Source: a virus (lineage: Duplodnaviria; Caudoviricetes). Taken from it: a stretch of DNA of 59,537 nt. Below, piece after piece: positions 1-59,537 of the stretch. The translations under genes and the position numbers were made by a program. The number at the start of each line of letters is the position of its first letter. Position 1 is the stretch's first letter. The stretch lies in the IMG/VR virus record IMGVR_UViG_3300022665_000158, positions 1-59,537 of that record. The stretch is one strand, 5' to 3'. The notes beneath the pieces are model-generated. The model had not been told where the DNA came from, did no database searches, and saw nothing but the letters and a program-made list of their open reading frames with translations.

Positions 1-89
1 TCGCGCCCGACGAATGCGAACCGGCGTATGAGCTGGTGGAACTACTGGACAAAGCAATTGCGAAGCTAACACGCGGAGGCTCAAAATGA
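1..89 (+). CDS. 3' end of a hypothetical protein (partial)
   Basis: Open frame from the window edge to TGA 87-89, overlapping the ATG of the HNH gene (ATGA coupling). Confidence 0.45.
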   Translation, partial: APDECEPAYELVELLDKAIAKLTRGGSK

Positions 90-541
90 GAGGCAAGATT
101 GAAGACCGCCTCCAAAAGCGGCTACTCGTTCTTTCCACTGGGTGCTGGGAATTTCAGGGTTACCGGGATAAAGATGGTTACGGTCAAATTGGGGCGGGCA
201 ACCCGTGCCATATGACACAAGCCCATAGAGAGATGTGGAAGATCGTTTTTGGCCCGATTCCGGACGGTATGTGTGTCCTCCATACTTGCGATAATCCTCC
301 GTGTTGCAATCCAGCGCATTTATGGTTGGGGACGAAGGGGGATAACAGTGCTGATCGGGATGCCAAAGGTAGAACTGCAAAAGGCGAAGAGCAAGGTAGT
401 GCCAAACTAACTGAAGAGCAGGTTCACGCTATACGGGCAGATTCGCGATCTCACCGCGTGATTGCCGCGGAATACGGAATGGGTAAAACCCAAATTGGGC
501 GGATCAAACGAAAAGAACGATGGAAGGAGATGACACTATGA
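86..541 (+). CDS. HNH homing endonuclease (HNH_3 type)
   Basis: CWEFQG..GYG, AHR, VLHTCDNPPCCNPAHL..GT..DN motifs; C-terminal HTH-like tail. Confidence 0.9.
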   Translation: MRGKIEDRLQKRLLVLSTGCWEFQGYRDKDGYGQIGAGNPCHMTQAHREMWKIVFGPIPDGMCVLHTCDNPPCCNPAHLWLGTKGDNSADRDAKGRTAKGEEQGSAKLTEEQVHAIRADSRSHRVIAAEYGMGKTQIGRIKRKERWKEMTL

Positions 542-1101
542 GAGGAAAAATTAGGATTCGTGGCGCCTGGGGCCCGCTGTCGCACGTCTACATCGCCGGC
601 GGCCCATGGACGCAAAAACCCAAGGGCTACTTCGGGATCTGCATGGCGCCCGAGGTATTGGGGGGCGACTTCACCCCGTACAAGGGGGCGAACACGCGCC
701 CGAGCGCGCCGCCCATGCCGGATATCACGGTAGACGTGGAGGACTTCTCGACGCCGGACCCGGACGCGATTCGGCTGGCCGCGCTCATGGGCCTACAGCA
801 CGCCCTGCTAGGGATCAAATCCGTCTATGTGGGGTGTGGGTTCGGGATCGGGCGAACGGGGACGCTGCTGGGGCTCATGGCCCGCATCGCGACGCCGTGG
901 ATCCAGAGCCCCGTGGAGTTCGTACGGCGGACCTACTACGCGCAGGCAATCGAGACGCAGGCGCAGCGCGACATGGTCGAAACGCTTGACGTTTCCGAAG
1001 CCAGCGCGACGTACCAGCGCTGGATATGGCGCCGGCGCCGGCTGTGCCGTACCGGCTACGTGATCCGCGAGTCGGACTGGACGGGCCTCCCCAAGGGCTA
1101 A
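538..1101 (+). CDS. protein-tyrosine/dual-specificity phosphatase-like protein
   Basis: CX5R P-loop VGCGFGIGRTG, acid loop EDFSTP, Q-loop AIETQAQ; AAGGAG SD before ATG 538. Confidence 0.8.
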   Translation: MRGKIRIRGAWGPLSHVYIAGGPWTQKPKGYFGICMAPEVLGGDFTPYKGANTRPSAPPMPDITVDVEDFSTPDPDAIRLAALMGLQHALLGIKSVYVGCGFGIGRTGTLLGLMARIATPWIQSPVEFVRRTYYAQAIETQAQRDMVETLDVSEASATYQRWIWRRRRLCRTGYVIRESDWTGLPKG

Positions 1102-1125
1102 GGTTTTTCACCGGACGGACGATAG
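1099..1125 (+). promoter_or_regulatory. sigma28/FliA-like promoter candidate
   Basis: TAAGGTTT-N11-GACGATAG just upstream of ATG 1134. Confidence 0.5.
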
Positions 1126-1133
1126 GGAACTCA

Positions 1134-2270
1134 ATGAGTCTGATCGCATCCCGTAACACGCTGCGCCACCAGCTAGCCCGGCCGCTCTGCGCCAAGCGCG
1201 ATATGACGGCGGCCCGTACGGATGAGGTGTCCAAGGCCTGCGCCACGCGGATCGAAACCTACGAAGAGCTGGGGATGCCCGTCCCCGAGACCGCGGCGCT
1301 TCAATTTTACCTAATGCAGCACGCCATGTCGGATATCCGGCAGCGGTTTGGCCCCGATCAACCGATGGGGGATGTCACAGAGATCGTTGAGTCGTACCAC
1401 AAGTTCGGCGTCGACCTCGGGCAGCGCATGTTCGTCTACCTCATGATGATCTGCACGCGCGAATCGCGACACACTCAGGGCCCGGACTCATTCCACACCA
1501 AGGCCAAGAAGCAGTTCGGCACCGTGTTTAAGGATTCCATCGACCGGATGCGGGGTATGAACCCGGACAGCGCCATTAAAATTTTCCTAGACAAGCCTCC
1601 CAACATGGACCTGGGGACATACTGCAAAGGGATGACGTGGCTGTTCAACAACGGGAAATTCAACGGCGGGTTCGGCGGGCCTCTGTGGGGCAAGATCGCC
1701 GAGCTGCTCTCATGGTTTGTGAGTGGCGAGATCAGCGCCGAGATGATGCTGGACACGGCGTTCACCCTCGCCCACAATGGCGGGCCGATCTTCAATAAGG
1801 GTATGGCGTTCCACGGGTACGACGGCACGAAGCTGCTGCTCGTGTTGAACGTGCAAGCCACCGGACAGATCCCGCATATGATCGGGAGCCTCGGCCACTA
1901 CCCGGAACTCAACACCCACGTCCCCACCGAGGTCGTTCAAGCGTACGAAATATGCCGGGAGAAACTGGGCGACACATTCGGCGGTACGATCGACTGGTTC
2001 AAGGTGGGCAAGCAAGAGGAAGCCAAGGGCTACATCTACCACATGCTGAAGGAACGGCAGGTCGAGATGTTCGGCGTGCCGTCGTGGGTGGCCAAGTCGG
2101 AGATTAAGAAACTCGAATCGGCCAATAAGGCGAAGGCCGAGCAGCTTGCGGTCGCGGTAGACAAAGTGAACGAGAAGGCCAAGCAAAAAGCCATCTTCGA
2201 CGGCGCCCACTTCACCCTTGGGCTGGGTGGGCCGCTCGTGAAGAGCAAGAGGATCCATGTCAAAAAGTAA
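1134..2270 (+). CDS. phage protein of unknown function (378 aa)
   Basis: Long ORF with phage-like codon use; motif-like blocks ICTRESRH, GFGGPLW, AHNGGPIFNKG; start moved to ATG 1134. Confidence 0.75.
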   Translation: MSLIASRNTLRHQLARPLCAKRDMTAARTDEVSKACATRIETYEELGMPVPETAALQFYLMQHAMSDIRQRFGPDQPMGDVTEIVESYHKFGVDLGQRMFVYLMMICTRESRHTQGPDSFHTKAKKQFGTVFKDSIDRMRGMNPDSAIKIFLDKPPNMDLGTYCKGMTWLFNNGKFNGGFGGPLWGKIAELLSWFVSGEISAEMMLDTAFTLAHNGGPIFNKGMAFHGYDGTKLLLVLNVQATGQIPHMIGSLGHYPELNTHVPTEVVQAYEICREKLGDTFGGTIDWFKVGKQEEAKGYIYHMLKERQVEMFGVPSWVAKSEIKKLESANKAKAEQLAVAVDKVNEKAKQKAIFDGAHFTLGLGGPLVKSKRIHVKK

Positions 2271-2922
2271 AAAGACATTGGCAACGCGGCCGTGTTGGCC
2301 CCATCCGTTGCTGGAGATCCTGCCCGGGACACACCCGGTGGCTGGGAGCGCATCCTCTAATCCTGTCGTGTATGACTACGACATATACATCGGGTTCGAC
2401 CACATGAAACTAACCAGCCGAGGGATGCCCTGGGAGACGGGGACTGAGATCCACTACCCGATTAAAGACATGAGCACGCCCACGGATGTGGCGATGTACC
2501 GGAAGCTGGTAGACTGGACGCTCGCGCAGCTGGAGGGCGGGGCCCGGGTTCATGCCGGCTGCATCGGGGGGCATGGGCGCACGGGTATGTTTTTCGTGGC
2601 GTTGGTGGCCGCGGCGACGGGCCGTAAGGATGCCATCGCCTACGTGCGGGAGCACTACTGCAAGAAGGCGTGCGAGACCGCGACGCAAATAGACTTCCTC
2701 GTCAAGCACTTCGGCGTGGATTCGGTCAAGGCCTCGAAGACCTTCGCGCCAGCCAAGGGCACGTGGACGGAGGGCGGCAACGCCGTGTTCGGCGACGACT
2801 GGCCGGAGGCCTACGGTGATGCTAGTGGTAAGGCGATCGTCCCGCTTGTGAGCAGCACAACGATTTGGGGCGACGCGCTGGACTACGGAGATGGATTCTA
2901 TGGAGACGGGCAAGATGTCTAA
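2257..2922 (+). CDS. second PTP/dual-specificity phosphatase-like protein
   Basis: CX5R P-loop HAGCIGGHGRTG, PIKDMSTP acid loop, ACETATQ Q-loop. Confidence 0.8.
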   Translation: MSKSKKTLATRPCWPHPLLEILPGTHPVAGSASSNPVVYDYDIYIGFDHMKLTSRGMPWETGTEIHYPIKDMSTPTDVAMYRKLVDWTLAQLEGGARVHAGCIGGHGRTGMFFVALVAAATGRKDAIAYVREHYCKKACETATQIDFLVKHFGVDSVKASKTFAPAKGTWTEGGNAVFGDDWPEAYGDASGKAIVPLVSSTTIWGDALDYGDGFYGDGQDV

Positions 2923-3655
2923 AGCTGTCGACAAATTCATTAACGACTTGGAAGAAAACTGGGGCGCGAAACCCAAGGCGGGGAACGTGAGCCCCACGGT
3001 GAAAGTCACGCCGACCGGGGACGGCGGGGTGACCTACACGGCGGACCCGGTGAAAGCCCCCATAGATACCCTAATGGACGCCCTCGACGAGATGGCGGAA
3101 GAACCCACACCCACGCCGATGTACGACCTGGACGCTATGAATGCGGAGCTGGACGAGGGCGAACCTACCTACGAAGAGGAATACGCGGCAGCCCATGGAA
3201 TAACACTGGACGCGGACGATATAACCGAAGAGGAGACGAAAATGACGAAAGCCACGGTACCGAAGGGTACCTTCGACGTGTCGAAACTCATGTCGGCCCC
3301 GACGGTTACGATGCTGCAAGCGACGAAGCTCTACCAGCCCGTGCGCGGGACGAGCAGCGGCAGCCGCTATTTCATCATTGCGCTTAGCCCGGCGCTCAAG
3401 GTGGCCGCGCGATGGAAACAGGCTCCCGCTTCCGAAGGGCTCGCGCTGCGGGTCGAAGGGAAGGGGCTGACGAACCCCTACACCGTCAAGTTGCTTGAGC
3501 AGATCGGGCTCGACAAAAAGAGCGAGGTTCACATGAGCGCCCACCTGACCGTGACGAACGATATCGAAGCGCGCAAGGCAATCGGGGCGCTGCTGTACGC
3601 GATCAACGAACCGTGGACGACGCCTCGCCCGGACCCGGAGGTGATCTGCGTATGA
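2915..3655 (+). CDS. hypothetical protein with acidic N-terminal half
   Basis: Coupled ORF; D/E-rich first ~100 aa followed by a basic globular domain. Confidence 0.65.
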   Translation: MSKAVDKFINDLEENWGAKPKAGNVSPTVKVTPTGDGGVTYTADPVKAPIDTLMDALDEMAEEPTPTPMYDLDAMNAELDEGEPTYEEEYAAAHGITLDADDITEEETKMTKATVPKGTFDVSKLMSAPTVTMLQATKLYQPVRGTSSGSRYFIIALSPALKVAARWKQAPASEGLALRVEGKGLTNPYTVKLLEQIGLDKKSEVHMSAHLTVTNDIEARKAIGALLYAINEPWTTPRPDPEVICV

Positions 3656-4017
3656 CCGAGCGAGCTATTCCGCTGATAAAGCCGATGTTTACCGTCAAGG
3701 AATTGACGGCGCTGCGGGTCGGCGACGTGATCGACACGGGCGCCTTCGTGTTCGAGAACCTGTCCGAGAAGGAATGCGTGACCCTCACCGTCCGACGGCG
3801 CGTGATTAAGAACAAGCTAGTGGAGTTCGAGGTGTCCTACTTCGGGATCAATATCGGCACGTGGATCGCGCAAGTCGCCGTGTCGGATCCGAGGGAGGAA
3901 AGCGGCCCCGACCGTGTGCTGTGGATGGATCAAAATAAATCCCGGGCGGATCGAGAAGCCAAGGGGAAAGAGACCAAAAAGAAAATGGGCGGTAAGCGCG
4001 CCCGGAGGTATCACTAA
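3652..4017 (+). CDS. hypothetical protein
   Basis: ATGA overlap with the upstream gene, GGAGG SD. Confidence 0.6.
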   Translation: MTERAIPLIKPMFTVKELTALRVGDVIDTGAFVFENLSEKECVTLTVRRRVIKNKLVEFEVSYFGINIGTWIAQVAVSDPREESGPDRVLWMDQNKSRADREAKGKETKKKMGGKRARRYH

Positions 4018-4424
4018 TGCGGGTCCACGTAGCTGAGCGATTCTGCGACGCCCTCGCCATGACGATGTATCTCGAAACCGCGGGCGTCGCTGGTGAGGTC
4101 GTGGTGTTCGTCAACCTGAGCGATGACCTGCGGATCCCGGTCAAGCTGAAGACGATCAGCCACTTCGACGCCGGCGCGGGTAACGACGCCGCGATCCTTC
4201 TGGACGGCCCGGGTGACTTGCTCATGTTTCTGGGGTACTGTAAGAAATCTGATCGACTGCACCTAGCACTCATCGACAGCGCCAAGATGAAGCGCCCCCC
4301 GAAAGAGATCATGAGGTCTAGCAGCTTTGTTAAACTCGCCCTCAAGCAATTCAACGAAGAAGGCGCCGTACGTGGCCGGTGGACGCAGAAGGCCCGTACC
4401 GCGAAGTGGTTGCACGCCGCATAG
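4017..4424 (+). CDS. hypothetical protein upstream of DNA polymerase
   Basis: TAATG coupling, GGAGG SD. Confidence 0.65.
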   Translation: MRVHVAERFCDALAMTMYLETAGVAGEVVVFVNLSDDLRIPVKLKTISHFDAGAGNDAAILLDGPGDLLMFLGYCKKSDRLHLALIDSAKMKRPPKEIMRSSSFVKLALKQFNEEGAVRGRWTQKARTAKWLHAA

Positions 4425-4436
4425 GGGGATCCCCCC

Positions 4437-6839
4437 GTGCTGGTGATATGGACGAACGCCACCGGCAAAGCCCTCAAGAAATCGGTCAGCGAACCGCTCA
4501 CCGCCCTCGGCGCCAAGTGGGAAGTGATCCCGGTCAGCCACATTCCCAAGGTGGCGCCCGGGGACGTCGTGCTCGCGATGGGGGTGCAAGCGCTTGCACG
4601 TCTGCAATCGTTCAAGATGGTCCCCAAGGGCCGCAGCATCAAGAGCGTCCGCGGGCAGTGCTTCACGGGGCCCAACACCGCGGCCAAGTTTCTGGTGACC
4701 TACGATCCGGGCCTCGTTCACCGCGAGCCCGATAAGGGGCCCATGATCAGCTGGGATGCCCGCCTCGCTCACCGCCTGTACACCACGAAAACGATGGTCC
4801 CCGAGGTCGGCGAGTACGAATGGGTGGATGACCTCAGCGCGCTGATCGCGCAGACGGATCGCCCCGGGCCCATATTCCTCGGCGTCGACGCGGAGACCGA
4901 GAATCTCTTCCCTCACTACCCGGAGCGGCAGATCGTCACCACGCAATGGGCGGTAAAGCCGGGCGAGGCTTACGTGGTCGACCACTTCACGAAGAACGGC
5001 GGCGAGTTGACCCCGTTGCTGCGCGAGCAAATGGAGTACCTGCTACACGAGCCCAAGTTCCGTGTATGGGGCGCAAACCTGAAGTTCGACTTGGGGTGGC
5101 TCCATTACAAATGGGGGCTTACGTGCTCGAATTTCACGTTCGACCTGCTCATAGCCGCGTCGCTGGTAGACGAGAACCGGGTCAACTCGCTGAATGCGCT
5201 GACGAAGGAACTCACCCCCACGCTGGGTGGCTACGATGACGAGTTCGAGCGGACCGCCGATAAGTCCGACATGGCCACGGAGCTGGCGAAAGATCGAGAC
5301 GGGTTCCTGATCTACTCGGGCGGGGATGCAGACGCCACCCTACGCAACGGGCTGAAGCTCCGGAAGATGCTCGCGAGCGACTACGCGCTGACTCGATTCT
5401 TCACGACGATTTCCATGCCGGCCGTGCGGGCCTTCGAGCGCGTCGAACAGCGGGGCGTGCTGGTAGACGTCGCCAAATACAAGGCGCTGGAGATCGAAGC
5501 CAAGGCGGAGCAGAAGCGGCTGACTACAGAGGCCTTCGCGCAGATCCCGCATACGATCAAGGCGAAGCACTACCCCAAGCTGAAGCTCTCGCGCGCGGCC
5601 CTGAAGATCGACTACCTGTTCGGACCGAACGGCCTGGGGCTGACCCCCACGGTCTCCACGGAGAAGACGAAGGACTACCCGCCCGACAAGCAGATTCCCT
5701 CAGTGTCGATCGACGACCATCTGTCCCAATTCGCGGACCACCCCGTGGCGGGTAAGTTCGTGAATTGCCTAAAGGACTTAGGGCAGGTTGAGAAGGTGCT
5801 GTCGACTTACATTGGGACGAAAGACGCGAAGGGCAACTACGTGAAGGGGTTTCTGTCTCACCTGAGGCCCGACAATCGGTTCCACCCGACCTACATGCTG
5901 TATGCCGGCGCTCTCTTCGAAGGCAAGAGCGACGTGGGCGGGACGGTCACCGGGCGCACGAGCGTCAAGAATCCCGCGATGCAGACCCTTCCGAAGCATT
6001 CCGACTGGGGCAAGAAGCTCCGCAAGTGCTACATCTCGCCGGAAGATATGGCGTGCTGGCAACTGGACTTCTCGCAGGGGGAGCTGCGCGTCGCCGCGTG
6101 CCTTGCGGACGAGAAAGACATGATCGCCGCCTACCGGGCCGGGGTCGATATCCACGCGAAGACCGCTGCGCGCATGATCGGCGTGCCGCTGGACGAGTTC
6201 ATGTCGTGGAAGAAGCACGTGGATCCGGAGATGCGAGCCAAGTACGCCAACGGCCGCCAAAAGGCCAAGGCTGTGAACTTCGGGCTCTTGTACAGCATGG
6301 GCGCCAAGGGGCTAGTGTCGTACGCATGGAAAAGTTACAGCGTCGTGTTCACACTGGCCGAGGCTCAGGAAACCCGAGACACGTTTTTCGAGACCTACCC
6401 AAAGCTGGAGGACTGGCACGAGAAGATGCGGATGCTGGCGCACAGGGACAAAGCCGTACGCTCCCCACTCGGGCGGATCCGCCACCTACCCCACATTGAC
6501 AGCACGGACAAGGCGACGGTCGGCCGGGCGGAACGGCAAGCGATCAACTCCCCGGTGCAATCCTGCCTCTCGGACCTGTGCCTGTGGGGATTGGTTGAAG
6601 TCGAGAAACGATTCGAGACGCGGCAAGAGCGCTTCCACACGGTGGGCATGACTCACGACAGTTTGAACGGCTACGGCCACGTGGACACGCTCGAAGCGGA
6701 TCTCGCTGAAGCTGCTAAAGTGGTGGAGGCGCTACCGATTCGCGACACGTTCGAATGGAATCACCAGATCCCGTTTCCGGTCGACGCCGAGATCGGGCCG
6801 ACCATGGGCGAGCTAGAGGAGTTTCCGATAGCCGCGTAG
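4437..6839 (+). CDS. polA: family A DNA polymerase with 3'-5' exonuclease and a degenerate N-terminal UDG-like domain
   Basis: Exo motifs DAETE, NLKFD, YSGGDAD; pol motif A DFSQGELR, B RQKAKAVNFGLLY, C HDS; N-terminal VLAMG..A and TYDP blocks resemble the SPO1-type UDG-like domain. Confidence 0.95.
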   Translation: MLVIWTNATGKALKKSVSEPLTALGAKWEVIPVSHIPKVAPGDVVLAMGVQALARLQSFKMVPKGRSIKSVRGQCFTGPNTAAKFLVTYDPGLVHREPDKGPMISWDARLAHRLYTTKTMVPEVGEYEWVDDLSALIAQTDRPGPIFLGVDAETENLFPHYPERQIVTTQWAVKPGEAYVVDHFTKNGGELTPLLREQMEYLLHEPKFRVWGANLKFDLGWLHYKWGLTCSNFTFDLLIAASLVDENRVNSLNALTKELTPTLGGYDDEFERTADKSDMATELAKDRDGFLIYSGGDADATLRNGLKLRKMLASDYALTRFFTTISMPAVRAFERVEQRGVLVDVAKYKALEIEAKAEQKRLTTEAFAQIPHTIKAKHYPKLKLSRAALKIDYLFGPNGLGLTPTVSTEKTKDYPPDKQIPSVSIDDHLSQFADHPVAGKFVNCLKDLGQVEKVLSTYIGTKDAKGNYVKGFLSHLRPDNRFHPTYMLYAGALFEGKSDVGGTVTGRTSVKNPAMQTLPKHSDWGKKLRKCYISPEDMACWQLDFSQGELRVAACLADEKDMIAAYRAGVDIHAKTAARMIGVPLDEFMSWKKHVDPEMRAKYANGRQKAKAVNFGLLYSMGAKGLVSYAWKSYSVVFTLAEAQETRDTFFETYPKLEDWHEKMRMLAHRDKAVRSPLGRIRHLPHIDSTDKATVGRAERQAINSPVQSCLSDLCLWGLVEVEKRFETRQERFHTVGMTHDSLNGYGHVDTLEADLAEAAKVVEALPIRDTFEWNHQIPFPVDAEIGPTMGELEEFPIAA
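4585..4598. repeat. 14-bp palindrome TGCAAGCGCTTGCA, copy 1
   Basis: Exact match inside polA. Confidence 0.95.
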
Positions 6840-6866
6840 GCTCTCTAGATCTGCTAGGATGCGAAG

Positions 6867-8864
6867 ATGGCCATCAAGAAGAAAACCTCCGGCGTGAAGA
6901 AGACCGAACCCACGACCGTAGAGGAGGCCGAACCCACCCCCGTAGAGAAAGATGATTCCACACCCAAGCGGGGCCGAGTGATCGTCTACCAGGGCGGCCC
7001 TAGTCAGTCGCTCAACGTGTTGAACCAGCACACCCCGCCGTCCCCGATCCCCAGGACAAAGGACAAGGCGGACGTGAATCCGGCCGTCGCCGACGTCCAC
7101 GACGCGTTCATCAATTTCCAGACAGTGCCAGGGAGCCGCGATCAACTGCTCCAGCCGCCGTTCAACTTCGATGTCGTCGCCGACCTCGTGAGCAAGAACT
7201 CGATACTGCCCCCGCTGATCGACGCCATGGTCGTGAACATTGATGGCACCGGGGCGGAGATCATCGTCAATGAGAAGTTGATCGATGAGGACAAGGAAGG
7301 CGACGACAGGGTTGCCGCCGACAAGATTGAGAGGAAAGAGAAGGCCGCCATCCAAGAATACTTCGACGAGCCGTTCCCCGGGCAGTCGTTCCTAACCCAA
7401 CGCCGTCAGATGCGGGCCGAGCAGGAGAGCATCGGCAACGCCTACCTCGAAGTGATGCGGAACGCAAAGCAAGAGGTCGTGTTCTGGAAGCCGATCATAC
7501 CCGCCAAGAACATCCGACTCGTGCGGCTGGACGACGCGGTCGACGTCACGAAAACCGTGAAGCGCAACGGTATCGATCAGGAAGTGGTCGTCTCCGTGCG
7601 GGAGCGCCGGTATGTGCAAGCGCTCGGGAAGAACATCGTTTGGTTTAAGGATTTCGGCGTGAGCCGCGACCTCAACAAGGCGAACGGCGAGTGGGCGCCC
7701 CTTGGCACTCTCAACTTTGAAGACCGCGCGAACGAGATCATTCACTACATCAACAAGGCCGATCCGTTCAGCCCGTACGGCCTGCCCCGCTGGTGGAGCA
7801 ACGCCCCCAGCGTCATCGGCTCGCGGCGCGCGGAAGAATTCAATCTCATGTTTTTCGACTCGGGCGGCATCCCGCCCATGATGGTGATCGTATCCGGAGG
7901 CGCGCTCGCGGTGGAAGCCGAGAAGGCACTGCGGGACCACTTCATGGCGACGGGGCCGACGCGACACGCGGCCATTGTGCTGGAGGCCTATGGCACCGGC
8001 GGCGATATCGACAAGCCCTCGAACGTCAAGATTCAGATTGAACGGTTCGGCAGCGAGCGCCAGAGTGATAGCTTCTTCGAGAACTACATCGAACGATGCG
8101 ACCACCGGGTCCAGCGTTCGTTCCGGATCCCGGCCCAATTCCTGGGCATGAGCGACGACTTCACGTTCGCTACCGCCCTGTCGTCGATGATGGTCGTCGA
8201 GGCTCAGGTCTTCTCGTCCGAGCGGGCCGAGTTCGATGAGGCTATCAATCTGAAGCTCATGCCGGAGCTGCCGAACGGCGAGAAGTACATCTACCGATCC
8301 AAGAAGCTCTCGCTCGCGGACGCTGAGAGACAACTCTCGGGCTTGGGCCTGATCAAGACCCTGCTCCCGCCGAAGATCTTGGTTGAGCGCGTCGGGGAAG
8401 TCGTGGGTTGGCCGGACCTCACGCTGAGCGACGAAGAGCTGGAAGAGATCGGCGTGCAGCGGGAGAGGGAGTTCGAGCTGAAGACCCGACTGAGCTTCTT
8501 GAGGGGTTCGAGCCCCAGCCCCGATGACAAGAAACCGGGAGACAAGAAACCGGACGACAAGAAGAAGCCGCCGGTCGACGCCAAGGGCAAGCCGATCAAG
8601 AAGTACGACTTCCTGCCCGGAGTCATCTCGCTCGCGGCTGATATGGGCGAGGTGTTGCAGATTGGTTTCGCGCGGCCGGAAGAGGCCCGCGCATTCCAAG
8701 CACTCCGGAAGAAAGTCGAGACGCTTGACGCCGACTCTCTGGATCAGTTTCGGACGCTGCTGGTGGCGAACCTGCTACCCGCCTTCGAGCATGACCCGAA
8801 CGGCGCTCACGAGCTGATCACGCAGGTCTTCGAGGTGGACCACGAGCGAACAAGGCTGAGCTAA
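6867..8864 (+). CDS. portal protein (PBSX/XkdE-like)
   Basis: IGNAYLEV.R, NEIIH, PYGLPRW, FFDSGGIP and FR.P..LG portal motifs; followed by a head-morphogenesis gene. Confidence 0.9.
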   Translation: MAIKKKTSGVKKTEPTTVEEAEPTPVEKDDSTPKRGRVIVYQGGPSQSLNVLNQHTPPSPIPRTKDKADVNPAVADVHDAFINFQTVPGSRDQLLQPPFNFDVVADLVSKNSILPPLIDAMVVNIDGTGAEIIVNEKLIDEDKEGDDRVAADKIERKEKAAIQEYFDEPFPGQSFLTQRRQMRAEQESIGNAYLEVMRNAKQEVVFWKPIIPAKNIRLVRLDDAVDVTKTVKRNGIDQEVVVSVRERRYVQALGKNIVWFKDFGVSRDLNKANGEWAPLGTLNFEDRANEIIHYINKADPFSPYGLPRWWSNAPSVIGSRRAEEFNLMFFDSGGIPPMMVIVSGGALAVEAEKALRDHFMATGPTRHAAIVLEAYGTGGDIDKPSNVKIQIERFGSERQSDSFFENYIERCDHRVQRSFRIPAQFLGMSDDFTFATALSSMMVVEAQVFSSERAEFDEAINLKLMPELPNGEKYIYRSKKLSLADAERQLSGLGLIKTLLPPKILVERVGEVVGWPDLTLSDEELEEIGVQREREFELKTRLSFLRGSSPSPDDKKPGDKKPDDKKKPPVDAKGKPIKKYDFLPGVISLAADMGEVLQIGFARPEEARAFQALRKKVETLDADSLDQFRTLLVANLLPAFEHDPNGAHELITQVFEVDHERTRLS

Positions 8865-9808
8865 TGGCCTCGAATCGATCGTTCATCACGCTAGAGGAAT
8901 CGCTGGCCCGCAAGCTGTACCTTGACTGGCGCCGGCGCACTGCGAACGAGATCACCGTCAACGCCACGAAGCAAGCCCGCGCCGGGGACTGGGCGGAAGC
9001 CAAGCGCACAATACGCGGACTGACCTTCGCTCCCACCATGGCAGCCAAGGCGGGCCTTATCGATCAGATCGCGCTCGGCGCCTACATGCTCGGCCAAAGT
9101 TTCTTCGTGGACGGCGTCGTGAAGGATGGGGAGCTGGCCCGGGGTAAGGAAGTCGAGCCTATTCAGATCGTCATGGCCGCGGGCATCATGACGGTAGGCC
9201 TTGAACAATCCATTGAGGCTGTACGCCTCAGCGCTATGGACATTCTCGACGAATGGGAGCAGGCGGAGACCGAGAAGAACACGGTTTTCAAGGCGATCAT
9301 CCCGGGGTTCGGGGCCAAGCTCAACTCCGCGGTTGCCAGCGGCAAGGTTGCGATCGACACGGCGGCGAACCTCACGACGTCACGGCTGGCGTCGTTCGGC
9401 GCGCTCTCGCAAGCCTCGGCCCTGGGGGCCGGTACCTATCAAATCTCCGAAGTGCTGGACCTCGTGACGTGCGCGGTATGCCGGCGGATGCACGGGCGGA
9501 CGTTCCAAGTGGCGCCCGCGCTCGACGCCTCGTTCAATACTCTGATGACCGCGAATCCGATGGAGCTGGCGACGTCCGAACCGTGGCCCTCCCAGTCGCG
9601 GGAAGGCATATCTGAGCTGTCAGGCATGTCAGAGGAAGAGCTGGTGGCGGCTCAATGGAACCGGCCGCCCTTTCACCCTCATTGCCGGGGGATCCTAGTC
9701 CCCCAGGGGGTAGTGCCGGGCGGCCAAATGATCGACTTCGCGCCGCTGGCGCTCGGTCTAACGGCCGCTGAGGCCGCGGCAGCCGAAATAGCTGAGGCCC
9801 TGAGCTGA
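8864..9808 (+). CDS. head morphogenesis protein (SPP1 gp7/Mu gpF-like)
   Basis: D..TCAVC..MHG and PPFHPHCR motifs, directly after the portal. Confidence 0.85.
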   Translation: MASNRSFITLEESLARKLYLDWRRRTANEITVNATKQARAGDWAEAKRTIRGLTFAPTMAAKAGLIDQIALGAYMLGQSFFVDGVVKDGELARGKEVEPIQIVMAAGIMTVGLEQSIEAVRLSAMDILDEWEQAETEKNTVFKAIIPGFGAKLNSAVASGKVAIDTAANLTTSRLASFGALSQASALGAGTYQISEVLDLVTCAVCRRMHGRTFQVAPALDASFNTLMTANPMELATSEPWPSQSREGISELSGMSEEELVAAQWNRPPFHPHCRGILVPQGVVPGGQMIDFAPLALGLTAAEAAAAEIAEALS

Positions 9809-9814
9809 ATTCCC

Positions 9815-9842
9815 TAAGGTTTAGGTGAGGGCCTGCCGATAA
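9815..9842 (+). promoter_or_regulatory. sigma28/FliA-like promoter candidate
   Basis: Intergenic TAAGGTTT-N12-GCCGATAA (consensus TAAAGTTT-N11-GCCGATAA). Confidence 0.6.
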
Positions 9843-9849
9843 GTAGAAC

Positions 9850-10071
9850 ATGACCACGAAAAACCGAAAGGAATCGAAAATGACAATGACCGGCAGCTAC
9901 GTGCAAGTGATCAACCGCGGACGGGCCTGGGTCGAGAGCGTCGACTTGGACACGCAAATTGCGCGGGTTCGCTTCGACAGCAATCAGGGCCGACGGAGCC
10001 GCGTTCACGAATTCGCCTTCGACGCCATCGACTTCGAGAACCACGTCAACGGCTGGAAGGTGCTGGCATGA
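9850..10071 (+). CDS. small hypothetical protein
   Basis: ORF after the promoter candidate; real start may be a later ATG after the AAGGA SD. Confidence 0.55.
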   Translation: MTTKNRKESKMTMTGSYVQVINRGRAWVESVDLDTQIARVRFDSNQGRRSRVHEFAFDAIDFENHVNGWKVLA

Positions 10072-10295
10072 CGTTTCGCCCCCTCGCCCCGCGGGTTGCT
10101 ATCACCCACGTCGATACATCCTGGGATCGGGATCGGCGCGGGGAGAATTCGGATGGCGGGTGGACGCTCGTGACCTGTGAGTGCGGTCACGTTTCCAAAT
10201 GCGCCCCCCATTTTTCGTACAAGCTCGGCGAGACGCGCAATTGTTTCTGGTGCCAGGAGGCATTGGACGAGCAAAACGGAGGCCTAAATGGCTGA
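10068..10295 (+). CDS. small zinc-ribbon protein
   Basis: CECGH...CFWC; ATGA coupling. Confidence 0.55.
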   Translation: MTFRPLAPRVAITHVDTSWDRDRRGENSDGGWTLVTCECGHVSKCAPHFSYKLGETRNCFWCQEALDEQNGGLNG

Positions 10296-10428
10296 CTCAA
10301 GCGTGCAACTAGCTGACGACACTCTGGCGCCGCTGACCCGGGGCCGGATCGACGAGATGCTCGAAGAGCTGGGGCAGTACCCCGCGGAGCGCGAGTTGCT
10401 TCTCGCGATCCTACAGGGCCCCCGCTAG
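10288..10428 (+). CDS. 46-aa hypothetical protein (not in the ORF track)
   Basis: GGAGG SD, ATG 10288 to TAG 10428. Confidence 0.5.
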   Translation: MADSSVQLADDTLAPLTRGRIDEMLEELGQYPAERELLLAILQGPR

Positions 10429-10453
10429 ACTTATCCCGCGGGTCTGCTAAGAT
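10426..10453 (+). promoter_or_regulatory. sigma70-like promoter candidate (extended -10)
   Basis: TAGACT-N16-TAAGAT with TG at the extended -10 position. Confidence 0.35.
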
Positions 10454-10483
10454 TCCGCTTCCTTCGGTAAAAGGAAACCCCCA

Positions 10484-11170
10484 TTGTCCATCTACATCGT
10501 CCCCAGCGTATCCACGCCTGAGGTCGCCTACGAAGTCGATACCGAAAAACCGGCCTGTACTTGCCCATCATTTGCGCATAGCCGCGGCCGGCGCTGGTGT
10601 AAACATCTCACCATGGTGGAATCCCGCCCGGACCTGTACGCTTGCATCATACCGGGGCAGGCTGCGATTGGCCCGACGAAAGATGCGGGCCCCGGGCTCT
10701 TCACCATCGGGCATTCAAACCACTCGATAGAGAACTTCCTGTCGCTGCTACGGCAGCACCACATCCGGGCCGTGGTCGACGTTCGCTCGGCGCCCTACTC
10801 CCGCTACTCCCCTCACTTCTGCCGGGACGCCCTGAAGGAACACGTGCGCGGCGCCGGGATCGACTACTACTGGGCGGGGAAAGAGCTGGGGGGACGTGAC
10901 AAGATCCCCGTGGACTCGTCCGCCTTTACTGGAAGGATGTATCAAATCCTTGAGATGGCGGAGCGGATGCGCATCGCGCTCATGTGCTCGGAGGGCAAAC
11001 CCCAAGACTGTCACCGCGCGATGAAGCTCACCGCGTGGATCCATCGGGAGGTCTCGGGCTACGCCCGCCACATACTCCCGGACGGTACGCTCCTCAGCAG
11101 CGAGATCCTAGAGGCGAAGCAGGATGAGGATTGGTTGTGGAAAGACCTAGGGGGCAAGAATGGGCCCTAA
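10484..11170 (+). CDS. SWIM zinc finger fused to a DUF488 domain
   Basis: CTCPSF...WCKH SWIM motif; FTIGHS, VDVR..PYSR, ELGG, LMCSE....CHR DUF488 motifs; TTG start after AAGGA. Confidence 0.85.
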   Translation: MSIYIVPSVSTPEVAYEVDTEKPACTCPSFAHSRGRRWCKHLTMVESRPDLYACIIPGQAAIGPTKDAGPGLFTIGHSNHSIENFLSLLRQHHIRAVVDVRSAPYSRYSPHFCRDALKEHVRGAGIDYYWAGKELGGRDKIPVDSSAFTGRMYQILEMAERMRIALMCSEGKPQDCHRAMKLTAWIHREVSGYARHILPDGTLLSSEILEAKQDEDWLWKDLGGKNGP

Positions 11171-11182
11171 CCCGGAGGTATC

Positions 11183-11368
11183 ATGACGATTACACCGCTC
11201 GAACGAATCATCGGCACGGTTGCCGGCACGGCGCCCCTAGTGGCGTCGGTCACTCTCGACAAGCATTTCGGTTTCGCGATCGGCACCGGGGTGTGGGGGC
11301 TGCTCATCCTAGCATGGGTGTGGAACCTACAGGCGCAGGCGAAGGCGAAGGGCGACGCGGAGAGCTAA
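11183..11368 (+). CDS. small membrane protein
   Basis: Two hydrophobic segments; GGAGG SD. Confidence 0.55.
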   Translation: MTITPLERIIGTVAGTAPLVASVTLDKHFGFAIGTGVWGLLILAWVWNLQAQAKAKGDAES

Positions 11369-11581
11369 GTGTCCGGTTTCCAACACATAATCGAACCCGA
11401 GCCGGATCCCGAGCCCGAGACCTACACGGCCGGGCCGCGTGGCAAGGCGACGATCATCCGCGGGCCGGGCAAGTGCAAGCGCTTGCACGCCGACTGGGTG
11501 TGGATTTTCCTAGGGGCACTGGCGGCAAGTGGGCTGGCTCTGGGCGGCGCCTCGCTGTTCCTACTGGCGACGTCGCGATGA
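11369..11581 (+). CDS. small membrane protein
   Basis: C-terminal hydrophobic helix; carries palindrome copy 2. Confidence 0.5.
   Translation: MSGFQHIIEPEPDPEPETYTAGPRGKATIIRGPGKCKRLHADWVWIFLGALAASGLALGGASLFLLATSR
11474..11487. repeat. 14-bp palindrome, copy 2
   Basis: Exact match. Confidence 0.95.
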
Positions 11582-11838
11582 CTTTCAACTGGGTGACGGC
11601 CACTACGATCTTCGTGGGCTACTGCGCACTGGATTGGCTTTATACGATTTACATCTTCGCCATTGCGGAGCGGCGGAAGCTGCTAGCGGCGAACATCGGA
11701 GCCGGTATCTACACGCTGAGCGCGTACGGCGTGGTCCACTACGTCGCGGATTGGCGCTATGTGGTTCCGATGATCGCGGGCGGGTGGCTGGGGACGTACT
11801 TGTCCGTGTGGCACCAGCAATGGAAGGAAGCGAAATGA
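11578..11838 (+). CDS. 3-TM membrane protein
   Basis: ATGA coupling; three hydrophobic helices ending GGWLGTYL. Confidence 0.6.
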   Translation: MTFNWVTATTIFVGYCALDWLYTIYIFAIAERRKLLAANIGAGIYTLSAYGVVHYVADWRYVVPMIAGGWLGTYLSVWHQQWKEAK

Positions 11839-12248
11839 CGATTTGCTGTTCCTACTGTGGCGATGAGGCCAAGAGGGTGAAAGGCAAGGCGCTCTATCCA
11901 AAGCACAAGTACCTGTGGGGGAAGATCTATTTCAGATGCGAGCCCTGTGATGCACACGTGGGCACGCACGATGGGACGGGCGAACCGCTGGGGACGTTGG
12001 CTAACAAGAGCCTCAGGATGGCGCGGATGGACGCTCATCAAGCCTTCGATCAGATGTGGCGCGAGCACGTGGTACATCGGTCATTTGCGTATCGGTGGCT
12101 GAGGAATCGGATGGGACTCGAACGTGCCGCACACGTCGGGGGAATGACCGAAGAGGAATGTCAGGTCGTGATCGGCTTAGAGGATGAGATCACGGAAAAT
12201 TTGAAAAAGACAAGGCAGATTTGGGAAACATGGAAGGCGTTAGGATGA
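11835..12248 (+). CDS. DUF3268-family zinc-finger protein
   Basis: CSYC, C.PCDAHVGTH, PLGTLAN..LR..R..AH..FD, AY.WL, AHVG motifs. Confidence 0.8.
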   Translation: MTICCSYCGDEAKRVKGKALYPKHKYLWGKIYFRCEPCDAHVGTHDGTGEPLGTLANKSLRMARMDAHQAFDQMWREHVVHRSFAYRWLRNRMGLERAAHVGGMTEEECQVVIGLEDEITENLKKTRQIWETWKALG

Positions 12249-12502
12249 CGATCTGCTGCCAATGCGGCCGGCACCACTGGCCCGGCAAGAAGGAGTGCCC
12301 GGGTCGACCATGTCAAGAGCAACGGCCGACGTGGCACGTGTGCTCGAAGGAGCGATGTGAATCAGACGGCTGCAACCACTTGCCATGCAAGGACTGTGAG
12401 CGATACGATGACGGGTATCCGGACTCGGTACCGATCACAAAGCGGAGCGTTAAGAAAGTCCAGTTGAATTCGAGAATGAAGGCTTTGCTACTTGGGAGAT
12501 AG
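12245..12502 (+). CDS. Cys/His-rich small protein
   Basis: Several CxxC and H clusters; ATGA coupling. Confidence 0.5.
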   Translation: MTICCQCGRHHWPGKKECPGRPCQEQRPTWHVCSKERCESDGCNHLPCKDCERYDDGYPDSVPITKRSVKKVQLNSRMKALLLGR

Positions 12503-12504
12503 GG

Positions 12505-12726
12505 ATGGGCGAATCGAAAACGGTATGCCACCATTGCAAGCGCAAACCTGGAGAGCGGCACAAGAGGAAGTGCGCCCGAGGCAAGCTCTACTACATCTCC
12601 GCGTCGCTGCGGGCAAGACCGACGACGCCGCGGAGCTACCCTATCGCCAATATATACGATTGTGTGGCGGGGCCGCTGAAACTGAAACCGATTCCGAAAG
12701 GGACGCCGATGAGAGTGAGGCTCTAA
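12505..12726 (+). CDS. small basic Cys/His protein
   Basis: CHHC..HKRKC. Confidence 0.45.
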   Translation: MGESKTVCHHCKRKPGERHKRKCARGKLYYISASLRARPTTPRSYPIANIYDCVAGPLKLKPIPKGTPMRVRL

Positions 12727-12727
12727 A

Positions 12728-12970
12728 ATGTGGCACGACAGCAAGCTGGCCATAGAGTTGAACGCCGGGATACGCAAGATCGTGAAGGCGAGCAAAAACG
12801 GCTGGCCGTTCATTCGGTACGACAGCCGGGGGAATGAGACCCGCGTGGAATATCGGCGCGGGTGTTACTGCCTGAATCGCGGGCTTATACCCGAGAAAGA
12901 GCGATGCCCGGAGCATGGGACGATCATCGGTAGTCACCCTGTGCGGACGCAGACGGTGATCGATGAGTAG
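12728..12970 (+). CDS. small hypothetical protein
   Basis: GAGG SD; CYC..CPEH. Confidence 0.45.
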   Translation: MWHDSKLAIELNAGIRKIVKASKNGWPFIRYDSRGNETRVEYRRGCYCLNRGLIPEKERCPEHGTIIGSHPVRTQTVIDE

Positions 12971-13370
12971 CGCTTGCGACACGTGCCGGGATCCGGGCTA
13001 CTGCTGCCGGAACTTCACGCTCAGCGTGATTTTCCCGGCGGAGATGCATAGGAAGGAAGTGAACAAACACATCGCGGAAGCGACGGACCCGTGGGACGGA
13101 GAGCGCGACTGGTTCGCGGAGAAGACGCCGTTCATGCACCCGATTCGGATCACGTCGCGGTACGCGTACCGCGGGCAGCACAAGCCGCACGGCGTGAAGT
13201 GGGGTTTCAGCTGCGATCGGCTGGGGGAGGACGGGCGGTGTATGCAGTACGAAGATCGGCCTACTATCTGTCGGTCCTACGAACCGAAGACCGATTTGCT
13301 TTGCATCGAATACGATGGTAACTACAAGGGCTACTTGACCCTGTACCGAGAGGAGAAGACCGATGACTGA
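12963..13370 (+). CDS. YkgJ-family cysteine-cluster protein
   Basis: C..C...G.CC and C..L..DGRC..YEDRP..CR.Y motifs. Confidence 0.8.
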   Translation: MSSACDTCRDPGYCCRNFTLSVIFPAEMHRKEVNKHIAEATDPWDGERDWFAEKTPFMHPIRITSRYAYRGQHKPHGVKWGFSCDRLGEDGRCMQYEDRPTICRSYEPKTDLLCIEYDGNYKGYLTLYREEKTDD

Positions 13371-16233
13371 AATCAGCTATCGCGCGCGCGTGAGGGAATT
13401 GTCCGGGCAGGTTCACGAGCTGAAGCGGGATAACGAACACGCGGAGCGCACGATCGCGATGTTCGAAAGCGACCTCAAAACGACAGAGAACGCCGCCGTG
13501 GCCATGGAACGAGACCGCGACGAACTACTAGAGACCGTCAATCGGCACGGCTTGACGCCGCTCGGGGAATTGGAAGAGCAGATCCGACTGCTGAAGTTGC
13601 GGCTCGAAGCCAAGGAAGAGGACTTCGAACATCTCGACGTGTTGGCCGACGGCTACAAGGCGCAGCGCGACACGGCGCGGGCCGAGCTACTCGGCGAAGA
13701 GCTGTCCGATACCCAGATACTCGATCTGACGAACGAAGAGGCCGGGCCGGGCGCGCTGCCGGGTACCAAGCCGGTGACGCTCACGCAACCGGGCGAGGAG
13801 ATCGTCCCCTTCCACAGGGAGAAGAGCGGGAAGCTGGTGGCCGGCCACGGCCCTGGCCTGATCGGCGACCACCGCCGGGTCACCGAAGAGCGGGACGACG
13901 CGCGGCGCGCTCGGGACTTGACGCAATGCGAATGCAATCGCCTCACGGAGCAGCTGACCTACTGGGAGAACGTGGCGCCCAATACCCACCCCGAGCTGAT
14001 CGTCTCCACCCTCATGGAGGAGCGCGACGCGTTGCAGAGTGAGCTGGACAAGGCGGAGAACAGAGCCGAAACGATCAGGCTGGAGGGATTGCGAATCCGC
14101 CGATTCGCGGAGTTGGGGCTGGCCGATGCGCGGAACTCGAATAAAAGCCTGAGGGCGGTGATCACGGACTTACACGAAGTGAAGCAAGAGCGGGACGGCA
14201 ACGCGGAGTCGGTTCGGTTCAACGTCGAACGCGTGACCGACTTAGCCGAAGAACTGTCCGAAGTGAAGGCCCAGCGGAACGACAAGGACGTCGTCATCGA
14301 TGCCATGACCGCAAACGCGGAGACGTTGAAAGAGGACGCGGATAGGGCATGGGCTGCTCTGGAGCTATCCGAGGAGAAGCTGGTGGCCACGGAGACCGCC
14401 CTGGAGCTGGCCATCAAGAAGCTGGCGACCCTCGACACCCCAGAGCCGGACCCGGATCCCGATGACGACCCCGAGGATGACCCGACCTCGCCCACGGGCG
14501 GCGCCGGGGGCGGCGACGGATCCACTGGTGGCTCACCTCTGCGAGATGCCATCGCGGAACGCTCTGAGGCGATCGCGGCCGAACAAGTCGCGGCAGCGGG
14601 AAGCCCCCTGAAGATCAAGACCCTTGCGGGACCGGGGCCACGAATCGAAAGCGACGAGGCGGCACCGGAAGCCCCCGAGAAACCCACAACGCCGGGGGCA
14701 CGGCTGCCCGTGGACGCCCCGCCGCTCGACAAGTTCGGGGATGGATTCGTTTGCCGGCTCGGCTACGACTACGGCGAGGAGATATTCTTCGACAGATCGC
14801 GGCCCGTAGAGGGAGAACTGCACGCTGACGGCGGCCCTCTGTACGAAGAATGCGAACCCACAGACGTCGTGGCCGACCTCGAACACCTACTCGGGGAAAC
14901 GCAAATAGGATTGAACGCGGCATCCGCGGAGAACACGGACCTGCACGTGGAGATCACGGATCAGCAAGGGACGATCGCGGACCTGAGGGAGACCATCGAC
15001 ACCTACGAAGTGATGGAGGAAGAGCGAGCCGCGAGCCTATACGCTCAAGTCGCGGACGCCGAGAACGACCGTGAGCGCTTGCACGAGAGTCTGGTGATCC
15101 AGAAAGCCCTGACTGAGGACCGACTCGCCGAACAGCGGCTACTACAGCGAGAGCTGCGGGCAGCGGAGAGGAAGTGCGACGCGTACCAGCTTGAGGTGAT
15201 CACGAGCGACGGTATACTGAACACCGCGGTAACCGAGTTGTCCGAAGAGCGTAGTAAAACCGCGCACTTACGGTCACGCTTGCATCAAGCCATCAAGCAC
15301 ATCGACGATATCACCGCGGCGATCTGCGACGATACCCCCACCCCCCCGAGACCGGGAGGTCTGATCGATGCGGACGATGACGATGAGGAAGAATCAGAGG
15401 CGGAAGCGAGAGCGATGCTCGCGCACTACCGGACACAATTCGTCCGGCTGGCGGAGACGAAGCTCGCATTGGAGAAGCAAGTCGACGAACTACAGGCGAA
15501 ACTCGCTCCCGAAAGTTCGCGCATCGAGTTGGACGAACAGGCCTCCAGGGACGACTTTCAGGGTATACCGCGCGGGCCGACCGATGAGAGCCTAGGCACC
15601 GTGATCGCGGATGCTGTGCTGGACAACGTTGTCGAGGTCTCACGGGAATCGATCGAGACCGGCACGCGGGACGCCACTTTCGCGGAGCAGGTGACCGGCG
15701 ACGCTGAGGAAGAGGCCGGGCCGACGAAGCTGCACGACAGGCACAAGGTGGTAGCGACGGCAATGGATATCCTGAAGCGCGCGAAGTCGCGAGAGCCGCG
15801 AAAGCGTGAATCGGCCGGGATGGAGAATGCCGCGGCGAAGCTGGGGATCACGCCCGAGAAGGTGGTCGAGGTGGGCGTGTCGCTTCTGGAGGCCGCGCCG
15901 GCGCAAGAGCGCATCGTAACGGTTGACGATATCGCGGAGGCCATCGGCGCCAAGATCGTAATGCCGGAGACGAAGATGACGATCACCGGGTCGGTCGCGG
16001 AGATGGACGCAAATGCAAGCGCTTGCACTCGGGTATGGATTGCCCCGGCGGGCGCCTGCCCGGCTCTGGTGAGCGATTCCCACGGCTTCGCGGAACGGGC
16101 TCCAGCGCCCGGATTCTTCCCCGCCCCTTACTGCCCCGCGTGCAACCAAGATTTCGTGGCAGGAGAGCGCCCTGTGGACCCAGACAGGGCATATGTGACG
16201 GTCGAAGAGTCGCGGAGGATGACGGGATCATGA
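13363..16233 (+). CDS. large acidic coiled-coil protein (956 aa)
   Basis: Long heptad-rich segments separated by P/D/G linkers; C-terminal CPAC. Confidence 0.75.
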   Translation: MTEISYRARVRELSGQVHELKRDNEHAERTIAMFESDLKTTENAAVAMERDRDELLETVNRHGLTPLGELEEQIRLLKLRLEAKEEDFEHLDVLADGYKAQRDTARAELLGEELSDTQILDLTNEEAGPGALPGTKPVTLTQPGEEIVPFHREKSGKLVAGHGPGLIGDHRRVTEERDDARRARDLTQCECNRLTEQLTYWENVAPNTHPELIVSTLMEERDALQSELDKAENRAETIRLEGLRIRRFAELGLADARNSNKSLRAVITDLHEVKQERDGNAESVRFNVERVTDLAEELSEVKAQRNDKDVVIDAMTANAETLKEDADRAWAALELSEEKLVATETALELAIKKLATLDTPEPDPDPDDDPEDDPTSPTGGAGGGDGSTGGSPLRDAIAERSEAIAAEQVAAAGSPLKIKTLAGPGPRIESDEAAPEAPEKPTTPGARLPVDAPPLDKFGDGFVCRLGYDYGEEIFFDRSRPVEGELHADGGPLYEECEPTDVVADLEHLLGETQIGLNAASAENTDLHVEITDQQGTIADLRETIDTYEVMEEERAASLYAQVADAENDRERLHESLVIQKALTEDRLAEQRLLQRELRAAERKCDAYQLEVITSDGILNTAVTELSEERSKTAHLRSRLHQAIKHIDDITAAICDDTPTPPRPGGLIDADDDDEEESEAEARAMLAHYRTQFVRLAETKLALEKQVDELQAKLAPESSRIELDEQASRDDFQGIPRGPTDESLGTVIADAVLDNVVEVSRESIETGTRDATFAEQVTGDAEEEAGPTKLHDRHKVVATAMDILKRAKSREPRKRESAGMENAAAKLGITPEKVVEVGVSLLEAAPAQERIVTVDDIAEAIGAKIVMPETKMTITGSVAEMDANASACTRVWIAPAGACPALVSDSHGFAERAPAPGFFPAPYCPACNQDFVAGERPVDPDRAYVTVEESRRMTGS
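16014..16027. repeat. 14-bp palindrome, copy 3
   Basis: Exact match, preceded by GCAAA. Confidence 0.95.
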
Positions 16234-16236
16234 ATC

Positions 16237-16515
16237 ATGGCTAAGACGGCCAAGGAACGATGCTATCGCGACGTCTATAACGCAGATAAGCAGGGGATAT
16301 CGCCGAAGCAATTGAACAAGTTGCAAGGCTTCATCGCTCGGCTATACAACCGGGGCCTGATCGACTTGGATCAAATGGGCCGATGGCAGAGCAGGGCCGC
16401 GAAAGCCAAGGTGAACGGCGAACCCAAGCGGCCACGAGTTCTGGTGAATCGCCCGGGGCCTGACAAAACGGAGCGAAGAAAGTACGATCGCGGGGAGGAG
16501 CAGGCCCGCCCCTAA
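16237..16515 (+). CDS. basic hypothetical protein
   Basis: ORF in operon context. Confidence 0.5.
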   Translation: MAKTAKERCYRDVYNADKQGISPKQLNKLQGFIARLYNRGLIDLDQMGRWQSRAAKAKVNGEPKRPRVLVNRPGPDKTERRKYDRGEEQARP

Positions 16516-16538
16516 GGGTATTTTTTGAAGGAGCTATA

Positions 16539-16790
16539 ATGGGTATCAAGATTGAAGCAATCGAAGAGAAACGCGTGTTCGATATCTACTTGGGCACGAT
16601 GGGTGTGGGTAGGGTTTCGGTAGAAACTACTGATGACGACCTGCCCTGCTTAGCTGAATACGACGACAGCCAAGGGCTGTTGATTGAATTGGGATGGTTT
16701 AAAACAGTGAAGCAGGCTGGCCAAGCCCTTATTCGACGACACTGCGGAGAGGGAGACGTAGACGAAGTGAAAAGGATAAAAGCCCCATGA
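16539..16790 (+). CDS. hypothetical protein
   Basis: AAGGAG SD. Confidence 0.6.
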   Translation: MGIKIEAIEEKRVFDIYLGTMGVGRVSVETTDDDLPCLAEYDDSQGLLIELGWFKTVKQAGQALIRRHCGEGDVDEVKRIKAP

Positions 16791-17794
16791 GCTTCAGAAA
16801 ATACGATCATGTGGAACGCCTCGGGAATGAAGAGGTTGAGGGGATCGACTTGGGGGAGGTCTACGTGTTCCCCAAACTGGACGGCACCAACGCCAGCGTG
16901 TGGATTGACTACCCAATGCTGGAGGACGGTAGCCTCGCCGCCCCCTATGTGGGATGCGGTAGCCGCACGCGGGAGTTGAGCGATGAGAACGATAACGCCA
17001 ATTTCTATCGCTGGGTGAACAATGACGACACGTGGCCGCTGTGGCAGGGGCTCATAGGGCACGAGGGTGCCCTGTGGACGCTGTACGGTGAGTGGCTGGT
17101 AACCCACACCCTGAAGACCTACCGATCGGACGCGTGGCGCCGATTCTGGGTGTTCGACGTCTACGACAATCAAGAGCAGCGCTACCTGCCCTATGACCGG
17201 TACGCCCCCACCCTGAATCAGATCGGGTTCGACGTGATCGAGCCCCTGTGCATTATCACGAATCCGACCGAGTTGCAGCTGCGCCAAGAGGTGGAGCAGA
17301 ACACCTATCTGATCTACAACGGCGGCGGGGCGGGCGAGGGCATCGTCATCAAGAACTACGCGTGGACGAATAAGTACGGCCGCCAGCCGTGGGCCAAGAT
17401 CGTCCGCAACGAATTCAAGGAAGAGAACAAGCGCGCTTTCGGCGTGACCGAGAAGACCGGCGAGTTCCAAGTCGAGGCCGCCATCGCCGAGACGTACGTG
17501 ACGCAGGCGGTCGTCGGGAAGGCGCTGGACAAGATCGAGCGGGACGTGTTGAACAATCACGATTTCGGCATACAGGATTGCAGCGTACCTAACCAGATTG
17601 CGCGTACGAAAGCGGTGCTCGAAGGGGCGCGGCCTCAGATCATCCCGCGCCTACTCCAGACCGTGTTCTACGACCTGATCCGCGAAGACCTGTGGGACGG
17701 ACTGAAACGCTACCAGTTTCCGACGGTTGACTTCACCCGCCTGAGACGCCATGCTGTGCTGCGGACGAAGCGATTCGCTCCCGACCTTTTCTGA
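16787..17794 (+). CDS. ATP-dependent RNA ligase (Rnl2-like)
   Basis: Nucleotidyltransferase motifs I PKLDGTN, III LYGEW, IIIa FWVFDV, IV GEGIVIK, V WAKIVRNEFKE. Confidence 0.85.
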   Translation: MSFRKYDHVERLGNEEVEGIDLGEVYVFPKLDGTNASVWIDYPMLEDGSLAAPYVGCGSRTRELSDENDNANFYRWVNNDDTWPLWQGLIGHEGALWTLYGEWLVTHTLKTYRSDAWRRFWVFDVYDNQEQRYLPYDRYAPTLNQIGFDVIEPLCIITNPTELQLRQEVEQNTYLIYNGGGAGEGIVIKNYAWTNKYGRQPWAKIVRNEFKEENKRAFGVTEKTGEFQVEAAIAETYVTQAVVGKALDKIERDVLNNHDFGIQDCSVPNQIARTKAVLEGARPQIIPRLLQTVFYDLIREDLWDGLKRYQFPTVDFTRLRRHAVLRTKRFAPDLF

Positions 17795-17802
17795 GGCCCC
17801 CC

Positions 17803-18045
17803 ATGGCTTACCTGAAACGCATTTCTCTGGTGGTGCTTACACTGACCGGGTTCCTAACGATCGGCTGTATCACGCTCGCGGAATGCACGCGTTCCCCGGA
17901 ACCGACCCCCGACACATGGCGGGAAGGCGCGTGCATTTGGAAATGCGAACCGATCAACGCGGTGCCGCTGTCGCACAGAATGTGGAAGCAGGACAACCGG
18001 TGGCTCTGCGAATGCGGGGACGGCCACATATACGTGATTCACTAG
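17803..18045 (+). CDS. putative Cys-rich lipoprotein or secreted protein
   Basis: Basic N-terminus, hydrophobic stretch, TIGC lipobox-like motif. Confidence 0.45.
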   Translation: MAYLKRISLVVLTLTGFLTIGCITLAECTRSPEPTPDTWREGACIWKCEPINAVPLSHRMWKQDNRWLCECGDGHIYVIH

Positions 18046-18055
18046 GGAGAAGAGA

Positions 18056-18397
18056 ATGCCGATTGGACACGGGCGGGTAGACGAAGTGATGACGCTGGAC
18101 CCCAACGCGACGAGCTTCGGAGATGTGCAAGCGCGGCTGTACGGGTACGAGACGGGCGCGACGCTCTGGGCTCTGCGCCTGCAAGTGAAGCGGGACGTTG
18201 AGAACGGGCTCGATCACCAGAAGCTCGTGCCTTATAGCGTCGTGCTCGCGTACGCCGAGCAAGTCGGCCAAGAGGCGGTGAAATACCTGGGGGCGAAGAT
18301 GAGGCGGCAAGCCGAACACCTATTCGCCACGCGGGTCTTGTGCGCCTTGCTCGCGCTCGTCGCGGGTGTGGCGACGGCGACGGCGGTGGCGCTATGA
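18056..18397 (+). CDS. hypothetical protein with C-terminal TM helix
   Basis: GGAG SD; hydrophobic C-terminus. Confidence 0.55.
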   Translation: MPIGHGRVDEVMTLDPNATSFGDVQARLYGYETGATLWALRLQVKRDVENGLDHQKLVPYSVVLAYAEQVGQEAVKYLGAKMRRQAEHLFATRVLCALLALVAGVATATAVAL

Positions 18398-18642
18398 AGG
18401 GCCCCTACGTAGACGTCGAAGCCATCAAGAACGAGGGCGCCGAGCTACAGCTCCGCGACGCGCTGCGGATGCACCTGTGGCACATCCGGGACTTGTGTGA
18501 CAAGGCGCGGGTGGACGACTACGTGTCGTTCACCGATCGCATGGACGAGATACTACGTCGGATTGAGGACGCCCGGAAACTCTACGACGCGGCCACGTGG
18601 CCCCACGACACGGCGAATCCCAAGGAGGCCATCCTACCGTGA
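18394..18642 (+). CDS. hypothetical protein
   Basis: ATGA coupling. Confidence 0.55.
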   Translation: MKGPYVDVEAIKNEGAELQLRDALRMHLWHIRDLCDKARVDDYVSFTDRMDEILRRIEDARKLYDAATWPHDTANPKEAILP

Positions 18643-19151
18643 GCTTCTCTACTCCCACGCACAAGCAGGTCGTCGACTTCATGCTCGAATCGAATAAGAT
18701 CGAGGGTATTGAGGGCACGACGGGCGACGAGGTCGCGGCCTTCCAACACTTCATCGGCTTGAGTTCTCTCTACCTGGGAGACGTGCTCAACCTGCTGAAC
18801 CGGGTTGCTCCCGGCCACCTACTGCGCACTGGCGTGGGGCAGGACGTGTATGTGGGGAACTATAAGGCCCCGCCGGGCGGCCCGAACATCATGTTGGCGC
18901 TCTCGGAAATCATGGGAACCATTACCCTGTGGAAGCAGGGGCTACCCGATGCGAACCCGTTCAATGTACATCGGGACTTCGAGAAACTGCATCCGTTCAC
19001 GGATGGCAACGGACGAGTTGGCCGGGTCATATGGGCGTGGCAGATGCTACACGCCCCTGTAGGGACGCGGGAGATCCGGATCGGGCTTGCGCTCGGCTTC
19101 CTTCACGAGTATTACTACCAGTCGCTTCAGGATCGCCCCGGGACGGTATGA
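18639..19151 (+). CDS. Fic-domain protein (class II-like)
   Basis: Canonical HPFTDGNGRVGR; N-terminal SNKIEG matches the (S/T)xxxE(G/N) inhibitory motif; GTG start after AAGGAGG. Confidence 0.9.
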   Translation: MSFSTPTHKQVVDFMLESNKIEGIEGTTGDEVAAFQHFIGLSSLYLGDVLNLLNRVAPGHLLRTGVGQDVYVGNYKAPPGGPNIMLALSEIMGTITLWKQGLPDANPFNVHRDFEKLHPFTDGNGRVGRVIWAWQMLHAPVGTREIRIGLALGFLHEYYYQSLQDRPGTV

Positions 19152-19489
19152 GTTTCTGGACCCCCGACGCGAAGGAAGACGCGTTCATGGCTAGCCGCAA
19201 GGCTGAGGAGAAAAGGCAAATGCGAGTCAACGTGTATGCGGAAGAGACCACCGACCGAATCGAGATCATCTCGAAGACGATCAACGGAACGACCTTCACC
19301 GGCCTGCGCTTCTACTTGGAGCTGCCCGCCACTGTGAGAGGAATACAATATCAGGGGCCATTCATGCACGGCGTCGACGATGACGACAGCGCCGCGGTGA
19401 CCTTCTGGGGCAAAAAGGACATGCGAGACGCTTTCCGGAAGGCGCTTGTACTGCTGGACGATCACTACGACTCCAAGCGGACGGTGTAG
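19148..19489 (+). CDS. hypothetical protein
   Basis: ATGA coupling; motif-like GLRFYLELP and DDDSAAVTFWG. Confidence 0.6.
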   Translation: MSFWTPDAKEDAFMASRKAEEKRQMRVNVYAEETTDRIEIISKTINGTTFTGLRFYLELPATVRGIQYQGPFMHGVDDDDSAAVTFWGKKDMRDAFRKALVLLDDHYDSKRTV

Positions 19490-19839
19490 TGGGCGCCTGC
19501 AAAACCTGCGGTGGCGACGCTCAACTACTCACCGCCCTTGAGTGTCGGGACTGCGAGGGCACCGGCTTCGAACGGGAGGCGAAGATGGGACACCACATCG
19601 ACAGCGAGGGGCGATTCCAGAGCGACAAGTTCCCAGATCTGCCGCCCGATACGTTCCTGCTCAGCCTCAAGGATCCGGAGGCCCGCGCCGCGATCAGCAC
19701 CTACGTGACGATCTGTAAGGATCGCGAGCTGGCCACCGATCTGATCCAGCGGATGCGCGTGCTCCGATTTGGCGCCCATGACGAGATACACAAAGTGGCC
19801 AAGGCGTTCGACGCGCTGGTACATGACCGCGATGGGTGA
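19489..19839 (+). CDS. hypothetical protein with an N-terminal CxxCxG repeat
   Basis: CKTCGG..CRDCEG; alternative ATG start at MGHHID. Confidence 0.5.
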   Translation: MGACKTCGGDAQLLTALECRDCEGTGFEREAKMGHHIDSEGRFQSDKFPDLPPDTFLLSLKDPEARAAISTYVTICKDRELATDLIQRMRVLRFGAHDEIHKVAKAFDALVHDRDG

Positions 19840-20107
19840 TATGCGGGGAGATGACACCTGTCGGATGAAGTCCGGCCTCCGTCGCGTAGACGGACGCTGG
19901 TATGTTGTCGTGTCGATATGGGACAATGAAGACGCCTCGGGTCCGCCCGTACAGGAATACGTTGGGCCCAATGGTGGCTTCGCGACGGAGAACGAGGCCC
20001 TCGCCTCGCATCACGAGAAGGTCCGGCCGATAACGGCGAAGATGATCGCGGAGGCCGAGGCGGATGGCGTCGAAGTCGAAACCATACTCAAGCCTACCTT
20101 GCACTGA
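19832..20107 (+). CDS. hypothetical protein
   Basis: Overlapping operon ORF. Confidence 0.5.
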   Translation: MGDMRGDDTCRMKSGLRRVDGRWYVVVSIWDNEDASGPPVQEYVGPNGGFATENEALASHHEKVRPITAKMIAEAEADGVEVETILKPTLH

Positions 20108-20165
20108 CCAGTCTCCGCGCTACTCTCCCGACAGACCGATAGACAAACAGACAAGGGAGAACGAC

Positions 20166-20501
20166 ATGGCAACGCTGAAGATCTGTACGCACGACCGGAC
20201 CCGATGGATCACCGACGTCCAAGAAGTGTGGATTGCCGAGAGTTTCGCGGTAACCCATTTCGACGACCCGCTGGCAGACTGCCGCGGGCCACACGCTACC
20301 TTGCGTGGAGACGGCATACGTGCGACGACCGTAGTGGACTTCCAAAAACCAAATCACGATGAGGGTGTGAGGGGCGACGAAATCGGCCACGTGCTGTGCG
20401 TGACTCGGTCGGACAAGCCCGATTATACCTACTTGTTCGTGGTGCCCGCGAGATCGTGCTTTTTGATGTCGGACGCTGGGAAGACCATAGACCGGATCTG
20501 A
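20166..20501 (+). CDS. hypothetical protein
   Basis: AGGGAG SD; C-terminal FLMSDAGKTIDRI. Confidence 0.6.
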   Translation: MATLKICTHDRTRWITDVQEVWIAESFAVTHFDDPLADCRGPHATLRGDGIRATTVVDFQKPNHDEGVRGDEIGHVLCVTRSDKPDYTYLFVVPARSCFLMSDAGKTIDRI

Positions 20502-20594
20502 GGTACAGTATCCACATGAAGAAGTGGAAGAGGTGCATTCTACGAAAAGGAGGCCACGGTGATAATCCCTAGTTAATTACAGGGAGGGGTCACC

Positions 20595-20762
20595 ATGGTG
20601 CTTCAGAAACTCAAAGCGGTCCGCTGGCACACGAACGCCAGCGCGGTCAATGCATTCTTCAAGATTCCCAGGGGCTGGCTGCACAGCGGGCTGTTCTACA
20701 CCGGGCCCACGCTGCACTTCGGGCACGTGCCCTCGCCCAAAAAGGGCAAGAAGAAGGGATAG
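20595..20762 (+). CDS. 55-aa basic protein (not in the ORF track)
   Basis: GGGAGG SD, ATG 20595 to TAG 20762. Confidence 0.45.
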   Translation: MVLQKLKAVRWHTNASAVNAFFKIPRGWLHSGLFYTGPTLHFGHVPSPKKGKKKG

Positions 20763-20769
20763 GATCTAC

Positions 20770-20845
20770 TCCCTGGTAGCTCAGCTGGAAGAGCGAGCGG
20801 CTGTTAACCGCTAGGTCGCAGGTTCAAGTCCTGCCCGGGGAGCCA
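20770..20845 (+). tRNA. tRNA-Asn(GTT)
   Basis: Full cloverleaf: TCCCTGG/CCGGGGA acceptor, GCTC/GAGC D-arm, AGCGG-CTGTTAA-CCGCT, GCAGG-TTCAAGT-CCTGC, encoded CCA. Confidence 0.97.
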
Positions 20846-20858
20846 TATCCTACGGGAA

Positions 20859-20872
20859 TGCAAGCGCTTGCA
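20859..20872. repeat. 14-bp palindrome, copy 4 (extends to AATGCAAGCGCTTGCATT)
   Basis: Exact match, intergenic after tRNA-Asn. Confidence 0.95.
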
Positions 20873-20905
20873 TTTGCGGTACCCTTGAGAGATGAGGGGG
20901 TGCCT

Positions 20906-21214
20906 ATGAGGCTCTTGTTCGCGATCATGATGGTGTCTGTGCTGGGATGCGCGGCCTACGCCGCAGAATGGCAATACGGCACGTCGGCCCTGGGGGGCGA
21001 TATCACCCAGAACTCCAACCTCATGGAGGCGATGCCCTTCTATGAAATGCCTACGAAGCTGCACGCGGTGGATCGGTCGCACGGCGAGACGATCACGCAA
21101 TTCATGGTCCTGCCGAACGACTTCCAAGTGTGTGCTTGCACCGTGCGGGGCGAGTTCCTCAGCTGCTACTGCACTCAGCCGGAGATCGGCATTTGCGCCG
21201 AGCACCGCCTCTAG
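20906..21214 (+). CDS. putative secreted Cys-containing protein
   Basis: Signal-peptide-like N-terminus ending AYA. Confidence 0.55.
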   Translation: MRLLFAIMMVSVLGCAAYAAEWQYGTSALGGDITQNSNLMEAMPFYEMPTKLHAVDRSHGETITQFMVLPNDFQVCACTVRGEFLSCYCTQPEIGICAEHRL

Positions 21215-21218
21215 CGCC

Positions 21219-21728
21219 ATGTACCTGAAAAAGGTGACGCCGAAGCGCACGGTCGTACAGGGCGGCACCTCACAGAAAGCGGCGTACGCCTGGGTCAACT
21301 ACTTGAACGAAGTGCTGACGATGGACCGCGGATTCCTGTCCGAGCTAGTACAAACGCGCGTGAAGTGCGGGGCCGAGATCGCGATGCACCCCACCTTACA
21401 GGTGATCAACCTGAATCAAATGGACGACGCGCTGGCGCCCCCACCCCCGCCTGAGCCCGAGCCCGATCCTATGCTCCCGATCAAGGGGACGGATCCGCTG
21501 GGCCGCGATTGGTCCTCACCCTACCCGACAGTACCGCCGAGCGGGAACGTGAAGGACTTGGATGACCTTCCACAGCCCCGCTGGGTGGCGGGCGTGCTCG
21601 GCCTGATCAACGGGTTCATCGGTATCAGCGAACACGGAAAGGGCCCGGTTGACGCCGTCGTAAACCTTGAGACTAAACTGATCGAGGAGTTCGTGGTGTC
21701 CGAGCCCTACAAGAAGCGGAACGATTGA
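21219..21728 (+). CDS. hypothetical protein with a Pro-rich insert
   Basis: LNE...D and GVLGLING blocks; poly-Pro linker. Confidence 0.55.
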   Translation: MYLKKVTPKRTVVQGGTSQKAAYAWVNYLNEVLTMDRGFLSELVQTRVKCGAEIAMHPTLQVINLNQMDDALAPPPPPEPEPDPMLPIKGTDPLGRDWSSPYPTVPPSGNVKDLDDLPQPRWVAGVLGLINGFIGISEHGKGPVDAVVNLETKLIEEFVVSEPYKKRND

Positions 21729-21752
21729 CGCCGGTGGTGGGCATGGTACCGT
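21725..21752 (+). promoter_or_regulatory. sigma70-like promoter for the tRNA-like RNA
   Basis: TTGACG-N16-TACCGT with extended -10 TG; predicted start near 21759. Confidence 0.45.
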
Positions 21753-21758
21753 GTAGTT

Positions 21759-21830
21759 CCTGGGATCGTCTATTCAGGACACCTCGCCTTTAAGCGGGGA
21801 GAGGTCAGTAGAGTCTGACTCCTAGGCCCA
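21759..21830 (+). ncRNA. non-canonical tRNA-like RNA or degenerate tRNA
   Basis: 7-bp acceptor CCTGGGA/TCCTAGG, then C and CCA; D-arm GTCT/GGAC; anticodon arm CCTCGC-CTTTAA-GCGGGG; T-arm GTCAG-TAGAGT-CTGAC. Confidence 0.7.
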
Positions 21831-21849
21831 TTTTGCACGAGGAGCCAAG

Positions 21850-23055
21850 ATGGATTCCCTCCACATCGAAGAGCGCCCGGTCGGCTCTCTTACGCCGTAT
21901 TCGAGGAATGCGAGAACCCACTCCGAGAAACAGATCCAACAGATCGCGGCCTCAATCAAGACGTTCGGCTTCACGAACCCCATTCTCATCGATGCGGCTG
22001 GGATAATCATCGCTGGCCACGGGCGGCTGCGCGCTGCCCAGCAGCTAGGGATGGAGACGGTCCCGACGATCTGCCTCAAGCACCTATCCGAGCAGCAAGC
22101 CCGTGCCCTCGTGATCGCCGATAACAAGCTCGCCGAACTCGCAGGGTGGGATGAGGATATGCTCGCGCTTGAGCTACAGAGTCTCACAGAGATGGCGCTG
22201 GAGATGGATCTTGATTTCGATTTGAGTGTCATTGGCTTTGACGAGGGCGAGCTTGAACGGCTGCTTCAGCAGGAGCATGAAGGCGCGATCGATGACGATG
22301 ACGTACCCAGCGATATCGAGAAGCGCTGCAAGGTGGGCGATCTGTGGAAGCTCGGTGATCACCGCCTGCTGTGCGGGGATGCGACGAAGGCCGAGGATGT
22401 GGCCCGCTTGCTCAACGGCGAGAAGGTCGATCTTGTGTTCACCGATCCGCCCTACGGCATGGGACTGACGCCGGTCAAGAATTACGCCTCGAAGAAGGAA
22501 CGCAAAAAGCGCGAGGAGTACGAGCCGGTTCTCGGCGATGACAAACCATTCGACGCTAGCGTACTCGTGTCGATGATCGATTGCGATCGCTGGTACATAT
22601 GGGGCGCAGACTACTTCCTTTCCTCGATTCCGAACTACACGGACGGCAGCCTAATCGTGTGGGCGAAGCGCATGAGCGAGGAAGAGAGCGACAAGGTATT
22701 CGGCAGCGCATTCGAGATCTGCTGGACGCTACCGAGAACGAAGAAGGTGATCTGGTTCGAACGGGCAATCAACCAGTCGTCGGAACGGCTCGGGCTGCAT
22801 CCGACCCAGAAGCCGACCGCCCTCGCCATTCGTGCATTCGAGAGGAGTTCCAAGCGCGGCGCACTTGTCGTAGACCTATACGCGGGAAGCGGAACGACGA
22901 TCATCGCGGCCGAGAAATATGATCGCCGCTGCTTCGCAATGGAAATCTCCCCCGAATACTGCGATGTGATCCTGCAACGTTGGGAGCGGTTCACCGAGCG
23001 CAAGGCGGAGATCGTGACGGAGCACCTAGACACAGAGGAGAAGGCCGATGGCTAA
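21850..23055 (+). CDS. ParB/Srx-like N-terminal domain fused to an N6A/N4C DNA methyltransferase
   Basis: PY.RNAR.H, FGFTNPI, AGHGRL, IADNKL; MTase motifs FTDPPY, HPTQKP, DLYAGSGTT. Confidence 0.9.
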   Translation: MDSLHIEERPVGSLTPYSRNARTHSEKQIQQIAASIKTFGFTNPILIDAAGIIIAGHGRLRAAQQLGMETVPTICLKHLSEQQARALVIADNKLAELAGWDEDMLALELQSLTEMALEMDLDFDLSVIGFDEGELERLLQQEHEGAIDDDDVPSDIEKRCKVGDLWKLGDHRLLCGDATKAEDVARLLNGEKVDLVFTDPPYGMGLTPVKNYASKKERKKREEYEPVLGDDKPFDASVLVSMIDCDRWYIWGADYFLSSIPNYTDGSLIVWAKRMSEEESDKVFGSAFEICWTLPRTKKVIWFERAINQSSERLGLHPTQKPTALAIRAFERSSKRGALVVDLYAGSGTTIIAAEKYDRRCFAMEISPEYCDVILQRWERFTERKAEIVTEHLDTEEKADG

Positions 23056-23794
23056 GGAACCGACGAAGCCACCTGAGGGTATTAAGAAACCTACGCCGCC
23101 TCGGAGCCCGTTCAGCGGGCGGCGGCTGGACGGCCTGCCGGAATCGGTGCCGACGGCGGCATTCGTCGGCCACACGTCAGACCCCGATTTCAACCCGCCC
23201 GATCGGAAGTCGGGGCCCGACAATGAGGTGGTATTCTCGGAGGCGGTGACCTGCACAGAGCATGAGGACTGCATGACGGTCACGACGCAGCTGGGCTCCG
23301 ATACCAGCCGAACGAACGACCCCGGGTACGAGCCCCCGAGCCGTACCGCGGACGAAAACCCGAATGGGATCGGCGTCACGCCTACCTATGTGCCGCCGCC
23401 ATTTGAGCCGGTGTCATTCGACGGGGCCGGTGGTCTGTATTGGGATATCCCGGACGCCGTGCTGGCCGGCAGCGACGAGCCACTCGATCGCCCGTATGCG
23501 ATCATTGAAGATATGGGCACCCTATTCCGCGAGTTGATCGATGACGTACTGGACGCCACGGCCAAGCTGCGCTCAGCGGCCCTCAGGTACGCCTGTCGCT
23601 TGATTGCTGGCGTGTTCGGGGTGGTGATCTTCGGCCTACTGATCGTCGGCGGTGTGGGCGTAGTGCTGGCGGTGTGGCTCTTCAAGGCCATGGACAAGGC
23701 AGAGCTGATCTACTGGGAAAACCGGGAAGAGAGGCAGCACCGGCACAGCCGGAAGACGGCTCAACGCATGAATCACATAAGGAAAAAGCCATGA
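23048..23794 (+). CDS. hypothetical membrane protein
   Basis: Pro-rich N-terminus and a long hydrophobic segment. Confidence 0.55.
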   Translation: MAKEPTKPPEGIKKPTPPRSPFSGRRLDGLPESVPTAAFVGHTSDPDFNPPDRKSGPDNEVVFSEAVTCTEHEDCMTVTTQLGSDTSRTNDPGYEPPSRTADENPNGIGVTPTYVPPPFEPVSFDGAGGLYWDIPDAVLAGSDEPLDRPYAIIEDMGTLFRELIDDVLDATAKLRSAALRYACRLIAGVFGVVIFGLLIVGGVGVVLAVWLFKAMDKAELIYWENREERQHRHSRKTAQRMNHIRKKP

Positions 23795-23988
23795 AAGAGG
23801 AACTTCCGAAACCGCCCGTGAAGACGGAAGTGGCTGACGGCCTGATCTCAGCTATGCTCGACAGAGTCAAGATGCAAGCGCTTGCACCCGCGACCCCCAA
23901 GCGGAAGCGTAAGCGGGACAGCAAGCACGCGGCGAAGCACATCGTTCGGAAGAGGGTAAAGGCAGCCCGCCAACGAAACCGCCGCTAG
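23791..23988 (+). CDS. small basic protein
   Basis: AAGGA SD, ATGA coupling; K/R-rich tail; carries palindrome copy 5. Confidence 0.5.
   Translation: MKEELPKPPVKTEVADGLISAMLDRVKMQALAPATPKRKRKRDSKHAAKHIVRKRVKAARQRNRR
23873..23886. repeat. 14-bp palindrome, copy 5
   Basis: Exact match. Confidence 0.95.
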
Positions 23989-24023
23989 GACAAGGCCACG
24001 ACGGCCGGCGGGGGGCTCGCGTA

Positions 24024-24602
24024 ATGGCGGGGAAGAAGAATCCGAAAAAGCACAAGCCCAAGATCGACTGGGACGCAATCCGAGAGGACTACCTAGTCCG
24101 GAACCTCGATAACTCTAAAACCAAGAAATACTCGGTCAACATGCTTGCAAAGACGTGGGGTATCAGCCGCACATCCATCGACAGGCACGTCAAGGCAGAG
24201 GATTGGAATGGCGAGCTGCGCCGGCGCACGCAGGCGATCGCGGATGCCCGGATAGAGATCCACCAGGACAGCATCATCGAGGCCCAGAAAGAGATCCGGG
24301 AACGCCATGCTCTGGTAGCGAGAAGCGCTATCAAGGTGGCGTCTAAGAAACTGGCCACCCTGAAAAAGCCCGAGAAAGAGCTGACGGTCGACCAAATGGT
24401 GAAGATGCTGGCGTTCGGTATGGCAGCCGAGCGCGACGCCGCGGGGATGCCTAAGTACATTCAGATCGAAGATGTGACGCCGATGGACCCGGCGCGCGAG
24501 TTTGAGACCCCCCTCATGCGCATGGAGCGACGTCGCGTACAGCGGGAGGTCGAGGCGGACCTAGCCGAGGTCCACGAGAGGCTGCACGGTGGCTCTGACT
24601 GA
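24024..24602 (+). CDS. terS: terminase small subunit
   Basis: IDW..IR..Y then an HTH (LAKTWGISRTSI...EDW), helical core; directly upstream of TerL. Confidence 0.75.
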   Translation: MAGKKNPKKHKPKIDWDAIREDYLVRNLDNSKTKKYSVNMLAKTWGISRTSIDRHVKAEDWNGELRRRTQAIADARIEIHQDSIIEAQKEIRERHALVARSAIKVASKKLATLKKPEKELTVDQMVKMLAFGMAAERDAAGMPKYIQIEDVTPMDPAREFETPLMRMERRRVQREVEADLAEVHERLHGGSD

Positions 24603-26535
24603 GGCGGAGTATGACGAATACGTCAAGGTGGGGACGGACCGCGGGTACTCGCCCTCGGAGTTCGAGCCTTACCTAGACCCATCCCTGCGCGGCATCACGG
24701 ATGTGTATGATGGGGATCGGCGCGAGCGCCTGATGACCCCACGTGAATTCTTCACGAACCCCCATTACACAGGGACGGTGGGCGCTTACATATGGCCAAA
24801 GGTGCTGAAAGAGATCGAGGAGATGAACAACGGCAACTACGTCGAGGCGGTGCTAACTGGGGGCATCGGGGCAGCTAAGACCTCGGCCGCGATTTCCTCG
24901 CAGCTCTACCAGCTGTACAACCTCATGACGTTCTACAACCCCCACGTGCCGTTCGGGCTGAAGCCCACCGACGAGATCGTCATCATATTCCAGAGCATGA
25001 AATTCAGCCAAGCGAAAGAGGTGGCGTATGACCGCTTCAAGGCGATGGTTGATGAGTGCCCTTACTTCACGGGGAAGTTCGGTTACGACAAGGACGTTAA
25101 GAGCCAGCTACGATTCCAGAATCACATAAGTGTGAAGCCCGTTGCCGGTAACGAGGCGGCGACCATCGGCCAGAACGTCATCGGCGGGATCTTGGACGAG
25201 GTTAACTTCATGGAGTCGATCGAGAAGTCCAAGAAGGATGCGGACGGGGGCATGTATGAGCAGGCGGTCACGCTGTACAACTCGATCGCTCGACGGCGGG
25301 AGTCGCGGTTCATGACCCGGGGGCAACTGCCCGGGCTGCTGTGCCTCGTGTCATCGAAGCGCTACCGCGGGCAATTCACCGACGTGAAGAGTGAAGAGGC
25401 GGTAACGAACAAGCGCATCTACGTCTACGACAAGCGCATATGGGACGTGGTGTCGCCCGAGAAGTTTGAGATGATGTACACCGATAAGTGGTTCGATGTG
25501 TTCGTGGGCGACGAGCACCGCAAGCCCTACATGATCGACGAGGCCCACCCGGCGCCGGAGGGCGACAAGGAATTGATCATGGCCATCCCGGTGGAGCACG
25601 AGCACGACTTCTCTGTCGATCTGCTGAAGGCCCTACGCGATATAGCGGGCATCTCTACCACCGCCCTGCATCCGTTCATCATGGACCCGGCGCGCGTGGT
25701 GGAATCGTTCGACGCGCACAATTCGATCTTCAGCCGTGAGGAGTGCGACTTCGACACGCTGGGGCTCAAGGTCTATCCCAAGGAATTCGTGAACCCGAAG
25801 GAGCCGCGGTTCATCCATATCGACCTCGCCATCTCGCGGGACAGCTGCGGCTTCGCTATTGGGCACGTGACGGGCTTCGAGCCGGTGAGGCGGGGCCCGA
25901 CGCCGCGCATCGGGGATGACGGTAAGCCCGTGAAGGATGAGCGCCCTGTCGAGATGCTCCCGCGGATCCACATCGACGGGCTTCTGGAGATCCGGCCGCC
26001 GCGCGGGGGGGAGATATCATTCGCTAAAATCAGGGATATCATCTACTTGCTGACGAAGTTGGGGCTCAATGTGCAATGGATCACCTTCGACTCATTCCAG
26101 TCGACCGACTCCAAGCAGATCCTCAATCAGCGCGGCTACAAGACGGGCGATGCGACGCTGGACAAGGACACGGCCGGATACGAGATGCTGAAAACCGCTT
26201 TCTACGACGGGCGGATTGACCTGCCCCCGCATGTGAAATGCCTACGGGAGTTGCTGCGTTTGGAGAGGGACGAGAAGAAGGATAAGGTTGACCACAGGGC
26301 GAACGAATCCAAGGACGTCGCGGATGCGGTGGCGGGTGTGGTCTACGGCCTCACCCGACGGATGGAGATATGGCACCGCTTCAAGATCCCCATCCGGGAG
26401 ATCCCGCAGTCGATTGTGCAGACACGACAGGACGCGCGGGAAGAGGCGCCGCCCGAGAGGCAGGGGAGGGTGCTCAAACCCGGGCACCGACACGGCGCGT
26501 TCAACCGCGTGAAGCGGGACGGAAGGAAACAATGA
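24589..26535 (+). CDS. terL: terminase large subunit
   Basis: Walker A GGIGAAKT, Walker B GILDE, motif III VSS, RNase H-like HIDLA...D, TFDSFQS, KVDH..SKDVADA. Confidence 0.9.
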   Translation: MALTEAEYDEYVKVGTDRGYSPSEFEPYLDPSLRGITDVYDGDRRERLMTPREFFTNPHYTGTVGAYIWPKVLKEIEEMNNGNYVEAVLTGGIGAAKTSAAISSQLYQLYNLMTFYNPHVPFGLKPTDEIVIIFQSMKFSQAKEVAYDRFKAMVDECPYFTGKFGYDKDVKSQLRFQNHISVKPVAGNEAATIGQNVIGGILDEVNFMESIEKSKKDADGGMYEQAVTLYNSIARRRESRFMTRGQLPGLLCLVSSKRYRGQFTDVKSEEAVTNKRIYVYDKRIWDVVSPEKFEMMYTDKWFDVFVGDEHRKPYMIDEAHPAPEGDKELIMAIPVEHEHDFSVDLLKALRDIAGISTTALHPFIMDPARVVESFDAHNSIFSREECDFDTLGLKVYPKEFVNPKEPRFIHIDLAISRDSCGFAIGHVTGFEPVRRGPTPRIGDDGKPVKDERPVEMLPRIHIDGLLEIRPPRGGEISFAKIRDIIYLLTKLGLNVQWITFDSFQSTDSKQILNQRGYKTGDATLDKDTAGYEMLKTAFYDGRIDLPPHVKCLRELLRLERDEKKDKVDHRANESKDVADAVAGVVYGLTRRMEIWHRFKIPIREIPQSIVQTRQDAREEAPPERQGRVLKPGHRHGAFNRVKRDGRKQ

Positions 26536-26804
26536 GCGAAGAGGCGGGCGGCGTCGTGCGCGGACACCATCGCTTCCCCTCGCCGGGCTCGCTCGCGGCG
26601 CTCAAGAAGGGCTGTATTTGCCCAGCCCAGGTCAACTCCATGGGGCGCGGGAACATCGAGTTGAACGAACAGCAGCCTGGACAACGGTGGATATATAGCC
26701 GAGACTGCACCTACCACGTGATCCCCACGGAGTGTGCTACGGTCGGCGTCGACGAACACAACGATTGGGTGATCCTTGAAAATCCGGGAGACGAAGATGG
26801 ATAA
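26532..26804 (+). CDS. hypothetical protein
   Basis: PGS.AA...GC.CP..N..GRG...C..H motif. Confidence 0.6.
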   Translation: MSEEAGGVVRGHHRFPSPGSLAALKKGCICPAQVNSMGRGNIELNEQQPGQRWIYSRDCTYHVIPTECATVGVDEHNDWVILENPGDEDG

Positions 26805-27165
26805 TCCCTTCATAAAGGGAGTACAAGTGGACGCGAGTAAGCGAGTGATTCCGATGAAGGCCCTGCGCGCACTGGCCGACGACATTCTGGAGCACATCGA
26901 AGAGATCACCGACCCCGACAAGCGGCGGGAGCATCTCGTCGACCACCTCGCCGGCGCGATCGATGCGCACTGCGTTTTACTTCAGCGCGCACTTTGCGTA
27001 CACTGCGGCAATGGCGTCCCGCTCGTTTACGTCAAGAAGTGGGACGAGCACCTTCACAATGGTGAGCTGACGTGCATAGCCGGAAATGCTCGCAAGATCA
27101 TGGGCATAGAACCCGAAACGCAGCACATTCTACAGGGGTCAAAGCATGGACGCCCGCTTTCATAG
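26797..27165 (+). CDS. hypothetical protein
   Basis: GGAG SD; CVHC. Confidence 0.5.
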   Translation: MDNPFIKGVQVDASKRVIPMKALRALADDILEHIEEITDPDKRREHLVDHLAGAIDAHCVLLQRALCVHCGNGVPLVYVKKWDEHLHNGELTCIAGNARKIMGIEPETQHILQGSKHGRPLS

Positions 27166-27349
27166 CGACACCGCGCTAGAGAACTTCAAGGACGAGGCCG
27201 AGCTGGTGGGTTACGAAGTGAAGCACAGGGATCAAGGCACGCGGGACGTGACGATTCTGGGGAATGACAATGACGAGACGCTACGGGCGCTCGTCTACCT
27301 CAATGGCGGCGACGTGCTCGACTCACCTTTCCGCAAGAGGAAATCATGA
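27146..27349 (+). CDS. hypothetical protein
   Basis: Operon ORF. Confidence 0.5.
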   Translation: MDARFHSDTALENFKDEAELVGYEVKHRDQGTRDVTILGNDNDETLRALVYLNGGDVLDSPFRKRKS

Positions 27350-27600
27350 CCTTGCGAAATGCAAGCGCTTGCATTTTGATCCTACTTTTCGTCGGCTGCG
27401 CGGGGCTCATCCCCCAAAAGACCGTCCATGAGCGGACCTGCGCGACCGTAGAGACCATGTGGGATGCGGACGCGCAAGACATTGTGATTATTGAGCATGG
27501 CTGTACTATGGAGCAGCTGGAGGAACACGGATTCGGGTGGAAGGAAATCGCCGGCTCGATTGGCGGCGTGCTTCTGCTACTGCTGCCACTACTACTCTAG
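27346..27600 (+). CDS. putative lipoprotein with hydrophobic C-terminus
   Basis: Signal peptide with FVGC lipobox; poly-Leu tail; carries palindrome copy 6. Confidence 0.5.
   Translation: MTLRNASACILILLFVGCAGLIPQKTVHERTCATVETMWDADAQDIVIIEHGCTMEQLEEHGFGWKEIAGSIGGVLLLLLPLLL
27360..27373. repeat. 14-bp palindrome, copy 6 (extends to AAATGCAAGCGCTTGCATTT)
   Basis: Exact match; 20-bp extended palindrome. Confidence 0.95.
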
Positions 27601-27610
27601 GAGAGCCACC

Positions 27611-28060
27611 ATGTTCGACCTACCTGACTACGTCAACGGGGCGTTCGAGATCCTCGGCGCCGTGGCGATTGCTGGACACGTCCGCCAAGTGCTGAAGGAT
27701 AAGGCGGTGGCAGGTGTGTCCATCATGTCTGTGATTTTCTTCGCCTCGTGGGGCTTCTGGAATCTCTACTACTACCCGCATCTCGGCCAGTGGGCGTCGT
27801 TCGCCGGCGGCATTGCGATTGTACTCGACAATTGCTGCTGGATCGCCGGCATGGTCTACTACACACGACACCCAAAACTTGCTACCTTCGGCCCGAAGGA
27901 AACCGATATCCCCCTCGTGTACGCGCTGAAAGAGTACATCGAAGTGCTAGGCGACGAGGTTGAAGATCTGACATTGTTCGCCCACGTCCATGGTTTGAAG
28001 TCGACTCGCATTGAGGCGGGCCAACGCTGCCGGGACAAGATCGCAAGACTGGAGGCATGA
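27611..28060 (+). CDS. PQ-loop/SemiSWEET-like 3-TM protein
   Basis: Three TM helices with K.V.GVS loop and W..YY motif; AGGAG SD. Confidence 0.6.
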   Translation: MFDLPDYVNGAFEILGAVAIAGHVRQVLKDKAVAGVSIMSVIFFASWGFWNLYYYPHLGQWASFAGGIAIVLDNCCWIAGMVYYTRHPKLATFGPKETDIPLVYALKEYIEVLGDEVEDLTLFAHVHGLKSTRIEAGQRCRDKIARLEA

Positions 28061-28061
28061 G

Positions 28062-28406
28062 ATGGGAAAGCGAGGAGCCACGACACGAGAGGACGTCTAC
28101 GCAGCGGTAGATGGCGAGCGGACCTACCAGAAGTCGAAGTGGGGCGAGGATCAGGAGACTGAGATCAACTCGTTCATCCTCTACATGGAGCACCACCTAC
28201 AGCGGGCCCGGGAGATCGCCAGCACGGCGGTGGACGGGAACAACTTTTTCGGCGCCAAGGGCCCGAACAGCCTCGACTGCATTCGGAAGGTCGTCGCTCT
28301 AGGCGTCGCCTGCATGGAGAGGAACGGCGCCCCGAAACGCGCCGCGCCCGGCTGCGAACACGTGTCCGGTCCGACGCGCTGCTCCGATTGCGCTTACGAG
28401 TCCTAA
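28062..28406 (+). CDS. hypothetical protein (helical, possibly MazG-like)
   Basis: ER.YQ..KWG and KVVALGVACME blocks. Confidence 0.55.
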   Translation: MGKRGATTREDVYAAVDGERTYQKSKWGEDQETEINSFILYMEHHLQRAREIASTAVDGNNFFGAKGPNSLDCIRKVVALGVACMERNGAPKRAAPGCEHVSGPTRCSDCAYES

Positions 28407-28407
28407 G

Positions 28408-28728
28408 ATGGACCGGCCGAGCGAAGAGTACCTAGTACGGATCCGGGTCAAGTTCGCGGATTTGAAGCAACTGACGGCCTTCAGTGCGTCGGAGTCTCTC
28501 ATGGCCGAGCGCTGTCGCTTCGATCTCGCGGAAGGGTACGTTCGGGAGATCTTCGACGATCACGGGTGCTGCGAGATCGACGTTGTATTCCCCGCCGAGA
28601 TCTACTTCGCCGAGGGATCGGGCGGCTTGCAAGAGATCCAAGCCGACCTGAATGCTGCGCGGCAATGCGGCGCCGAGATTGAATTGAAAATGGGATGGAT
28701 GAAGGAAGATGGAGCGTTACAAGGCTAA
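28408..28728 (+). CDS. hypothetical protein, paralog of 29196..29495
   Basis: Shared Q..L.AA..CGAE..L...W C-terminus. Confidence 0.6.
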   Translation: MDRPSEEYLVRIRVKFADLKQLTAFSASESLMAERCRFDLAEGYVREIFDDHGCCEIDVVFPAEIYFAEGSGGLQEIQADLNAARQCGAEIELKMGWMKEDGALQG

Positions 28729-28996
28729 ACCCGTTTACGTCGACGCGGTGCAGATCACCGATGAGATGATCGACGCCACGCCTCCGAGCCCGCTACACGT
28801 CAAGGGCATACGGTACGATCCCATCAATCGTACGGTCCACATTCATAGCGGGGGCATCGGTGTGGTCGGGTACTGGATAGTGCGGGGCGAAGATGGGTGG
28901 TTGACACTCTGGGGCGACGCGCTATTCAACGGCCTGTACGAGAAGGTCGGCGGACCCATTCTAGCCCACGAATACACCGAACGGGAGAAGAACTAA
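28709..28996 (+). CDS. hypothetical protein (PGDYG-like)
   Basis: YKAKPV.VDAVQ, G.WIVRG...F...YE. Confidence 0.6.
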   Translation: MERYKAKPVYVDAVQITDEMIDATPPSPLHVKGIRYDPINRTVHIHSGGIGVVGYWIVRGEDGWLTLWGDALFNGLYEKVGGPILAHEYTEREKN

Positions 28997-29199
28997 TGCT
29001 CAAGCGATATCGAAGCAAGGTCATTCGGTTCAAGGGCGATGACGGTAGGCGTGCTCGGGTTAAGTTCGTCGGAGGGATACGGCCATATTTTTGGATCGGG
29101 GACAAGTACGTGTTCCTGGGATGGATCGATAACTCAAGAGATGTTCGCCGTCTGCGCCAATGCTGCGACGAGTACCTCGAAGCAAAGGAGAAGTCATGA
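28996..29199 (+). CDS. small hypothetical protein
   Basis: TAATG coupling. Confidence 0.5.
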   Translation: MLKRYRSKVIRFKGDDGRRARVKFVGGIRPYFWIGDKYVFLGWIDNSRDVRRLRQCCDEYLEAKEKS

Positions 29200-29495
29200 A
29201 CAAGAAGGGACACAACTACGTGGCGAACGTCGTGGTGAGTTTCGATTCACTGGAGCAGGCAGAGAACTTCGCCCTCAAGGGCACCCTGATCGGGAAGACG
29301 GTCGCCGAAGATCTCAAAGCCGAGACCGACGACGAACTCAACGCTCTCGACGACCTTTTCGCCTCAGGCGATGGCGTGGCGTGCGAGGTGGACTTCGAGG
29401 ACGGGTTCACCGAAGCCGTGCAGAAGGAATTGGACGCGGCCGTGAATTGCGGAGCTGAGTTCACGCTGGACCTCAAGTGGGTGCCGAACGACTAA
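29196..29495 (+). CDS. acidic hypothetical protein, paralog of 28408..28728
   Basis: AAGGAG SD; shared C-terminal motif. Confidence 0.6.
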   Translation: MNKKGHNYVANVVVSFDSLEQAENFALKGTLIGKTVAEDLKAETDDELNALDDLFASGDGVACEVDFEDGFTEAVQKELDAAVNCGAEFTLDLKWVPND

Positions 29496-30073
29496 TGGCT
29501 ATCCATCGCAAGATCCCCTGGGATGACGAGGCACACAAGCGCCAAGTCAAGAAGCGGCAGATGCTGCCGGAGAACACTCTCTACGCCTCTGCGGCGGACC
29601 CGAGCGCGCGACGCGACATGATGCTCCTCACGGTCATGTTCTGGATCGCGCTCGATACGATGCAGCACAAAGTGCTGAAGACGCACGGCTGGGAGATGAG
29701 CGCCGAGATCCCCGATCACGTGTTCCGATCGTTCCAAGTCATGATGAAGAACGTCCCGAAGGACGAGCGCAAGCTGCTACAGCGCGTACTGTACCATGAC
29801 GCCGACACGTGCTTGAAGGCGTCGCTGTCCGATAGCGCGGTCGGCGCCACGCTGGCCATGGCTCACCTGATTTGCAAGCTGACGGACGAGGGGCTCATCG
29901 CTGACCCGCAGAGTAACGTGGTGATCGCCGCGCTCGGGATCATGCACGAGTCGATCGAAGAGGGCCTACAAGGCCCCTGGCGCTATCTCGAAACGGAGGT
30001 AACATCGGCCGCTGAAGCGATATGGACACGGGCGCAACTGGCGGGCTATCTGAGCGCGTCGGTCAAACACTAG
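29495..30073 (+). CDS. hypothetical protein
   Basis: TAATG coupling; 192 aa. Confidence 0.6.
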   Translation: MAIHRKIPWDDEAHKRQVKKRQMLPENTLYASAADPSARRDMMLLTVMFWIALDTMQHKVLKTHGWEMSAEIPDHVFRSFQVMMKNVPKDERKLLQRVLYHDADTCLKASLSDSAVGATLAMAHLICKLTDEGLIADPQSNVVIAALGIMHESIEEGLQGPWRYLETEVTSAAEAIWTRAQLAGYLSASVKH

Positions 30074-30084
30074 AAGGGAGCACC

Positions 30085-30780
30085 ATGATCATTCAGTTCA
30101 CCGGATGCGGCGGCACGGGCAAGACCACCACGAAGGATCTATTCCTAGCCTCCGAGATCGGTCAGACGTTCAAGACGATCCCTTCCAGCGCGCGGGAGGT
30201 CTCGAAGGAATGGGGCCTCGAAACGGAGGACGCTCAGGACAAGCTGACGGTTCAGGAGTTCCTGAATTTCCAGCGCCACGTCACAACGCGGTTCATCGCC
30301 GACGTCAACGCACTGGTAGCCCGCGGCGAGAACGTGATCACGGAGCGCAGTATGGTCGACCACTGCGGCTATACCATCCTCAAGTGGGCCCGGCGCTCGG
30401 ACACGCTCACCCCGGCCGAAGAGAACGACGTGCTCGATTTTCAGGAGTGGATGCACGACGCGGCGGTAGAGGAGCTGCGCAAGACCAACATCCTGGCATT
30501 CTTCCCGAGTGGGATTTTCACGCCTCCGACCGACGCGTTCCGTACGAACCGCGAGACGGAGCGGGTGGCGGTCGACGCCATATTCCGAGGCCTGCTGTGG
30601 AAGTTCCAACAGATCATCGGGGGGCAATCCTTCCCGATCGCCACCATGAACGTGACGGACGCCACCGTACGCGGCAAGCACCTCATCGGACTGGCAGTAA
30701 GGGTGCAAGAAGAGCTGGAGGCGGAAAATTTCAACACGGCTGCAATTCTACCGGGCGCTCCGGGCCCCTCAGCCGCCTAG
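30085..30780 (+). CDS. P-loop kinase (AAA_28/NMP-kinase-like)
   Basis: N-terminal Walker A GCGGTGKTT, SAR, TERSMVD. Confidence 0.75.
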   Translation: MIIQFTGCGGTGKTTTKDLFLASEIGQTFKTIPSSAREVSKEWGLETEDAQDKLTVQEFLNFQRHVTTRFIADVNALVARGENVITERSMVDHCGYTILKWARRSDTLTPAEENDVLDFQEWMHDAAVEELRKTNILAFFPSGIFTPPTDAFRTNRETERVAVDAIFRGLLWKFQQIIGGQSFPIATMNVTDATVRGKHLIGLAVRVQEELEAENFNTAAILPGAPGPSAA

Positions 30781-30790
30781 CCGGAAGGGC

Positions 30791-30817
30791 TCAAGTCCCT
30801 GCGCCGGTGGCCGATAA
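30791..30817 (+). promoter_or_regulatory. sigma28/FliA-like promoter candidate
   Basis: Intergenic TCAAGTCC-N11-GCCGATAA, 7 nt before ATG 30825. Confidence 0.55.
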
Positions 30818-30824
30818 GTCTAAC

Positions 30825-31061
30825 ATGAGCAAACGACGGATACTGGAATACGGGGCGGTGGAGCTGGAAACCCACGACGTCGACGCACTGCGGCACGTAC
30901 AGCAAATGCGAGCGAATTCGATGGATGACAGCTTCACCGACGAGCAGCGGATCGCGTCGAAAGACGCGGCGGACCGCTTGGAGCGGCAGTTGAAGCTAGA
31001 AGTCGATCTCCTGAACGACCCCGAGCGCTGGTTCCGCATTCATGGGAGATTCCGAGTATGA
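30825..31061 (+). CDS. hypothetical protein (possibly leaderless)
   Basis: ATG just after the promoter -10; no SD. Confidence 0.5.
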   Translation: MSKRRILEYGAVELETHDVDALRHVQQMRANSMDDSFTDEQRIASKDAADRLERQLKLEVDLLNDPERWFRIHGRFRV

Positions 31062-31231
31062 GCGCAAAATTCGTGAAGCTGCCCGCCTTGGGGCGAGCAC
31101 TCAACGAGATCGGCCTTGAGTTCGAGGCGCTGGATCGGATCACCTGCCGCAACTGCAAGCGCGAGACCGCGGCCTGTGAACTGAAGACCCACGACGGGCA
31201 GTGCATGTGCTGCCACCAGTACCGGAAGTAA
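31058..31231 (+). CDS. 57-aa zinc-finger protein (not in the ORF track)
   Basis: CRNC...CMCC; ATGA coupling. Confidence 0.45.
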   Translation: MSAKFVKLPALGRALNEIGLEFEALDRITCRNCKRETAACELKTHDGQCMCCHQYRK

Positions 31232-31235
31232 CGCC

Positions 31236-31454
31236 ATGGGTGACACGACTCCGAGCCTATTGACTCGCATTCGGGAAGCGGAAGCGGCCCGGATTGTCGA
31301 GATCGTCGAAGCGCACGCCGACATGGATGAGCGCGGGAACCGCGTGCTTGTCGATCTGATCATCGACGAGATCGGCGGCGGATCCGAGACGCGGAAGGCG
31401 TCGCTTGGAACGGACGCTCACTTGCGCCCGATCGATCCGGATCGGAAGCTGTAA
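31236..31454 (+). CDS. hypothetical protein
   Basis: Operon ORF. Confidence 0.5.
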   Translation: MGDTTPSLLTRIREAEAARIVEIVEAHADMDERGNRVLVDLIIDEIGGGSETRKASLGTDAHLRPIDPDRKL

Positions 31455-31554
31455 TGCCAAACTGGATCGACACCATGACGTGGTACAACTGGGTGGGCAT
31501 GGCTGCGGTCGTCGCGACGTACTGCGTGTGCGCGTACCGCATAGGGAGAGCGTA

Positions 31555-31857
31555 ATGCGAAAGAAACGGGAATTCGAAGTAACCCTCAAGGTGAAGGTCG
31601 AGTGCCTGAGCCTCGAGCAAGCCAACACAATCGCCAACGGCATCGTCGAGGATCTGAAGCGCTGCGGGGAATACTACATCGACCGGCCGATCAATGATGT
31701 GCGCTGGAGCGCGATCTGTCCGGTGTTCGATCAGACGCTGCCTACCGAGATCGAGGTGGCCAACGCCGTGGACGACGCCGTGGCTGCCGTGAACCTCGCG
31801 ATGGATCAGTCGGATGCGATCGACTACCGCGATCAGCCGAACGACGTGGACCTATAA
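31555..31857 (+). CDS. hypothetical protein
   Basis: GGGAG SD. Confidence 0.5.
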   Translation: MRKKREFEVTLKVKVECLSLEQANTIANGIVEDLKRCGEYYIDRPINDVRWSAICPVFDQTLPTEIEVANAVDDAVAAVNLAMDQSDAIDYRDQPNDVDL

Positions 31858-32141
31858 TGGGGATGCCTGCGCGGGAAGTGATGGTGGTCTGCGAGACCAC
31901 GGCGGCGATTGTTCTCCACCTGAGGGACGTGGGTGACGGGCAGATCAACTACTCGGGGCGCGACGCGTACGCGAAGACGCTGTGTGGCGCCGACGTCGGG
32001 TGGGATACGAAGAATGACCTAGCCGAGTCGAATTGCCGCCACTGCTTGATGGTCGTATCGAGTCGGGCCGCGAAGACGGCCGCGTACGTGGCCAAGCAAG
32101 CGCGTGCGAAAGCGCAGGGAGAAACGGAAAATGAAATTTAG
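31857..32141 (+). CDS. hypothetical Zn-binding protein
   Basis: HLR, TLCG, CRHC. Confidence 0.5.
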   Translation: MGMPAREVMVVCETTAAIVLHLRDVGDGQINYSGRDAYAKTLCGADVGWDTKNDLAESNCRHCLMVVSSRAAKTAAYVAKQARAKAQGETENEI

Positions 32142-33240
32142 CCTCGATGCGGTGCTACTTGTAAAGGCGCTCCGAAGGGTGAAGGGCGCTATGTCGAAGA
32201 GAGTCACGATGCCGATCCTGGGTTCGGTGGTGATCGAAGCCCGTAAGGGTAAGGTGACCTTCAGAGCTACCGATTTGGAGACCGGGGTTGAAATCACGGA
32301 ACGCGGGGCGGTTGTGGAGAAGCACGGCGTGGTCGTACTCCCCCTCGACAAGGCGCTCAAGCTAATACGCAAACTCAAGGGCCAAGTTTCGTTGGAGTCG
32401 GGTGACGCCTTCGCCACTGTGATCCGATGCCCGGATCGGAAATCGAAGACGACGCTGGCGGGGCATCCTGTCGATGAGTTCCCCACCCTGCCGAGCGTGC
32501 TTGAGAATTCGTTGGAGATTGACGCCGGGGCATTTGGCACGGCAGTCGCAACCGTTCTACACGCGACTTCAAAAGACGAGACGCGGTACAACCTCAACGG
32601 GGTGTATATCGACGCAGGCTCCAAGAAGAAGAGCGTTCAGGTGGTTGCGACCGACGGCCATCGCCTTGCGGTGGCGGATATGGGGTCGATCAAACTCCCG
32701 TGGGAGGGTGGGATCATCGTTCCACTCAAGGGCGCGAAATACCTCACCGATTTCCTGAAAGGCGAGGATACGGTGACGATCGCTCACGAGAAGAACGCGC
32801 TCTGTGTGTCGGGCGTCTCCTGGGTGGTGAGTATCAGGTTGATCGACGGCGAGTACCCGGACTACAAGAAGGTGATCCCGAAAAAGGGTGGCGAGACGCT
32901 GACCGCAGACCAGAAGGAATTCAGCGAAGCCCTCGCAACGGCGAATGAGATGGCACTCGAACGAACCCGGACGGTCAAGCTGGTGCTCGACGGCGGCCTT
33001 GAACTCCACACATCGAACCCGGATCTCGGCGATTCGGTGGTTGAGTGCCCCTGCGAGTGGTCGGGCACGGAGGCCCGGAAGCTGGCGTTCAACGGCCGGT
33101 ACCTGACCGAGGCGATCGCGGCCGTATGTGACGGCCGGGTGCGGATTGAGTTTGCGCCCGACAACGCCGAATTGAGCCCCATACGGATCTCGGGTAGCAA
33201 GAAGTTCCCCTTCGCTGTCGTTATGCCGATGCGCGTATGA
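32131..33240 (+). CDS. dnaN: DNA polymerase III beta sliding clamp
   Basis: PIL, ATDLE, DETRYNLNGV, VATDGHRLA, RLIDGEYPDY, FN..YL, VVMPMR; 369 aa. Confidence 0.95.
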   Translation: MKFSLDAVLLVKALRRVKGAMSKRVTMPILGSVVIEARKGKVTFRATDLETGVEITERGAVVEKHGVVVLPLDKALKLIRKLKGQVSLESGDAFATVIRCPDRKSKTTLAGHPVDEFPTLPSVLENSLEIDAGAFGTAVATVLHATSKDETRYNLNGVYIDAGSKKKSVQVVATDGHRLAVADMGSIKLPWEGGIIVPLKGAKYLTDFLKGEDTVTIAHEKNALCVSGVSWVVSIRLIDGEYPDYKKVIPKKGGETLTADQKEFSEALATANEMALERTRTVKLVLDGGLELHTSNPDLGDSVVECPCEWSGTEARKLAFNGRYLTEAIAAVCDGRVRIEFAPDNAELSPIRISGSKKFPFAVVMPMRV

Positions 33241-34692
33241 AACGCCTTCCCGGCAACTGGGCCGTGCGCAAGGGTGGCCTCTGCAAGCCGCGCTGGTGGC
33301 AGGTCATCGAAAATGGTACCGTACTGGACGCACGCCCCTCGGCTGCAAGCGCGTGCCGGCGGGCTCACGCGATCATCGAAGAGCGGCGCAAGCGGCGCAT
33401 TTGGGCGCTCGCGGGGGTGTACCGATGATATGGAACGATCGGACGATCTCTGTGCGGCGCTTTCTGGAGGATTGCATGATCCGCAAACGGCTACGACTCC
33501 CGCCCCTGCCCCCGGCGCCTACGCCCCAGGAGCACCATGATAACGTCGAATTCATGGCCGAGGCCTTGCGGGTGGGGTTCCCGCGTGGGCGCCCGGCGAT
33601 ACTGATTGCCGCGTCGAAGAAGAAGACCGTGTTCGACTGCATCGGCCCCGATGGCCGGATCAGCGACGCGGGGTGGGAATTGCTCGACTTGGACAACCCG
33701 CACACGCGGTACCATTGATGCGGATCCGCTGGCCGTTCACGCGAAACACCCACTGGGAAGACATGAGCGACCTCGAGTGGCTGGATACCGTGATTCGAAA
33801 CGTCCGCCGCGTGAGGTGTGGCGAGACCCCGAACGAGGATGAGGGAAAGCTGATTTGCGACTTGGCCCTGCACGGGCACTTTACTGTGGGTATGACGGTG
33901 AACACCCTGCAAGAGCTAGTCGCGCGCGGGCGGACGTACGAAAGCGAGAAGCTCGTGTGGAAGGGCCGAAAACGAAAATGGAGGTTCCGATGGCGAAGGT
34001 GAAACTGAGAGCGACGCTCACGGTGACGGTGGACTACGAGGTGGCCGACGACTATGACGGCTGCGAGAACCTCTCTTCGCTGATACGCCACGAGGAGACC
34101 GCGATCCGGAACGACCCCACGGACTTCGTGGACGTCCCCAAGGCGAAAATCGAGATCAAGGTTGAGAAGCGCGGGGGCTAATGTTCCTGCGGCGTTCGCC
34201 GATAGGCTGGGTATGAGAGACAAGCACGGAAACGACTGGACCCCGCCGGGTGACCCGCTCGAGTCAGAGCGATGCGAGACCCCTGGGTGCCCGACGCGGC
34301 GTATGGCAGCGCGATGATGATCATGCTGCTGAAGCTGCGCGCGTCGCTCGAGCGAAAGCTGACGACGTACAACGTGCCGTCTGCGGATCTCGAGGAGACC
34401 ATCTACGGGTACGCGGACGTCGAGGCGATGATCCTGCAAGCGGGCGGTGACCCGCACGGCCTCACGCACTGAGGAGAGCGCTATGATGCCCAGCTACACA
34501 GTATCCTATTCGTGGAGCGCTCACCGCCAAAAGCATGACCGCTTCACAGATCGTTTCACGATTAACCCCGGCAGCCAAGTTTCTATCTGGCTGTTCGGTT
34601 GGGTCATTTGCTACACGGGCAAGAGCAGCAAGTACCCACCTGAGACGAAGCCCAAGTTTCAACCTTGGCGCGACGCACTGAGGAGAGGTTGA
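33237..34692 (+). other. run of about 7 small hypothetical CDSs (33237-33428, 33425-33718, 33718-34002, 33990-34181, 34272-34472, 34483-34692)
   Basis: Tightly coupled ORFs; no recognised families. Confidence 0.5.
34179..34205 (+). promoter_or_regulatory. sigma28/FliA-like promoter candidate
   Basis: TAATGTTC-N11-GCCGATAG in an intergenic gap, 7 nt before ATG 34213. Confidence 0.5.
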
Positions 34693-35063
34693 TGGGCGTA
34701 CAGATCATCGCGTGGGGGACGAAGCACGGCCCCGCACCCGCCAACGATTTCGAGTTTAATCTGAGGGGGCTGCGCAACCCCTACCGCCTCAAAAACCTCC
34801 GCTATCTGACGGGGCACGACGAACTGGTACGTCAGAATGTGTGGGATTCCCCGCACGTGGAAGAGCGGTACGCTCACATAATTCGCAAGGTGTCCGAGCA
34901 TGTTCGTAGCGGGCGGGACACGACGGTGGTATTCACTTGCTTTGCCGGGCGGCATCGGTCTGTGACCTTTGCGTACCGGCTGGCTGAAGACATGCGGGCG
35001 ATGGGCGTCGAGACGAAACTCGAAACCCCGTTCGCACGAGGAGAAGACCATGAACGTGGGTGA
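34692..35063 (+). CDS. stand-alone RapZ C-terminal-domain protein
   Basis: WG.KHGP, FNLRGLRNPY, LTG.D..V, CFAGRHRSV..A. Confidence 0.8.
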   Translation: MGVQIIAWGTKHGPAPANDFEFNLRGLRNPYRLKNLRYLTGHDELVRQNVWDSPHVEERYAHIIRKVSEHVRSGRDTTVVFTCFAGRHRSVTFAYRLAEDMRAMGVETKLETPFARGEDHERG

Positions 35064-35280
35064 CCTACGCAAGAAGCTGGAAGGCGTGGCGGACGAGATG
35101 GTGGTAGTTCACGTGAACGACTTCGGCTACGGTGAGATCGTTTCCGACTCGGGAGCGATCGGTGTGGATCTGCGACAAGTCTGCGACCCGGAGAATCCGT
35201 GGAACGTGAACTGTCTAACCGACCCGAAGAACGTGTTCGTGCTCCCCGAGACGTTCCTACAATGGACGTCGGGGGATTGA
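35050..35280 (+). CDS. hypothetical protein
   Basis: MNVGDLRKKLE start after AGGAG. Confidence 0.5.
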   Translation: MNVGDLRKKLEGVADEMVVVHVNDFGYGEIVSDSGAIGVDLRQVCDPENPWNVNCLTDPKNVFVLPETFLQWTSGD

Positions 35281-35281
35281 C

Positions 35282-35797
35282 GTGCCGCGCCGTCCGAGTT
35301 ACAGACTCATGGACTCCGCTGAGTTCTGTCAGCTGCACGAGGTCGCGCAAATCAATATGGTCGCGGCGGGTGAGGTGAGAAACGGAATTATGTCGGTACC
35401 CGATCATGACGCTCCCCTGCGCATGTGCTTCTGGTGTGGTGAGATGATCGAGATTCTCTTGATCGGGAACCTCACCGCGAAACAGAAGAAGACCTTCGAC
35501 GCCCACAATGAGATCGACGCGCAAGCGCCCCTCATGCTCGTGACCGATCACGAACCCTGTCCCGAATGCGCGGAGAAGATGGGCCGCGGCATTTGCATCA
35601 TGGAGGCCGAAGGCAAGGGCGCCCGGGCGATTGCCACCGGCCGCTACTGGGTGTTCACCGCCTCAACGATCGAGACGCTCATCGCCGACCCCAAGGTACG
35701 CGAAAGCATCCTGCGAAAGCGGCGGGCGCTCATCGACAAGGAAACCGCGCGGGCGCTCGGCTTCTACGACATGGAACCCCCGGAGCGGCTCAATTGA
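35282..35797 (+). CDS. hypothetical Zn-binding protein
   Basis: CFWCGE...EPCPEC, TGRYW. Confidence 0.6.
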   Translation: MPRRPSYRLMDSAEFCQLHEVAQINMVAAGEVRNGIMSVPDHDAPLRMCFWCGEMIEILLIGNLTAKQKKTFDAHNEIDAQAPLMLVTDHEPCPECAEKMGRGICIMEAEGKGARAIATGRYWVFTASTIETLIADPKVRESILRKRRALIDKETARALGFYDMEPPERLN

Positions 35798-35997
35798 TGC
35801 CCGTCTACAACTACCTCTGCGAGAAGGGCCACAAATTCGAGCGGGAGCATTCGGTCACGGATTCGGTGATCTTCAAGTGCCCGATGTGGATGACCGCGAG
35901 CAGCCGCCAGTGCGGAAAGCCCGTCAAGCGGCAGATCAGCGAGGGCACGTCGTTCAGTCTGAAGGGCGGCGGATGGGCGAAGGATGGATACTCATGA
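35797..35997 (+). CDS. FmdB-family zinc-ribbon protein
   Basis: MPVYNYLC..GH.FE, CP..CG....RQIS...F.LKGGGW..DGY. Confidence 0.85.
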   Translation: MPVYNYLCEKGHKFEREHSVTDSVIFKCPMWMTASSRQCGKPVKRQISEGTSFSLKGGGWAKDGYS

Positions 35998-36124
35998 GAC
36001 GCAACTGCGAATTCTGTAACCGATTCTGGCGGTGGGTGGCTACCTTCGCCCTGCCGCTTCTAAGCATCATCATGGCGGGTTTCGTGGCCGGCTGCCTGAT
36101 CGCCTTCCAATGGGCCTCAACGCG

Positions 36125-36611
36125 GTGAGACACCTCACCCTGCCTACCCGCGTGGGATCGGTCACCCTGAGCGCGTCTAGCATCGCTGCGATCGAATCCA
36201 CGGGCGAGCGCGCCTGCAAGATACACCTGAAAAGCGCTAATGTTTCTGACCCGTCGACCGATAAGTACCACCATGAAGGCTACAGCGCCCCGGAGCACCA
36301 CAACACGTTCGAAGTCAAATGGGACGCGGACGCCCTGCGGAACGTCATCGCACACATGCCCGACGGGGATCACTTCGACCCCTGGAATTTGGAGACTCTC
36401 GAAGATGAGTGACACACGGCTGGAGGTAACGCCGGCGGATGCGTTCGTGACCCTGCACGCGCTGGCCATTAAATACGCGCTCACGGAAGACGAGGTGGCT
36501 CAAGACCCCGAGCGACTCGCGGCCCGTCGAGAAGAAGAACAGACCTCGTTCGATATCGTCGAGGAGTTCCTACAGACTCACCTGTACGGGGACTGCAAGC
36601 CATGCGAATAG
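36125..36611 (+). other. two small hypothetical CDSs (about 36125-36412 and 36405-36611)
   Basis: Coupled ORFs. Confidence 0.45.
36238..36264 (+). promoter_or_regulatory. sigma28/FliA-like promoter candidate (intragenic)
   Basis: TAATGTTT-N11-ACCGATAA. Confidence 0.35.
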
Positions 36612-37018
36612 CACTCGACTTCGACGGGACGGTGGTGGAGCGGGGCAGCTACCCGAAAATCGGGGAAGACCTGGGGGCGATCCCCACCCTGCTACGGATC
36701 CAAGAACTCGGCGCCAAGATATTCCTGTGGACGTGCCGGGGGCAAAAAGAGCTGGCCGAGGCCGAGCAATACCTAGAGCAGCGGGGGATCAACCTGCACG
36801 CGCCCGAGTACCTACAGGGGGCCGCGAAGCCGGTGGCTGACCTCTACATCGACGACCGCGGGCTCGGCGCCCCGCTCACCGTGTATGGGCTGGACTGGAA
36901 GGCGGTGAGCCCTAGACTGATCGAGGCAATGGAATCGCTACGACGTGCGGAGGCGGGACGGATACCGCCTCAAGAGGCCGACTCACCCCGGTCTCGACAA
37001 GGGGACGGGGAATCCTGA
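36602..37018 (+). CDS. HAD-superfamily phosphatase (BT0820-like)
   Basis: DFDGT motif I, WTCR motif II, K..ADLYIDDR motifs III/IV. Confidence 0.85.
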   Translation: MRIALDFDGTVVERGSYPKIGEDLGAIPTLLRIQELGAKIFLWTCRGQKELAEAEQYLEQRGINLHAPEYLQGAAKPVADLYIDDRGLGAPLTVYGLDWKAVSPRLIEAMESLRRAEAGRIPPQEADSPRSRQGDGES

Positions 37019-37061
37019 GACGCGGCAGTGCTCGCCGACGTCTCACCCCGCCCTTCGCACG
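36944..37061 (+). ncRNA. candidate multi-stem structured RNA
   Basis: 14-bp closing stem 36944-36957/37047-37061 enclosing three hairpins. Confidence 0.4.
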
Positions 37062-37122
37062 GCGTTGTAAGGTATCAAAAGAGTCACTTTAATAGCCCTT
37101 ATGGGCCATAAGGAACAGTATC

Positions 37123-37386
37123 ATGCGTTTTATCCCCCGCGGCCTTTTCAGCAAGAAGCCGAAGCAGTCGAACGAGTTCCGCTACGGCGACGACGGTACG
37201 ATCCACCACACCGGACACGTTGACGTCGAACTCGGGCCGACCGGCACGGTCGTCGCGGTGTGGTTCCGATGCCGGATGCTGCCGTTCTCACAGAGCGTCG
37301 TAGCCGACTCGCGCGTCCAGTCGATGCTGGAGAACCCGTCAGCCGCCGATATCAAAGCGATCATATTCGAGGAGCCCCCGGTATGA
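37123..37386 (+). CDS. hypothetical protein
   Basis: AAGGA SD. Confidence 0.6.
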   Translation: MRFIPRGLFSKKPKQSNEFRYGDDGTIHHTGHVDVELGPTGTVVAVWFRCRMLPFSQSVVADSRVQSMLENPSAADIKAIIFEEPPV

Positions 37387-37739
37387 CCGAATTCCCCACG
37401 AAGAAAGGAATGACTCTACGGCGTTTCGCGCACAAGATGCATTTCGTCTGCACGTGCTGCGACGGCTCGAAGTATTCCAAGTTCCGAGCCGATACGCCCG
37501 ACGGCGTGATCTGCAATCGCTGCTACGGGCGGAAGTTACAGGGCGCCCCGCCGGTGAAGGAAGCAGAGGCCCCTCTCGTATTGAGCGGGACGGTAACCGG
37601 GCGCACTGCGAGCGGGAAGTTGCCTGTGCTACAGATCAAGTTCAATCGCACGCCCCCGCAAATGGGCCTGCGCGGATGCAAGCGCTTGCATTTGACTTCG
37701 GGCAAATGCGGAAAGGAGTTCGGATGCGAATCAGGCTAG
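37383..37739 (+). CDS. hypothetical Zn-finger protein
   Basis: CTCC...ICNRCYG; palindrome copy 7 near the 3' end. Confidence 0.5.
   Translation: MTEFPTKKGMTLRRFAHKMHFVCTCCDGSKYSKFRADTPDGVICNRCYGRKLQGAPPVKEAEAPLVLSGTVTGRTASGKLPVLQIKFNRTPPQMGLRGCKRLHLTSGKCGKEFGCESG
37677..37690. repeat. 14-bp palindrome, copy 7
   Basis: Exact match, 33 nt upstream of ATG 37724. Confidence 0.95.
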
Positions 37740-38248
37740 TTATCGACCTCATGTACCCGGGCGTGACGTCCGCGGCGGACGAAGAGCTAATAAAGCACCG
37801 ACTGTCGGCGCAGGTACTGGCCGCGGCGCGGACGAAGCAATTCAACGTGCTGGCGCAGGACGAGCGGGAGACGATCAAGGTGGAGGAGATCATGGTCGGC
37901 TGTGCCCGGGTGGAGGACACGGAGCCCGTGGTGGCCACGCAGACCGTAGACCCGGGGCTCCCGGAACATCGGGTGAGTCCCTGTGACTGTGACGAGGATC
38001 CCCACGTCTACGGGGACGAAGACGGGGATTACTGGTTTGCCTCCGGCCACCTAACGGTGGACGAGATGACGGCCGCGGTACTCGCCTGGGAGGCTGAAGT
38101 AGCCGACGAGATACCGTCCGGGGATGTGAATCGGCTCACTCACTCCCACTACTTCGTGATAGAAGACCCGGAGAACAGCGAGATGTACAAGCTCGTCGAG
38201 GGCGATGTTCAAGGGGCGCAGCCCATGACGAGCATTCGGAGGGCGTAA
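37724..38248 (+). CDS. acidic hypothetical protein
   Basis: AAGGAG SD. Confidence 0.55.
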   Translation: MRIRLVIDLMYPGVTSAADEELIKHRLSAQVLAAARTKQFNVLAQDERETIKVEEIMVGCARVEDTEPVVATQTVDPGLPEHRVSPCDCDEDPHVYGDEDGDYWFASGHLTVDEMTAAVLAWEAEVADEIPSGDVNRLTHSHYFVIEDPENSEMYKLVEGDVQGAQPMTSIRRA

Positions 38249-38401
38249 TGGCGAAGGAAACGGCCCTACAGCGGAACCGGCGCCTGAGGCGGATCAAACG
38301 GCCCCGATGGAACTCCAAGCGGAAACAGCGCGCGCGGGCGTGGCCTGTAAAGGCACCACAGCCCTCCACAGAGATTATTTTGCCTTAGGCCCCATTTTTC
38401 C

Positions 38402-38428
38402 TAAGGTTTTCGGCCGGTTATCCGATAT
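38402..38428 (+). promoter_or_regulatory. sigma28/FliA-like promoter candidate
   Basis: Intergenic TAAGGTTT-N11-TCCGATAT with an AT-rich upstream element. Confidence 0.6.
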
Positions 38429-38453
38429 ACTGAAGGACACCACGGGGGTACCA

Positions 38454-39368
38454 ATGAAGATCATGACCGCGAAGTACAAGGGCAAATGCTACGCTTGCGA
38501 CGTCCGGATCAAGGTGGGTGAGCAGATTCAATGGGACGCGATCACGGGCTCCAAGCACGTGGACTGCGCGCTCGCCTGCTCACAGCAGACCGAAGCCGAC
38601 AAGCGGGAGCGCGAAAGCATCACGCAGCTGGGCGACTTCACTGACGTCTACGCCCTGTTCGAAGTGGCCGCCAAGGGCGGCAAGTGGCCGCGGATTACGA
38701 TCAACGCCGACGGCTACGAATTCTACCTCTACATCTCCGGAGCCAAGGCGATGATCCCGAACGTGATTAACGTCAAGGCTCACGACGGCATGGGGACCGA
38801 CGTGAAGAGCTGGTTCGGCCGGATCACCGCGGACGGCGCCTGGGATCAACGCCACAAGGAAGTGGACGAGCGCATGGCCGACGCGCTGTCGAAGCTGGCG
38901 ATGGACCCGGTGGGCACGGTCGCGATGTACGGGCGCCTGTCGGGTAAGTGCTGCTTCTGCAAGAAACAACTGACCGACGCCCCCTCCGTGGACGCGGGCT
39001 ACGGCCCCGTCTGCGCGAAGCGCTGGGGGCTGGCCTGGGGCGGCAAGCACGGGCCTGCGGACCTCGGGCCCATAATCCAAACGGTGACCGATCCCCCGGA
39101 GGTGCTCAACTCGTTTGTGCAAGCGGCGAATGGCGACGCGGTATTCGGCACGTCGCCGCAACTGCCGTCGAAGGCGATTTCCTACCCGAACGGGCCGCCG
39201 GTTGAACCGGTAGTAAACATGCCGGAGTGGAACCCGGACGCGGCTCCGATCAACCTGTCGGCGTTGCTAAAGCAGGTAGAGGCGGATGCGGCGGCGCCCA
39301 AGAAAACGGTGACCTTGAAGACGAAGATGGTAACGGCCAAGGTGAACCTCCCGGAGTGCTACGACTGA
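38454..39368 (+). CDS. DUF6011-domain protein
   Basis: N-terminal AKYKGKC..C...H..C finger; YG..SG.CCFC...LTD..S...GYGP.CAK motif. Confidence 0.75.
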   Translation: MKIMTAKYKGKCYACDVRIKVGEQIQWDAITGSKHVDCALACSQQTEADKRERESITQLGDFTDVYALFEVAAKGGKWPRITINADGYEFYLYISGAKAMIPNVINVKAHDGMGTDVKSWFGRITADGAWDQRHKEVDERMADALSKLAMDPVGTVAMYGRLSGKCCFCKKQLTDAPSVDAGYGPVCAKRWGLAWGGKHGPADLGPIIQTVTDPPEVLNSFVQAANGDAVFGTSPQLPSKAISYPNGPPVEPVVNMPEWNPDAAPINLSALLKQVEADAAAPKKTVTLKTKMVTAKVNLPECYD

Positions 39369-39369
39369 A

Positions 39370-39636
39370 ATGGCGTTCCGTAACCTCGCCATCGCGAGCC
39401 ACGTGGAAGACGTCGCCACGACATGGGCCCGCGAAATGAACGAAGCGATCGAAGCGTCTCGAATGACACGGCGCCGGGTGAGCATCAAGGCCGGGCACGA
39501 CAAGGGTTGGGCATCTCGGCAACTGACTCGCGGCCGTAACTTGCGACTACGCAATATGGCGAGACTGGCGTACGCGGCCGGCTACCGCCTCAGAGTGACT
39601 CTGGAGAGAATCGAGTGCGATGACCCAGTTATATGA
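39370..39636 (+). CDS. XRE-like HTH protein
   Basis: MTRRRVS..AG....W.SR.L...NL.L..MARLA.A.G. Confidence 0.6.
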   Translation: MAFRNLAIASHVEDVATTWAREMNEAIEASRMTRRRVSIKAGHDKGWASRQLTRGRNLRLRNMARLAYAAGYRLRVTLERIECDDPVI

Positions 39637-40075
39637 CCGCCTGTGTAAGCGCTTGCAGGTCATACCCAATGGCTGTTGGGAGTGGCAGGGGTACTGCATT
39701 TCCGACGGTTACGGGCAGATTACTGTGGACGGGGCGCCGAAGCGTGTCCATCGTGTGATGTTTGAGGAGATGGTCGGACCGATTCCCGAAGGGATGTGCG
39801 TACTACACTCTTGCGACAACCCACCATGCGCAAACCCCGCCCATCTGTGGTTAGGGACGCACGCCGATAACATGGCGGATCGGGACGCGAAAGGCCGACA
39901 AGGGGCTGCGAGGGGCGAGAAAAATGGAAGATCCAAATTGACCTGGGAGCAGGTTGAGGCAATTCGAATGGATACCCGTTTACAATATGTAATCGCCTCT
40001 GACTACGGGGTGAGCTACCAGTTAATTTCGAAGATTAAAGCCAAGAAGTATTGGAAGGAGCCAAAATGCGAATAG
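39620..40075 (+). CDS. HNH homing endonuclease
   Basis: CWEWQG..GYG, VHR, VLHSCDNPPCANPAHL; one-mismatch palindrome at 39644-39657. Confidence 0.9.
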   Translation: MTQLYDRLCKRLQVIPNGCWEWQGYCISDGYGQITVDGAPKRVHRVMFEEMVGPIPEGMCVLHSCDNPPCANPAHLWLGTHADNMADRDAKGRQGAARGEKNGRSKLTWEQVEAIRMDTRLQYVIASDYGVSYQLISKIKAKKYWKEPKCE

Positions 40076-40434
40076 AGGTGATCAGCTTCGGGTTCAAGCA
40101 CGGCATTCCGCTGAATGCCAATTTCGTGTTCGACGTCCGCGGCCTACACAACCCCCACAAGAACCCCCACATGCGCCGGCTGACCGGATTCGACAAAGCC
40201 GTGCAACACGAAGTATTCAGCAATGAGGGCGGCGAGTTCATGTTCAACACCATCGCGATCGCGCTGTGGGGCTTCCTACGCGGCGAGACCCGGGACATAC
40301 GGGTCGCGATCGGCTGCATCGGTGGACGCCACCGCAGCGTGGCGGTGGTAGAGCGGCTGTCGGCGATGCTCCGGGACAAATACACCCCCGAGTTGGATCA
40401 GGTTCTCGTGACTCACCGGGAGTTGCACCCATGA
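40066..40434 (+). CDS. second stand-alone RapZ C-terminal-domain protein
   Basis: SFGFKHGIP..A.FVFDVR.L.NP, LTG.D..V, AIGC.GGRHRSVAVVE.L. Confidence 0.88.
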   Translation: MRIEVISFGFKHGIPLNANFVFDVRGLHNPHKNPHMRRLTGFDKAVQHEVFSNEGGEFMFNTIAIALWGFLRGETRDIRVAIGCIGGRHRSVAVVERLSAMLRDKYTPELDQVLVTHRELHP

Positions 40435-40888
40435 GATCCGAACGCGAAGAGGGTCGGCGCGACGGCCTGCATGAGGCCGCGATGCTCATGGACGAGATGT
40501 GGGAGGAGCAGGTCAAGAATCGGCCGCGGGATAACTACCTCTACGCCGGCCTGCACTCCGCGTTCCGGGGCGCTGCGCTGAGGCTGCGCCAGCTGGCTGA
40601 CCCCCAGGAAACGGGACCGAAGCTATGACCGACCAGCAGCGTTCCGAGCGGGCGCGGCTGTGCGAGGAGCGGGTCAAGCGGCGCTGGCGCCAAGAGCAGG
40701 CGACGCGCAAGTGCAAGCGCGTGCGCGACTGCACGAAGCCGCCGCGTGTGCTGCTCACGCCGGAAGCGCGGGCGGCTATCTCGCGATCCAATCTGAAAAT
40801 CGCTAACCTGTCGCGGCAATCGACGCGCGGGACGCCGGAGGCGATCAGCACGGTGTGGTGGTCGAATCGGGAGAGACGCGGTGAATGA
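40431..40888 (+). other. two small hypothetical CDSs (40431-40628 and 40625-40888)
   Basis: ATGA-coupled ORFs. Confidence 0.45.
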
Positions 40889-41042
40889 CCTCGTGAATTC
40901 CTTTCTGATCGGCGGACTTGCCGCGCACGCGCTCGTGCATGAGATCCCGTTAGCGGTTCTGGGCGTGTTTGCTATCTGCAAAGCCTGCAAGCGGCGCTGG
41001 TGCAAAGGGCACGACACCGACGGCGCGTGACCCCCTCCTCGG

Positions 41043-41071
41043 TTGCACCCGATGCACCGCTACGGTAAGCT
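41043..41071 (+). promoter_or_regulatory. sigma70-like promoter candidate
   Basis: TTGCAC-N17-TAAGCT upstream of the GAGGAG SD of 41102. Confidence 0.4.
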
Positions 41072-41101
41072 CCTCTTGTCCATTCAGAGGAGTGCGCCCG
41101 C

Positions 41102-42664
41102 ATGGCTACTGGTTTGCGTTGTGAGTATTGCGGGTCGACGGACACACAGCGCAGGGGCACCCGAAACGGGAAACTGCGGATCCACTGCAACGGCTGCCTC
41201 AAGAATCCCACCATCCCCGTACCCGAGGTCACCGATGCGGACCTCGACTTCACACCGACGAAGAAAGCGATCGACAAACTCACCAGCAAGAAGTACCACC
41301 TAATCACGTCCGCCCAGAACAACACACCGATCGACAAGAACGTGTGGCGTACGATCCTCCGAATGAAAGAGGAAATGGGCGCGTCGCTGTACGTGCTCCC
41401 CACCCTCTACAAGAACCCGACGAGCCGGCTTGACCCGCAGGCAGAGGACGACGGGGTGTGGTACCCCGCGGAAGTACTGCCTTATTTGGTCGAGGGCGAC
41501 ATACGGTTGCACCAGCATCTACGGATCCTGGGGCACGTGCGCATTCAAGCTACGGCCGCGAGCCCACTCACGGGGCTGGAGGGAATCAGCCAGTCGCAGT
41601 CGGGTATCGTTGGCCATGCCCAGATCCAAATGCGCGTGATCGCGACGCCGCAACGCTCGCTCCCCAAGATGATGATTACAACGGGCAGTGTCAGCAAGAA
41701 GAACTACTCCAAGACGAAGGCGGGGATCAAGGCCGACTTTCACCATAGTGCCGGCGTGGTTGTGGTAGAAATTCAAGATAAGGGCATCTTCCATATGCGG
41801 AGCTGCGTAGCCGATTCCAAGGGGACGATCTGCGACCTCGACAAGTGGTACTCGCCTACGGGCGTGAAGCCCACGGGCCGATGGCCGGCGCTGATCGTCG
41901 GGGACGAGCACGCGCTATTCGCCGACCCGTCTATCAAGGCGGCCACCTACACGGACGTGGCGAGCATGACCGCGATCGGGCGCCCCAAGGTGATCGTCCG
42001 GCACGACATTCTCGATTCCTACGCGGTGTCGCACTGGCACAAGCACAACGTGCTGACCCGCTATGTGAAATCCCAGAAGGGGTTCGACTCGCTCACCCAG
42101 GAGATGGCGCTGACTTATCAACACGTGGACGAGACCACGCCGCCCAACACTCAGAACCTCATCGTCGCCTCGAATCATGACGACCACGTGTGGCGGTGGA
42201 TGAACGAAGTGGAGTGGCGAAACGATCTATCGAACGCCCAGGTCTACCATGAGCTGTGGGCCGAGGTACTGGCACAGGCGGAATGGGATCCCAGCTACGG
42301 TGCCGCGGACCCGGAGTCGCCCTTCGCTTTGTGGGCTAGCAAGAGAATGGTGAGCAACACGCGATTCCTGAAGCGCGATGAGAATCGGACCATCATGGGG
42401 ATCATTGTCTCGCTGCACGGCGACCGGGGCCCGAACGGCGCCTGGGGCTCCATCGTCAACCTGTCGAAGATGGGCGTGAAGGCGGTCATCGGACACACAC
42501 ACACGCCGGGGGTCGAGAAGGGCTGCTATCAAGTGGGCGTGTCGACCGGCACCCTCAGCTACGCGAGGGGCTCGCCGTCCTCATGGCTCCCATGCAATTG
42601 CGTAATACAACCAAATGGTAAGAGGCAACTTGTGCCGATCATCAATGGCCGATATTGTGCCTGA
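41102..42664 (+). CDS. T5 A1-like metallophosphoesterase/nuclease with an N-terminal zinc ribbon
   Basis: ITSAQNNTP, TTG....NYS..KAG.KA.FHH, GDEH, SNHD, HGD.GPNG, GHTH calcineurin-like motifs. Confidence 0.8.
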   Translation: MATGLRCEYCGSTDTQRRGTRNGKLRIHCNGCLKNPTIPVPEVTDADLDFTPTKKAIDKLTSKKYHLITSAQNNTPIDKNVWRTILRMKEEMGASLYVLPTLYKNPTSRLDPQAEDDGVWYPAEVLPYLVEGDIRLHQHLRILGHVRIQATAASPLTGLEGISQSQSGIVGHAQIQMRVIATPQRSLPKMMITTGSVSKKNYSKTKAGIKADFHHSAGVVVVEIQDKGIFHMRSCVADSKGTICDLDKWYSPTGVKPTGRWPALIVGDEHALFADPSIKAATYTDVASMTAIGRPKVIVRHDILDSYAVSHWHKHNVLTRYVKSQKGFDSLTQEMALTYQHVDETTPPNTQNLIVASNHDDHVWRWMNEVEWRNDLSNAQVYHELWAEVLAQAEWDPSYGAADPESPFALWASKRMVSNTRFLKRDENRTIMGIIVSLHGDRGPNGAWGSIVNLSKMGVKAVIGHTHTPGVEKGCYQVGVSTGTLSYARGSPSSWLPCNCVIQPNGKRQLVPIINGRYCA

Positions 42665-43094
42665 GAAACGCGGGCCTAAGCCGATCCCCTTGATTGAGCG
42701 CTTGTGCAAGCGCTTGCATGTAGCCCCCGGTGGTTGTTTGGAATTCCAAGGCTACCGGGACAAGGGCGGGTATGGGAGAATTGGTGAGGGGGGCTACAAC
42801 TGCAAGAAAATCCTCACCCATCGGGTGGTATGGGAGGATGCGTTCGGTCCGATCCCCGCCGGCTTTTGTGTCCTCCATCGGTGTGATAACCCGCCTTGCT
42901 GTAACCCGTGGCACTTGTTCCTGGGGACGCGTGGGGACAATGCGGCCGACCGGGACGCCAAGGGGCGGACGCACAAGAAACTAACCCGGGAGCAAGTCCA
43001 AGCGATACGGGCAGATGGCCGGGTGCAGCGCATTGTCGCCCTTGATTTTGGAATCCATCAAGCTACGGTATCGCGAATTCGGAGGATTGCATGA
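42645..43094 (+). CDS. HNH homing endonuclease
   Basis: CLEFQG..GYG, THR, VLHRCDNPPCCNPWHL; carries palindrome copy 8. Confidence 0.9.
   Translation: MADIVPEKRGPKPIPLIERLCKRLHVAPGGCLEFQGYRDKGGYGRIGEGGYNCKKILTHRVVWEDAFGPIPAGFCVLHRCDNPPCCNPWHLFLGTRGDNAADRDAKGRTHKKLTREQVQAIRADGRVQRIVALDFGIHQATVSRIRRIA
42705..42718. repeat. 14-bp palindrome, copy 8
   Basis: Exact match. Confidence 0.95.
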
Positions 43095-43276
43095 GTTGCC
43101 CCGACTGCGAGATCGACTGGGCGGCGGTAGCGCGGCTGGCCTACGGGTCGATTCCCAAGGATGGGCCCTTGATGACCGGGAAGCAGATTCAGCGGTTAGC
43201 TCTCCGGACCATTGAGGACGCACTGAAAATACCCACGCTACTCGGAGACCGAAATGGGACGCCACGCGGTAGCTGA
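43091..43276 (+). CDS. small hypothetical protein
   Basis: GGAGG SD, ATGA coupling. Confidence 0.45.
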   Translation: MSCPDCEIDWAAVARLAYGSIPKDGPLMTGKQIQRLALRTIEDALKIPTLLGDRNGTPRGS

Positions 43277-43871
43277 TCTGCTTAGCGCCATGTTCGAGTA
43301 CGGCATCGACCTCGCCAAGCGGCGGGTATTCCTACAGTGCGGGATCGAGGAGCACACGAACCCCGGCCAGAACATCGCGGAGCTGGTGACCCGAGGGCTC
43401 CTATTCCTAGACAAGACCGAGGGCGAGATCGAGTTGTGGATCAACACGCCGGGCGGGGACGTCGATGATATGTTCGCCATCTACGACGTGATCCAGTCGT
43501 GTGAGAACGACATTGTGACGGTCGGGCACGGGCAGATCGCCTCCGCGGGGGGCTTGATCCTCGCCGCCGGGTCGAAAGACCTTCGCTACGCCACCGCCAA
43601 CGCCGAGTTCATGTGCCACGAATTCCAAGACGGGGTCACTTCCCGCGGCACCCGGCTCCAGAAGATCCACTTGGAGCAGAAGGAACGGCTCGAAGAGAAG
43701 TGGGCCAAGCTCATGGGGCGCGCGAGCGGGCGCAAGCGGACCGCCGCTTTCTGGCTCAACAAGATACAGACCGAGCCGGAGTACTGGCTGGACGCCAAGG
43801 GCATGAAAACTCACGGTGTGGTTGACTGCGTGTGGCCGCCGGATCCGGACGATGAGGACGAAGACGAGTAG
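43254..43871 (+). CDS. clpP: ClpP-like serine protease
   Basis: I.LWINTPGG, AIYD, G..ASAG (Ser), R.A..NA.FMCH (His), G.VD. Confidence 0.85.
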   Translation: MGRHAVADLLSAMFEYGIDLAKRRVFLQCGIEEHTNPGQNIAELVTRGLLFLDKTEGEIELWINTPGGDVDDMFAIYDVIQSCENDIVTVGHGQIASAGGLILAAGSKDLRYATANAEFMCHEFQDGVTSRGTRLQKIHLEQKERLEEKWAKLMGRASGRKRTAAFWLNKIQTEPEYWLDAKGMKTHGVVDCVWPPDPDDEDEDE

Positions 43872-43882
43872 CCCTCGCGAAA

Positions 43883-43896
43883 TGCAAGCGCTTGCA
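43883..43896. repeat. 14-bp palindrome, copy 9
   Basis: Exact match, intergenic ahead of the head-gene block. Confidence 0.95.
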
Positions 43897-43930
43897 CGAG
43901 CGGCTATGCTCCCACCCAGGGGGCGAGCTG

Positions 43931-44434
43931 GTGCCTGTAAAATCCTGTCAACGCAACGGAAAAGGCGGCTGGGATCGGGCTGATTTAGCCTGGGCCGCTG
44001 GACTACTTGAAGGTGAGGGTTGTTTCCACGCAACGGGTGGACGCCCACGTATCTCCGTAAACATGACCGATGAGGATGTGCTGCTACGGCTCCAGAAGGT
44101 ACTGGGATGTGGGCGACTGTTTGGGCCACATGATAATGGGCCCGGGAACAAATTCGTTTGGAGGTATGACTTGTCGCGGATGGATCAGGCCTACGCGATC
44201 ACAGCTGCGGTGTATTCCCAGCTAGGAGAACGGCGAAGAACCCAAGCTAGAAAGCTCATTGAGCTATACGCATCCAAGCCCGCACGTGAACCCAATAGGC
44301 CCAACGTTAAATTGACGTGCCGTACGTGTGAGGTGGAATTCTCTAGATACGCGTCGCAAGTGCGGCCCGGAAACGTATATTGTTCACAGAGTTGCGCCGG
44401 GACAGCGATTGGGGGATTGTCACCATGCCGGTAA
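43931..44434 (+). CDS. single-motif LAGLIDADG homing endonuclease
   Basis: LAWAAGLLEGEGCF, V.MTD..VL; C-terminal C..C...YCS..C finger; GTG start. Confidence 0.8.
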   Translation: MPVKSCQRNGKGGWDRADLAWAAGLLEGEGCFHATGGRPRISVNMTDEDVLLRLQKVLGCGRLFGPHDNGPGNKFVWRYDLSRMDQAYAITAAVYSQLGERRRTQARKLIELYASKPAREPNRPNVKLTCRTCEVEFSRYASQVRPGNVYCSQSCAGTAIGGLSPCR

Positions 44435-45327
44435 AAAAGTGTCAGCGTAATGGGGTGGCAGGGTGGAAGTGGGGCGACGCCGGCAAGTGCTTCATTGGCT
44501 CCGGGGCCAAGGCGCGAGCCCTCGCTGTAGGCAGGGCTATCGCCGCCCAGCGGAACAAGCACGACTCCGAGGAAGCGTGGTCGTCCCAGGGGGACTTCGA
44601 GGAGCTGATAGTCAAGCTCTCCGATGAGGCGGTCAACGCGGCACTCGTCGAGCTGCCGTTCCTACCCGAAGAGCACTGCGCCTCGTGGGTGAAGAAGGCC
44701 GACGAGGAGATGCGCGTCGTTTGGGGCGAGGTCTACATCCCCGATATCCCCGACACGCAAGACGACTTCATGACTGCCGTGGAAATTGAGAAAATGGCTC
44801 ACCTGTTCCTCATGGACGGGCTCTCGGTCGGCGCGGTCGACGTCCAGCATGACGGGGAGATTCGGAAGGGCTGCTTCATCGTCGAGAGCTTCATCGCCCG
44901 CAAGAGCGACCCTGAGTTCATCGAAGGCGCCTGGGTGGTCGCGATGAAGATCTGTGACGACGAGCTGTGGGAGGACGTCAAGACAGGGAAGCTCAACGGA
45001 TTCTCCATGCAGGCTCAGGTCTACGTCACCGATCGCATGGTGACCCTGGAAATTCCTGATCAAGTTGAGGGACTTACACAGAAAGCCTCGAATGGGGAAG
45101 ACCACCGCCACCAGTATCTCGTACGCTTTGATTCCAACGGGGACTTCGTGGGCGGCGTCTCGAACGTCGTCAACGGCCACAAGCACGTGATCCGGCGCCG
45201 ATCGATCACAGAGATGTCAGCGGACCCGGTTGGGAAAGAGATGGCAGACGGGCATTTCCATCGCTATACGTTACTGGACAAGCTAGCAGGACGCGTTGAA
45301 GAAGAGGTGCCTGGGGGGATTGGTTGA
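44425..45327 (+). CDS. XkdF-like prohead serine protease
   Basis: VWGEVY.PD..DTQDD, D.QHD, VESFIA, G.WV...K, GKLNGFS; C-terminal His-pair repeats. Confidence 0.85.
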   Translation: MPVKKCQRNGVAGWKWGDAGKCFIGSGAKARALAVGRAIAAQRNKHDSEEAWSSQGDFEELIVKLSDEAVNAALVELPFLPEEHCASWVKKADEEMRVVWGEVYIPDIPDTQDDFMTAVEIEKMAHLFLMDGLSVGAVDVQHDGEIRKGCFIVESFIARKSDPEFIEGAWVVAMKICDDELWEDVKTGKLNGFSMQAQVYVTDRMVTLEIPDQVEGLTQKASNGEDHRHQYLVRFDSNGDFVGGVSNVVNGHKHVIRRRSITEMSADPVGKEMADGHFHRYTLLDKLAGRVEEEVPGGIG

Positions 45328-46562
45328 TGCAGATCAAGAAAGAGCTGGCGGAAATGCATGATGGCAGGGTACAATTGATCTCATTGGTCGAGACTGGTGC
45401 CAATGCAGCGCCGTTCAAGAAGTTGAAATCAGAAAATCCTGAGGGGGATACCGACGTGTTCAGAGCCGAAAAACTCACCGCAGCCAAAGCCGATGGGCCG
45501 ACACTGATCGCGCTCGCTGTATCGCCCAAGGGCGACGTAAAGGCAGCCGAGGCAATTGCCAAGGCAGCCGGAATCGAAATTCAGGACACTCGCGAAGTGG
45601 AGGGCGACGACGGTACGACCACACTCCTGCTCGCGCGCAAGCAAGACCGCGTCAACACCGCCGACCCGCAGCAAGTGCAGGTCCAGCTCGACGATGAGCT
45701 GATCGCGGTATGCCGGGTCGAGAAGATGTTCATGCCGTTCAACGGCGAGACGTCATTCAGCGAGGCGATCAAGGCGCAGGGATTCTTCCCGCAGCTGCAC
45801 AACGCGCTGGACGTGTTCCACGAGGTGGCCTTTCAAATTCTGGACTCCGTCGACTCTCCCGCGGAAGCGGCCACGAAAATCAAGGAATCGGGCGACGAGC
45901 TGGTTTCGTTGCTGACCCTGATGACGAAGGCGCTTCCCAAGGAAACCTTCAAGATGGCCGAGGTGCTCAAGACCCTGAAGGCTGAGGGGACCGAGTCGCT
46001 GATCGGCAAGAAAGACGACAATGGCGACGAGGCCGCAGTCAAGGAAAAGGCTGATGCTGATGCCAAGGAAAAGGCCGACGCGGATGCCAAGGCCGAAGGC
46101 GACGAGAAGGTCACGGCCGAGAAGGAAGGCGACCACAAGTCGGACGCCAAGGCTGACGACAAGGTCGAGACCGAGAAGGCCGTCCATGTGGACGACGATG
46201 AGGAAGAGGACGAGAAGGGCAAGAAGAACAAGAAGGGCAAGAAAAAGGAAGATGCCCCGTCTGACCTCGACAAGGTTCTCGAAGCAATCGCGGGGCTCAC
46301 CGCTACCGTCGTCAAGCAAGGCGAAGTGACGGACGACTTGAAAGAGCAGATCGCCACCGTGGCCGCCAAGGCGGACGAAGCGGAAGCGACTGCGAAGGCA
46401 GCTGACGACAAGGCGGATGCGACGGATCAGGCTGTGACTGGCCGGGTGTCCACGACGCCGGCCGGAGACGGACGCGGTCGAAGTGAACGCAAATCCAAGG
46501 GCGCTCCTCCGCTCATGGATACGGGCATGTCCCGCTACCGCGCAAGAGGTGGCGCGAACTAG
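45327..46562 (+). CDS. scaffold-like head protein
   Basis: ISLV..GAN..F start, long K/D/E/A-rich region; between protease and capsid genes. Confidence 0.65.
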   Translation: MQIKKELAEMHDGRVQLISLVETGANAAPFKKLKSENPEGDTDVFRAEKLTAAKADGPTLIALAVSPKGDVKAAEAIAKAAGIEIQDTREVEGDDGTTTLLLARKQDRVNTADPQQVQVQLDDELIAVCRVEKMFMPFNGETSFSEAIKAQGFFPQLHNALDVFHEVAFQILDSVDSPAEAATKIKESGDELVSLLTLMTKALPKETFKMAEVLKTLKAEGTESLIGKKDDNGDEAAVKEKADADAKEKADADAKAEGDEKVTAEKEGDHKSDAKADDKVETEKAVHVDDDEEEDEKGKKNKKGKKKEDAPSDLDKVLEAIAGLTATVVKQGEVTDDLKEQIATVAAKADEAEATAKAADDKADATDQAVTGRVSTTPAGDGRGRSERKSKGAPPLMDTGMSRYRARGGAN

Positions 46563-46634
46563 GGGAGCGGGGCTACGCTTTGCAATGACGTCGGGCAACC
46601 GACACGAACAGTTTCCTGAGGGGGGAATGGAACG

Positions 46635-47642
46635 ATGGCTTCAAACAGACAACTCGTCGAAAAGGCTGACTTCGCAAATGCCGATCTGGTAACAGCGGGT
46701 CTAGTCAATCCGGAGCAAGCGAACCGCTTCTTCCGTCGACTGATCAACGAGCCCACGATGCTCCGCGACATTCGCTCGGTAGAGATGGATTCGCCCACGC
46801 GAAACATCAATCGCCTCCAGTTCAACAAGAGAATCCTCCGTGCCGGTACCAGCGCAGTCGCGCTCGACACCGCCGCGGCTGCTTCTTCGGCCCCGTTCGA
46901 TCCGATCGCGGAAAACACGAGCCGAGGCAAGCCCGAGACCTCGCAGGTCGTTCTCAACACCACGGAAGTCATTGCGGAAGTCGACCTTCCCTATGACGTG
47001 ATCGAAGACAACGTGGAGCTGGGGAACATCGGCGAGATGCGCGACGTTGGCGGCGCCCCTGCGGGCGGCGGCTTCATCGACACCGTCTTGGAGTTGATGG
47101 CAGAGCGCGCGGCGCTCGACCTCGAAGAGCTGCTTCTGCTCGGCGACGTCGACCTGGGTGCGGCCGATACCTACCTCGACCTTCAGGACGGCGTTCTGGA
47201 GATCGTTCGGGACGGCGGAAACATCAACGACGAGGTCGGGGCACTCGTGTCCAAGACCACATTCAAGAATGGCAAGAAAACCATGCCGGATCAGTACCTC
47301 AGGAACATCAATTCCATGAGGCACTACATCTCGCACGATCAGGAGACGGAGTACAGGGACACGGTCGCAGACCGCGCCACTGGCTACGGTGACGCGACCT
47401 TGCAGGGCGATGCCCCGCTGCGCGCGTTCGGTTCCGCGGTCGTAGCGAATGCCACGATCCCCGACGATGAGGGGCTCTTCACGAACCCCCAGAACATCAT
47501 CTGGGGCTTGCAGCGGAAGATGCTGCTGGAGTGGGATAAGCTGATTCGCGAGCGGGTGCTGCTGATCGTTCTCTCGGCGCGAGTCGCCGTGCAGGTTGAG
47601 GACGCGGCGGGCGCGGTAATCCACACAAACCTGGGCGTCTAG
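46635..47642 (+). CDS. major capsid protein (HK97 fold, XkdG/P2-like)
   Basis: G.VNPEQA.RF, IEDNVE, A.DLEEL...GD, DG, TNP.NI..G; 335 aa followed by a terminator. Confidence 0.9.
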   Translation: MASNRQLVEKADFANADLVTAGLVNPEQANRFFRRLINEPTMLRDIRSVEMDSPTRNINRLQFNKRILRAGTSAVALDTAAAASSAPFDPIAENTSRGKPETSQVVLNTTEVIAEVDLPYDVIEDNVELGNIGEMRDVGGAPAGGGFIDTVLELMAERAALDLEELLLLGDVDLGAADTYLDLQDGVLEIVRDGGNINDEVGALVSKTTFKNGKKTMPDQYLRNINSMRHYISHDQETEYRDTVADRATGYGDATLQGDAPLRAFGSAVVANATIPDDEGLFTNPQNIIWGLQRKMLLEWDKLIRERVLLIVLSARVAVQVEDAAGAVIHTNLGV

Positions 47643-47674
47643 TAGCGAGGCCCAAATGACAGCGAAGTGATTTG

Positions 47675-47707
47675 AAGGCGGTCTCTCAGGGAGTGGGACC
47701 GCCTTTT
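47675..47707 (+). terminator. rho-independent terminator
   Basis: AAGGCGGTCTC-loop-GGGACCGCCTT plus T-tract after the capsid gene. Confidence 0.65.
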
Positions 47708-47741
47708 CATTGAGACACGACTCCCACGGAGGGATGCCAAG

Positions 47742-48050
47742 ATGGCAACCAAAGTAGCAAAGACGCGTGAAGCTGTGATGCTGAAGCGAGGGCGCAGGTA
47801 CCGCCACAAGGGCGTGACCTACTTCCGGAATGTTCCGCGGATCGTCGACGACGAAACCTCGGAATACCTCATTGAGGACACCGGGTTTTTCCGACGGGTC
47901 CGGCTGGACTCCAAGGGAAAAGCGATCATGCCGAAGGCGCGAGTTCGCCGGGCGCGGGGTCGACGTTCTCGGATCCACGGGGCCGACGTGCCCGAGCTGG
48001 CGGATTCCGGGGTCGATGCACCCAACACGGAGGGAGCCGAGGGGGTCTAG
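47742..48050 (+). CDS. basic hypothetical virion-module protein
   Basis: GGAGG SD; position after the capsid gene. Confidence 0.6.
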   Translation: MATKVAKTREAVMLKRGRRYRHKGVTYFRNVPRIVDDETSEYLIEDTGFFRRVRLDSKGKAIMPKARVRRARGRRSRIHGADVPELADSGVDAPNTEGAEGV

Positions 48051-48053
48051 CAA

Positions 48054-48779
48054 ATGCCGTTGATCCGGAGCGTGGAGAGTACGCGTGAGCGTCTCGGGTT
48101 CGGTGTCGATGCTGACCGCGATGCGGCTTTCGAGTCTCATCTTGAAACTGCCGTCGAGACGATTTCCGATCGAATACGTAGCGAACTGACACGCGTGGAC
48201 GTGATAGACACGTTTTTCGTGAGGTTCACGCTACGATCGCCGATCGGCACGGGGGGCCGGAAGCGGCCTGCGACGTCCAGAAACACGGGCATCGCGGTTG
48301 CGGGCTCCTCTACGACCACGCTCCTGCTCAGCCGGGGTTTCGTGTCCGATATTGGTTCCGGAATGACGATTTTCGCCGCCGGGACGGAGGACGCGCTGGA
48401 CGACTCGGCGGTACGCTCCGACCTGAAGTCCGTATCCTCCATCGACCACACCCTGATTGAGGCCGAGCGCGGCGTCGTGCGGGTGCAGGACTTCGGGCTG
48501 GACGGCGTCTACGTGCGGGTCAGCTACCGGGCGGGCTTCTTGGACGACGGCGCTACGCCTGCCGTATTCCAGAGCACGCCGGATTGGCTGGTACGGGCGA
48601 ACGACTTGGAGACCCGTATCCTCGTGAATTCGGATGCGGTGTTCGGGCGCGACAAAGTCGAGAAGGATGAGCAAGACCGGCTGGAGATGCGGTTGAACAG
48701 CATCCTCTACAAGCACGCCCGTTACATCCCCACCGCGGAGAAGCCGATCCACAGCGTGGAAACCGCCTCATCCATATAA
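48054..48779 (+). CDS. head-tail connector/adaptor
   Basis: V.V.Y.AGF...PDWL motif of gp6-like adaptors; synteny. Confidence 0.7.
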   Translation: MPLIRSVESTRERLGFGVDADRDAAFESHLETAVETISDRIRSELTRVDVIDTFFVRFTLRSPIGTGGRKRPATSRNTGIAVAGSSTTTLLLSRGFVSDIGSGMTIFAAGTEDALDDSAVRSDLKSVSSIDHTLIEAERGVVRVQDFGLDGVYVRVSYRAGFLDDGATPAVFQSTPDWLVRANDLETRILVNSDAVFGRDKVEKDEQDRLEMRLNSILYKHARYIPTAEKPIHSVETASSI

Positions 48780-48787
48780 GGGGGTCG

Positions 48788-48801
48788 TGCAAGCGCTTGC
48801 A
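48788..48801. repeat. 14-bp palindrome, copy 10
   Basis: Exact match, intergenic, 9 nt before ATG 48811. Confidence 0.95.
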
Positions 48802-48810
48802 CAAGCAGCC

Positions 48811-49467
48811 ATGGCCGAAACCGAATTCAGACTCAATCTTGACGTGGGCGGAAAGCGCTTTGAAAACGCGGCCATTGGGCTGCGATTCCTCGCCTTGCGC
48901 TCCGAGAGCGCGATCCTCAGCTTGACCCCGATTGCCCGCCGCGAAATGATCGATATCCTCGACACGGTGGTCGATGCCATGCGGCAACGCCACAGTTCGC
49001 GCTGGAGGTGGGGAAGACGGCTACCCAAGGGCGCGAGTCAGGGGAGGCTAGCAAAGCGCTCAGGCGCGAGCCTGCGTGCGCTCAAGCCTAAAATAAAGGA
49101 CCGCGCAGAGGAAGTGACCGGAACCATCGTTGTTCCGTTCCCTTTGAGCGTCCATGAAACGGGTGCCACCATCCGCTCGCGGGGCAAATTGCTGGCGATC
49201 CCGCTGCAAGCGGCCCTTGATGGCCGAGGCATCCCCAAGAAACGCGGCCCGCGCGCGTGGCGGAACACTTTCGTAGCCCGGAGCAAGAAGGGCAACCTAC
49301 TGATATTCCAGAAGCAATTTGGAGAGATCATCCCGCTGTACGTCCTCAAGGATCAGGTCAAGATCCCGAAGAGGCTGGGGCTCGGCCTCACAATGAAAAA
49401 AGCCGCCCCGATCTATATCGAACGGTTGTTCGATAAGGCCGTGCGGCAACTCGTGAAGGCGCTGTAG
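48811..49467 (+). CDS. neck/tail-completion protein
   Basis: RSG..L, VHE.GA.I, L.IP, PLY.LK..V.IP.R; synteny. Confidence 0.65.
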   Translation: MAETEFRLNLDVGGKRFENAAIGLRFLALRSESAILSLTPIARREMIDILDTVVDAMRQRHSSRWRWGRRLPKGASQGRLAKRSGASLRALKPKIKDRAEEVTGTIVVPFPLSVHETGATIRSRGKLLAIPLQAALDGRGIPKKRGPRAWRNTFVARSKKGNLLIFQKQFGEIIPLYVLKDQVKIPKRLGLGLTMKKAAPIYIERLFDKAVRQLVKAL

Positions 49468-49469
49468 CC

Positions 49470-49979
49470 ATGGCCCTATTCGTAGCGACGGCAGATTCGA
49501 TCCGGGAGCGGATCCTTGTGGAGCTGAGACGGCTCTACGACACCCAGCTCAAGGGCGTGAACGGCCACCTCTTCGCCTGGGAGACCGTGATCCGGGCGCC
49601 ACTGCTGGAGGGCAACCGGCGGAAGAATTACGAGATGGCGATCATCGACCGTGGCCAGCTGAAGGAAATTCAGATCCAGACGCAGCACGCAACGCTAGAG
49701 GTCGATCTCGAATGGAGTTCCCTGCTAGGGCGGGACGATGAGCCGTCGATCCGGGCGAACGAGATCATCCTCTCGCTGGAACGCCGGTTGAACGAGAACG
49801 TCATGTTGTTCGAGGGCGGAGATGAGCAAACCGATCAGCAACTCGCCCTGCGCGCGTGGAGCATTGGGGACGAGTGGAACGCCGACAATGACAATGATCG
49901 GAGGATCGAAGGCACCATGTTCGTCCGCGTACTGTACAAGCACGCCGTGGCTGACCCGCGGAAGCAGATCGGTCCGTAA
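49470..49979 (+). CDS. tail terminator-like protein
   Basis: S.RERIL start, V.Y.H...DP end; position before the tube gene. Confidence 0.6.
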   Translation: MALFVATADSIRERILVELRRLYDTQLKGVNGHLFAWETVIRAPLLEGNRRKNYEMAIIDRGQLKEIQIQTQHATLEVDLEWSSLLGRDDEPSIRANEIILSLERRLNENVMLFEGGDEQTDQQLALRAWSIGDEWNADNDNDRRIEGTMFVRVLYKHAVADPRKQIGP

Positions 49980-50036
49980 TGGTTAGCGCATTGGGTAGGA
50001 GACGGGCTATTGTCTGAGTATCAGAGGAGGGGGCTC

Positions 50037-50219
50037 ATGCCGCGAAAGAAGCTGAGTGCTGATATCGATGTGGACGTGTCCGAGGATGAGGGCACCGAAG
50101 TGGTCGAGGTAGAGCAGGTGCCGGAAGAGGCGCCCGTAGCATCCCCCGAAGTAAAGCCCGCCCCTAGAGGCGTGGGCGGAGAATACATCACGCGAGACGG
50201 GAAACTGACTCAGTCGTAG
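50037..50219 (+). CDS. small hypothetical protein
   Basis: GAGGAGG SD; GGEY...DGKL tail. Confidence 0.55.
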   Translation: MPRKKLSADIDVDVSEDEGTEVVEVEQVPEEAPVASPEVKPAPRGVGGEYITRDGKLTQS

Positions 50220-50229
50220 GGGGATCGTA

Positions 50230-51831
50230 ATGTCATTGCTGACAAATCTGACGCTCGTGAACGCCAAGCTGGAGGCGGTGTTCCGCACGGACTCCCAGCC
50301 CAATCAGACGCTTCAGAAGACCACCAGCATCGACTCAACGGCCGACGTTGACGCGGCCACTGAACAGATCACCGAGACGGCCCACGGCTACACGACGGGC
50401 ACTGGCCCCGTGCAATTGACGATCCTCACTGGCGCACTGCCCACCGGCCTTCTCGTCCTCACCGACTACTGGGTGGTCCGGGTTGATGACAATGATTTCC
50501 AATTGGCACTCAGCCGCGCGGATGCGATTGCGAGCCCCGCTGTGGTGATCGATTTGACGGTTGCGGTCGGTACGTTCACGATGCAGCTTCAGCAGTCGGA
50601 CGCATTCCTCGTGATCGATCCGGACTACAGCCCGGATATCACGATTTTGGACCGTGACGTTGTGGCCTCTCACCTTTCCGAGGTGGCCGGAGCCACGGGC
50701 CGCAAGCTGGGTGTCATGACCTTTCAGACTGAGGTCCGAAGCAACGGCGGAACCGATGGGGTTCTGGCGCCTGCCACTGGAGTTCTGCTCCGCGGCTGCG
50801 GCATGTCTCAGACCAAGTACGGAGAGACCGGAAACGAAACGGAGACGATCATCGATGATCTCGCGATTCCGGTCAATGACCCGACAGGCGCGTTCACCTA
50901 CACGAAGGGCGTGGGATACGCAGGTACGCGACCCCGCGTGGTCGTGCTTCGCTGTACCACTGGCGGCGGCAGCGGCGTGGCCGCATTCACGGTCTACAGT
51001 CCGCCCGTCGGAAGTCAGGCGGGGGTGTTGACCTCGGCCGTTGTCATGACGGATGCCGGCGCCTTCGTGTTGGCTGAGTCTGCCTCAATTACGCCGACCA
51101 TTACCACGGACTTCGCGATTGGGGACACCTTCGTGATCAACCTCGCCCCGGCTGGCCACTTCTACCTGCCGGTGTCGAGCGATGCCGAGTCGCTCTCTTT
51201 GGAGATGTTTTTCGCCGGTCTGAAGCATTCGATGACGGGCGCTCGCGGCACCTTCACCTCAGAAGGCGAGGCGGGAGCCTTTGGTACATTCAGCTGGACG
51301 TTCACAGGTGACTTCGTGACGCCGATCGATGAGGCGTTGCCTACCGATCAGGTGTTCGAGACGCAGATTCCGCAGCAGGTCGAATTGGCCAATGTCTCGG
51401 CGCTGGGTGGGCAGGACTTCCCGGTCGTCACTTCGCTGACTGATCCGATTCCGACAGAGTTCGCACTCTGCGCGCAGGCGTTCAGCTTCGACATCGGGAA
51501 CGATGTTCAACCGAGAGAGTGCATCAACGGGGCGAATTCGCTGGAGGGGGCCGTGATCACCGATCGGTCGGCTTCGGCGACGTTCAATCCGGAGTCTGAG
51601 CTGGTGGCGGCTCACCCGTTCTGGACGATCTTGGAGAACGCGGATCGGATTTTCTTCGCCTTGAGAGTCGGGATTACGCAGGGCAACGTGGTTCAATTCC
51701 ATGGGCTCTTCGCTCAGTACACGGGGATCTCTTACTCGGACCGGGCCAACATCCGAGCGAACGACATGACGTTGAGACTGGCGGCATCCACGGATGCCGG
51801 TAACGATGAGTTGCGTATCATCTTCTGCTAG
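50230..51831 (+). CDS. major tail tube protein with inserted accessory domains
   Basis: AKLE, LLRGCG, SL......G..H..TGARG.F, ITDR, GNDEL.I tube motifs; 533 aa. Confidence 0.8.
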   Translation: MSLLTNLTLVNAKLEAVFRTDSQPNQTLQKTTSIDSTADVDAATEQITETAHGYTTGTGPVQLTILTGALPTGLLVLTDYWVVRVDDNDFQLALSRADAIASPAVVIDLTVAVGTFTMQLQQSDAFLVIDPDYSPDITILDRDVVASHLSEVAGATGRKLGVMTFQTEVRSNGGTDGVLAPATGVLLRGCGMSQTKYGETGNETETIIDDLAIPVNDPTGAFTYTKGVGYAGTRPRVVVLRCTTGGGSGVAAFTVYSPPVGSQAGVLTSAVVMTDAGAFVLAESASITPTITTDFAIGDTFVINLAPAGHFYLPVSSDAESLSLEMFFAGLKHSMTGARGTFTSEGEAGAFGTFSWTFTGDFVTPIDEALPTDQVFETQIPQQVELANVSALGGQDFPVVTSLTDPIPTEFALCAQAFSFDIGNDVQPRECINGANSLEGAVITDRSASATFNPESELVAAHPFWTILENADRIFFALRVGITQGNVVQFHGLFAQYTGISYSDRANIRANDMTLRLAASTDAGNDELRIIFC

Positions 51832-51864
51832 TCGACAACCCTGCGGGGTGCGCTAACGTAACTA

Positions 51865-51956
51865 CCAGAGCCTAGAGTTCTGGGACCACGCTGCTGTGGC
51901 TGGAATTACTGGGGGGGATTCCACCGCGGCGCGTGGGCAGTATGCGCACTCCCCCC
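51865..51956 (+). promoter_or_regulatory. structured leader upstream of the tail chaperone gene
   Basis: 7-bp hairpin, then a ~20-bp interrupted hairpin 51886-51936 whose G-run loop is complementary to C6 at 51951-51956. Confidence 0.4.
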
Positions 51957-51976
51957 ACCCCGAGGAGACCGCCAAG

Positions 51977-52408
51977 ATGGCGATTCAGACACTCAACCTA
52001 GACGCCGAATGGGATTTCAAGTCGAAGTTCGACCCGGACCGTGACGGCGAGAACGCTACGGTATTCACGCTCGGCACCCTGTCCAACCGGCTGCTGTCCT
52101 ATCTGCAAGACAAGGCTACGACGTTCAAGGGCACGAGCGAGGAGAACGTGGAAGCGAGTATCATGAATGCCTCGCTGGCGATCGAAGTCGTACGCTACGG
52201 ATTGCGCGGCACGAAGAATCTTCAGGATGCCGATGGTAATCCCGTGGAGTTTGAGGTGCAGCGCCAGAACGTGCATGGCATGGACGTCAAAGCCGTGAAG
52301 CCTTCCATCGTCAACGTGATCCCGAAGGCTGTGATCATGGAATTGGCGGAAGAGCTACAGAAGCGGAACGAGCTATCCGAGGCAGAAGCAAAAAACTCCG
52401 AAGGGTAG
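51977..52408 (+). CDS. tail assembly chaperone (gpG-like)
   Basis: Between tube and tape measure genes; ends EAKNSEG over a slippery heptamer. Confidence 0.8.
   Translation: MAIQTLNLDAEWDFKSKFDPDRDGENATVFTLGTLSNRLLSYLQDKATTFKGTSEENVEASIMNASLAIEVVRYGLRGTKNLQDADGNPVEFEVQRQNVHGMDVKAVKPSIVNVIPKAVIMELAEELQKRNELSEAEAKNSEG
52390..52396 (+). other. programmed -1 frameshift site A AAA AAC
   Basis: X XXY YYZ heptamer in frame; the -1 frame is open into ORF 52417..52818. Confidence 0.8.
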
Positions 52409-52416
52409 TTCTTGCG

Positions 52417-52818
52417 ATGCGGCTCCTGCCCGAGCGGGACTGCACTGACTGCCAGGAGACAGACCGCATTCGGTGGGGCTGCGAGGCTGATGCCAGCCCT
52501 CCCATGCCGATCAACTTTGACGGCGAGCGCACGCTCCGCTGCCCGCGGAAGCCCTACCTCGATAACCCAGGTTGGTATAATCGCTTGCTAGAATTCTACG
52601 GATGGAGGGAGAAGGGGTTCCTGCCGAACCCGGGGACGTGGCGCGATCAGGATCAACGGTTCGTTATGATCTGCGCCGTGATAGACAAGGCGAAGTCGGA
52701 CGCCGACGCTGAAGAGGCCAAGGTACGCGACGCCAAGCAGGCGCAGATGGACGCGCACGGGCGACGTGGCGCCGGCGGTGGGGCGAAGAAACACCCCTCC
52801 CGCCACTGGGGTGACTAG
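52417..52818 (+). CDS. gpT-like extension of the tail chaperone
   Basis: -1 frame relative to gpG; C..C...C...CP and G.LP..G...DQ. Confidence 0.7.
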   Translation: MRLLPERDCTDCQETDRIRWGCEADASPPMPINFDGERTLRCPRKPYLDNPGWYNRLLEFYGWREKGFLPNPGTWRDQDQRFVMICAVIDKAKSDADAEEAKVRDAKQAQMDAHGRRGAGGGAKKHPSRHWGD

Positions 52819-52873
52819 AGAAGAAATTTCCCCCAGCTATGCTACGTTGAACGCGTAACTGCCGGAGGGGTCC

Positions 52874-55800
52874 GTGCCGAACCGCGATATCATATTCACG
52901 CTCAAGTTCCGGAATCAGGCCGGCCAAGTCATCCGCAAGTTCGGCGGTCAGCTGAAGAATCTCGGGACGAGGAGCAAGGTTGCCGGAAGGGGTTTGGACA
53001 AGCTCGCCAAGAAGTTCCAGAAGCTGGGCGACGCTACGGTCAAGGCTGGGCGCCGGATCAAATCCGCCGGGGCTGCCATCCGCGAAGCTGGCACGAACAT
53101 CGCCTTCTCCATCGGGGTGCCGATCGCCGCGGCCGTCGCGATATCGGTCAAAGCCTTCGCTGATTTCGACCTTGCACTGGCCGGGGTCCAGAAGACCGTC
53201 CAAGGCACGCCGGAGCAATTGGCTGGGTTGGAGGAGGAGTTCGTTAGACTAAGCAATCAGATCCCCATTGCCTCTACGCAGCTGGCGTCCATCGGTCAGA
53301 CCGCCGGTCAGTTGGGCGTCGCGATCCCGGATATCATCGCCTTCACAGAGACCATCGCTAAGGTCGGCGTCGCCACGAAACTGAGCACTGAGCAAGCAGC
53401 CTTTGGCCTTGCGCGATTGTCGAACATCTTGCAGCTCCCAACGTCATCGGTCAATAATTTGGCCTCATCTCTGATCGCCTTGGGCAATAACTTCGAAGCA
53501 ACTGAAGAAGAAATCCTCTCCTTGTCCCTGAGGCTCGCCGGTGCCGGTAAAATCGTTGGTTTGACCGCGGGCGAAGTCTTGGGCTTCTCGTCCGCCTTGG
53601 CCGCCGTCGGAGTCCGGGCGCGGGCCGGCGGTACAGCGATTTCGAAGGCTTTCATTAAAATCGCGAATGAGGTAGCCAGTGGTGGCGAGAAGGTTCGTCA
53701 ATTCGCCGAGATCGCGGGCGTTAGCGTTGACGAGTTCACCAAGCTATTTCGAGAAGATGCGGCCGGGGCGCTGACGCTTTTCATTAAGGGTTTGGGCAAT
53801 GCCCAGAAAGCTGGCGTCAACGTCTTCAAGGTGTTGGAAGACCTGGAGTTGCAGGAAGTCCGGACTCGGGACGCGCTCCTTCGTTTGTCGTTGGCGGGCG
53901 ATTCGTTGGCGCGGGCCCTAGACCTAGGCAATGTAGCATTCCGTGAGAACACGGCGCTGAACAAGGAAGCCGCGATTTTCTTCGCTGCGCTGTCCAGCCA
54001 GATGGTGATCCTGAGAAACCGTTTCCAGAATGCCGCGGCGACCCTCGGCAAGGCATTCGGTCCGGTGATAGTCGAGATCATAGAAAAGTTGGGAGCCTTC
54101 GCGTTGAAGCTACAGGACTTCGCTAGACGGATGGCAGACCTGCCGATCGCTACGAAGAGATGGATCGTTGTACTACTTGGGGCGTTGATTGCCCTCGGCC
54201 CGTTGCTGATTGGCCTCGGGTCATTCGTTCTTATCATCGGGGCGACGGTGGCGGCGTTCGGCCCCTTCGTGAAGGGTTTGGGCATTTTTATTAAATTCGT
54301 AAGAGCCGCGGCTGTAGCCATGAGAGTGCTTACGGCAGCCATGCTCACGAATCCATTTGTTTTGGCTGCCGTAGCTGTGGCGGCGTTGATTGCGATATTC
54401 CTGAAATTCAAGGATTCGGTGATCGAAGTCGGCGGGAAGATGCAGACGGTGATGGATTTCACTATCGGTCTGTTCGAGGCGCTGAGGCAGAAGATTGGGG
54501 AGGTTCTAGCGGGGCCCTTGGAGTTGTTGCAGAAGGTGTGGACTAAGATCGCGAACGCCGCGATCGTCGCCTTTAATTTTCTCACGCCCATCTTCGCCAA
54601 TGTGTTCAACTTTTTGAAAGACATATCCGTCAAGGCATTTGTTGCCATGGGCGTTGTCGCGAAGGGCACGATTAACGCCATGATCAAAGGCATACAGCTG
54701 GCCGCGCTTGCCTTCCGTACAGCCTTTAAGATAATCACGATCCTGGTTTCAAACGCGTTCGGCATCATCTCGGGCAATATAGACAATATGATCAGCGTGG
54801 TTGTCGATCTCGCGGCACCTTTCATTAGTGTGTTCCAGAATATCGGGGGATTCATAAAGGATCAATTTGAGCTAATTACCGGCACCGTGGGGAAATTCTT
54901 CGGGGTAGTTAAAGACGGCCTAGATGACATGGCTGGGCGCGCGAAAGGGAAGGCGGTTGCCGGTCTTGAAAAGCTACGCGCTGGAATAGTAAAAATGGCA
55001 GAGGCCGCAGACGACACGAAGCTCCTCAAAGGGATACCCGATGCGATACAGGAGGGGGTCGAAGAGGCACAAAAGATTTTGGCAAGCGACCCGTTCGGCG
55101 ATTTCCTTGCCTTGGCCGCCGATATTGGCGGGGCGCGCTTTGCAGCACGGCTGGAGGCGATGATCGAAGAGGAGGCGCCGGTCTCGAAGGGTTTGGAGAA
55201 GGATCTGGCAAAGGCCCTGGACGACTTCGATAGTAAGGTACCCCCGCTCGTAAAGACGTTCAATGAGTTGTTCAATATTGGCCTGGGGAAGGCGTTGGAC
55301 ACGTTCACAAAGCAAGCACAGGATATCGCCCAGTTGACTGAGAACGCGTTTACTAATGCCTTCAAAAATATCGAAGACGGCTTGCTTGATTTTATTGAGA
55401 CCGGGAAGTTCAACTTCCGGGACTTCGTATCGAGCATCCTGAAGGAGTTCAATCGGATCGCGATCAAGAGCATCTTGGGCGATATCGCCCTGAAGCTACA
55501 AGGCAAGGAAACCTCGAAGTCCGGAATACTGGCGCAGCTGGGGAGTATATTAGGAGGGAAGGGGGCGTTCGGTGAAACGGGTGGGCAGGTTGGCCCGGCA
55601 GAAGCCGGCAAGGAAGAGGCCGGAGGTGGGATCATCGGGGCGGTAACCGCCGGCACCACGGCCATTGGAGGATTTTTCTCTAACCTAGGAACAAAGTTCA
55701 CCGACGGCCTTAGTGGCTTGGGGAATCTTTTCATGGACGGGTTGACTGGGTTGGGAAACATATTCTCGTCCATCGGTGGGTTCTTCTCTGGCGGCAGTGG

Positions 55801-56176
55801 GAGCAGCGGCGCAAGCGGCGGTGCAATTGCAGGAATAGGTAAGCTCTTGGTCGGTTTAGCGGCAGAAGGCGGGATATCAGATTCGCTGAGTAACAAGAAG
55901 ATGGTTCCGTTGTCTGCATTCGCCAATGCTAAGCGCTTTGCGCAGGGCGGGGTTACCTCTGGATCTGATCGCATTCCCGCGCTACTGTCCCCGAATGAAG
56001 CGGTAGTCCCGCTGTCCCGGAACCGGGCTATCCCGGTTGAAGGGATGGGCGGAGGGACTACCAACATCACGTTCAACATTGAGACGTCCGACGCCGAGTC
56101 GTTCAAGCAGTCGCGCTCACAGATGCTCGCCCGGGTGGGCGCTGCCACCGCGCTCGCCCAACGGCGTACCACGTAG
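52874..56176 (+). CDS. tape measure protein (TP901-like)
   Basis: 1100 aa, A/G/L-rich helical; GGTA.S, hydrophobic mid-section, FAQGG and IPALLS.NEAVVP C-terminus. Confidence 0.92.
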   Translation: MPNRDIIFTLKFRNQAGQVIRKFGGQLKNLGTRSKVAGRGLDKLAKKFQKLGDATVKAGRRIKSAGAAIREAGTNIAFSIGVPIAAAVAISVKAFADFDLALAGVQKTVQGTPEQLAGLEEEFVRLSNQIPIASTQLASIGQTAGQLGVAIPDIIAFTETIAKVGVATKLSTEQAAFGLARLSNILQLPTSSVNNLASSLIALGNNFEATEEEILSLSLRLAGAGKIVGLTAGEVLGFSSALAAVGVRARAGGTAISKAFIKIANEVASGGEKVRQFAEIAGVSVDEFTKLFREDAAGALTLFIKGLGNAQKAGVNVFKVLEDLELQEVRTRDALLRLSLAGDSLARALDLGNVAFRENTALNKEAAIFFAALSSQMVILRNRFQNAAATLGKAFGPVIVEIIEKLGAFALKLQDFARRMADLPIATKRWIVVLLGALIALGPLLIGLGSFVLIIGATVAAFGPFVKGLGIFIKFVRAAAVAMRVLTAAMLTNPFVLAAVAVAALIAIFLKFKDSVIEVGGKMQTVMDFTIGLFEALRQKIGEVLAGPLELLQKVWTKIANAAIVAFNFLTPIFANVFNFLKDISVKAFVAMGVVAKGTINAMIKGIQLAALAFRTAFKIITILVSNAFGIISGNIDNMISVVVDLAAPFISVFQNIGGFIKDQFELITGTVGKFFGVVKDGLDDMAGRAKGKAVAGLEKLRAGIVKMAEAADDTKLLKGIPDAIQEGVEEAQKILASDPFGDFLALAADIGGARFAARLEAMIEEEAPVSKGLEKDLAKALDDFDSKVPPLVKTFNELFNIGLGKALDTFTKQAQDIAQLTENAFTNAFKNIEDGLLDFIETGKFNFRDFVSSILKEFNRIAIKSILGDIALKLQGKETSKSGILAQLGSILGGKGAFGETGGQVGPAEAGKEEAGGGIIGAVTAGTTAIGGFFSNLGTKFTDGLSGLGNLFMDGLTGLGNIFSSIGGFFSGGSGSSGASGGAIAGIGKLLVGLAAEGGISDSLSNKKMVPLSAFANAKRFAQGGVTSGSDRIPALLSPNEAVVPLSRNRAIPVEGMGGGTTNITFNIETSDAESFKQSRSQMLARVGAATALAQRRTT

Positions 56177-56185
56177 GAGAAACCC

Positions 56186-56629
56186 ATGCAGACCCCGATC
56201 ATGGAACGCCTGTGCAAGCGGCTGCTACCCGGGCCCAATGGCTGCTTGGAATTCCAGGGCTCCCGTAATAGCGACGGGTACGGGCACATTAGAAAAGGCG
56301 GGGATGTGGGTGGGGTGATAGATACCCACCGCGTGGCCTACGAAGCCGCGTTCGGCCCGATCCCCGACGGCCTTCACGTCCTCCATACCTGCGATAACCC
56401 CCCGTGTTGCGAGCCGGGGCACTTGTTCCTGGGAACGCATGGCGATAATATGGCCGATGCGGCGGCCAAGGGGCGGATGCGCGGCCGGGGTCGGGCCAAA
56501 CTGACCGTAGAGCAGGTAATTTCAATCCGGGCCGATGATCGTTTTCAACGCGTGATAGCCGCGGACTACGGCGTTGCGCGTAAGACGATTTCGATGATTA
56601 AGTGCCGGAAAAACTGGAAGGAAATATAA
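56186..56629 (+). CDS. HNH homing endonuclease
   Basis: CLEFQG..GYG, THRVAY, VLHTCDNPPCCEPGHL. Confidence 0.9.
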   Translation: MQTPIMERLCKRLLPGPNGCLEFQGSRNSDGYGHIRKGGDVGGVIDTHRVAYEAAFGPIPDGLHVLHTCDNPPCCEPGHLFLGTHGDNMADAAAKGRMRGRGRAKLTVEQVISIRADDRFQRVIAADYGVARKTISMIKCRKNWKEI

Positions 56630-57604
56630 ATGCCGTCGATCAAGATTCCCTCATTCATAGAGAAGGAGTTTCCGAAGGATATCAACTTCGGGTTCTCGGG
56701 CGGGCCTGTATTCTTCACCCAGATCTCGGCCACAACGGCCGGGTTCGAGCAGCGCCAGTTGAATTGGGAGTTTGCCCGGCACCGCTATCAGGCGTCGCAC
56801 GAGGTCAAGAATCGGGCGGAGCTGGAGACGCTGCTGGATTTTTTCTTCTCCGTGCGGGGCATGGCCGTGGGATTCCGGTTCGTGGATTGGAACGATTGGT
56901 CGAGCGACGTAGAGGCGAATCAGGGGATTGAGTACCCGGCGCTTGCCGCCGCGGCCGACATGACGTCCCACGCGATGCTGAACATCGGGAGCGGAGCGAT
57001 CGGCGTGGGCGACGGGGCGCAGGTCACCTTTCAGACGCAGAAGCTATACACGGCGGAGGTGGTCGTAGGCAACTTCCTGGGCCCCGACTCGATCACGTTC
57101 ACCGCCGCGACGGGCATTATCGCGAGGACGGTGGGCAACTGGACCACGGACGGCTTCGTGGTCGGGGACCACGTCTACGTGTCCGGGACGCTAGCGAATC
57201 TGAATGACGGGACGGCGGGCAAGATCACGGCGGTGACCGCGTTGGACCTCACCGTGGATGGTGCGCTCGTCGACGAGCTGACCCCTCGGTTGAACGTCCG
57301 GGTATTCTCCCAGGATAATGACGTTCCGCTATACCTCCGGGAGATCAATAAATTGGTGACAATCCGGGTCATAGTGGACGGCACCGTTTGGGCCGAGGCG
57401 CCGAGCGGGGTCGATACCTACACTGTGGATCTGAACACGGGCATCATTACGGCCAACACGGCGCCGCCGGCGGGGAAGCTCGTGGAGGCGGACTTCGTCT
57501 ACAACGTACCGGTCCGGTTCGAAAAGGATGATTGGCTTCAACAGCTCCAGCATTTCAATGTCGGGGACGTGGCTGACATAGAGCTGATTGAGATCAGGAT
57601 CTAG
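56630..57604 (+). CDS. distal tail protein, DUF2460/TIGR02217-like, with an inserted domain
   Basis: F.E..FP..I..G..GGP.F.T, G.E.R..NW, RG...GFRF.DW.D, GDG....FQ..K.Y, VPVRF..D. Confidence 0.85.
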   Translation: MPSIKIPSFIEKEFPKDINFGFSGGPVFFTQISATTAGFEQRQLNWEFARHRYQASHEVKNRAELETLLDFFFSVRGMAVGFRFVDWNDWSSDVEANQGIEYPALAAAADMTSHAMLNIGSGAIGVGDGAQVTFQTQKLYTAEVVVGNFLGPDSITFTAATGIIARTVGNWTTDGFVVGDHVYVSGTLANLNDGTAGKITAVTALDLTVDGALVDELTPRLNVRVFSQDNDVPLYLREINKLVTIRVIVDGTVWAEAPSGVDTYTVDLNTGIITANTAPPAGKLVEADFVYNVPVRFEKDDWLQQLQHFNVGDVADIELIEIRI

Positions 57605-57607
57605 AAA

Positions 57608-59287
57608 ATGGCCAAGACTATCTCGGCAAAGATGACTACCCTCATCCAGAGCGAAGTGCTCACCCTGGCGACGTGCTGGAAGGTAACACGCACGGACGGA
57701 GTCAAGACCTTCATTACGGACCATGACACCGATATCGTGTTCGCCGGGGACACCTACGTAGCGGCATCGGGGATCGCGCGCACCGCGATTGAATCATCGG
57801 CCGACATGAGCGTTGACAACCTCGACGTCGTCGGAATCTTCGGGGGCATCTTCAGCCGAAACGACATGGATGCCGGATTCTACGACTTCGCGGAGATCGA
57901 TATATTCAGCATCGACTGGCAAGACCCCGATGGCACCGGCGCCCTACAGCACCGGTTCGGTACGATTGGGGAAGTGCAGACAAAGGATGGCGGTTATATC
58001 GCTGAGATGCGGGGCCTGATGCAACTGTTAGAGCGGCGGCGTGGAAAGGTGTGGTCACCGGATTGTCGGACGGATCTGTTCAGCCCTCTAGTCAATGCGT
58101 TTTCCGGTCGGGCTGACGGTTGCGGGCTGTCGGCTGCGGCCTTCGAGGAGTTCGGAGTAGTCACGGCGGTGACCGACGACCGCAAGGTGACGGTGGGGGA
58201 GTTCTCGCGACTGAAGCTGGAGCCCAAGTACGCCGGGGAGTTCGGCGACGTCCAGGGCGTCCACGAGGTCGATGGGAAGGTCGAGATGGTGCTCACTATT
58301 TCCGACCTATCGCCGATGCGGCCTAAAGTGATCACAACGAAGGCCGAGCTTCAGGCAATGGAAGACGACCTCAATGGCTACTACGTGTTGGGGAACGAGA
58401 TCCTGGTGGGTACGTGGGCGACTCCTATTGGGACTAACGCCAATCCGTTCCGCGGTACGTTCGACGGGCGGGGGTTCAAGCTGCGCGACGTGTTTGCGGA
58501 TACGAACGCTGGCGGAGGGGCACCGGCCGGTCTATTTGGGGTGTGTACCGGCACGATTCGGCGGGGTCATATCGCGCGCTTCAATTCAAGATCCTCGGCG
58601 ACAGAGTGGTCCGGGTCTATCTGTGGTCGGCTACTTGGAATTGACGCCGGGAACCACCCGCTCGGCGGGGCGGGCCGGGTTGAGCAGTGTCAAGCAACCG
58701 CAGGGATTCAAATCACCGACGGTGATAAGTCCGGGGGTTTGATAGGGGAAGTCGGAGATGATACGATCGTACGTGATAACTTCGTTTCGGCCCTTAGGAA
58801 TGGGGCGGAAGGGCCCGATACAGGCGGCTGCGTCGGACGCTCGGCTGGCACGAATGTCATAGCGAAAGACAACTTCTGCAATACCGATGAATGGGCGTCG
58901 ATAGATCTGGGCAATATCACCGGCGGCGGCGTCGGAGGCTACTTTGGGCAGGTTGAGGCGGACTGGCCTACTCAAAGCAATTGGACTTTCCCATTTACAG
59001 ACAAGCGCGTGATGAACGTCATCGCGAGTACGGCCGCAACGCTATCATTCACAGCCGGGGTGACGATCGAGCGGACGGTGGGCAGCTTCATTGATGACGG
59101 CATGGAAGACAACGACCACATTACGATCACAGGATCGGCTAGCAATGATGGGGTTATTATTGTTAGGCGGGTTATTAGCACCGGATTGAGGCTCGTGACC
59201 GCCACCGCGGTTGTCACGGAACCGGCGGTGGCGATCACCTATACTGCCGCCGGCGGACCGAAGCCCCTAAGCCCGGGAAGGTTCTAG
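57608..59287 (+). CDS. tail hub protein, DUF2163/TIGR02218-like N-terminus with a replaced C-terminal half
   Basis: TLATCWKV.R.DG....TDHD, G.YD.A, AE.RGL, SP.CR..L...C; then PIG...PF.GTFDG.G and GLFG (GLUG-type beta repeat). Confidence 0.8.
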   Translation: MAKTISAKMTTLIQSEVLTLATCWKVTRTDGVKTFITDHDTDIVFAGDTYVAASGIARTAIESSADMSVDNLDVVGIFGGIFSRNDMDAGFYDFAEIDIFSIDWQDPDGTGALQHRFGTIGEVQTKDGGYIAEMRGLMQLLERRRGKVWSPDCRTDLFSPLVNAFSGRADGCGLSAAAFEEFGVVTAVTDDRKVTVGEFSRLKLEPKYAGEFGDVQGVHEVDGKVEMVLTISDLSPMRPKVITTKAELQAMEDDLNGYYVLGNEILVGTWATPIGTNANPFRGTFDGRGFKLRDVFADTNAGGGAPAGLFGVCTGTIRRGHIARFNSRSSATEWSGSICGRLLGIDAGNHPLGGAGRVEQCQATAGIQITDGDKSGGLIGEVGDDTIVRDNFVSALRNGAEGPDTGGCVGRSAGTNVIAKDNFCNTDEWASIDLGNITGGGVGGYFGQVEADWPTQSNWTFPFTDKRVMNVIASTAATLSFTAGVTIERTVGSFIDDGMEDNDHITITGSASNDGVIIVRRVISTGLRLVTATAVVTEPAVAITYTAAGGPKPLSPGRF

Positions 59288-59288
59288 A

Positions 59289-59537
59289 ATGGCGACCATT
59301 GCTATCGTTGCAGACGACACTACGTGGTTCGGAATAGATTATTTCGATGACTTGATCCAAGGATTGGGCCATACCTTGACCCGGTTTGATGAGCTAGCCG
59401 TGACGGCCTCAAACCTGAGCACCTTCGCCTTGATCGTTCACTTCGCTGTATTCGACGTGAATACTACAACGCTCGCCGGGTTCTACGAAGGCTACATGAC
59501 GGTCGATGGAATCCCGCTTCTGTTCCTGTCAGATTTT
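59289..59537 (+). CDS. 5' part of the next tail gene (partial)
   Basis: ATG 59289, MATIAIVADDTTWFG..., apparently open to the window edge. Confidence 0.55.
   Translation, partial: MATIAIVADDTTWFGIDYFDDLIQGLGHTLTRFDELAVTASNLSTFALIVHFAVFDVNTTTLAGFYEGYMTVDGIPLLFLSDF

Follow-up and report, generated by a model that had tools for sequence, protein, structure and literature searches.

Ten exact copies of a 14-bp palindrome, TGCAAGCGCTTGCA, are dispersed between genes and inside codons of the tailed-phage record IMGVR_UViG_3300022665_000158 (completeness, 63%), which raises the question of what these sites are for and what kind of molecule reads them. The sequence analyzed, hereafter the window, is the whole 59,537-nt stretch of that record. 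These sites prove to be real and under selection as DNA; they occur throughout the clade, at even intervals, and co-vary symmetrically between lineages. The best explanation, to which we give slightly less than even confidence, is an array of double-stranded DNA docking sites for a phage-encoded, dimeric, sequence-specific protein with a genome-wide role.

Copies of the palindrome in the window

Near-copies were counted up to two mismatches. The ten exact copies and the one-mismatch copy at 39644 reported in the initial annotation were all recovered at the same positions (Table 1), together with two two-mismatch copies (33344 and 40712) absent from its list. These 13 matches compare with 0.23 ± 0.45 expected from 100 dinucleotide shuffles, in which 13 was never reached. 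Within ORFs (maximal ORF calls), 8 exact copies were found against a mean of 0.053 and a maximum of 1 in 300 codon-preserving shuffles, in which synonymous codons are permuted and the proteins remain unchanged. The initial observation is confirmed, with enrichment over both backgrounds. The reading frames described before (QALA, CKRL, and ASAC) were also reproduced, and the tail-gene end is free of copies as had been stated, the sole near-match beyond 48801 being a 13-mer at 59300 with one arm mismatch.

The copies at 42705 and 39644 occupy homologous codons (RLCKRL) of paralogous HNH genes, whose proteins are 55–60% identical, and are therefore not independent gains; two more HNH paralogs (at 86 and 56186) keep the RLCKRL peptide entirely or nearly, with the site missing. 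An intergenic position is firm for 20859 alone and almost firm for 43883; the copies at 27360, 37677, and 48788 lie at the 5' ends of ORFs with ambiguous starts; site 27360 falls in the gap after gene 27146–27349 if the ATG at 27346 is unused. Fully intergenic exact sites number 4 of 10 with trimmed ORF calls and 1 of 10 with maximal ORFs (P = 0.48), so that with the latter calls the intergenic preference inside the window is gone. The one-sided AAA or TTT extensions noticed earlier are present as flanks, but come down to purines at position −1 and pyrimidines at +1.

Table 1. Sites and the ParB-type gene in the window
Feature	Position	Strand	Context
Exact site TGCAAGCGCTTGCA	4585..4598	.	Within polA ORF, frame QALA
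Exact site	11474..11487	.	Overlapping ORFs 11131-11838 / 11369-11581, coding status uncertain; frame CKRL
Exact site	16014..16027	.	Close to 3' end of 956-aa ORF 13363-16233, frame ASAC
Exact site	20859..20872	.	Intergenic, 14 nt past tRNA-Asn 20770-20845; flanks AA..TT lengthen the palindrome
ParB_N (ParB-CTPase fold) + N6_N4 adenine methyltransferase fusion	21850..23055	+	Candidate reader, rejected as a universal one
Exact site	23873..23886	.	In small ORF 23791-23988, frame QALA, between ParB-MTase block and TerL block
Exact site	27360..27373	.	14 nt past ATG 27346; 20-bp palindrome counting flanks
Two-mismatch copy TGCAAGCGCGTGCC	33344..33357	.	In the widest exact-site gap, 27360-37677
Exact site	37677..37690	.	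34 nt 5' of SD-like AAAGGAG + ATG 37724, inside a longer GTG-started ORF
One-mismatch copy TGTAAGCGCTTGCA	39644..39657	.	Codons LCKRL, HNH gene 39620-40075
Two-mismatch copy TGCAAGCGCGTGCG	40712..40725	.	Absent from the initial list
Exact site	42705..42718	.	Codons LCKRL (frame CKRL), paralogous HNH gene 42615-43094
Exact site	43883..43896	.	12 nt past ClpP-like gene 43254-43871, ahead of HNH/protease/capsid block
Exact site	48788..48801	.	Between gene 48054-48779 and next gene (GTG 48787 or ATG 48811)

Occurrence and conservation in related phages

The kin of the window are ~80–120 kb one-strand siphophages with 30–50% protein identity, including DLP5 and DLP3 (Stenotrophomonas), RcZahn (Rhodobacter), RHph_TM16 (Rhizobium), JP1 (Agrobacterium), and SM1-like Pseudomonas phages, each carrying 9–57 copies of TGCAA-N3/4-TTGCA or a symmetric variant. 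Copies number 31 in DLP5, 17 in RHph_TM16, and 9 in RcZahn; the core GCAA-N4-TTGC occurs 35 times in DLP3, 34 in UF_RH6, 35 in JP1, 30 in RcTiptonus, and 52 in L338C, against 1–4 copies in the control for these five genomes, and SIO-2 has six GCAAT-NN-ATTGC sites. Ten IMG/VR contigs hold 3–31 copies each at ≤1 mismatch (reversed control, 0 in 10 of 10). Among TerL-related loci of at least 12 kb, 32 of 51 have at least two copies, with 139 sites in 982 kb as compared with 3 in a Markov control. The element is clade-wide in related large tailed phages and not confined to the window contig; the palindrome sought in relatives is present there in lineage-specific variants. Nucleotide similarity among the motif-bearing genomes (GC content, 37–66%) is almost nil. 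Megablast of window positions 1–25000 gave zero matches to cultured phages, and six contigs considered as potential near kin of the window (G002–G004 and G007–G009) gave 0 nucleotide-level alignments with it.

The genomes of DLP5 and DLP3 are 82% identical. Between them, 29 of the 31 DLP5 sites align, with 290 of 290 arm bases identical as compared with 83% identity in the flanks, and all 5 altered sites differ solely in the central 4 nt. The sites are under purifying selection as DNA, and the proposal that selection acts on the DNA and not on the peptide is backed by this arm conservation together with the codon shuffle. Three other pairs were uninformative for site conservation: G005 and UF_RH6 are 98.6% identical throughout, and alignable sites amount to 1 of 20 for RcZahn/RHph_TM16 and 2 of 31 for DLP5/G011. 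An origin of the copies by chance, from faulty assembly, or from a small mobile repeat (MITE- or REP-like) is refuted and keeps a negligible probability, no point in favor of any of these having been found. Both kinds of shuffle stay far below the observed counts, the identical element is present in independently sequenced cultured phages, similarity stops at the 14–16-bp core with unrelated flanks, and the aligned DLP5 sites are retained at orthologous positions.

Arms in the relatives are often longer (GTGCAA..TTGCAC or TTGCAAG..CTTGCAA), and symmetric lineage variants occur, such as TGCAGA-NN-TCTGCA (28 copies in G012), GCACT-NN-AGTGC (6 in L192), and CGCAA-N4-TTGCG. Mixed half-sites are also common (TGCAA..CTGCA, 11 + 4 in RcZahn; TACAA..TTGCA, 12 + 3 in RcTiptonus; TGAAA..TTGCA, 7 + 2 in G010), and these hybrid sites show an orientation bias of 3:1 to 4:1 that is unpredicted by a purely symmetric function. 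Asymmetric centers are found in both orientations (ACGC 11 and GCGT 10 in G005; TCAA 20 and TTGA 9 in DLP5). The arms in G006 are separated by one base at 33 sites and by two bases at 23, which is unusual for a rigid dimer and counts against a dimeric reader. The coefficient of variation of the spacing is 0.48–0.73, where random placement gives ~0.9, and 7 of 8 genomes are more evenly spaced than random (P ≤ 0.025).

The site variant tracks phage kinship and not the host: DLP5 and RcZahn, from Stenotrophomonas and Rhodobacter, share TGCAATCAATTGCA, and the variants of JP1 and RHph_TM16 differ. This bears on the idea that the sites mimic operators of a host LacI/PurR-family regulator, titrating a sugar or purine repressor or being regulated by it. 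The window 14-mer matches the generic shape TG-AA-CG-TT-CA of LacI, PurR, and CcpA operators, with the central CG in all 10 sites of the window, and the core of JP1, GCAAACGTTTGC, presumably resembles the Escherichia coli PurR box. A conserved central CG is a hallmark of LacI-family operators, whereas the center in relatives is CA/TG (DLP5), AT/AA (RHph_TM16), TA/TG/CG (G006), or a single base (the 33 G006 sites). The LacI helix-turn-helix profile PF00356 turned up in none of 5 phage genomes that bear the motif (E ≤ 1; the control gave matches in 14 of 14 genomes) and has zero matches among 100 window ORFs; thirty evenly spaced intragenic sites are also unlike the layout of regulon operators. 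The LacI/CcpA (cre) reading of the initial annotation and the titration of a host sugar regulator find no support in these results; we consider operator mimicry very unlikely.

Position of the sites relative to promoters and transcripts

Dispersed operators are known from phage P1, where they are those of C1, and the present sites might likewise bind a repressor of immunity or timing, each as the ordinary operator of a nearby promoter. Some relatives have an intergenic excess, with 9 of 31 DLP5 sites between annotated plus-strand coding sequences and 9 of 26 G001 sites intergenic. Four G006 sites form a 73-bp tandem array and occupy the 17-nt gap before −10-like hexamers, and a sigma-70-like TTGTTC-17-TATAGT in DLP5 stops 2 nt before site 3264. 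DLP5 is reported to persist as a phagemid. In the GC-rich members, however, most sites lie deep within genes with the next start up to 2 kb away, the flanks are unconserved past ±1–2 nt, and the spacing is too regular for promoter operators; where a site lies between a stop codon and a Shine–Dalgarno sequence, the layout is too tight for a promoter. No promoter-like match adjoins a site in the 36–50 kb part of the window, where promoter counts equal those of shuffles, and sigma-70 −35/−10 elements at a fixed offset from the sites were not found in this part or in the flanks of relatives. Promoter-linked operators are therefore improbable.

The stop–site–Shine–Dalgarno layout, seen exactly at many sites of the lower-GC relatives G001, G005, and DLP5, would also suit a structural hairpin, either an intercistronic RNA stem-loop (for processing, stability, translation, or nut-like antitermination) or a single-stranded DNA hairpin for priming or nicking, as the 2–5 kb spacing is within the range of lagging-strand priming intervals. 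G006 allows 3- or 4-nt "loops," and the RNA folds of window sites range from −8.5 to −12.1 kcal/mol, with z-scores of −2.4 and −2.5 at 2 of 6 sites; the folds at the other 4 do not surpass those of shuffles. Covariation of the flanks per site is absent, with complementary pairs at 211, 101, 117, and 104 of 401 against 202.6, 112.9, 107.8, and 97.3 expected, and G–U-compatible variants are not favored on the sense strand (23 versus 46, the orientation of GC-rich genomes being uncertain in this test). Moreover, the dominant hybrid sites produce A–C mismatches, each genome uses one arm sequence without compensatory diversity, and the asymmetric centers in both orientations also speak against a hairpin. 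Rfam 15 at the gathering score yielded tRNA as the only match. Intrinsic terminators (a G+C-rich stem and T run) were absent from the sites in the 36–50 kb part; in relatives, true terminator-like hairpins precede some sites and follow others, without a fixed order. Positive signs of a hairpin in RNA or DNA are lacking overall, and we regard this account of the array, too, as improbable.

A putative docking-site array and comparable systems

In the docking-site array that we favor, each subunit of the dimer would read one TGCAA(G) arm over a short flexible center. Such an array of two half-sites fits the absence of flank covariation and the mixed half-sites, and the earlier suggestion of a dimeric protein bound along the genome is retained as putative. 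Selection would maintain one site per ~2–5 kb along the whole genome, placing sites in tiny intergenic gaps where possible and otherwise in codons; because sites are kept at these intervals in gaps or codons alike, the task would be genome-wide and not the control of particular promoters. Candidate tasks are coating or organizing, segregating, or silencing the DNA, or self-marking, as for KorB OB or Noc/ParB sites. The reading of the sites by a protein dimer, its phage origin, its identity, and the effect of its putative binding are inferences.

The likeness to KorB-, Noc-, and stoperator-type dispersed sites drawn in the initial annotation is apt, the present element being, like ParB/parS or KorB/OB sites, a short palindrome in dispersed copies. 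Noc sites, parS, and SlmA sites are 14–16-bp palindromes scattered on chromosomes, where they load spreading or membrane-tethering proteins; these are host chromosomal systems with other sequences, and the phage showed no gene resembling Noc or SlmA. The stoperators of Cluster A mycobacteriophages are regarded as targets of a single phage protein that acts on the whole genome. They comprise dozens of short genic and intergenic sites (PMC4351075) and are asymmetric and oriented with transcription, whereas palindromes in either orientation are seen here.

The Cluster O mycobacteriophages possess a 17-bp dyad repeat, TGTTCGG-NNN-CCGAACA (Cresawn et al. 2015, PMC4351075). As described there, these repeats share with the present sites invariant inverted arms around a variable center, more than 30 copies genome-wide, about a third to a half of them intergenic and the rest intragenic, mostly away from promoters, a center orientation unrelated to transcription, and a binder presumed to be dimeric; Cluster O phages also have genes for a ParB-like protein, for a beta clamp, and for an AAA ATPase. 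The geometry is 7-3-7 in Cluster O and 5/6-4/2-5/6 here, the sequences differ, and the Cluster O phages infect actinobacteria and belong to a lineage unrelated to the present clade. The Cluster O repeats become denser toward one genome end, whereas the present sites are evenly spaced and, unlike them, have been traced over many genera with co-varying arms. Judged by the arms, the variable center, the tens of copies, and the lack of a tie to promoters, the likeness is one of kind, not homology.

The array was undescribed in our literature searches, in which three 14-mer strings were not found, and an earlier description in supplements or elsewhere is possible; the portions consulted of the DLP3 paper (PMC7326821) and of the R. 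capsulatus phage paper mention neither the repeat nor palindromes. If the docking-site reading is true, ~30 strictly conserved sites, many in codons, would be devoted to one undescribed genome-wide DNA–protein interaction, offering a testable viral case of whole-genome organization or silencing and a ready-made set of site/protein pairs that co-vary, in a clade of which several members are under study as therapeutics for P. aeruginosa and S. maltophilia. The Cluster O repeats, a puzzle for a decade, might also become easier to understand, and the motif is a sharp signature for spotting clade members in metagenomes.

Candidate reader proteins

The gene for the reader probably lies in the portion of the genome that the 63%-complete contig lacks, the best candidate being the core family phrog_17202 (DLP5 gp67) of the conserved replication/recombination module, present in 14 of 14 near-complete genomes. 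Its gene is missing from the window, and the reader is therefore an extrapolation for this contig. The predicted model has a helical core (pLDDT ~90) and was aligned by VIA-align with the DNA-binding domains of ParB on parS (6s6h_B; Z-score, 7.9; rmsd, 4.2; 115 aligned residues) and KorB on its operator (1r71_A; 7.0; 3.7; 106 of 114), with Spo0J (1vz0_A; 7.0; 3.5; 102), and with KorB 8qa8, SopB, VirB, and P1 ParB (Z-scores, 6.3, 5.0, 4.5, and 4.4), all of these falling under the safe level of ~13 for helical models and being equaled or surpassed by Raf1 chains (Z up to 9.3). Foldseek gave zero matches at E ≤ 0.001, and profile searches of Pfam, NCBIfam, and PDB sequences yielded nothing usable, the one hint being of DUF3102 (E = 0.08). 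The fold appears weakly ParB/KorB-like, of a DNA-binding type. A homodimer was predicted with a score of 0.74 against 0.00 for the best control, with at least 88% contact agreement among runs and a partner pLDDT of at least 75; among proteins solved as pairs, 20 of 30 attain this mark, as does 1 of 23 solved as single chains, counts that apply approximately to the present run with its 4-row alignment. Seven of 14 genomes have a site 64–112 nt 5' of the first Met of phrog_17202, where 1.69 would be expected (P ~ 5e-4 before correction for the 12 families tested and for the kin genome pairs DLP5/DLP3 and G005/UF_RH6); the figure for the portal gene is 6 of 16. No simple code relating the recognition helix to the arms was evident in the phrog_17202 alignment. 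Another family, phrog_17226, with a Zn-Cys motif and located beside the primase, was set aside as a putative gp32-like SSB, judged by the motif.

On the IncP plasmid RK2, the operators (OB) of KorB are short and palindromic and are spread over ~60 kb, with some remote from any promoter. They are read by a dimeric ParB-family helix-turn-helix protein acting at a distance, and their 6-1-6 geometry is that of the G006 13-mers (PMC11790492). The predicted fold of phrog_17202 resembles the KorB DNA-binding domain as above, but a ParB-CTPase domain was not found in it, and three complete relatives lack the separate ParB_N. Neither a KorA- nor a ParA-like partner emerged, a ParA/IncC-type ATPase having been noticed neither for the window nor for 75 DLP5 ORFs in the Pfam tables, and the site density is 2–5 times higher than on RK2. 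A more specific form of the docking-site array, which we hold to be doubtful, would make the sites ruler-like loading points every 2–5 kb for phrog_17202 as a CTPase-less ParB/KorB-like helix-turn-helix dimer that co-evolves with them. It would coat or organize the whole viral chromosome, so as either to silence and segregate a plasmid prophage globally or to shield and compartmentalize replicating DNA. In this form the array would extend over a broad group of ~80–120 kb siphophages with diverse hosts, among them Pseudomonas aeruginosa, Stenotrophomonas, Rhizobium, Agrobacterium, and Rhodobacter.

Three local candidates had been named in the initial annotation, TerS being one of them. The 88-aa "XRE-HTH" ORF (39370) has zero Pfam or PHROG matches. 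The ParB-methyltransferase (21850) was initially promising as the only non-core family that the first 8 motif genomes shared and SIO-2 lacked; it is not a universal reader, as its homolog is missing in G011, G012, and G013 (CheckV, 100%; local HMM on six-frame ORFs and genome search), which carry 20, 28, and 26 sites. The same protein enters the possibility that the sites direct a covalent DNA event, such as T5-like nicks, cuts by HNH or ParB-like nucleases, or site-directed base modification. ParB_N is present in 11 of 16 genomes just upstream of TerL, the window encodes five HNH genes besides the ParB_N-MTase, and the even spacing is compatible with nicks. However, three complete genomes with 20–28 sites lack ParB_N, HNH homing genes are sporadic, methyltransferases rarely recognize 14 bp, and the half-site TGCA(A) is neither depleted nor enriched outside the palindromes, leaving this account a slim chance. 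In favor of a covalent event, DLP3 DNA resisted all 15 restriction enzymes tried (PMC7326821), so that the DNA of the clade is modified. As for the two genomes with doubtful ParB_N status, one search found it in neither SIO-2 nor G006, and another gave a weaker match in G006; SIO-2, with its six sites, is no true motif-negative.

Palindrome copies in the window

The window carries ten exact copies of the 14-bp palindrome TGCAAGCGCTTGCA, each where the initial annotation had placed it, and the one-mismatch copy at 39644 was also correctly located; 2-mismatch copies lie at 33344 and 40712. The 13 matches compare with 0.23 expected in dinucleotide shuffles, and the eight exact copies within ORFs with 0.053 (maximum, 1 in 300) under a shuffle preserving the proteins and codon usage, a check that the annotation had proposed; therefore, neither base composition nor the encoded peptides account for the palindrome. 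Within genes it is indeed read in three frames, and no copy follows position 48801, in agreement with the reported absence from the last ~10 kb. Three copies had been called intergenic: this holds unambiguously for 20859 and nearly so for 43883, the only such sites in the window, and the third, 48788, lies, like 27360 and 37677, at the 5′ end of an ORF with an uncertain start. The sites at 42705 and 39644 are found at homologous codons (RLCKRL) in two paralogous HNH genes, possibly through shared descent; two further HNH paralogs of the window are without a site. The HNH genes, probably encoding homing endonucleases, are dispersed over the genome, and one lies between the tape measure gene and the genes of the distal tail.

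Conservation and variation among related phages

No nucleotide-level relative of the window was found among cultured phages. By capsid and TerL proteins (41–50% identity), the nearest are the Stenotrophomonas phages DLP5, DLP3, and Summit, the Rhizobium phages RHph_TM16 and Y1_11, Rhodobacter phage RcZahn, and the ~80-kb Vibrio SIO-2 group, with Agrobacterium phage JP1, RcTiptonus, Rhizobium phage L338C, and SM1-like Pseudomonas phages as more distant kin. The same or a co-varying palindrome, for which a search of relatives had been suggested, was found across this clade, cultured phages included. An IMG/VR scan for the exact 14-mer gave at least 130 loci, several contigs being matched repeatedly; in ten contigs followed up (44–60% GC), the whole records contain 26, 7, 3, 4, 31, 16, 4, 3, 4, and 24 copies at ≤1 mismatch, with 0 matches to a reversed-pattern control in all ten. 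None of the followed-up contigs shows a nucleotide-level alignment with the window, and their core proteins are only 21–39% identical to those of the window. With the centre relaxed, the constant part is TGCAA-N4-TTGCA. Among cultured phages, DLP5 has 31 copies, RHph_TM16 17, and RcZahn 9, and the GCAA-N4-TTGC core occurs 35 times in DLP3, 34 in UF_RH6, 35 in JP1, 30 in RcTiptonus, and 52 in L338C, as compared with 1–4 for the control. At least two copies are present in 32 of the 51 TerL-related IMG/VR loci of ≥12 kb, which together hold 139 sites in 982 kb vs 3 in a Markov control. An unbiased inverted-repeat search ranked the palindrome or a sub-form first in eight of nine genomes, and found six GCAAT-NN-ATTGC in SIO-2. 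The palindrome is real, strongly selected, and conserved clade-wide. As side observations, UF_RH6 is 98.6% identical to the SM1-like contig G005, and a 37% GC locus (L226) has an unrelated second palindrome, ATTATAC-NN-GTATAAT, six times beside six TGCAA-N4-TTGCA sites.

The sites are near-uniform inside one genome and differ between lineages, chiefly in the centre, which is GCGC in the window and contig G001, A/G-CG-C/T in G005, TCAA/TTGA in DLP5, CATA in RHph_TM16, and ACGT in JP1. Symmetric arm variants are TGCAGA-NN-TCTGCA (28 copies in contig G012), GCACT-NN-AGTGC (locus L192), and CGCAA-N4-TTGCG (loci L245 and L247). The form TGCAATCAATTGCA is common to DLP5 and RcZahn, which have gammaproteobacterial and alphaproteobacterial hosts, respectively, and JP1 and RHph_TM16, both on Rhizobiaceae, carry different variants; the site variant follows phage kinship, not host. 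Between DLP5 and DLP3 (82% identical overall), 29 of the 31 DLP5 sites align, with arm bases identical at 290 of 290 positions against 83% identity in the 100-nt flanks, which is direct evidence that the DNA is under purifying selection. Together with the codon shuffle, it bears out the earlier proposal that selection acts on the DNA rather than on the peptide. At the five changed sites the differences are confined to the central four bases, one being CA inverted to TG.

Spacing and alternative readings

The sites are spaced more evenly than at random, with coefficients of variation (CV) of the gaps of 0.48–0.73 vs ~0.9 and P ≤ 0.025 in seven of eight genomes; the evenness in RcZahn is not significant. 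The window has a gap CV of 0.49 (P = 0.0245), and the 2-mismatch copy at 33344 falls inside its largest gap. In relatives, intergenic sites are over-represented: crude ORF calls place 9 of the 26 G001 sites and 9 of the 31 DLP5 sites between genes, in genomes with ~8–10% non-coding DNA, and the DLP5 annotation read directly likewise gives 9 of 31. Intergenic sites of relatives often span the entire gap from a stop codon to the next Shine–Dalgarno sequence, and the majority of sites in GC-rich genomes lie deep within genes. Half-sites alone show neither excess nor avoidance.

A reading of the sites as promoters or terminators was set aside, the flanks being conserved no further than one or two bases. 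In the window at 36–50 kb, no promoter- or terminator-like matches coincide with the sites and their counts equal those of shuffles; genuine terminator-like hairpins were found on either side of sites in relatives. The resemblance to a LacI/CcpA-type operator, raised in the initial annotation, did not hold up: the central CG is not kept in relatives, and no LacI helix-turn-helix was found in five motif-bearing phage genomes. The sites are probably not hairpins either. The sole feature favouring that reading is in contig G006, where the arms are one base apart in 33 sites and two apart in 23. Against it, complementary flank pairs number 211, 101, 117, and 104 of 401, as compared with 202.6, 112.9, 107.8, and 97.3 predicted; single-mismatch variants are without a sense-strand G–U bias (23 vs 46, the strand being doubtful in some GC-rich genomes); only two of six window sites fold better than shuffles; and mixed half-sites form a major class in RcZahn (15), RcTiptonus (15), and contig G010 (9). 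The palindrome matched no known RNA family. The hybrid copies in these three genomes and in contig G011 have a 3:1 to 4:1 orientation bias (in RcZahn, TGCAA..CTGCA 11 vs 4), for which a purely symmetric function does not account.

In G006, four sites lie in a 73-bp tandem array inside a 600-nt AT-rich non-coding region, every site filling the 17-nt interval ahead of a −10-like hexamer; therefore, some sites may double as classical operators. Each 73-bp unit consists of one site and a second, 18-bp palindrome, AAAAGTGTACACACTTTT, and the region has the appearance of an origin or an early control region.

Candidate binding proteins

A ParB_N protein, gp107 in DLP5, is encoded upstream of TerL, in the window as a fusion to an N6_N4 methyltransferase; ParB-fold–methyltransferase fusions are described as a common phage architecture (PMC12704722). 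DLP5 also encodes a MerR-like protein, gp60. ParB_N is the only non-core family common to the first eight motif-bearing genomes. As a universal reader of the sites it was rejected: no homolog was detected in three relatives that are complete by CheckV and carry 20, 28, and 26 sites; the occurrence of the gene near TerL shows no correspondence with the motif across 80 loci; and the C-terminal domains vary between lineages. The local candidate proteins of the initial annotation found no support.

All 14 near-complete genomes have in common the families of the structural core and of a replication/recombination module with DnaB, primase, a Zn-motif protein, SF2 helicase, RecA, resolvase, exonuclease, two AAA ATPases, PolA, and phrog_17202 (DLP5 gp67). 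The window is without this module, most simply explained by an incomplete contig. We regard phrog_17202 as a possible, if rather doubtful, reader of the sites, a candidate and nothing more. It has no Pfam assignment, the sole hint being DUF3102 (E = 0.08). Its AlphaFold model has a helical core with pLDDT ~90 over residues 30–160 (mean, 67.7). Foldseek gave no match at E ≤ 0.001, and DNA-binding domains of ParB, Spo0J, and KorB recur among its sub-threshold rows. An independent structure search placed seven ParB-superfamily DNA-binding domains within the best 28 rows (Z-scores: ParB–parS, 7.9; KorB–operator, 7.0, with 106 of 114 residues aligned; Spo0J, 7.0; KorB, 6.3; SopB, 5.0; VirB, 4.5; P1 ParB, 4.4), although Raf1 chains equal or exceed them (Z up to 9.3) and helical models reach such Z-scores by chance. 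The homodimer prediction passes (0.74 vs 0.00 for the best control; 4-row alignment) a mark reached by 20 of 30 pair-solved and 1 of 23 single-chain-solved proteins, with contact agreement ≥88% and partner pLDDT ≥75. A site lies 64–112 nt upstream of the first Met of phrog_17202 in 7 of 14 genomes vs 1.69 expected (P ~5e-4, without correction for the 12 families or for relatedness among genomes), portal being the second-best family (6 of 16). No simple residue-to-base code was seen. The SM1-like homolog has long acidic and KGKA/AKPA-repeat tails reminiscent of the histone-H1-like tails of bacterial DNA-binding proteins.

Proposed role and comparison with known systems

The best-supported reading, already among those of the initial annotation, is that a dimeric protein binds and acts all along the genome; we tentatively explain the palindromes as dispersed docking sites for a phage-encoded dimeric DNA-binding protein acting genome-wide. 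A symmetric dimer would read both arms on duplex DNA and would tolerate change in the centre, often to pyrimidine–purine steps, and sites every 2–5 kb would let it act over the entire chromosome. Noc and ParB spread outward from scattered palindromes, and by analogy with these and KorB the effect might be silencing or segregation. KorB is described as loading at scattered RK2 OB palindromes, sliding, and silencing distant promoters (PMC11790492). The phagemid persistence reported for DLP5 would make both silencing and segregation useful. The boldest version, that a CTPase-less ParB/KorB-like phrog_17202 dimer coats or organises the whole viral chromosome, protein and site co-evolving, appears unlikely.

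Among described phenomena, the nearest is the 17-bp dyad repeat found in Cluster O mycobacteriophages (34 copies, intergenic and intragenic, not promoter-tied; PMC4351075), and the present palindrome is of that kind. Its sequence, geometry, and even spacing set it apart, as do its range over hosts of two proteobacterial classes and over phage genomes of 37–66% GC and the co-variation visible from one lineage to another. The palindrome is apparently undescribed: in the main texts of the open literature searched, no description of it and none of the 14-mer strings was found. Term searches of the DLP3 and R. capsulatus phage papers gave no mention of the repeat, nor was a description found in the available parts of the literature on Samunavirus, L338C, and RHph_TM16.

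Other features of the genome

The window is an entire, linear virus record with a CheckV completeness of 63%, and all its convincing genes are on the + strand. Besides the features tabulated, it encodes PolA, a DnaN clamp, RNA ligase, a Fic-domain protein, one tRNA-Asn, ClpP, an XkdF-type protease, tape measure, and GTA-like distal tail genes.

Coordinates of features in the window and in related loci
Feature	Coordinates	Remarks
Four-gene block upstream of polA	520-1101, 1026-2270, 2278-2922, 2891-3655	
Portal and MuF-like genes	6867-9808	~35 kb from protease/scaffold-like/capsid genes
956-aa ORF	13363-16233	No Pfam/PHROG family; sole match a faint SMC-like coiled coil (E = 0.0044)
TerL	24589-26535	With many DNA-metabolism genes, between portal and capsid blocks
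RapZ C-terminal-domain-only small proteins (two)	34665-35063, 40051-40434	E = 2.6e-21, 1.2e-32
HNH_3 paralogs (four)	86-541, 39620-40075, 42615-43094, 56186-56629	55–60% identical to each other
Fifth HNH gene, phrog_5046	43892-44434	
Protease, scaffold-like, and capsid genes	44380-47642	
AT-rich non-coding region	L144 6200-6770 = G006 26200-26770	Short direct repeats, four 73-bp tandem units
SM1-like phrog_17202 homolog	L137 4202-5548 (G005)	Lysine/alanine/proline-rich tails

Unlike in the window, the portal, protease, and capsid genes of DLP5 are adjacent; a similar interruption is described in the RcZahn paper. Proteins consisting of the RapZ C-terminal domain only are unusual phage cargo. 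The four-gene block is common to the window, DLP5, RcZahn, RHph_TM16, and SIO-2, and includes two paralogs matching a 'thymidylate synthase' PHROG as well as a DSP-phosphatase-like Pfam. According to PMC7326821, which also describes the use of PacBio, DLP3 DNA withstands digestion by 15 restriction enzymes; the block may therefore be part of a DNA-modification pathway.
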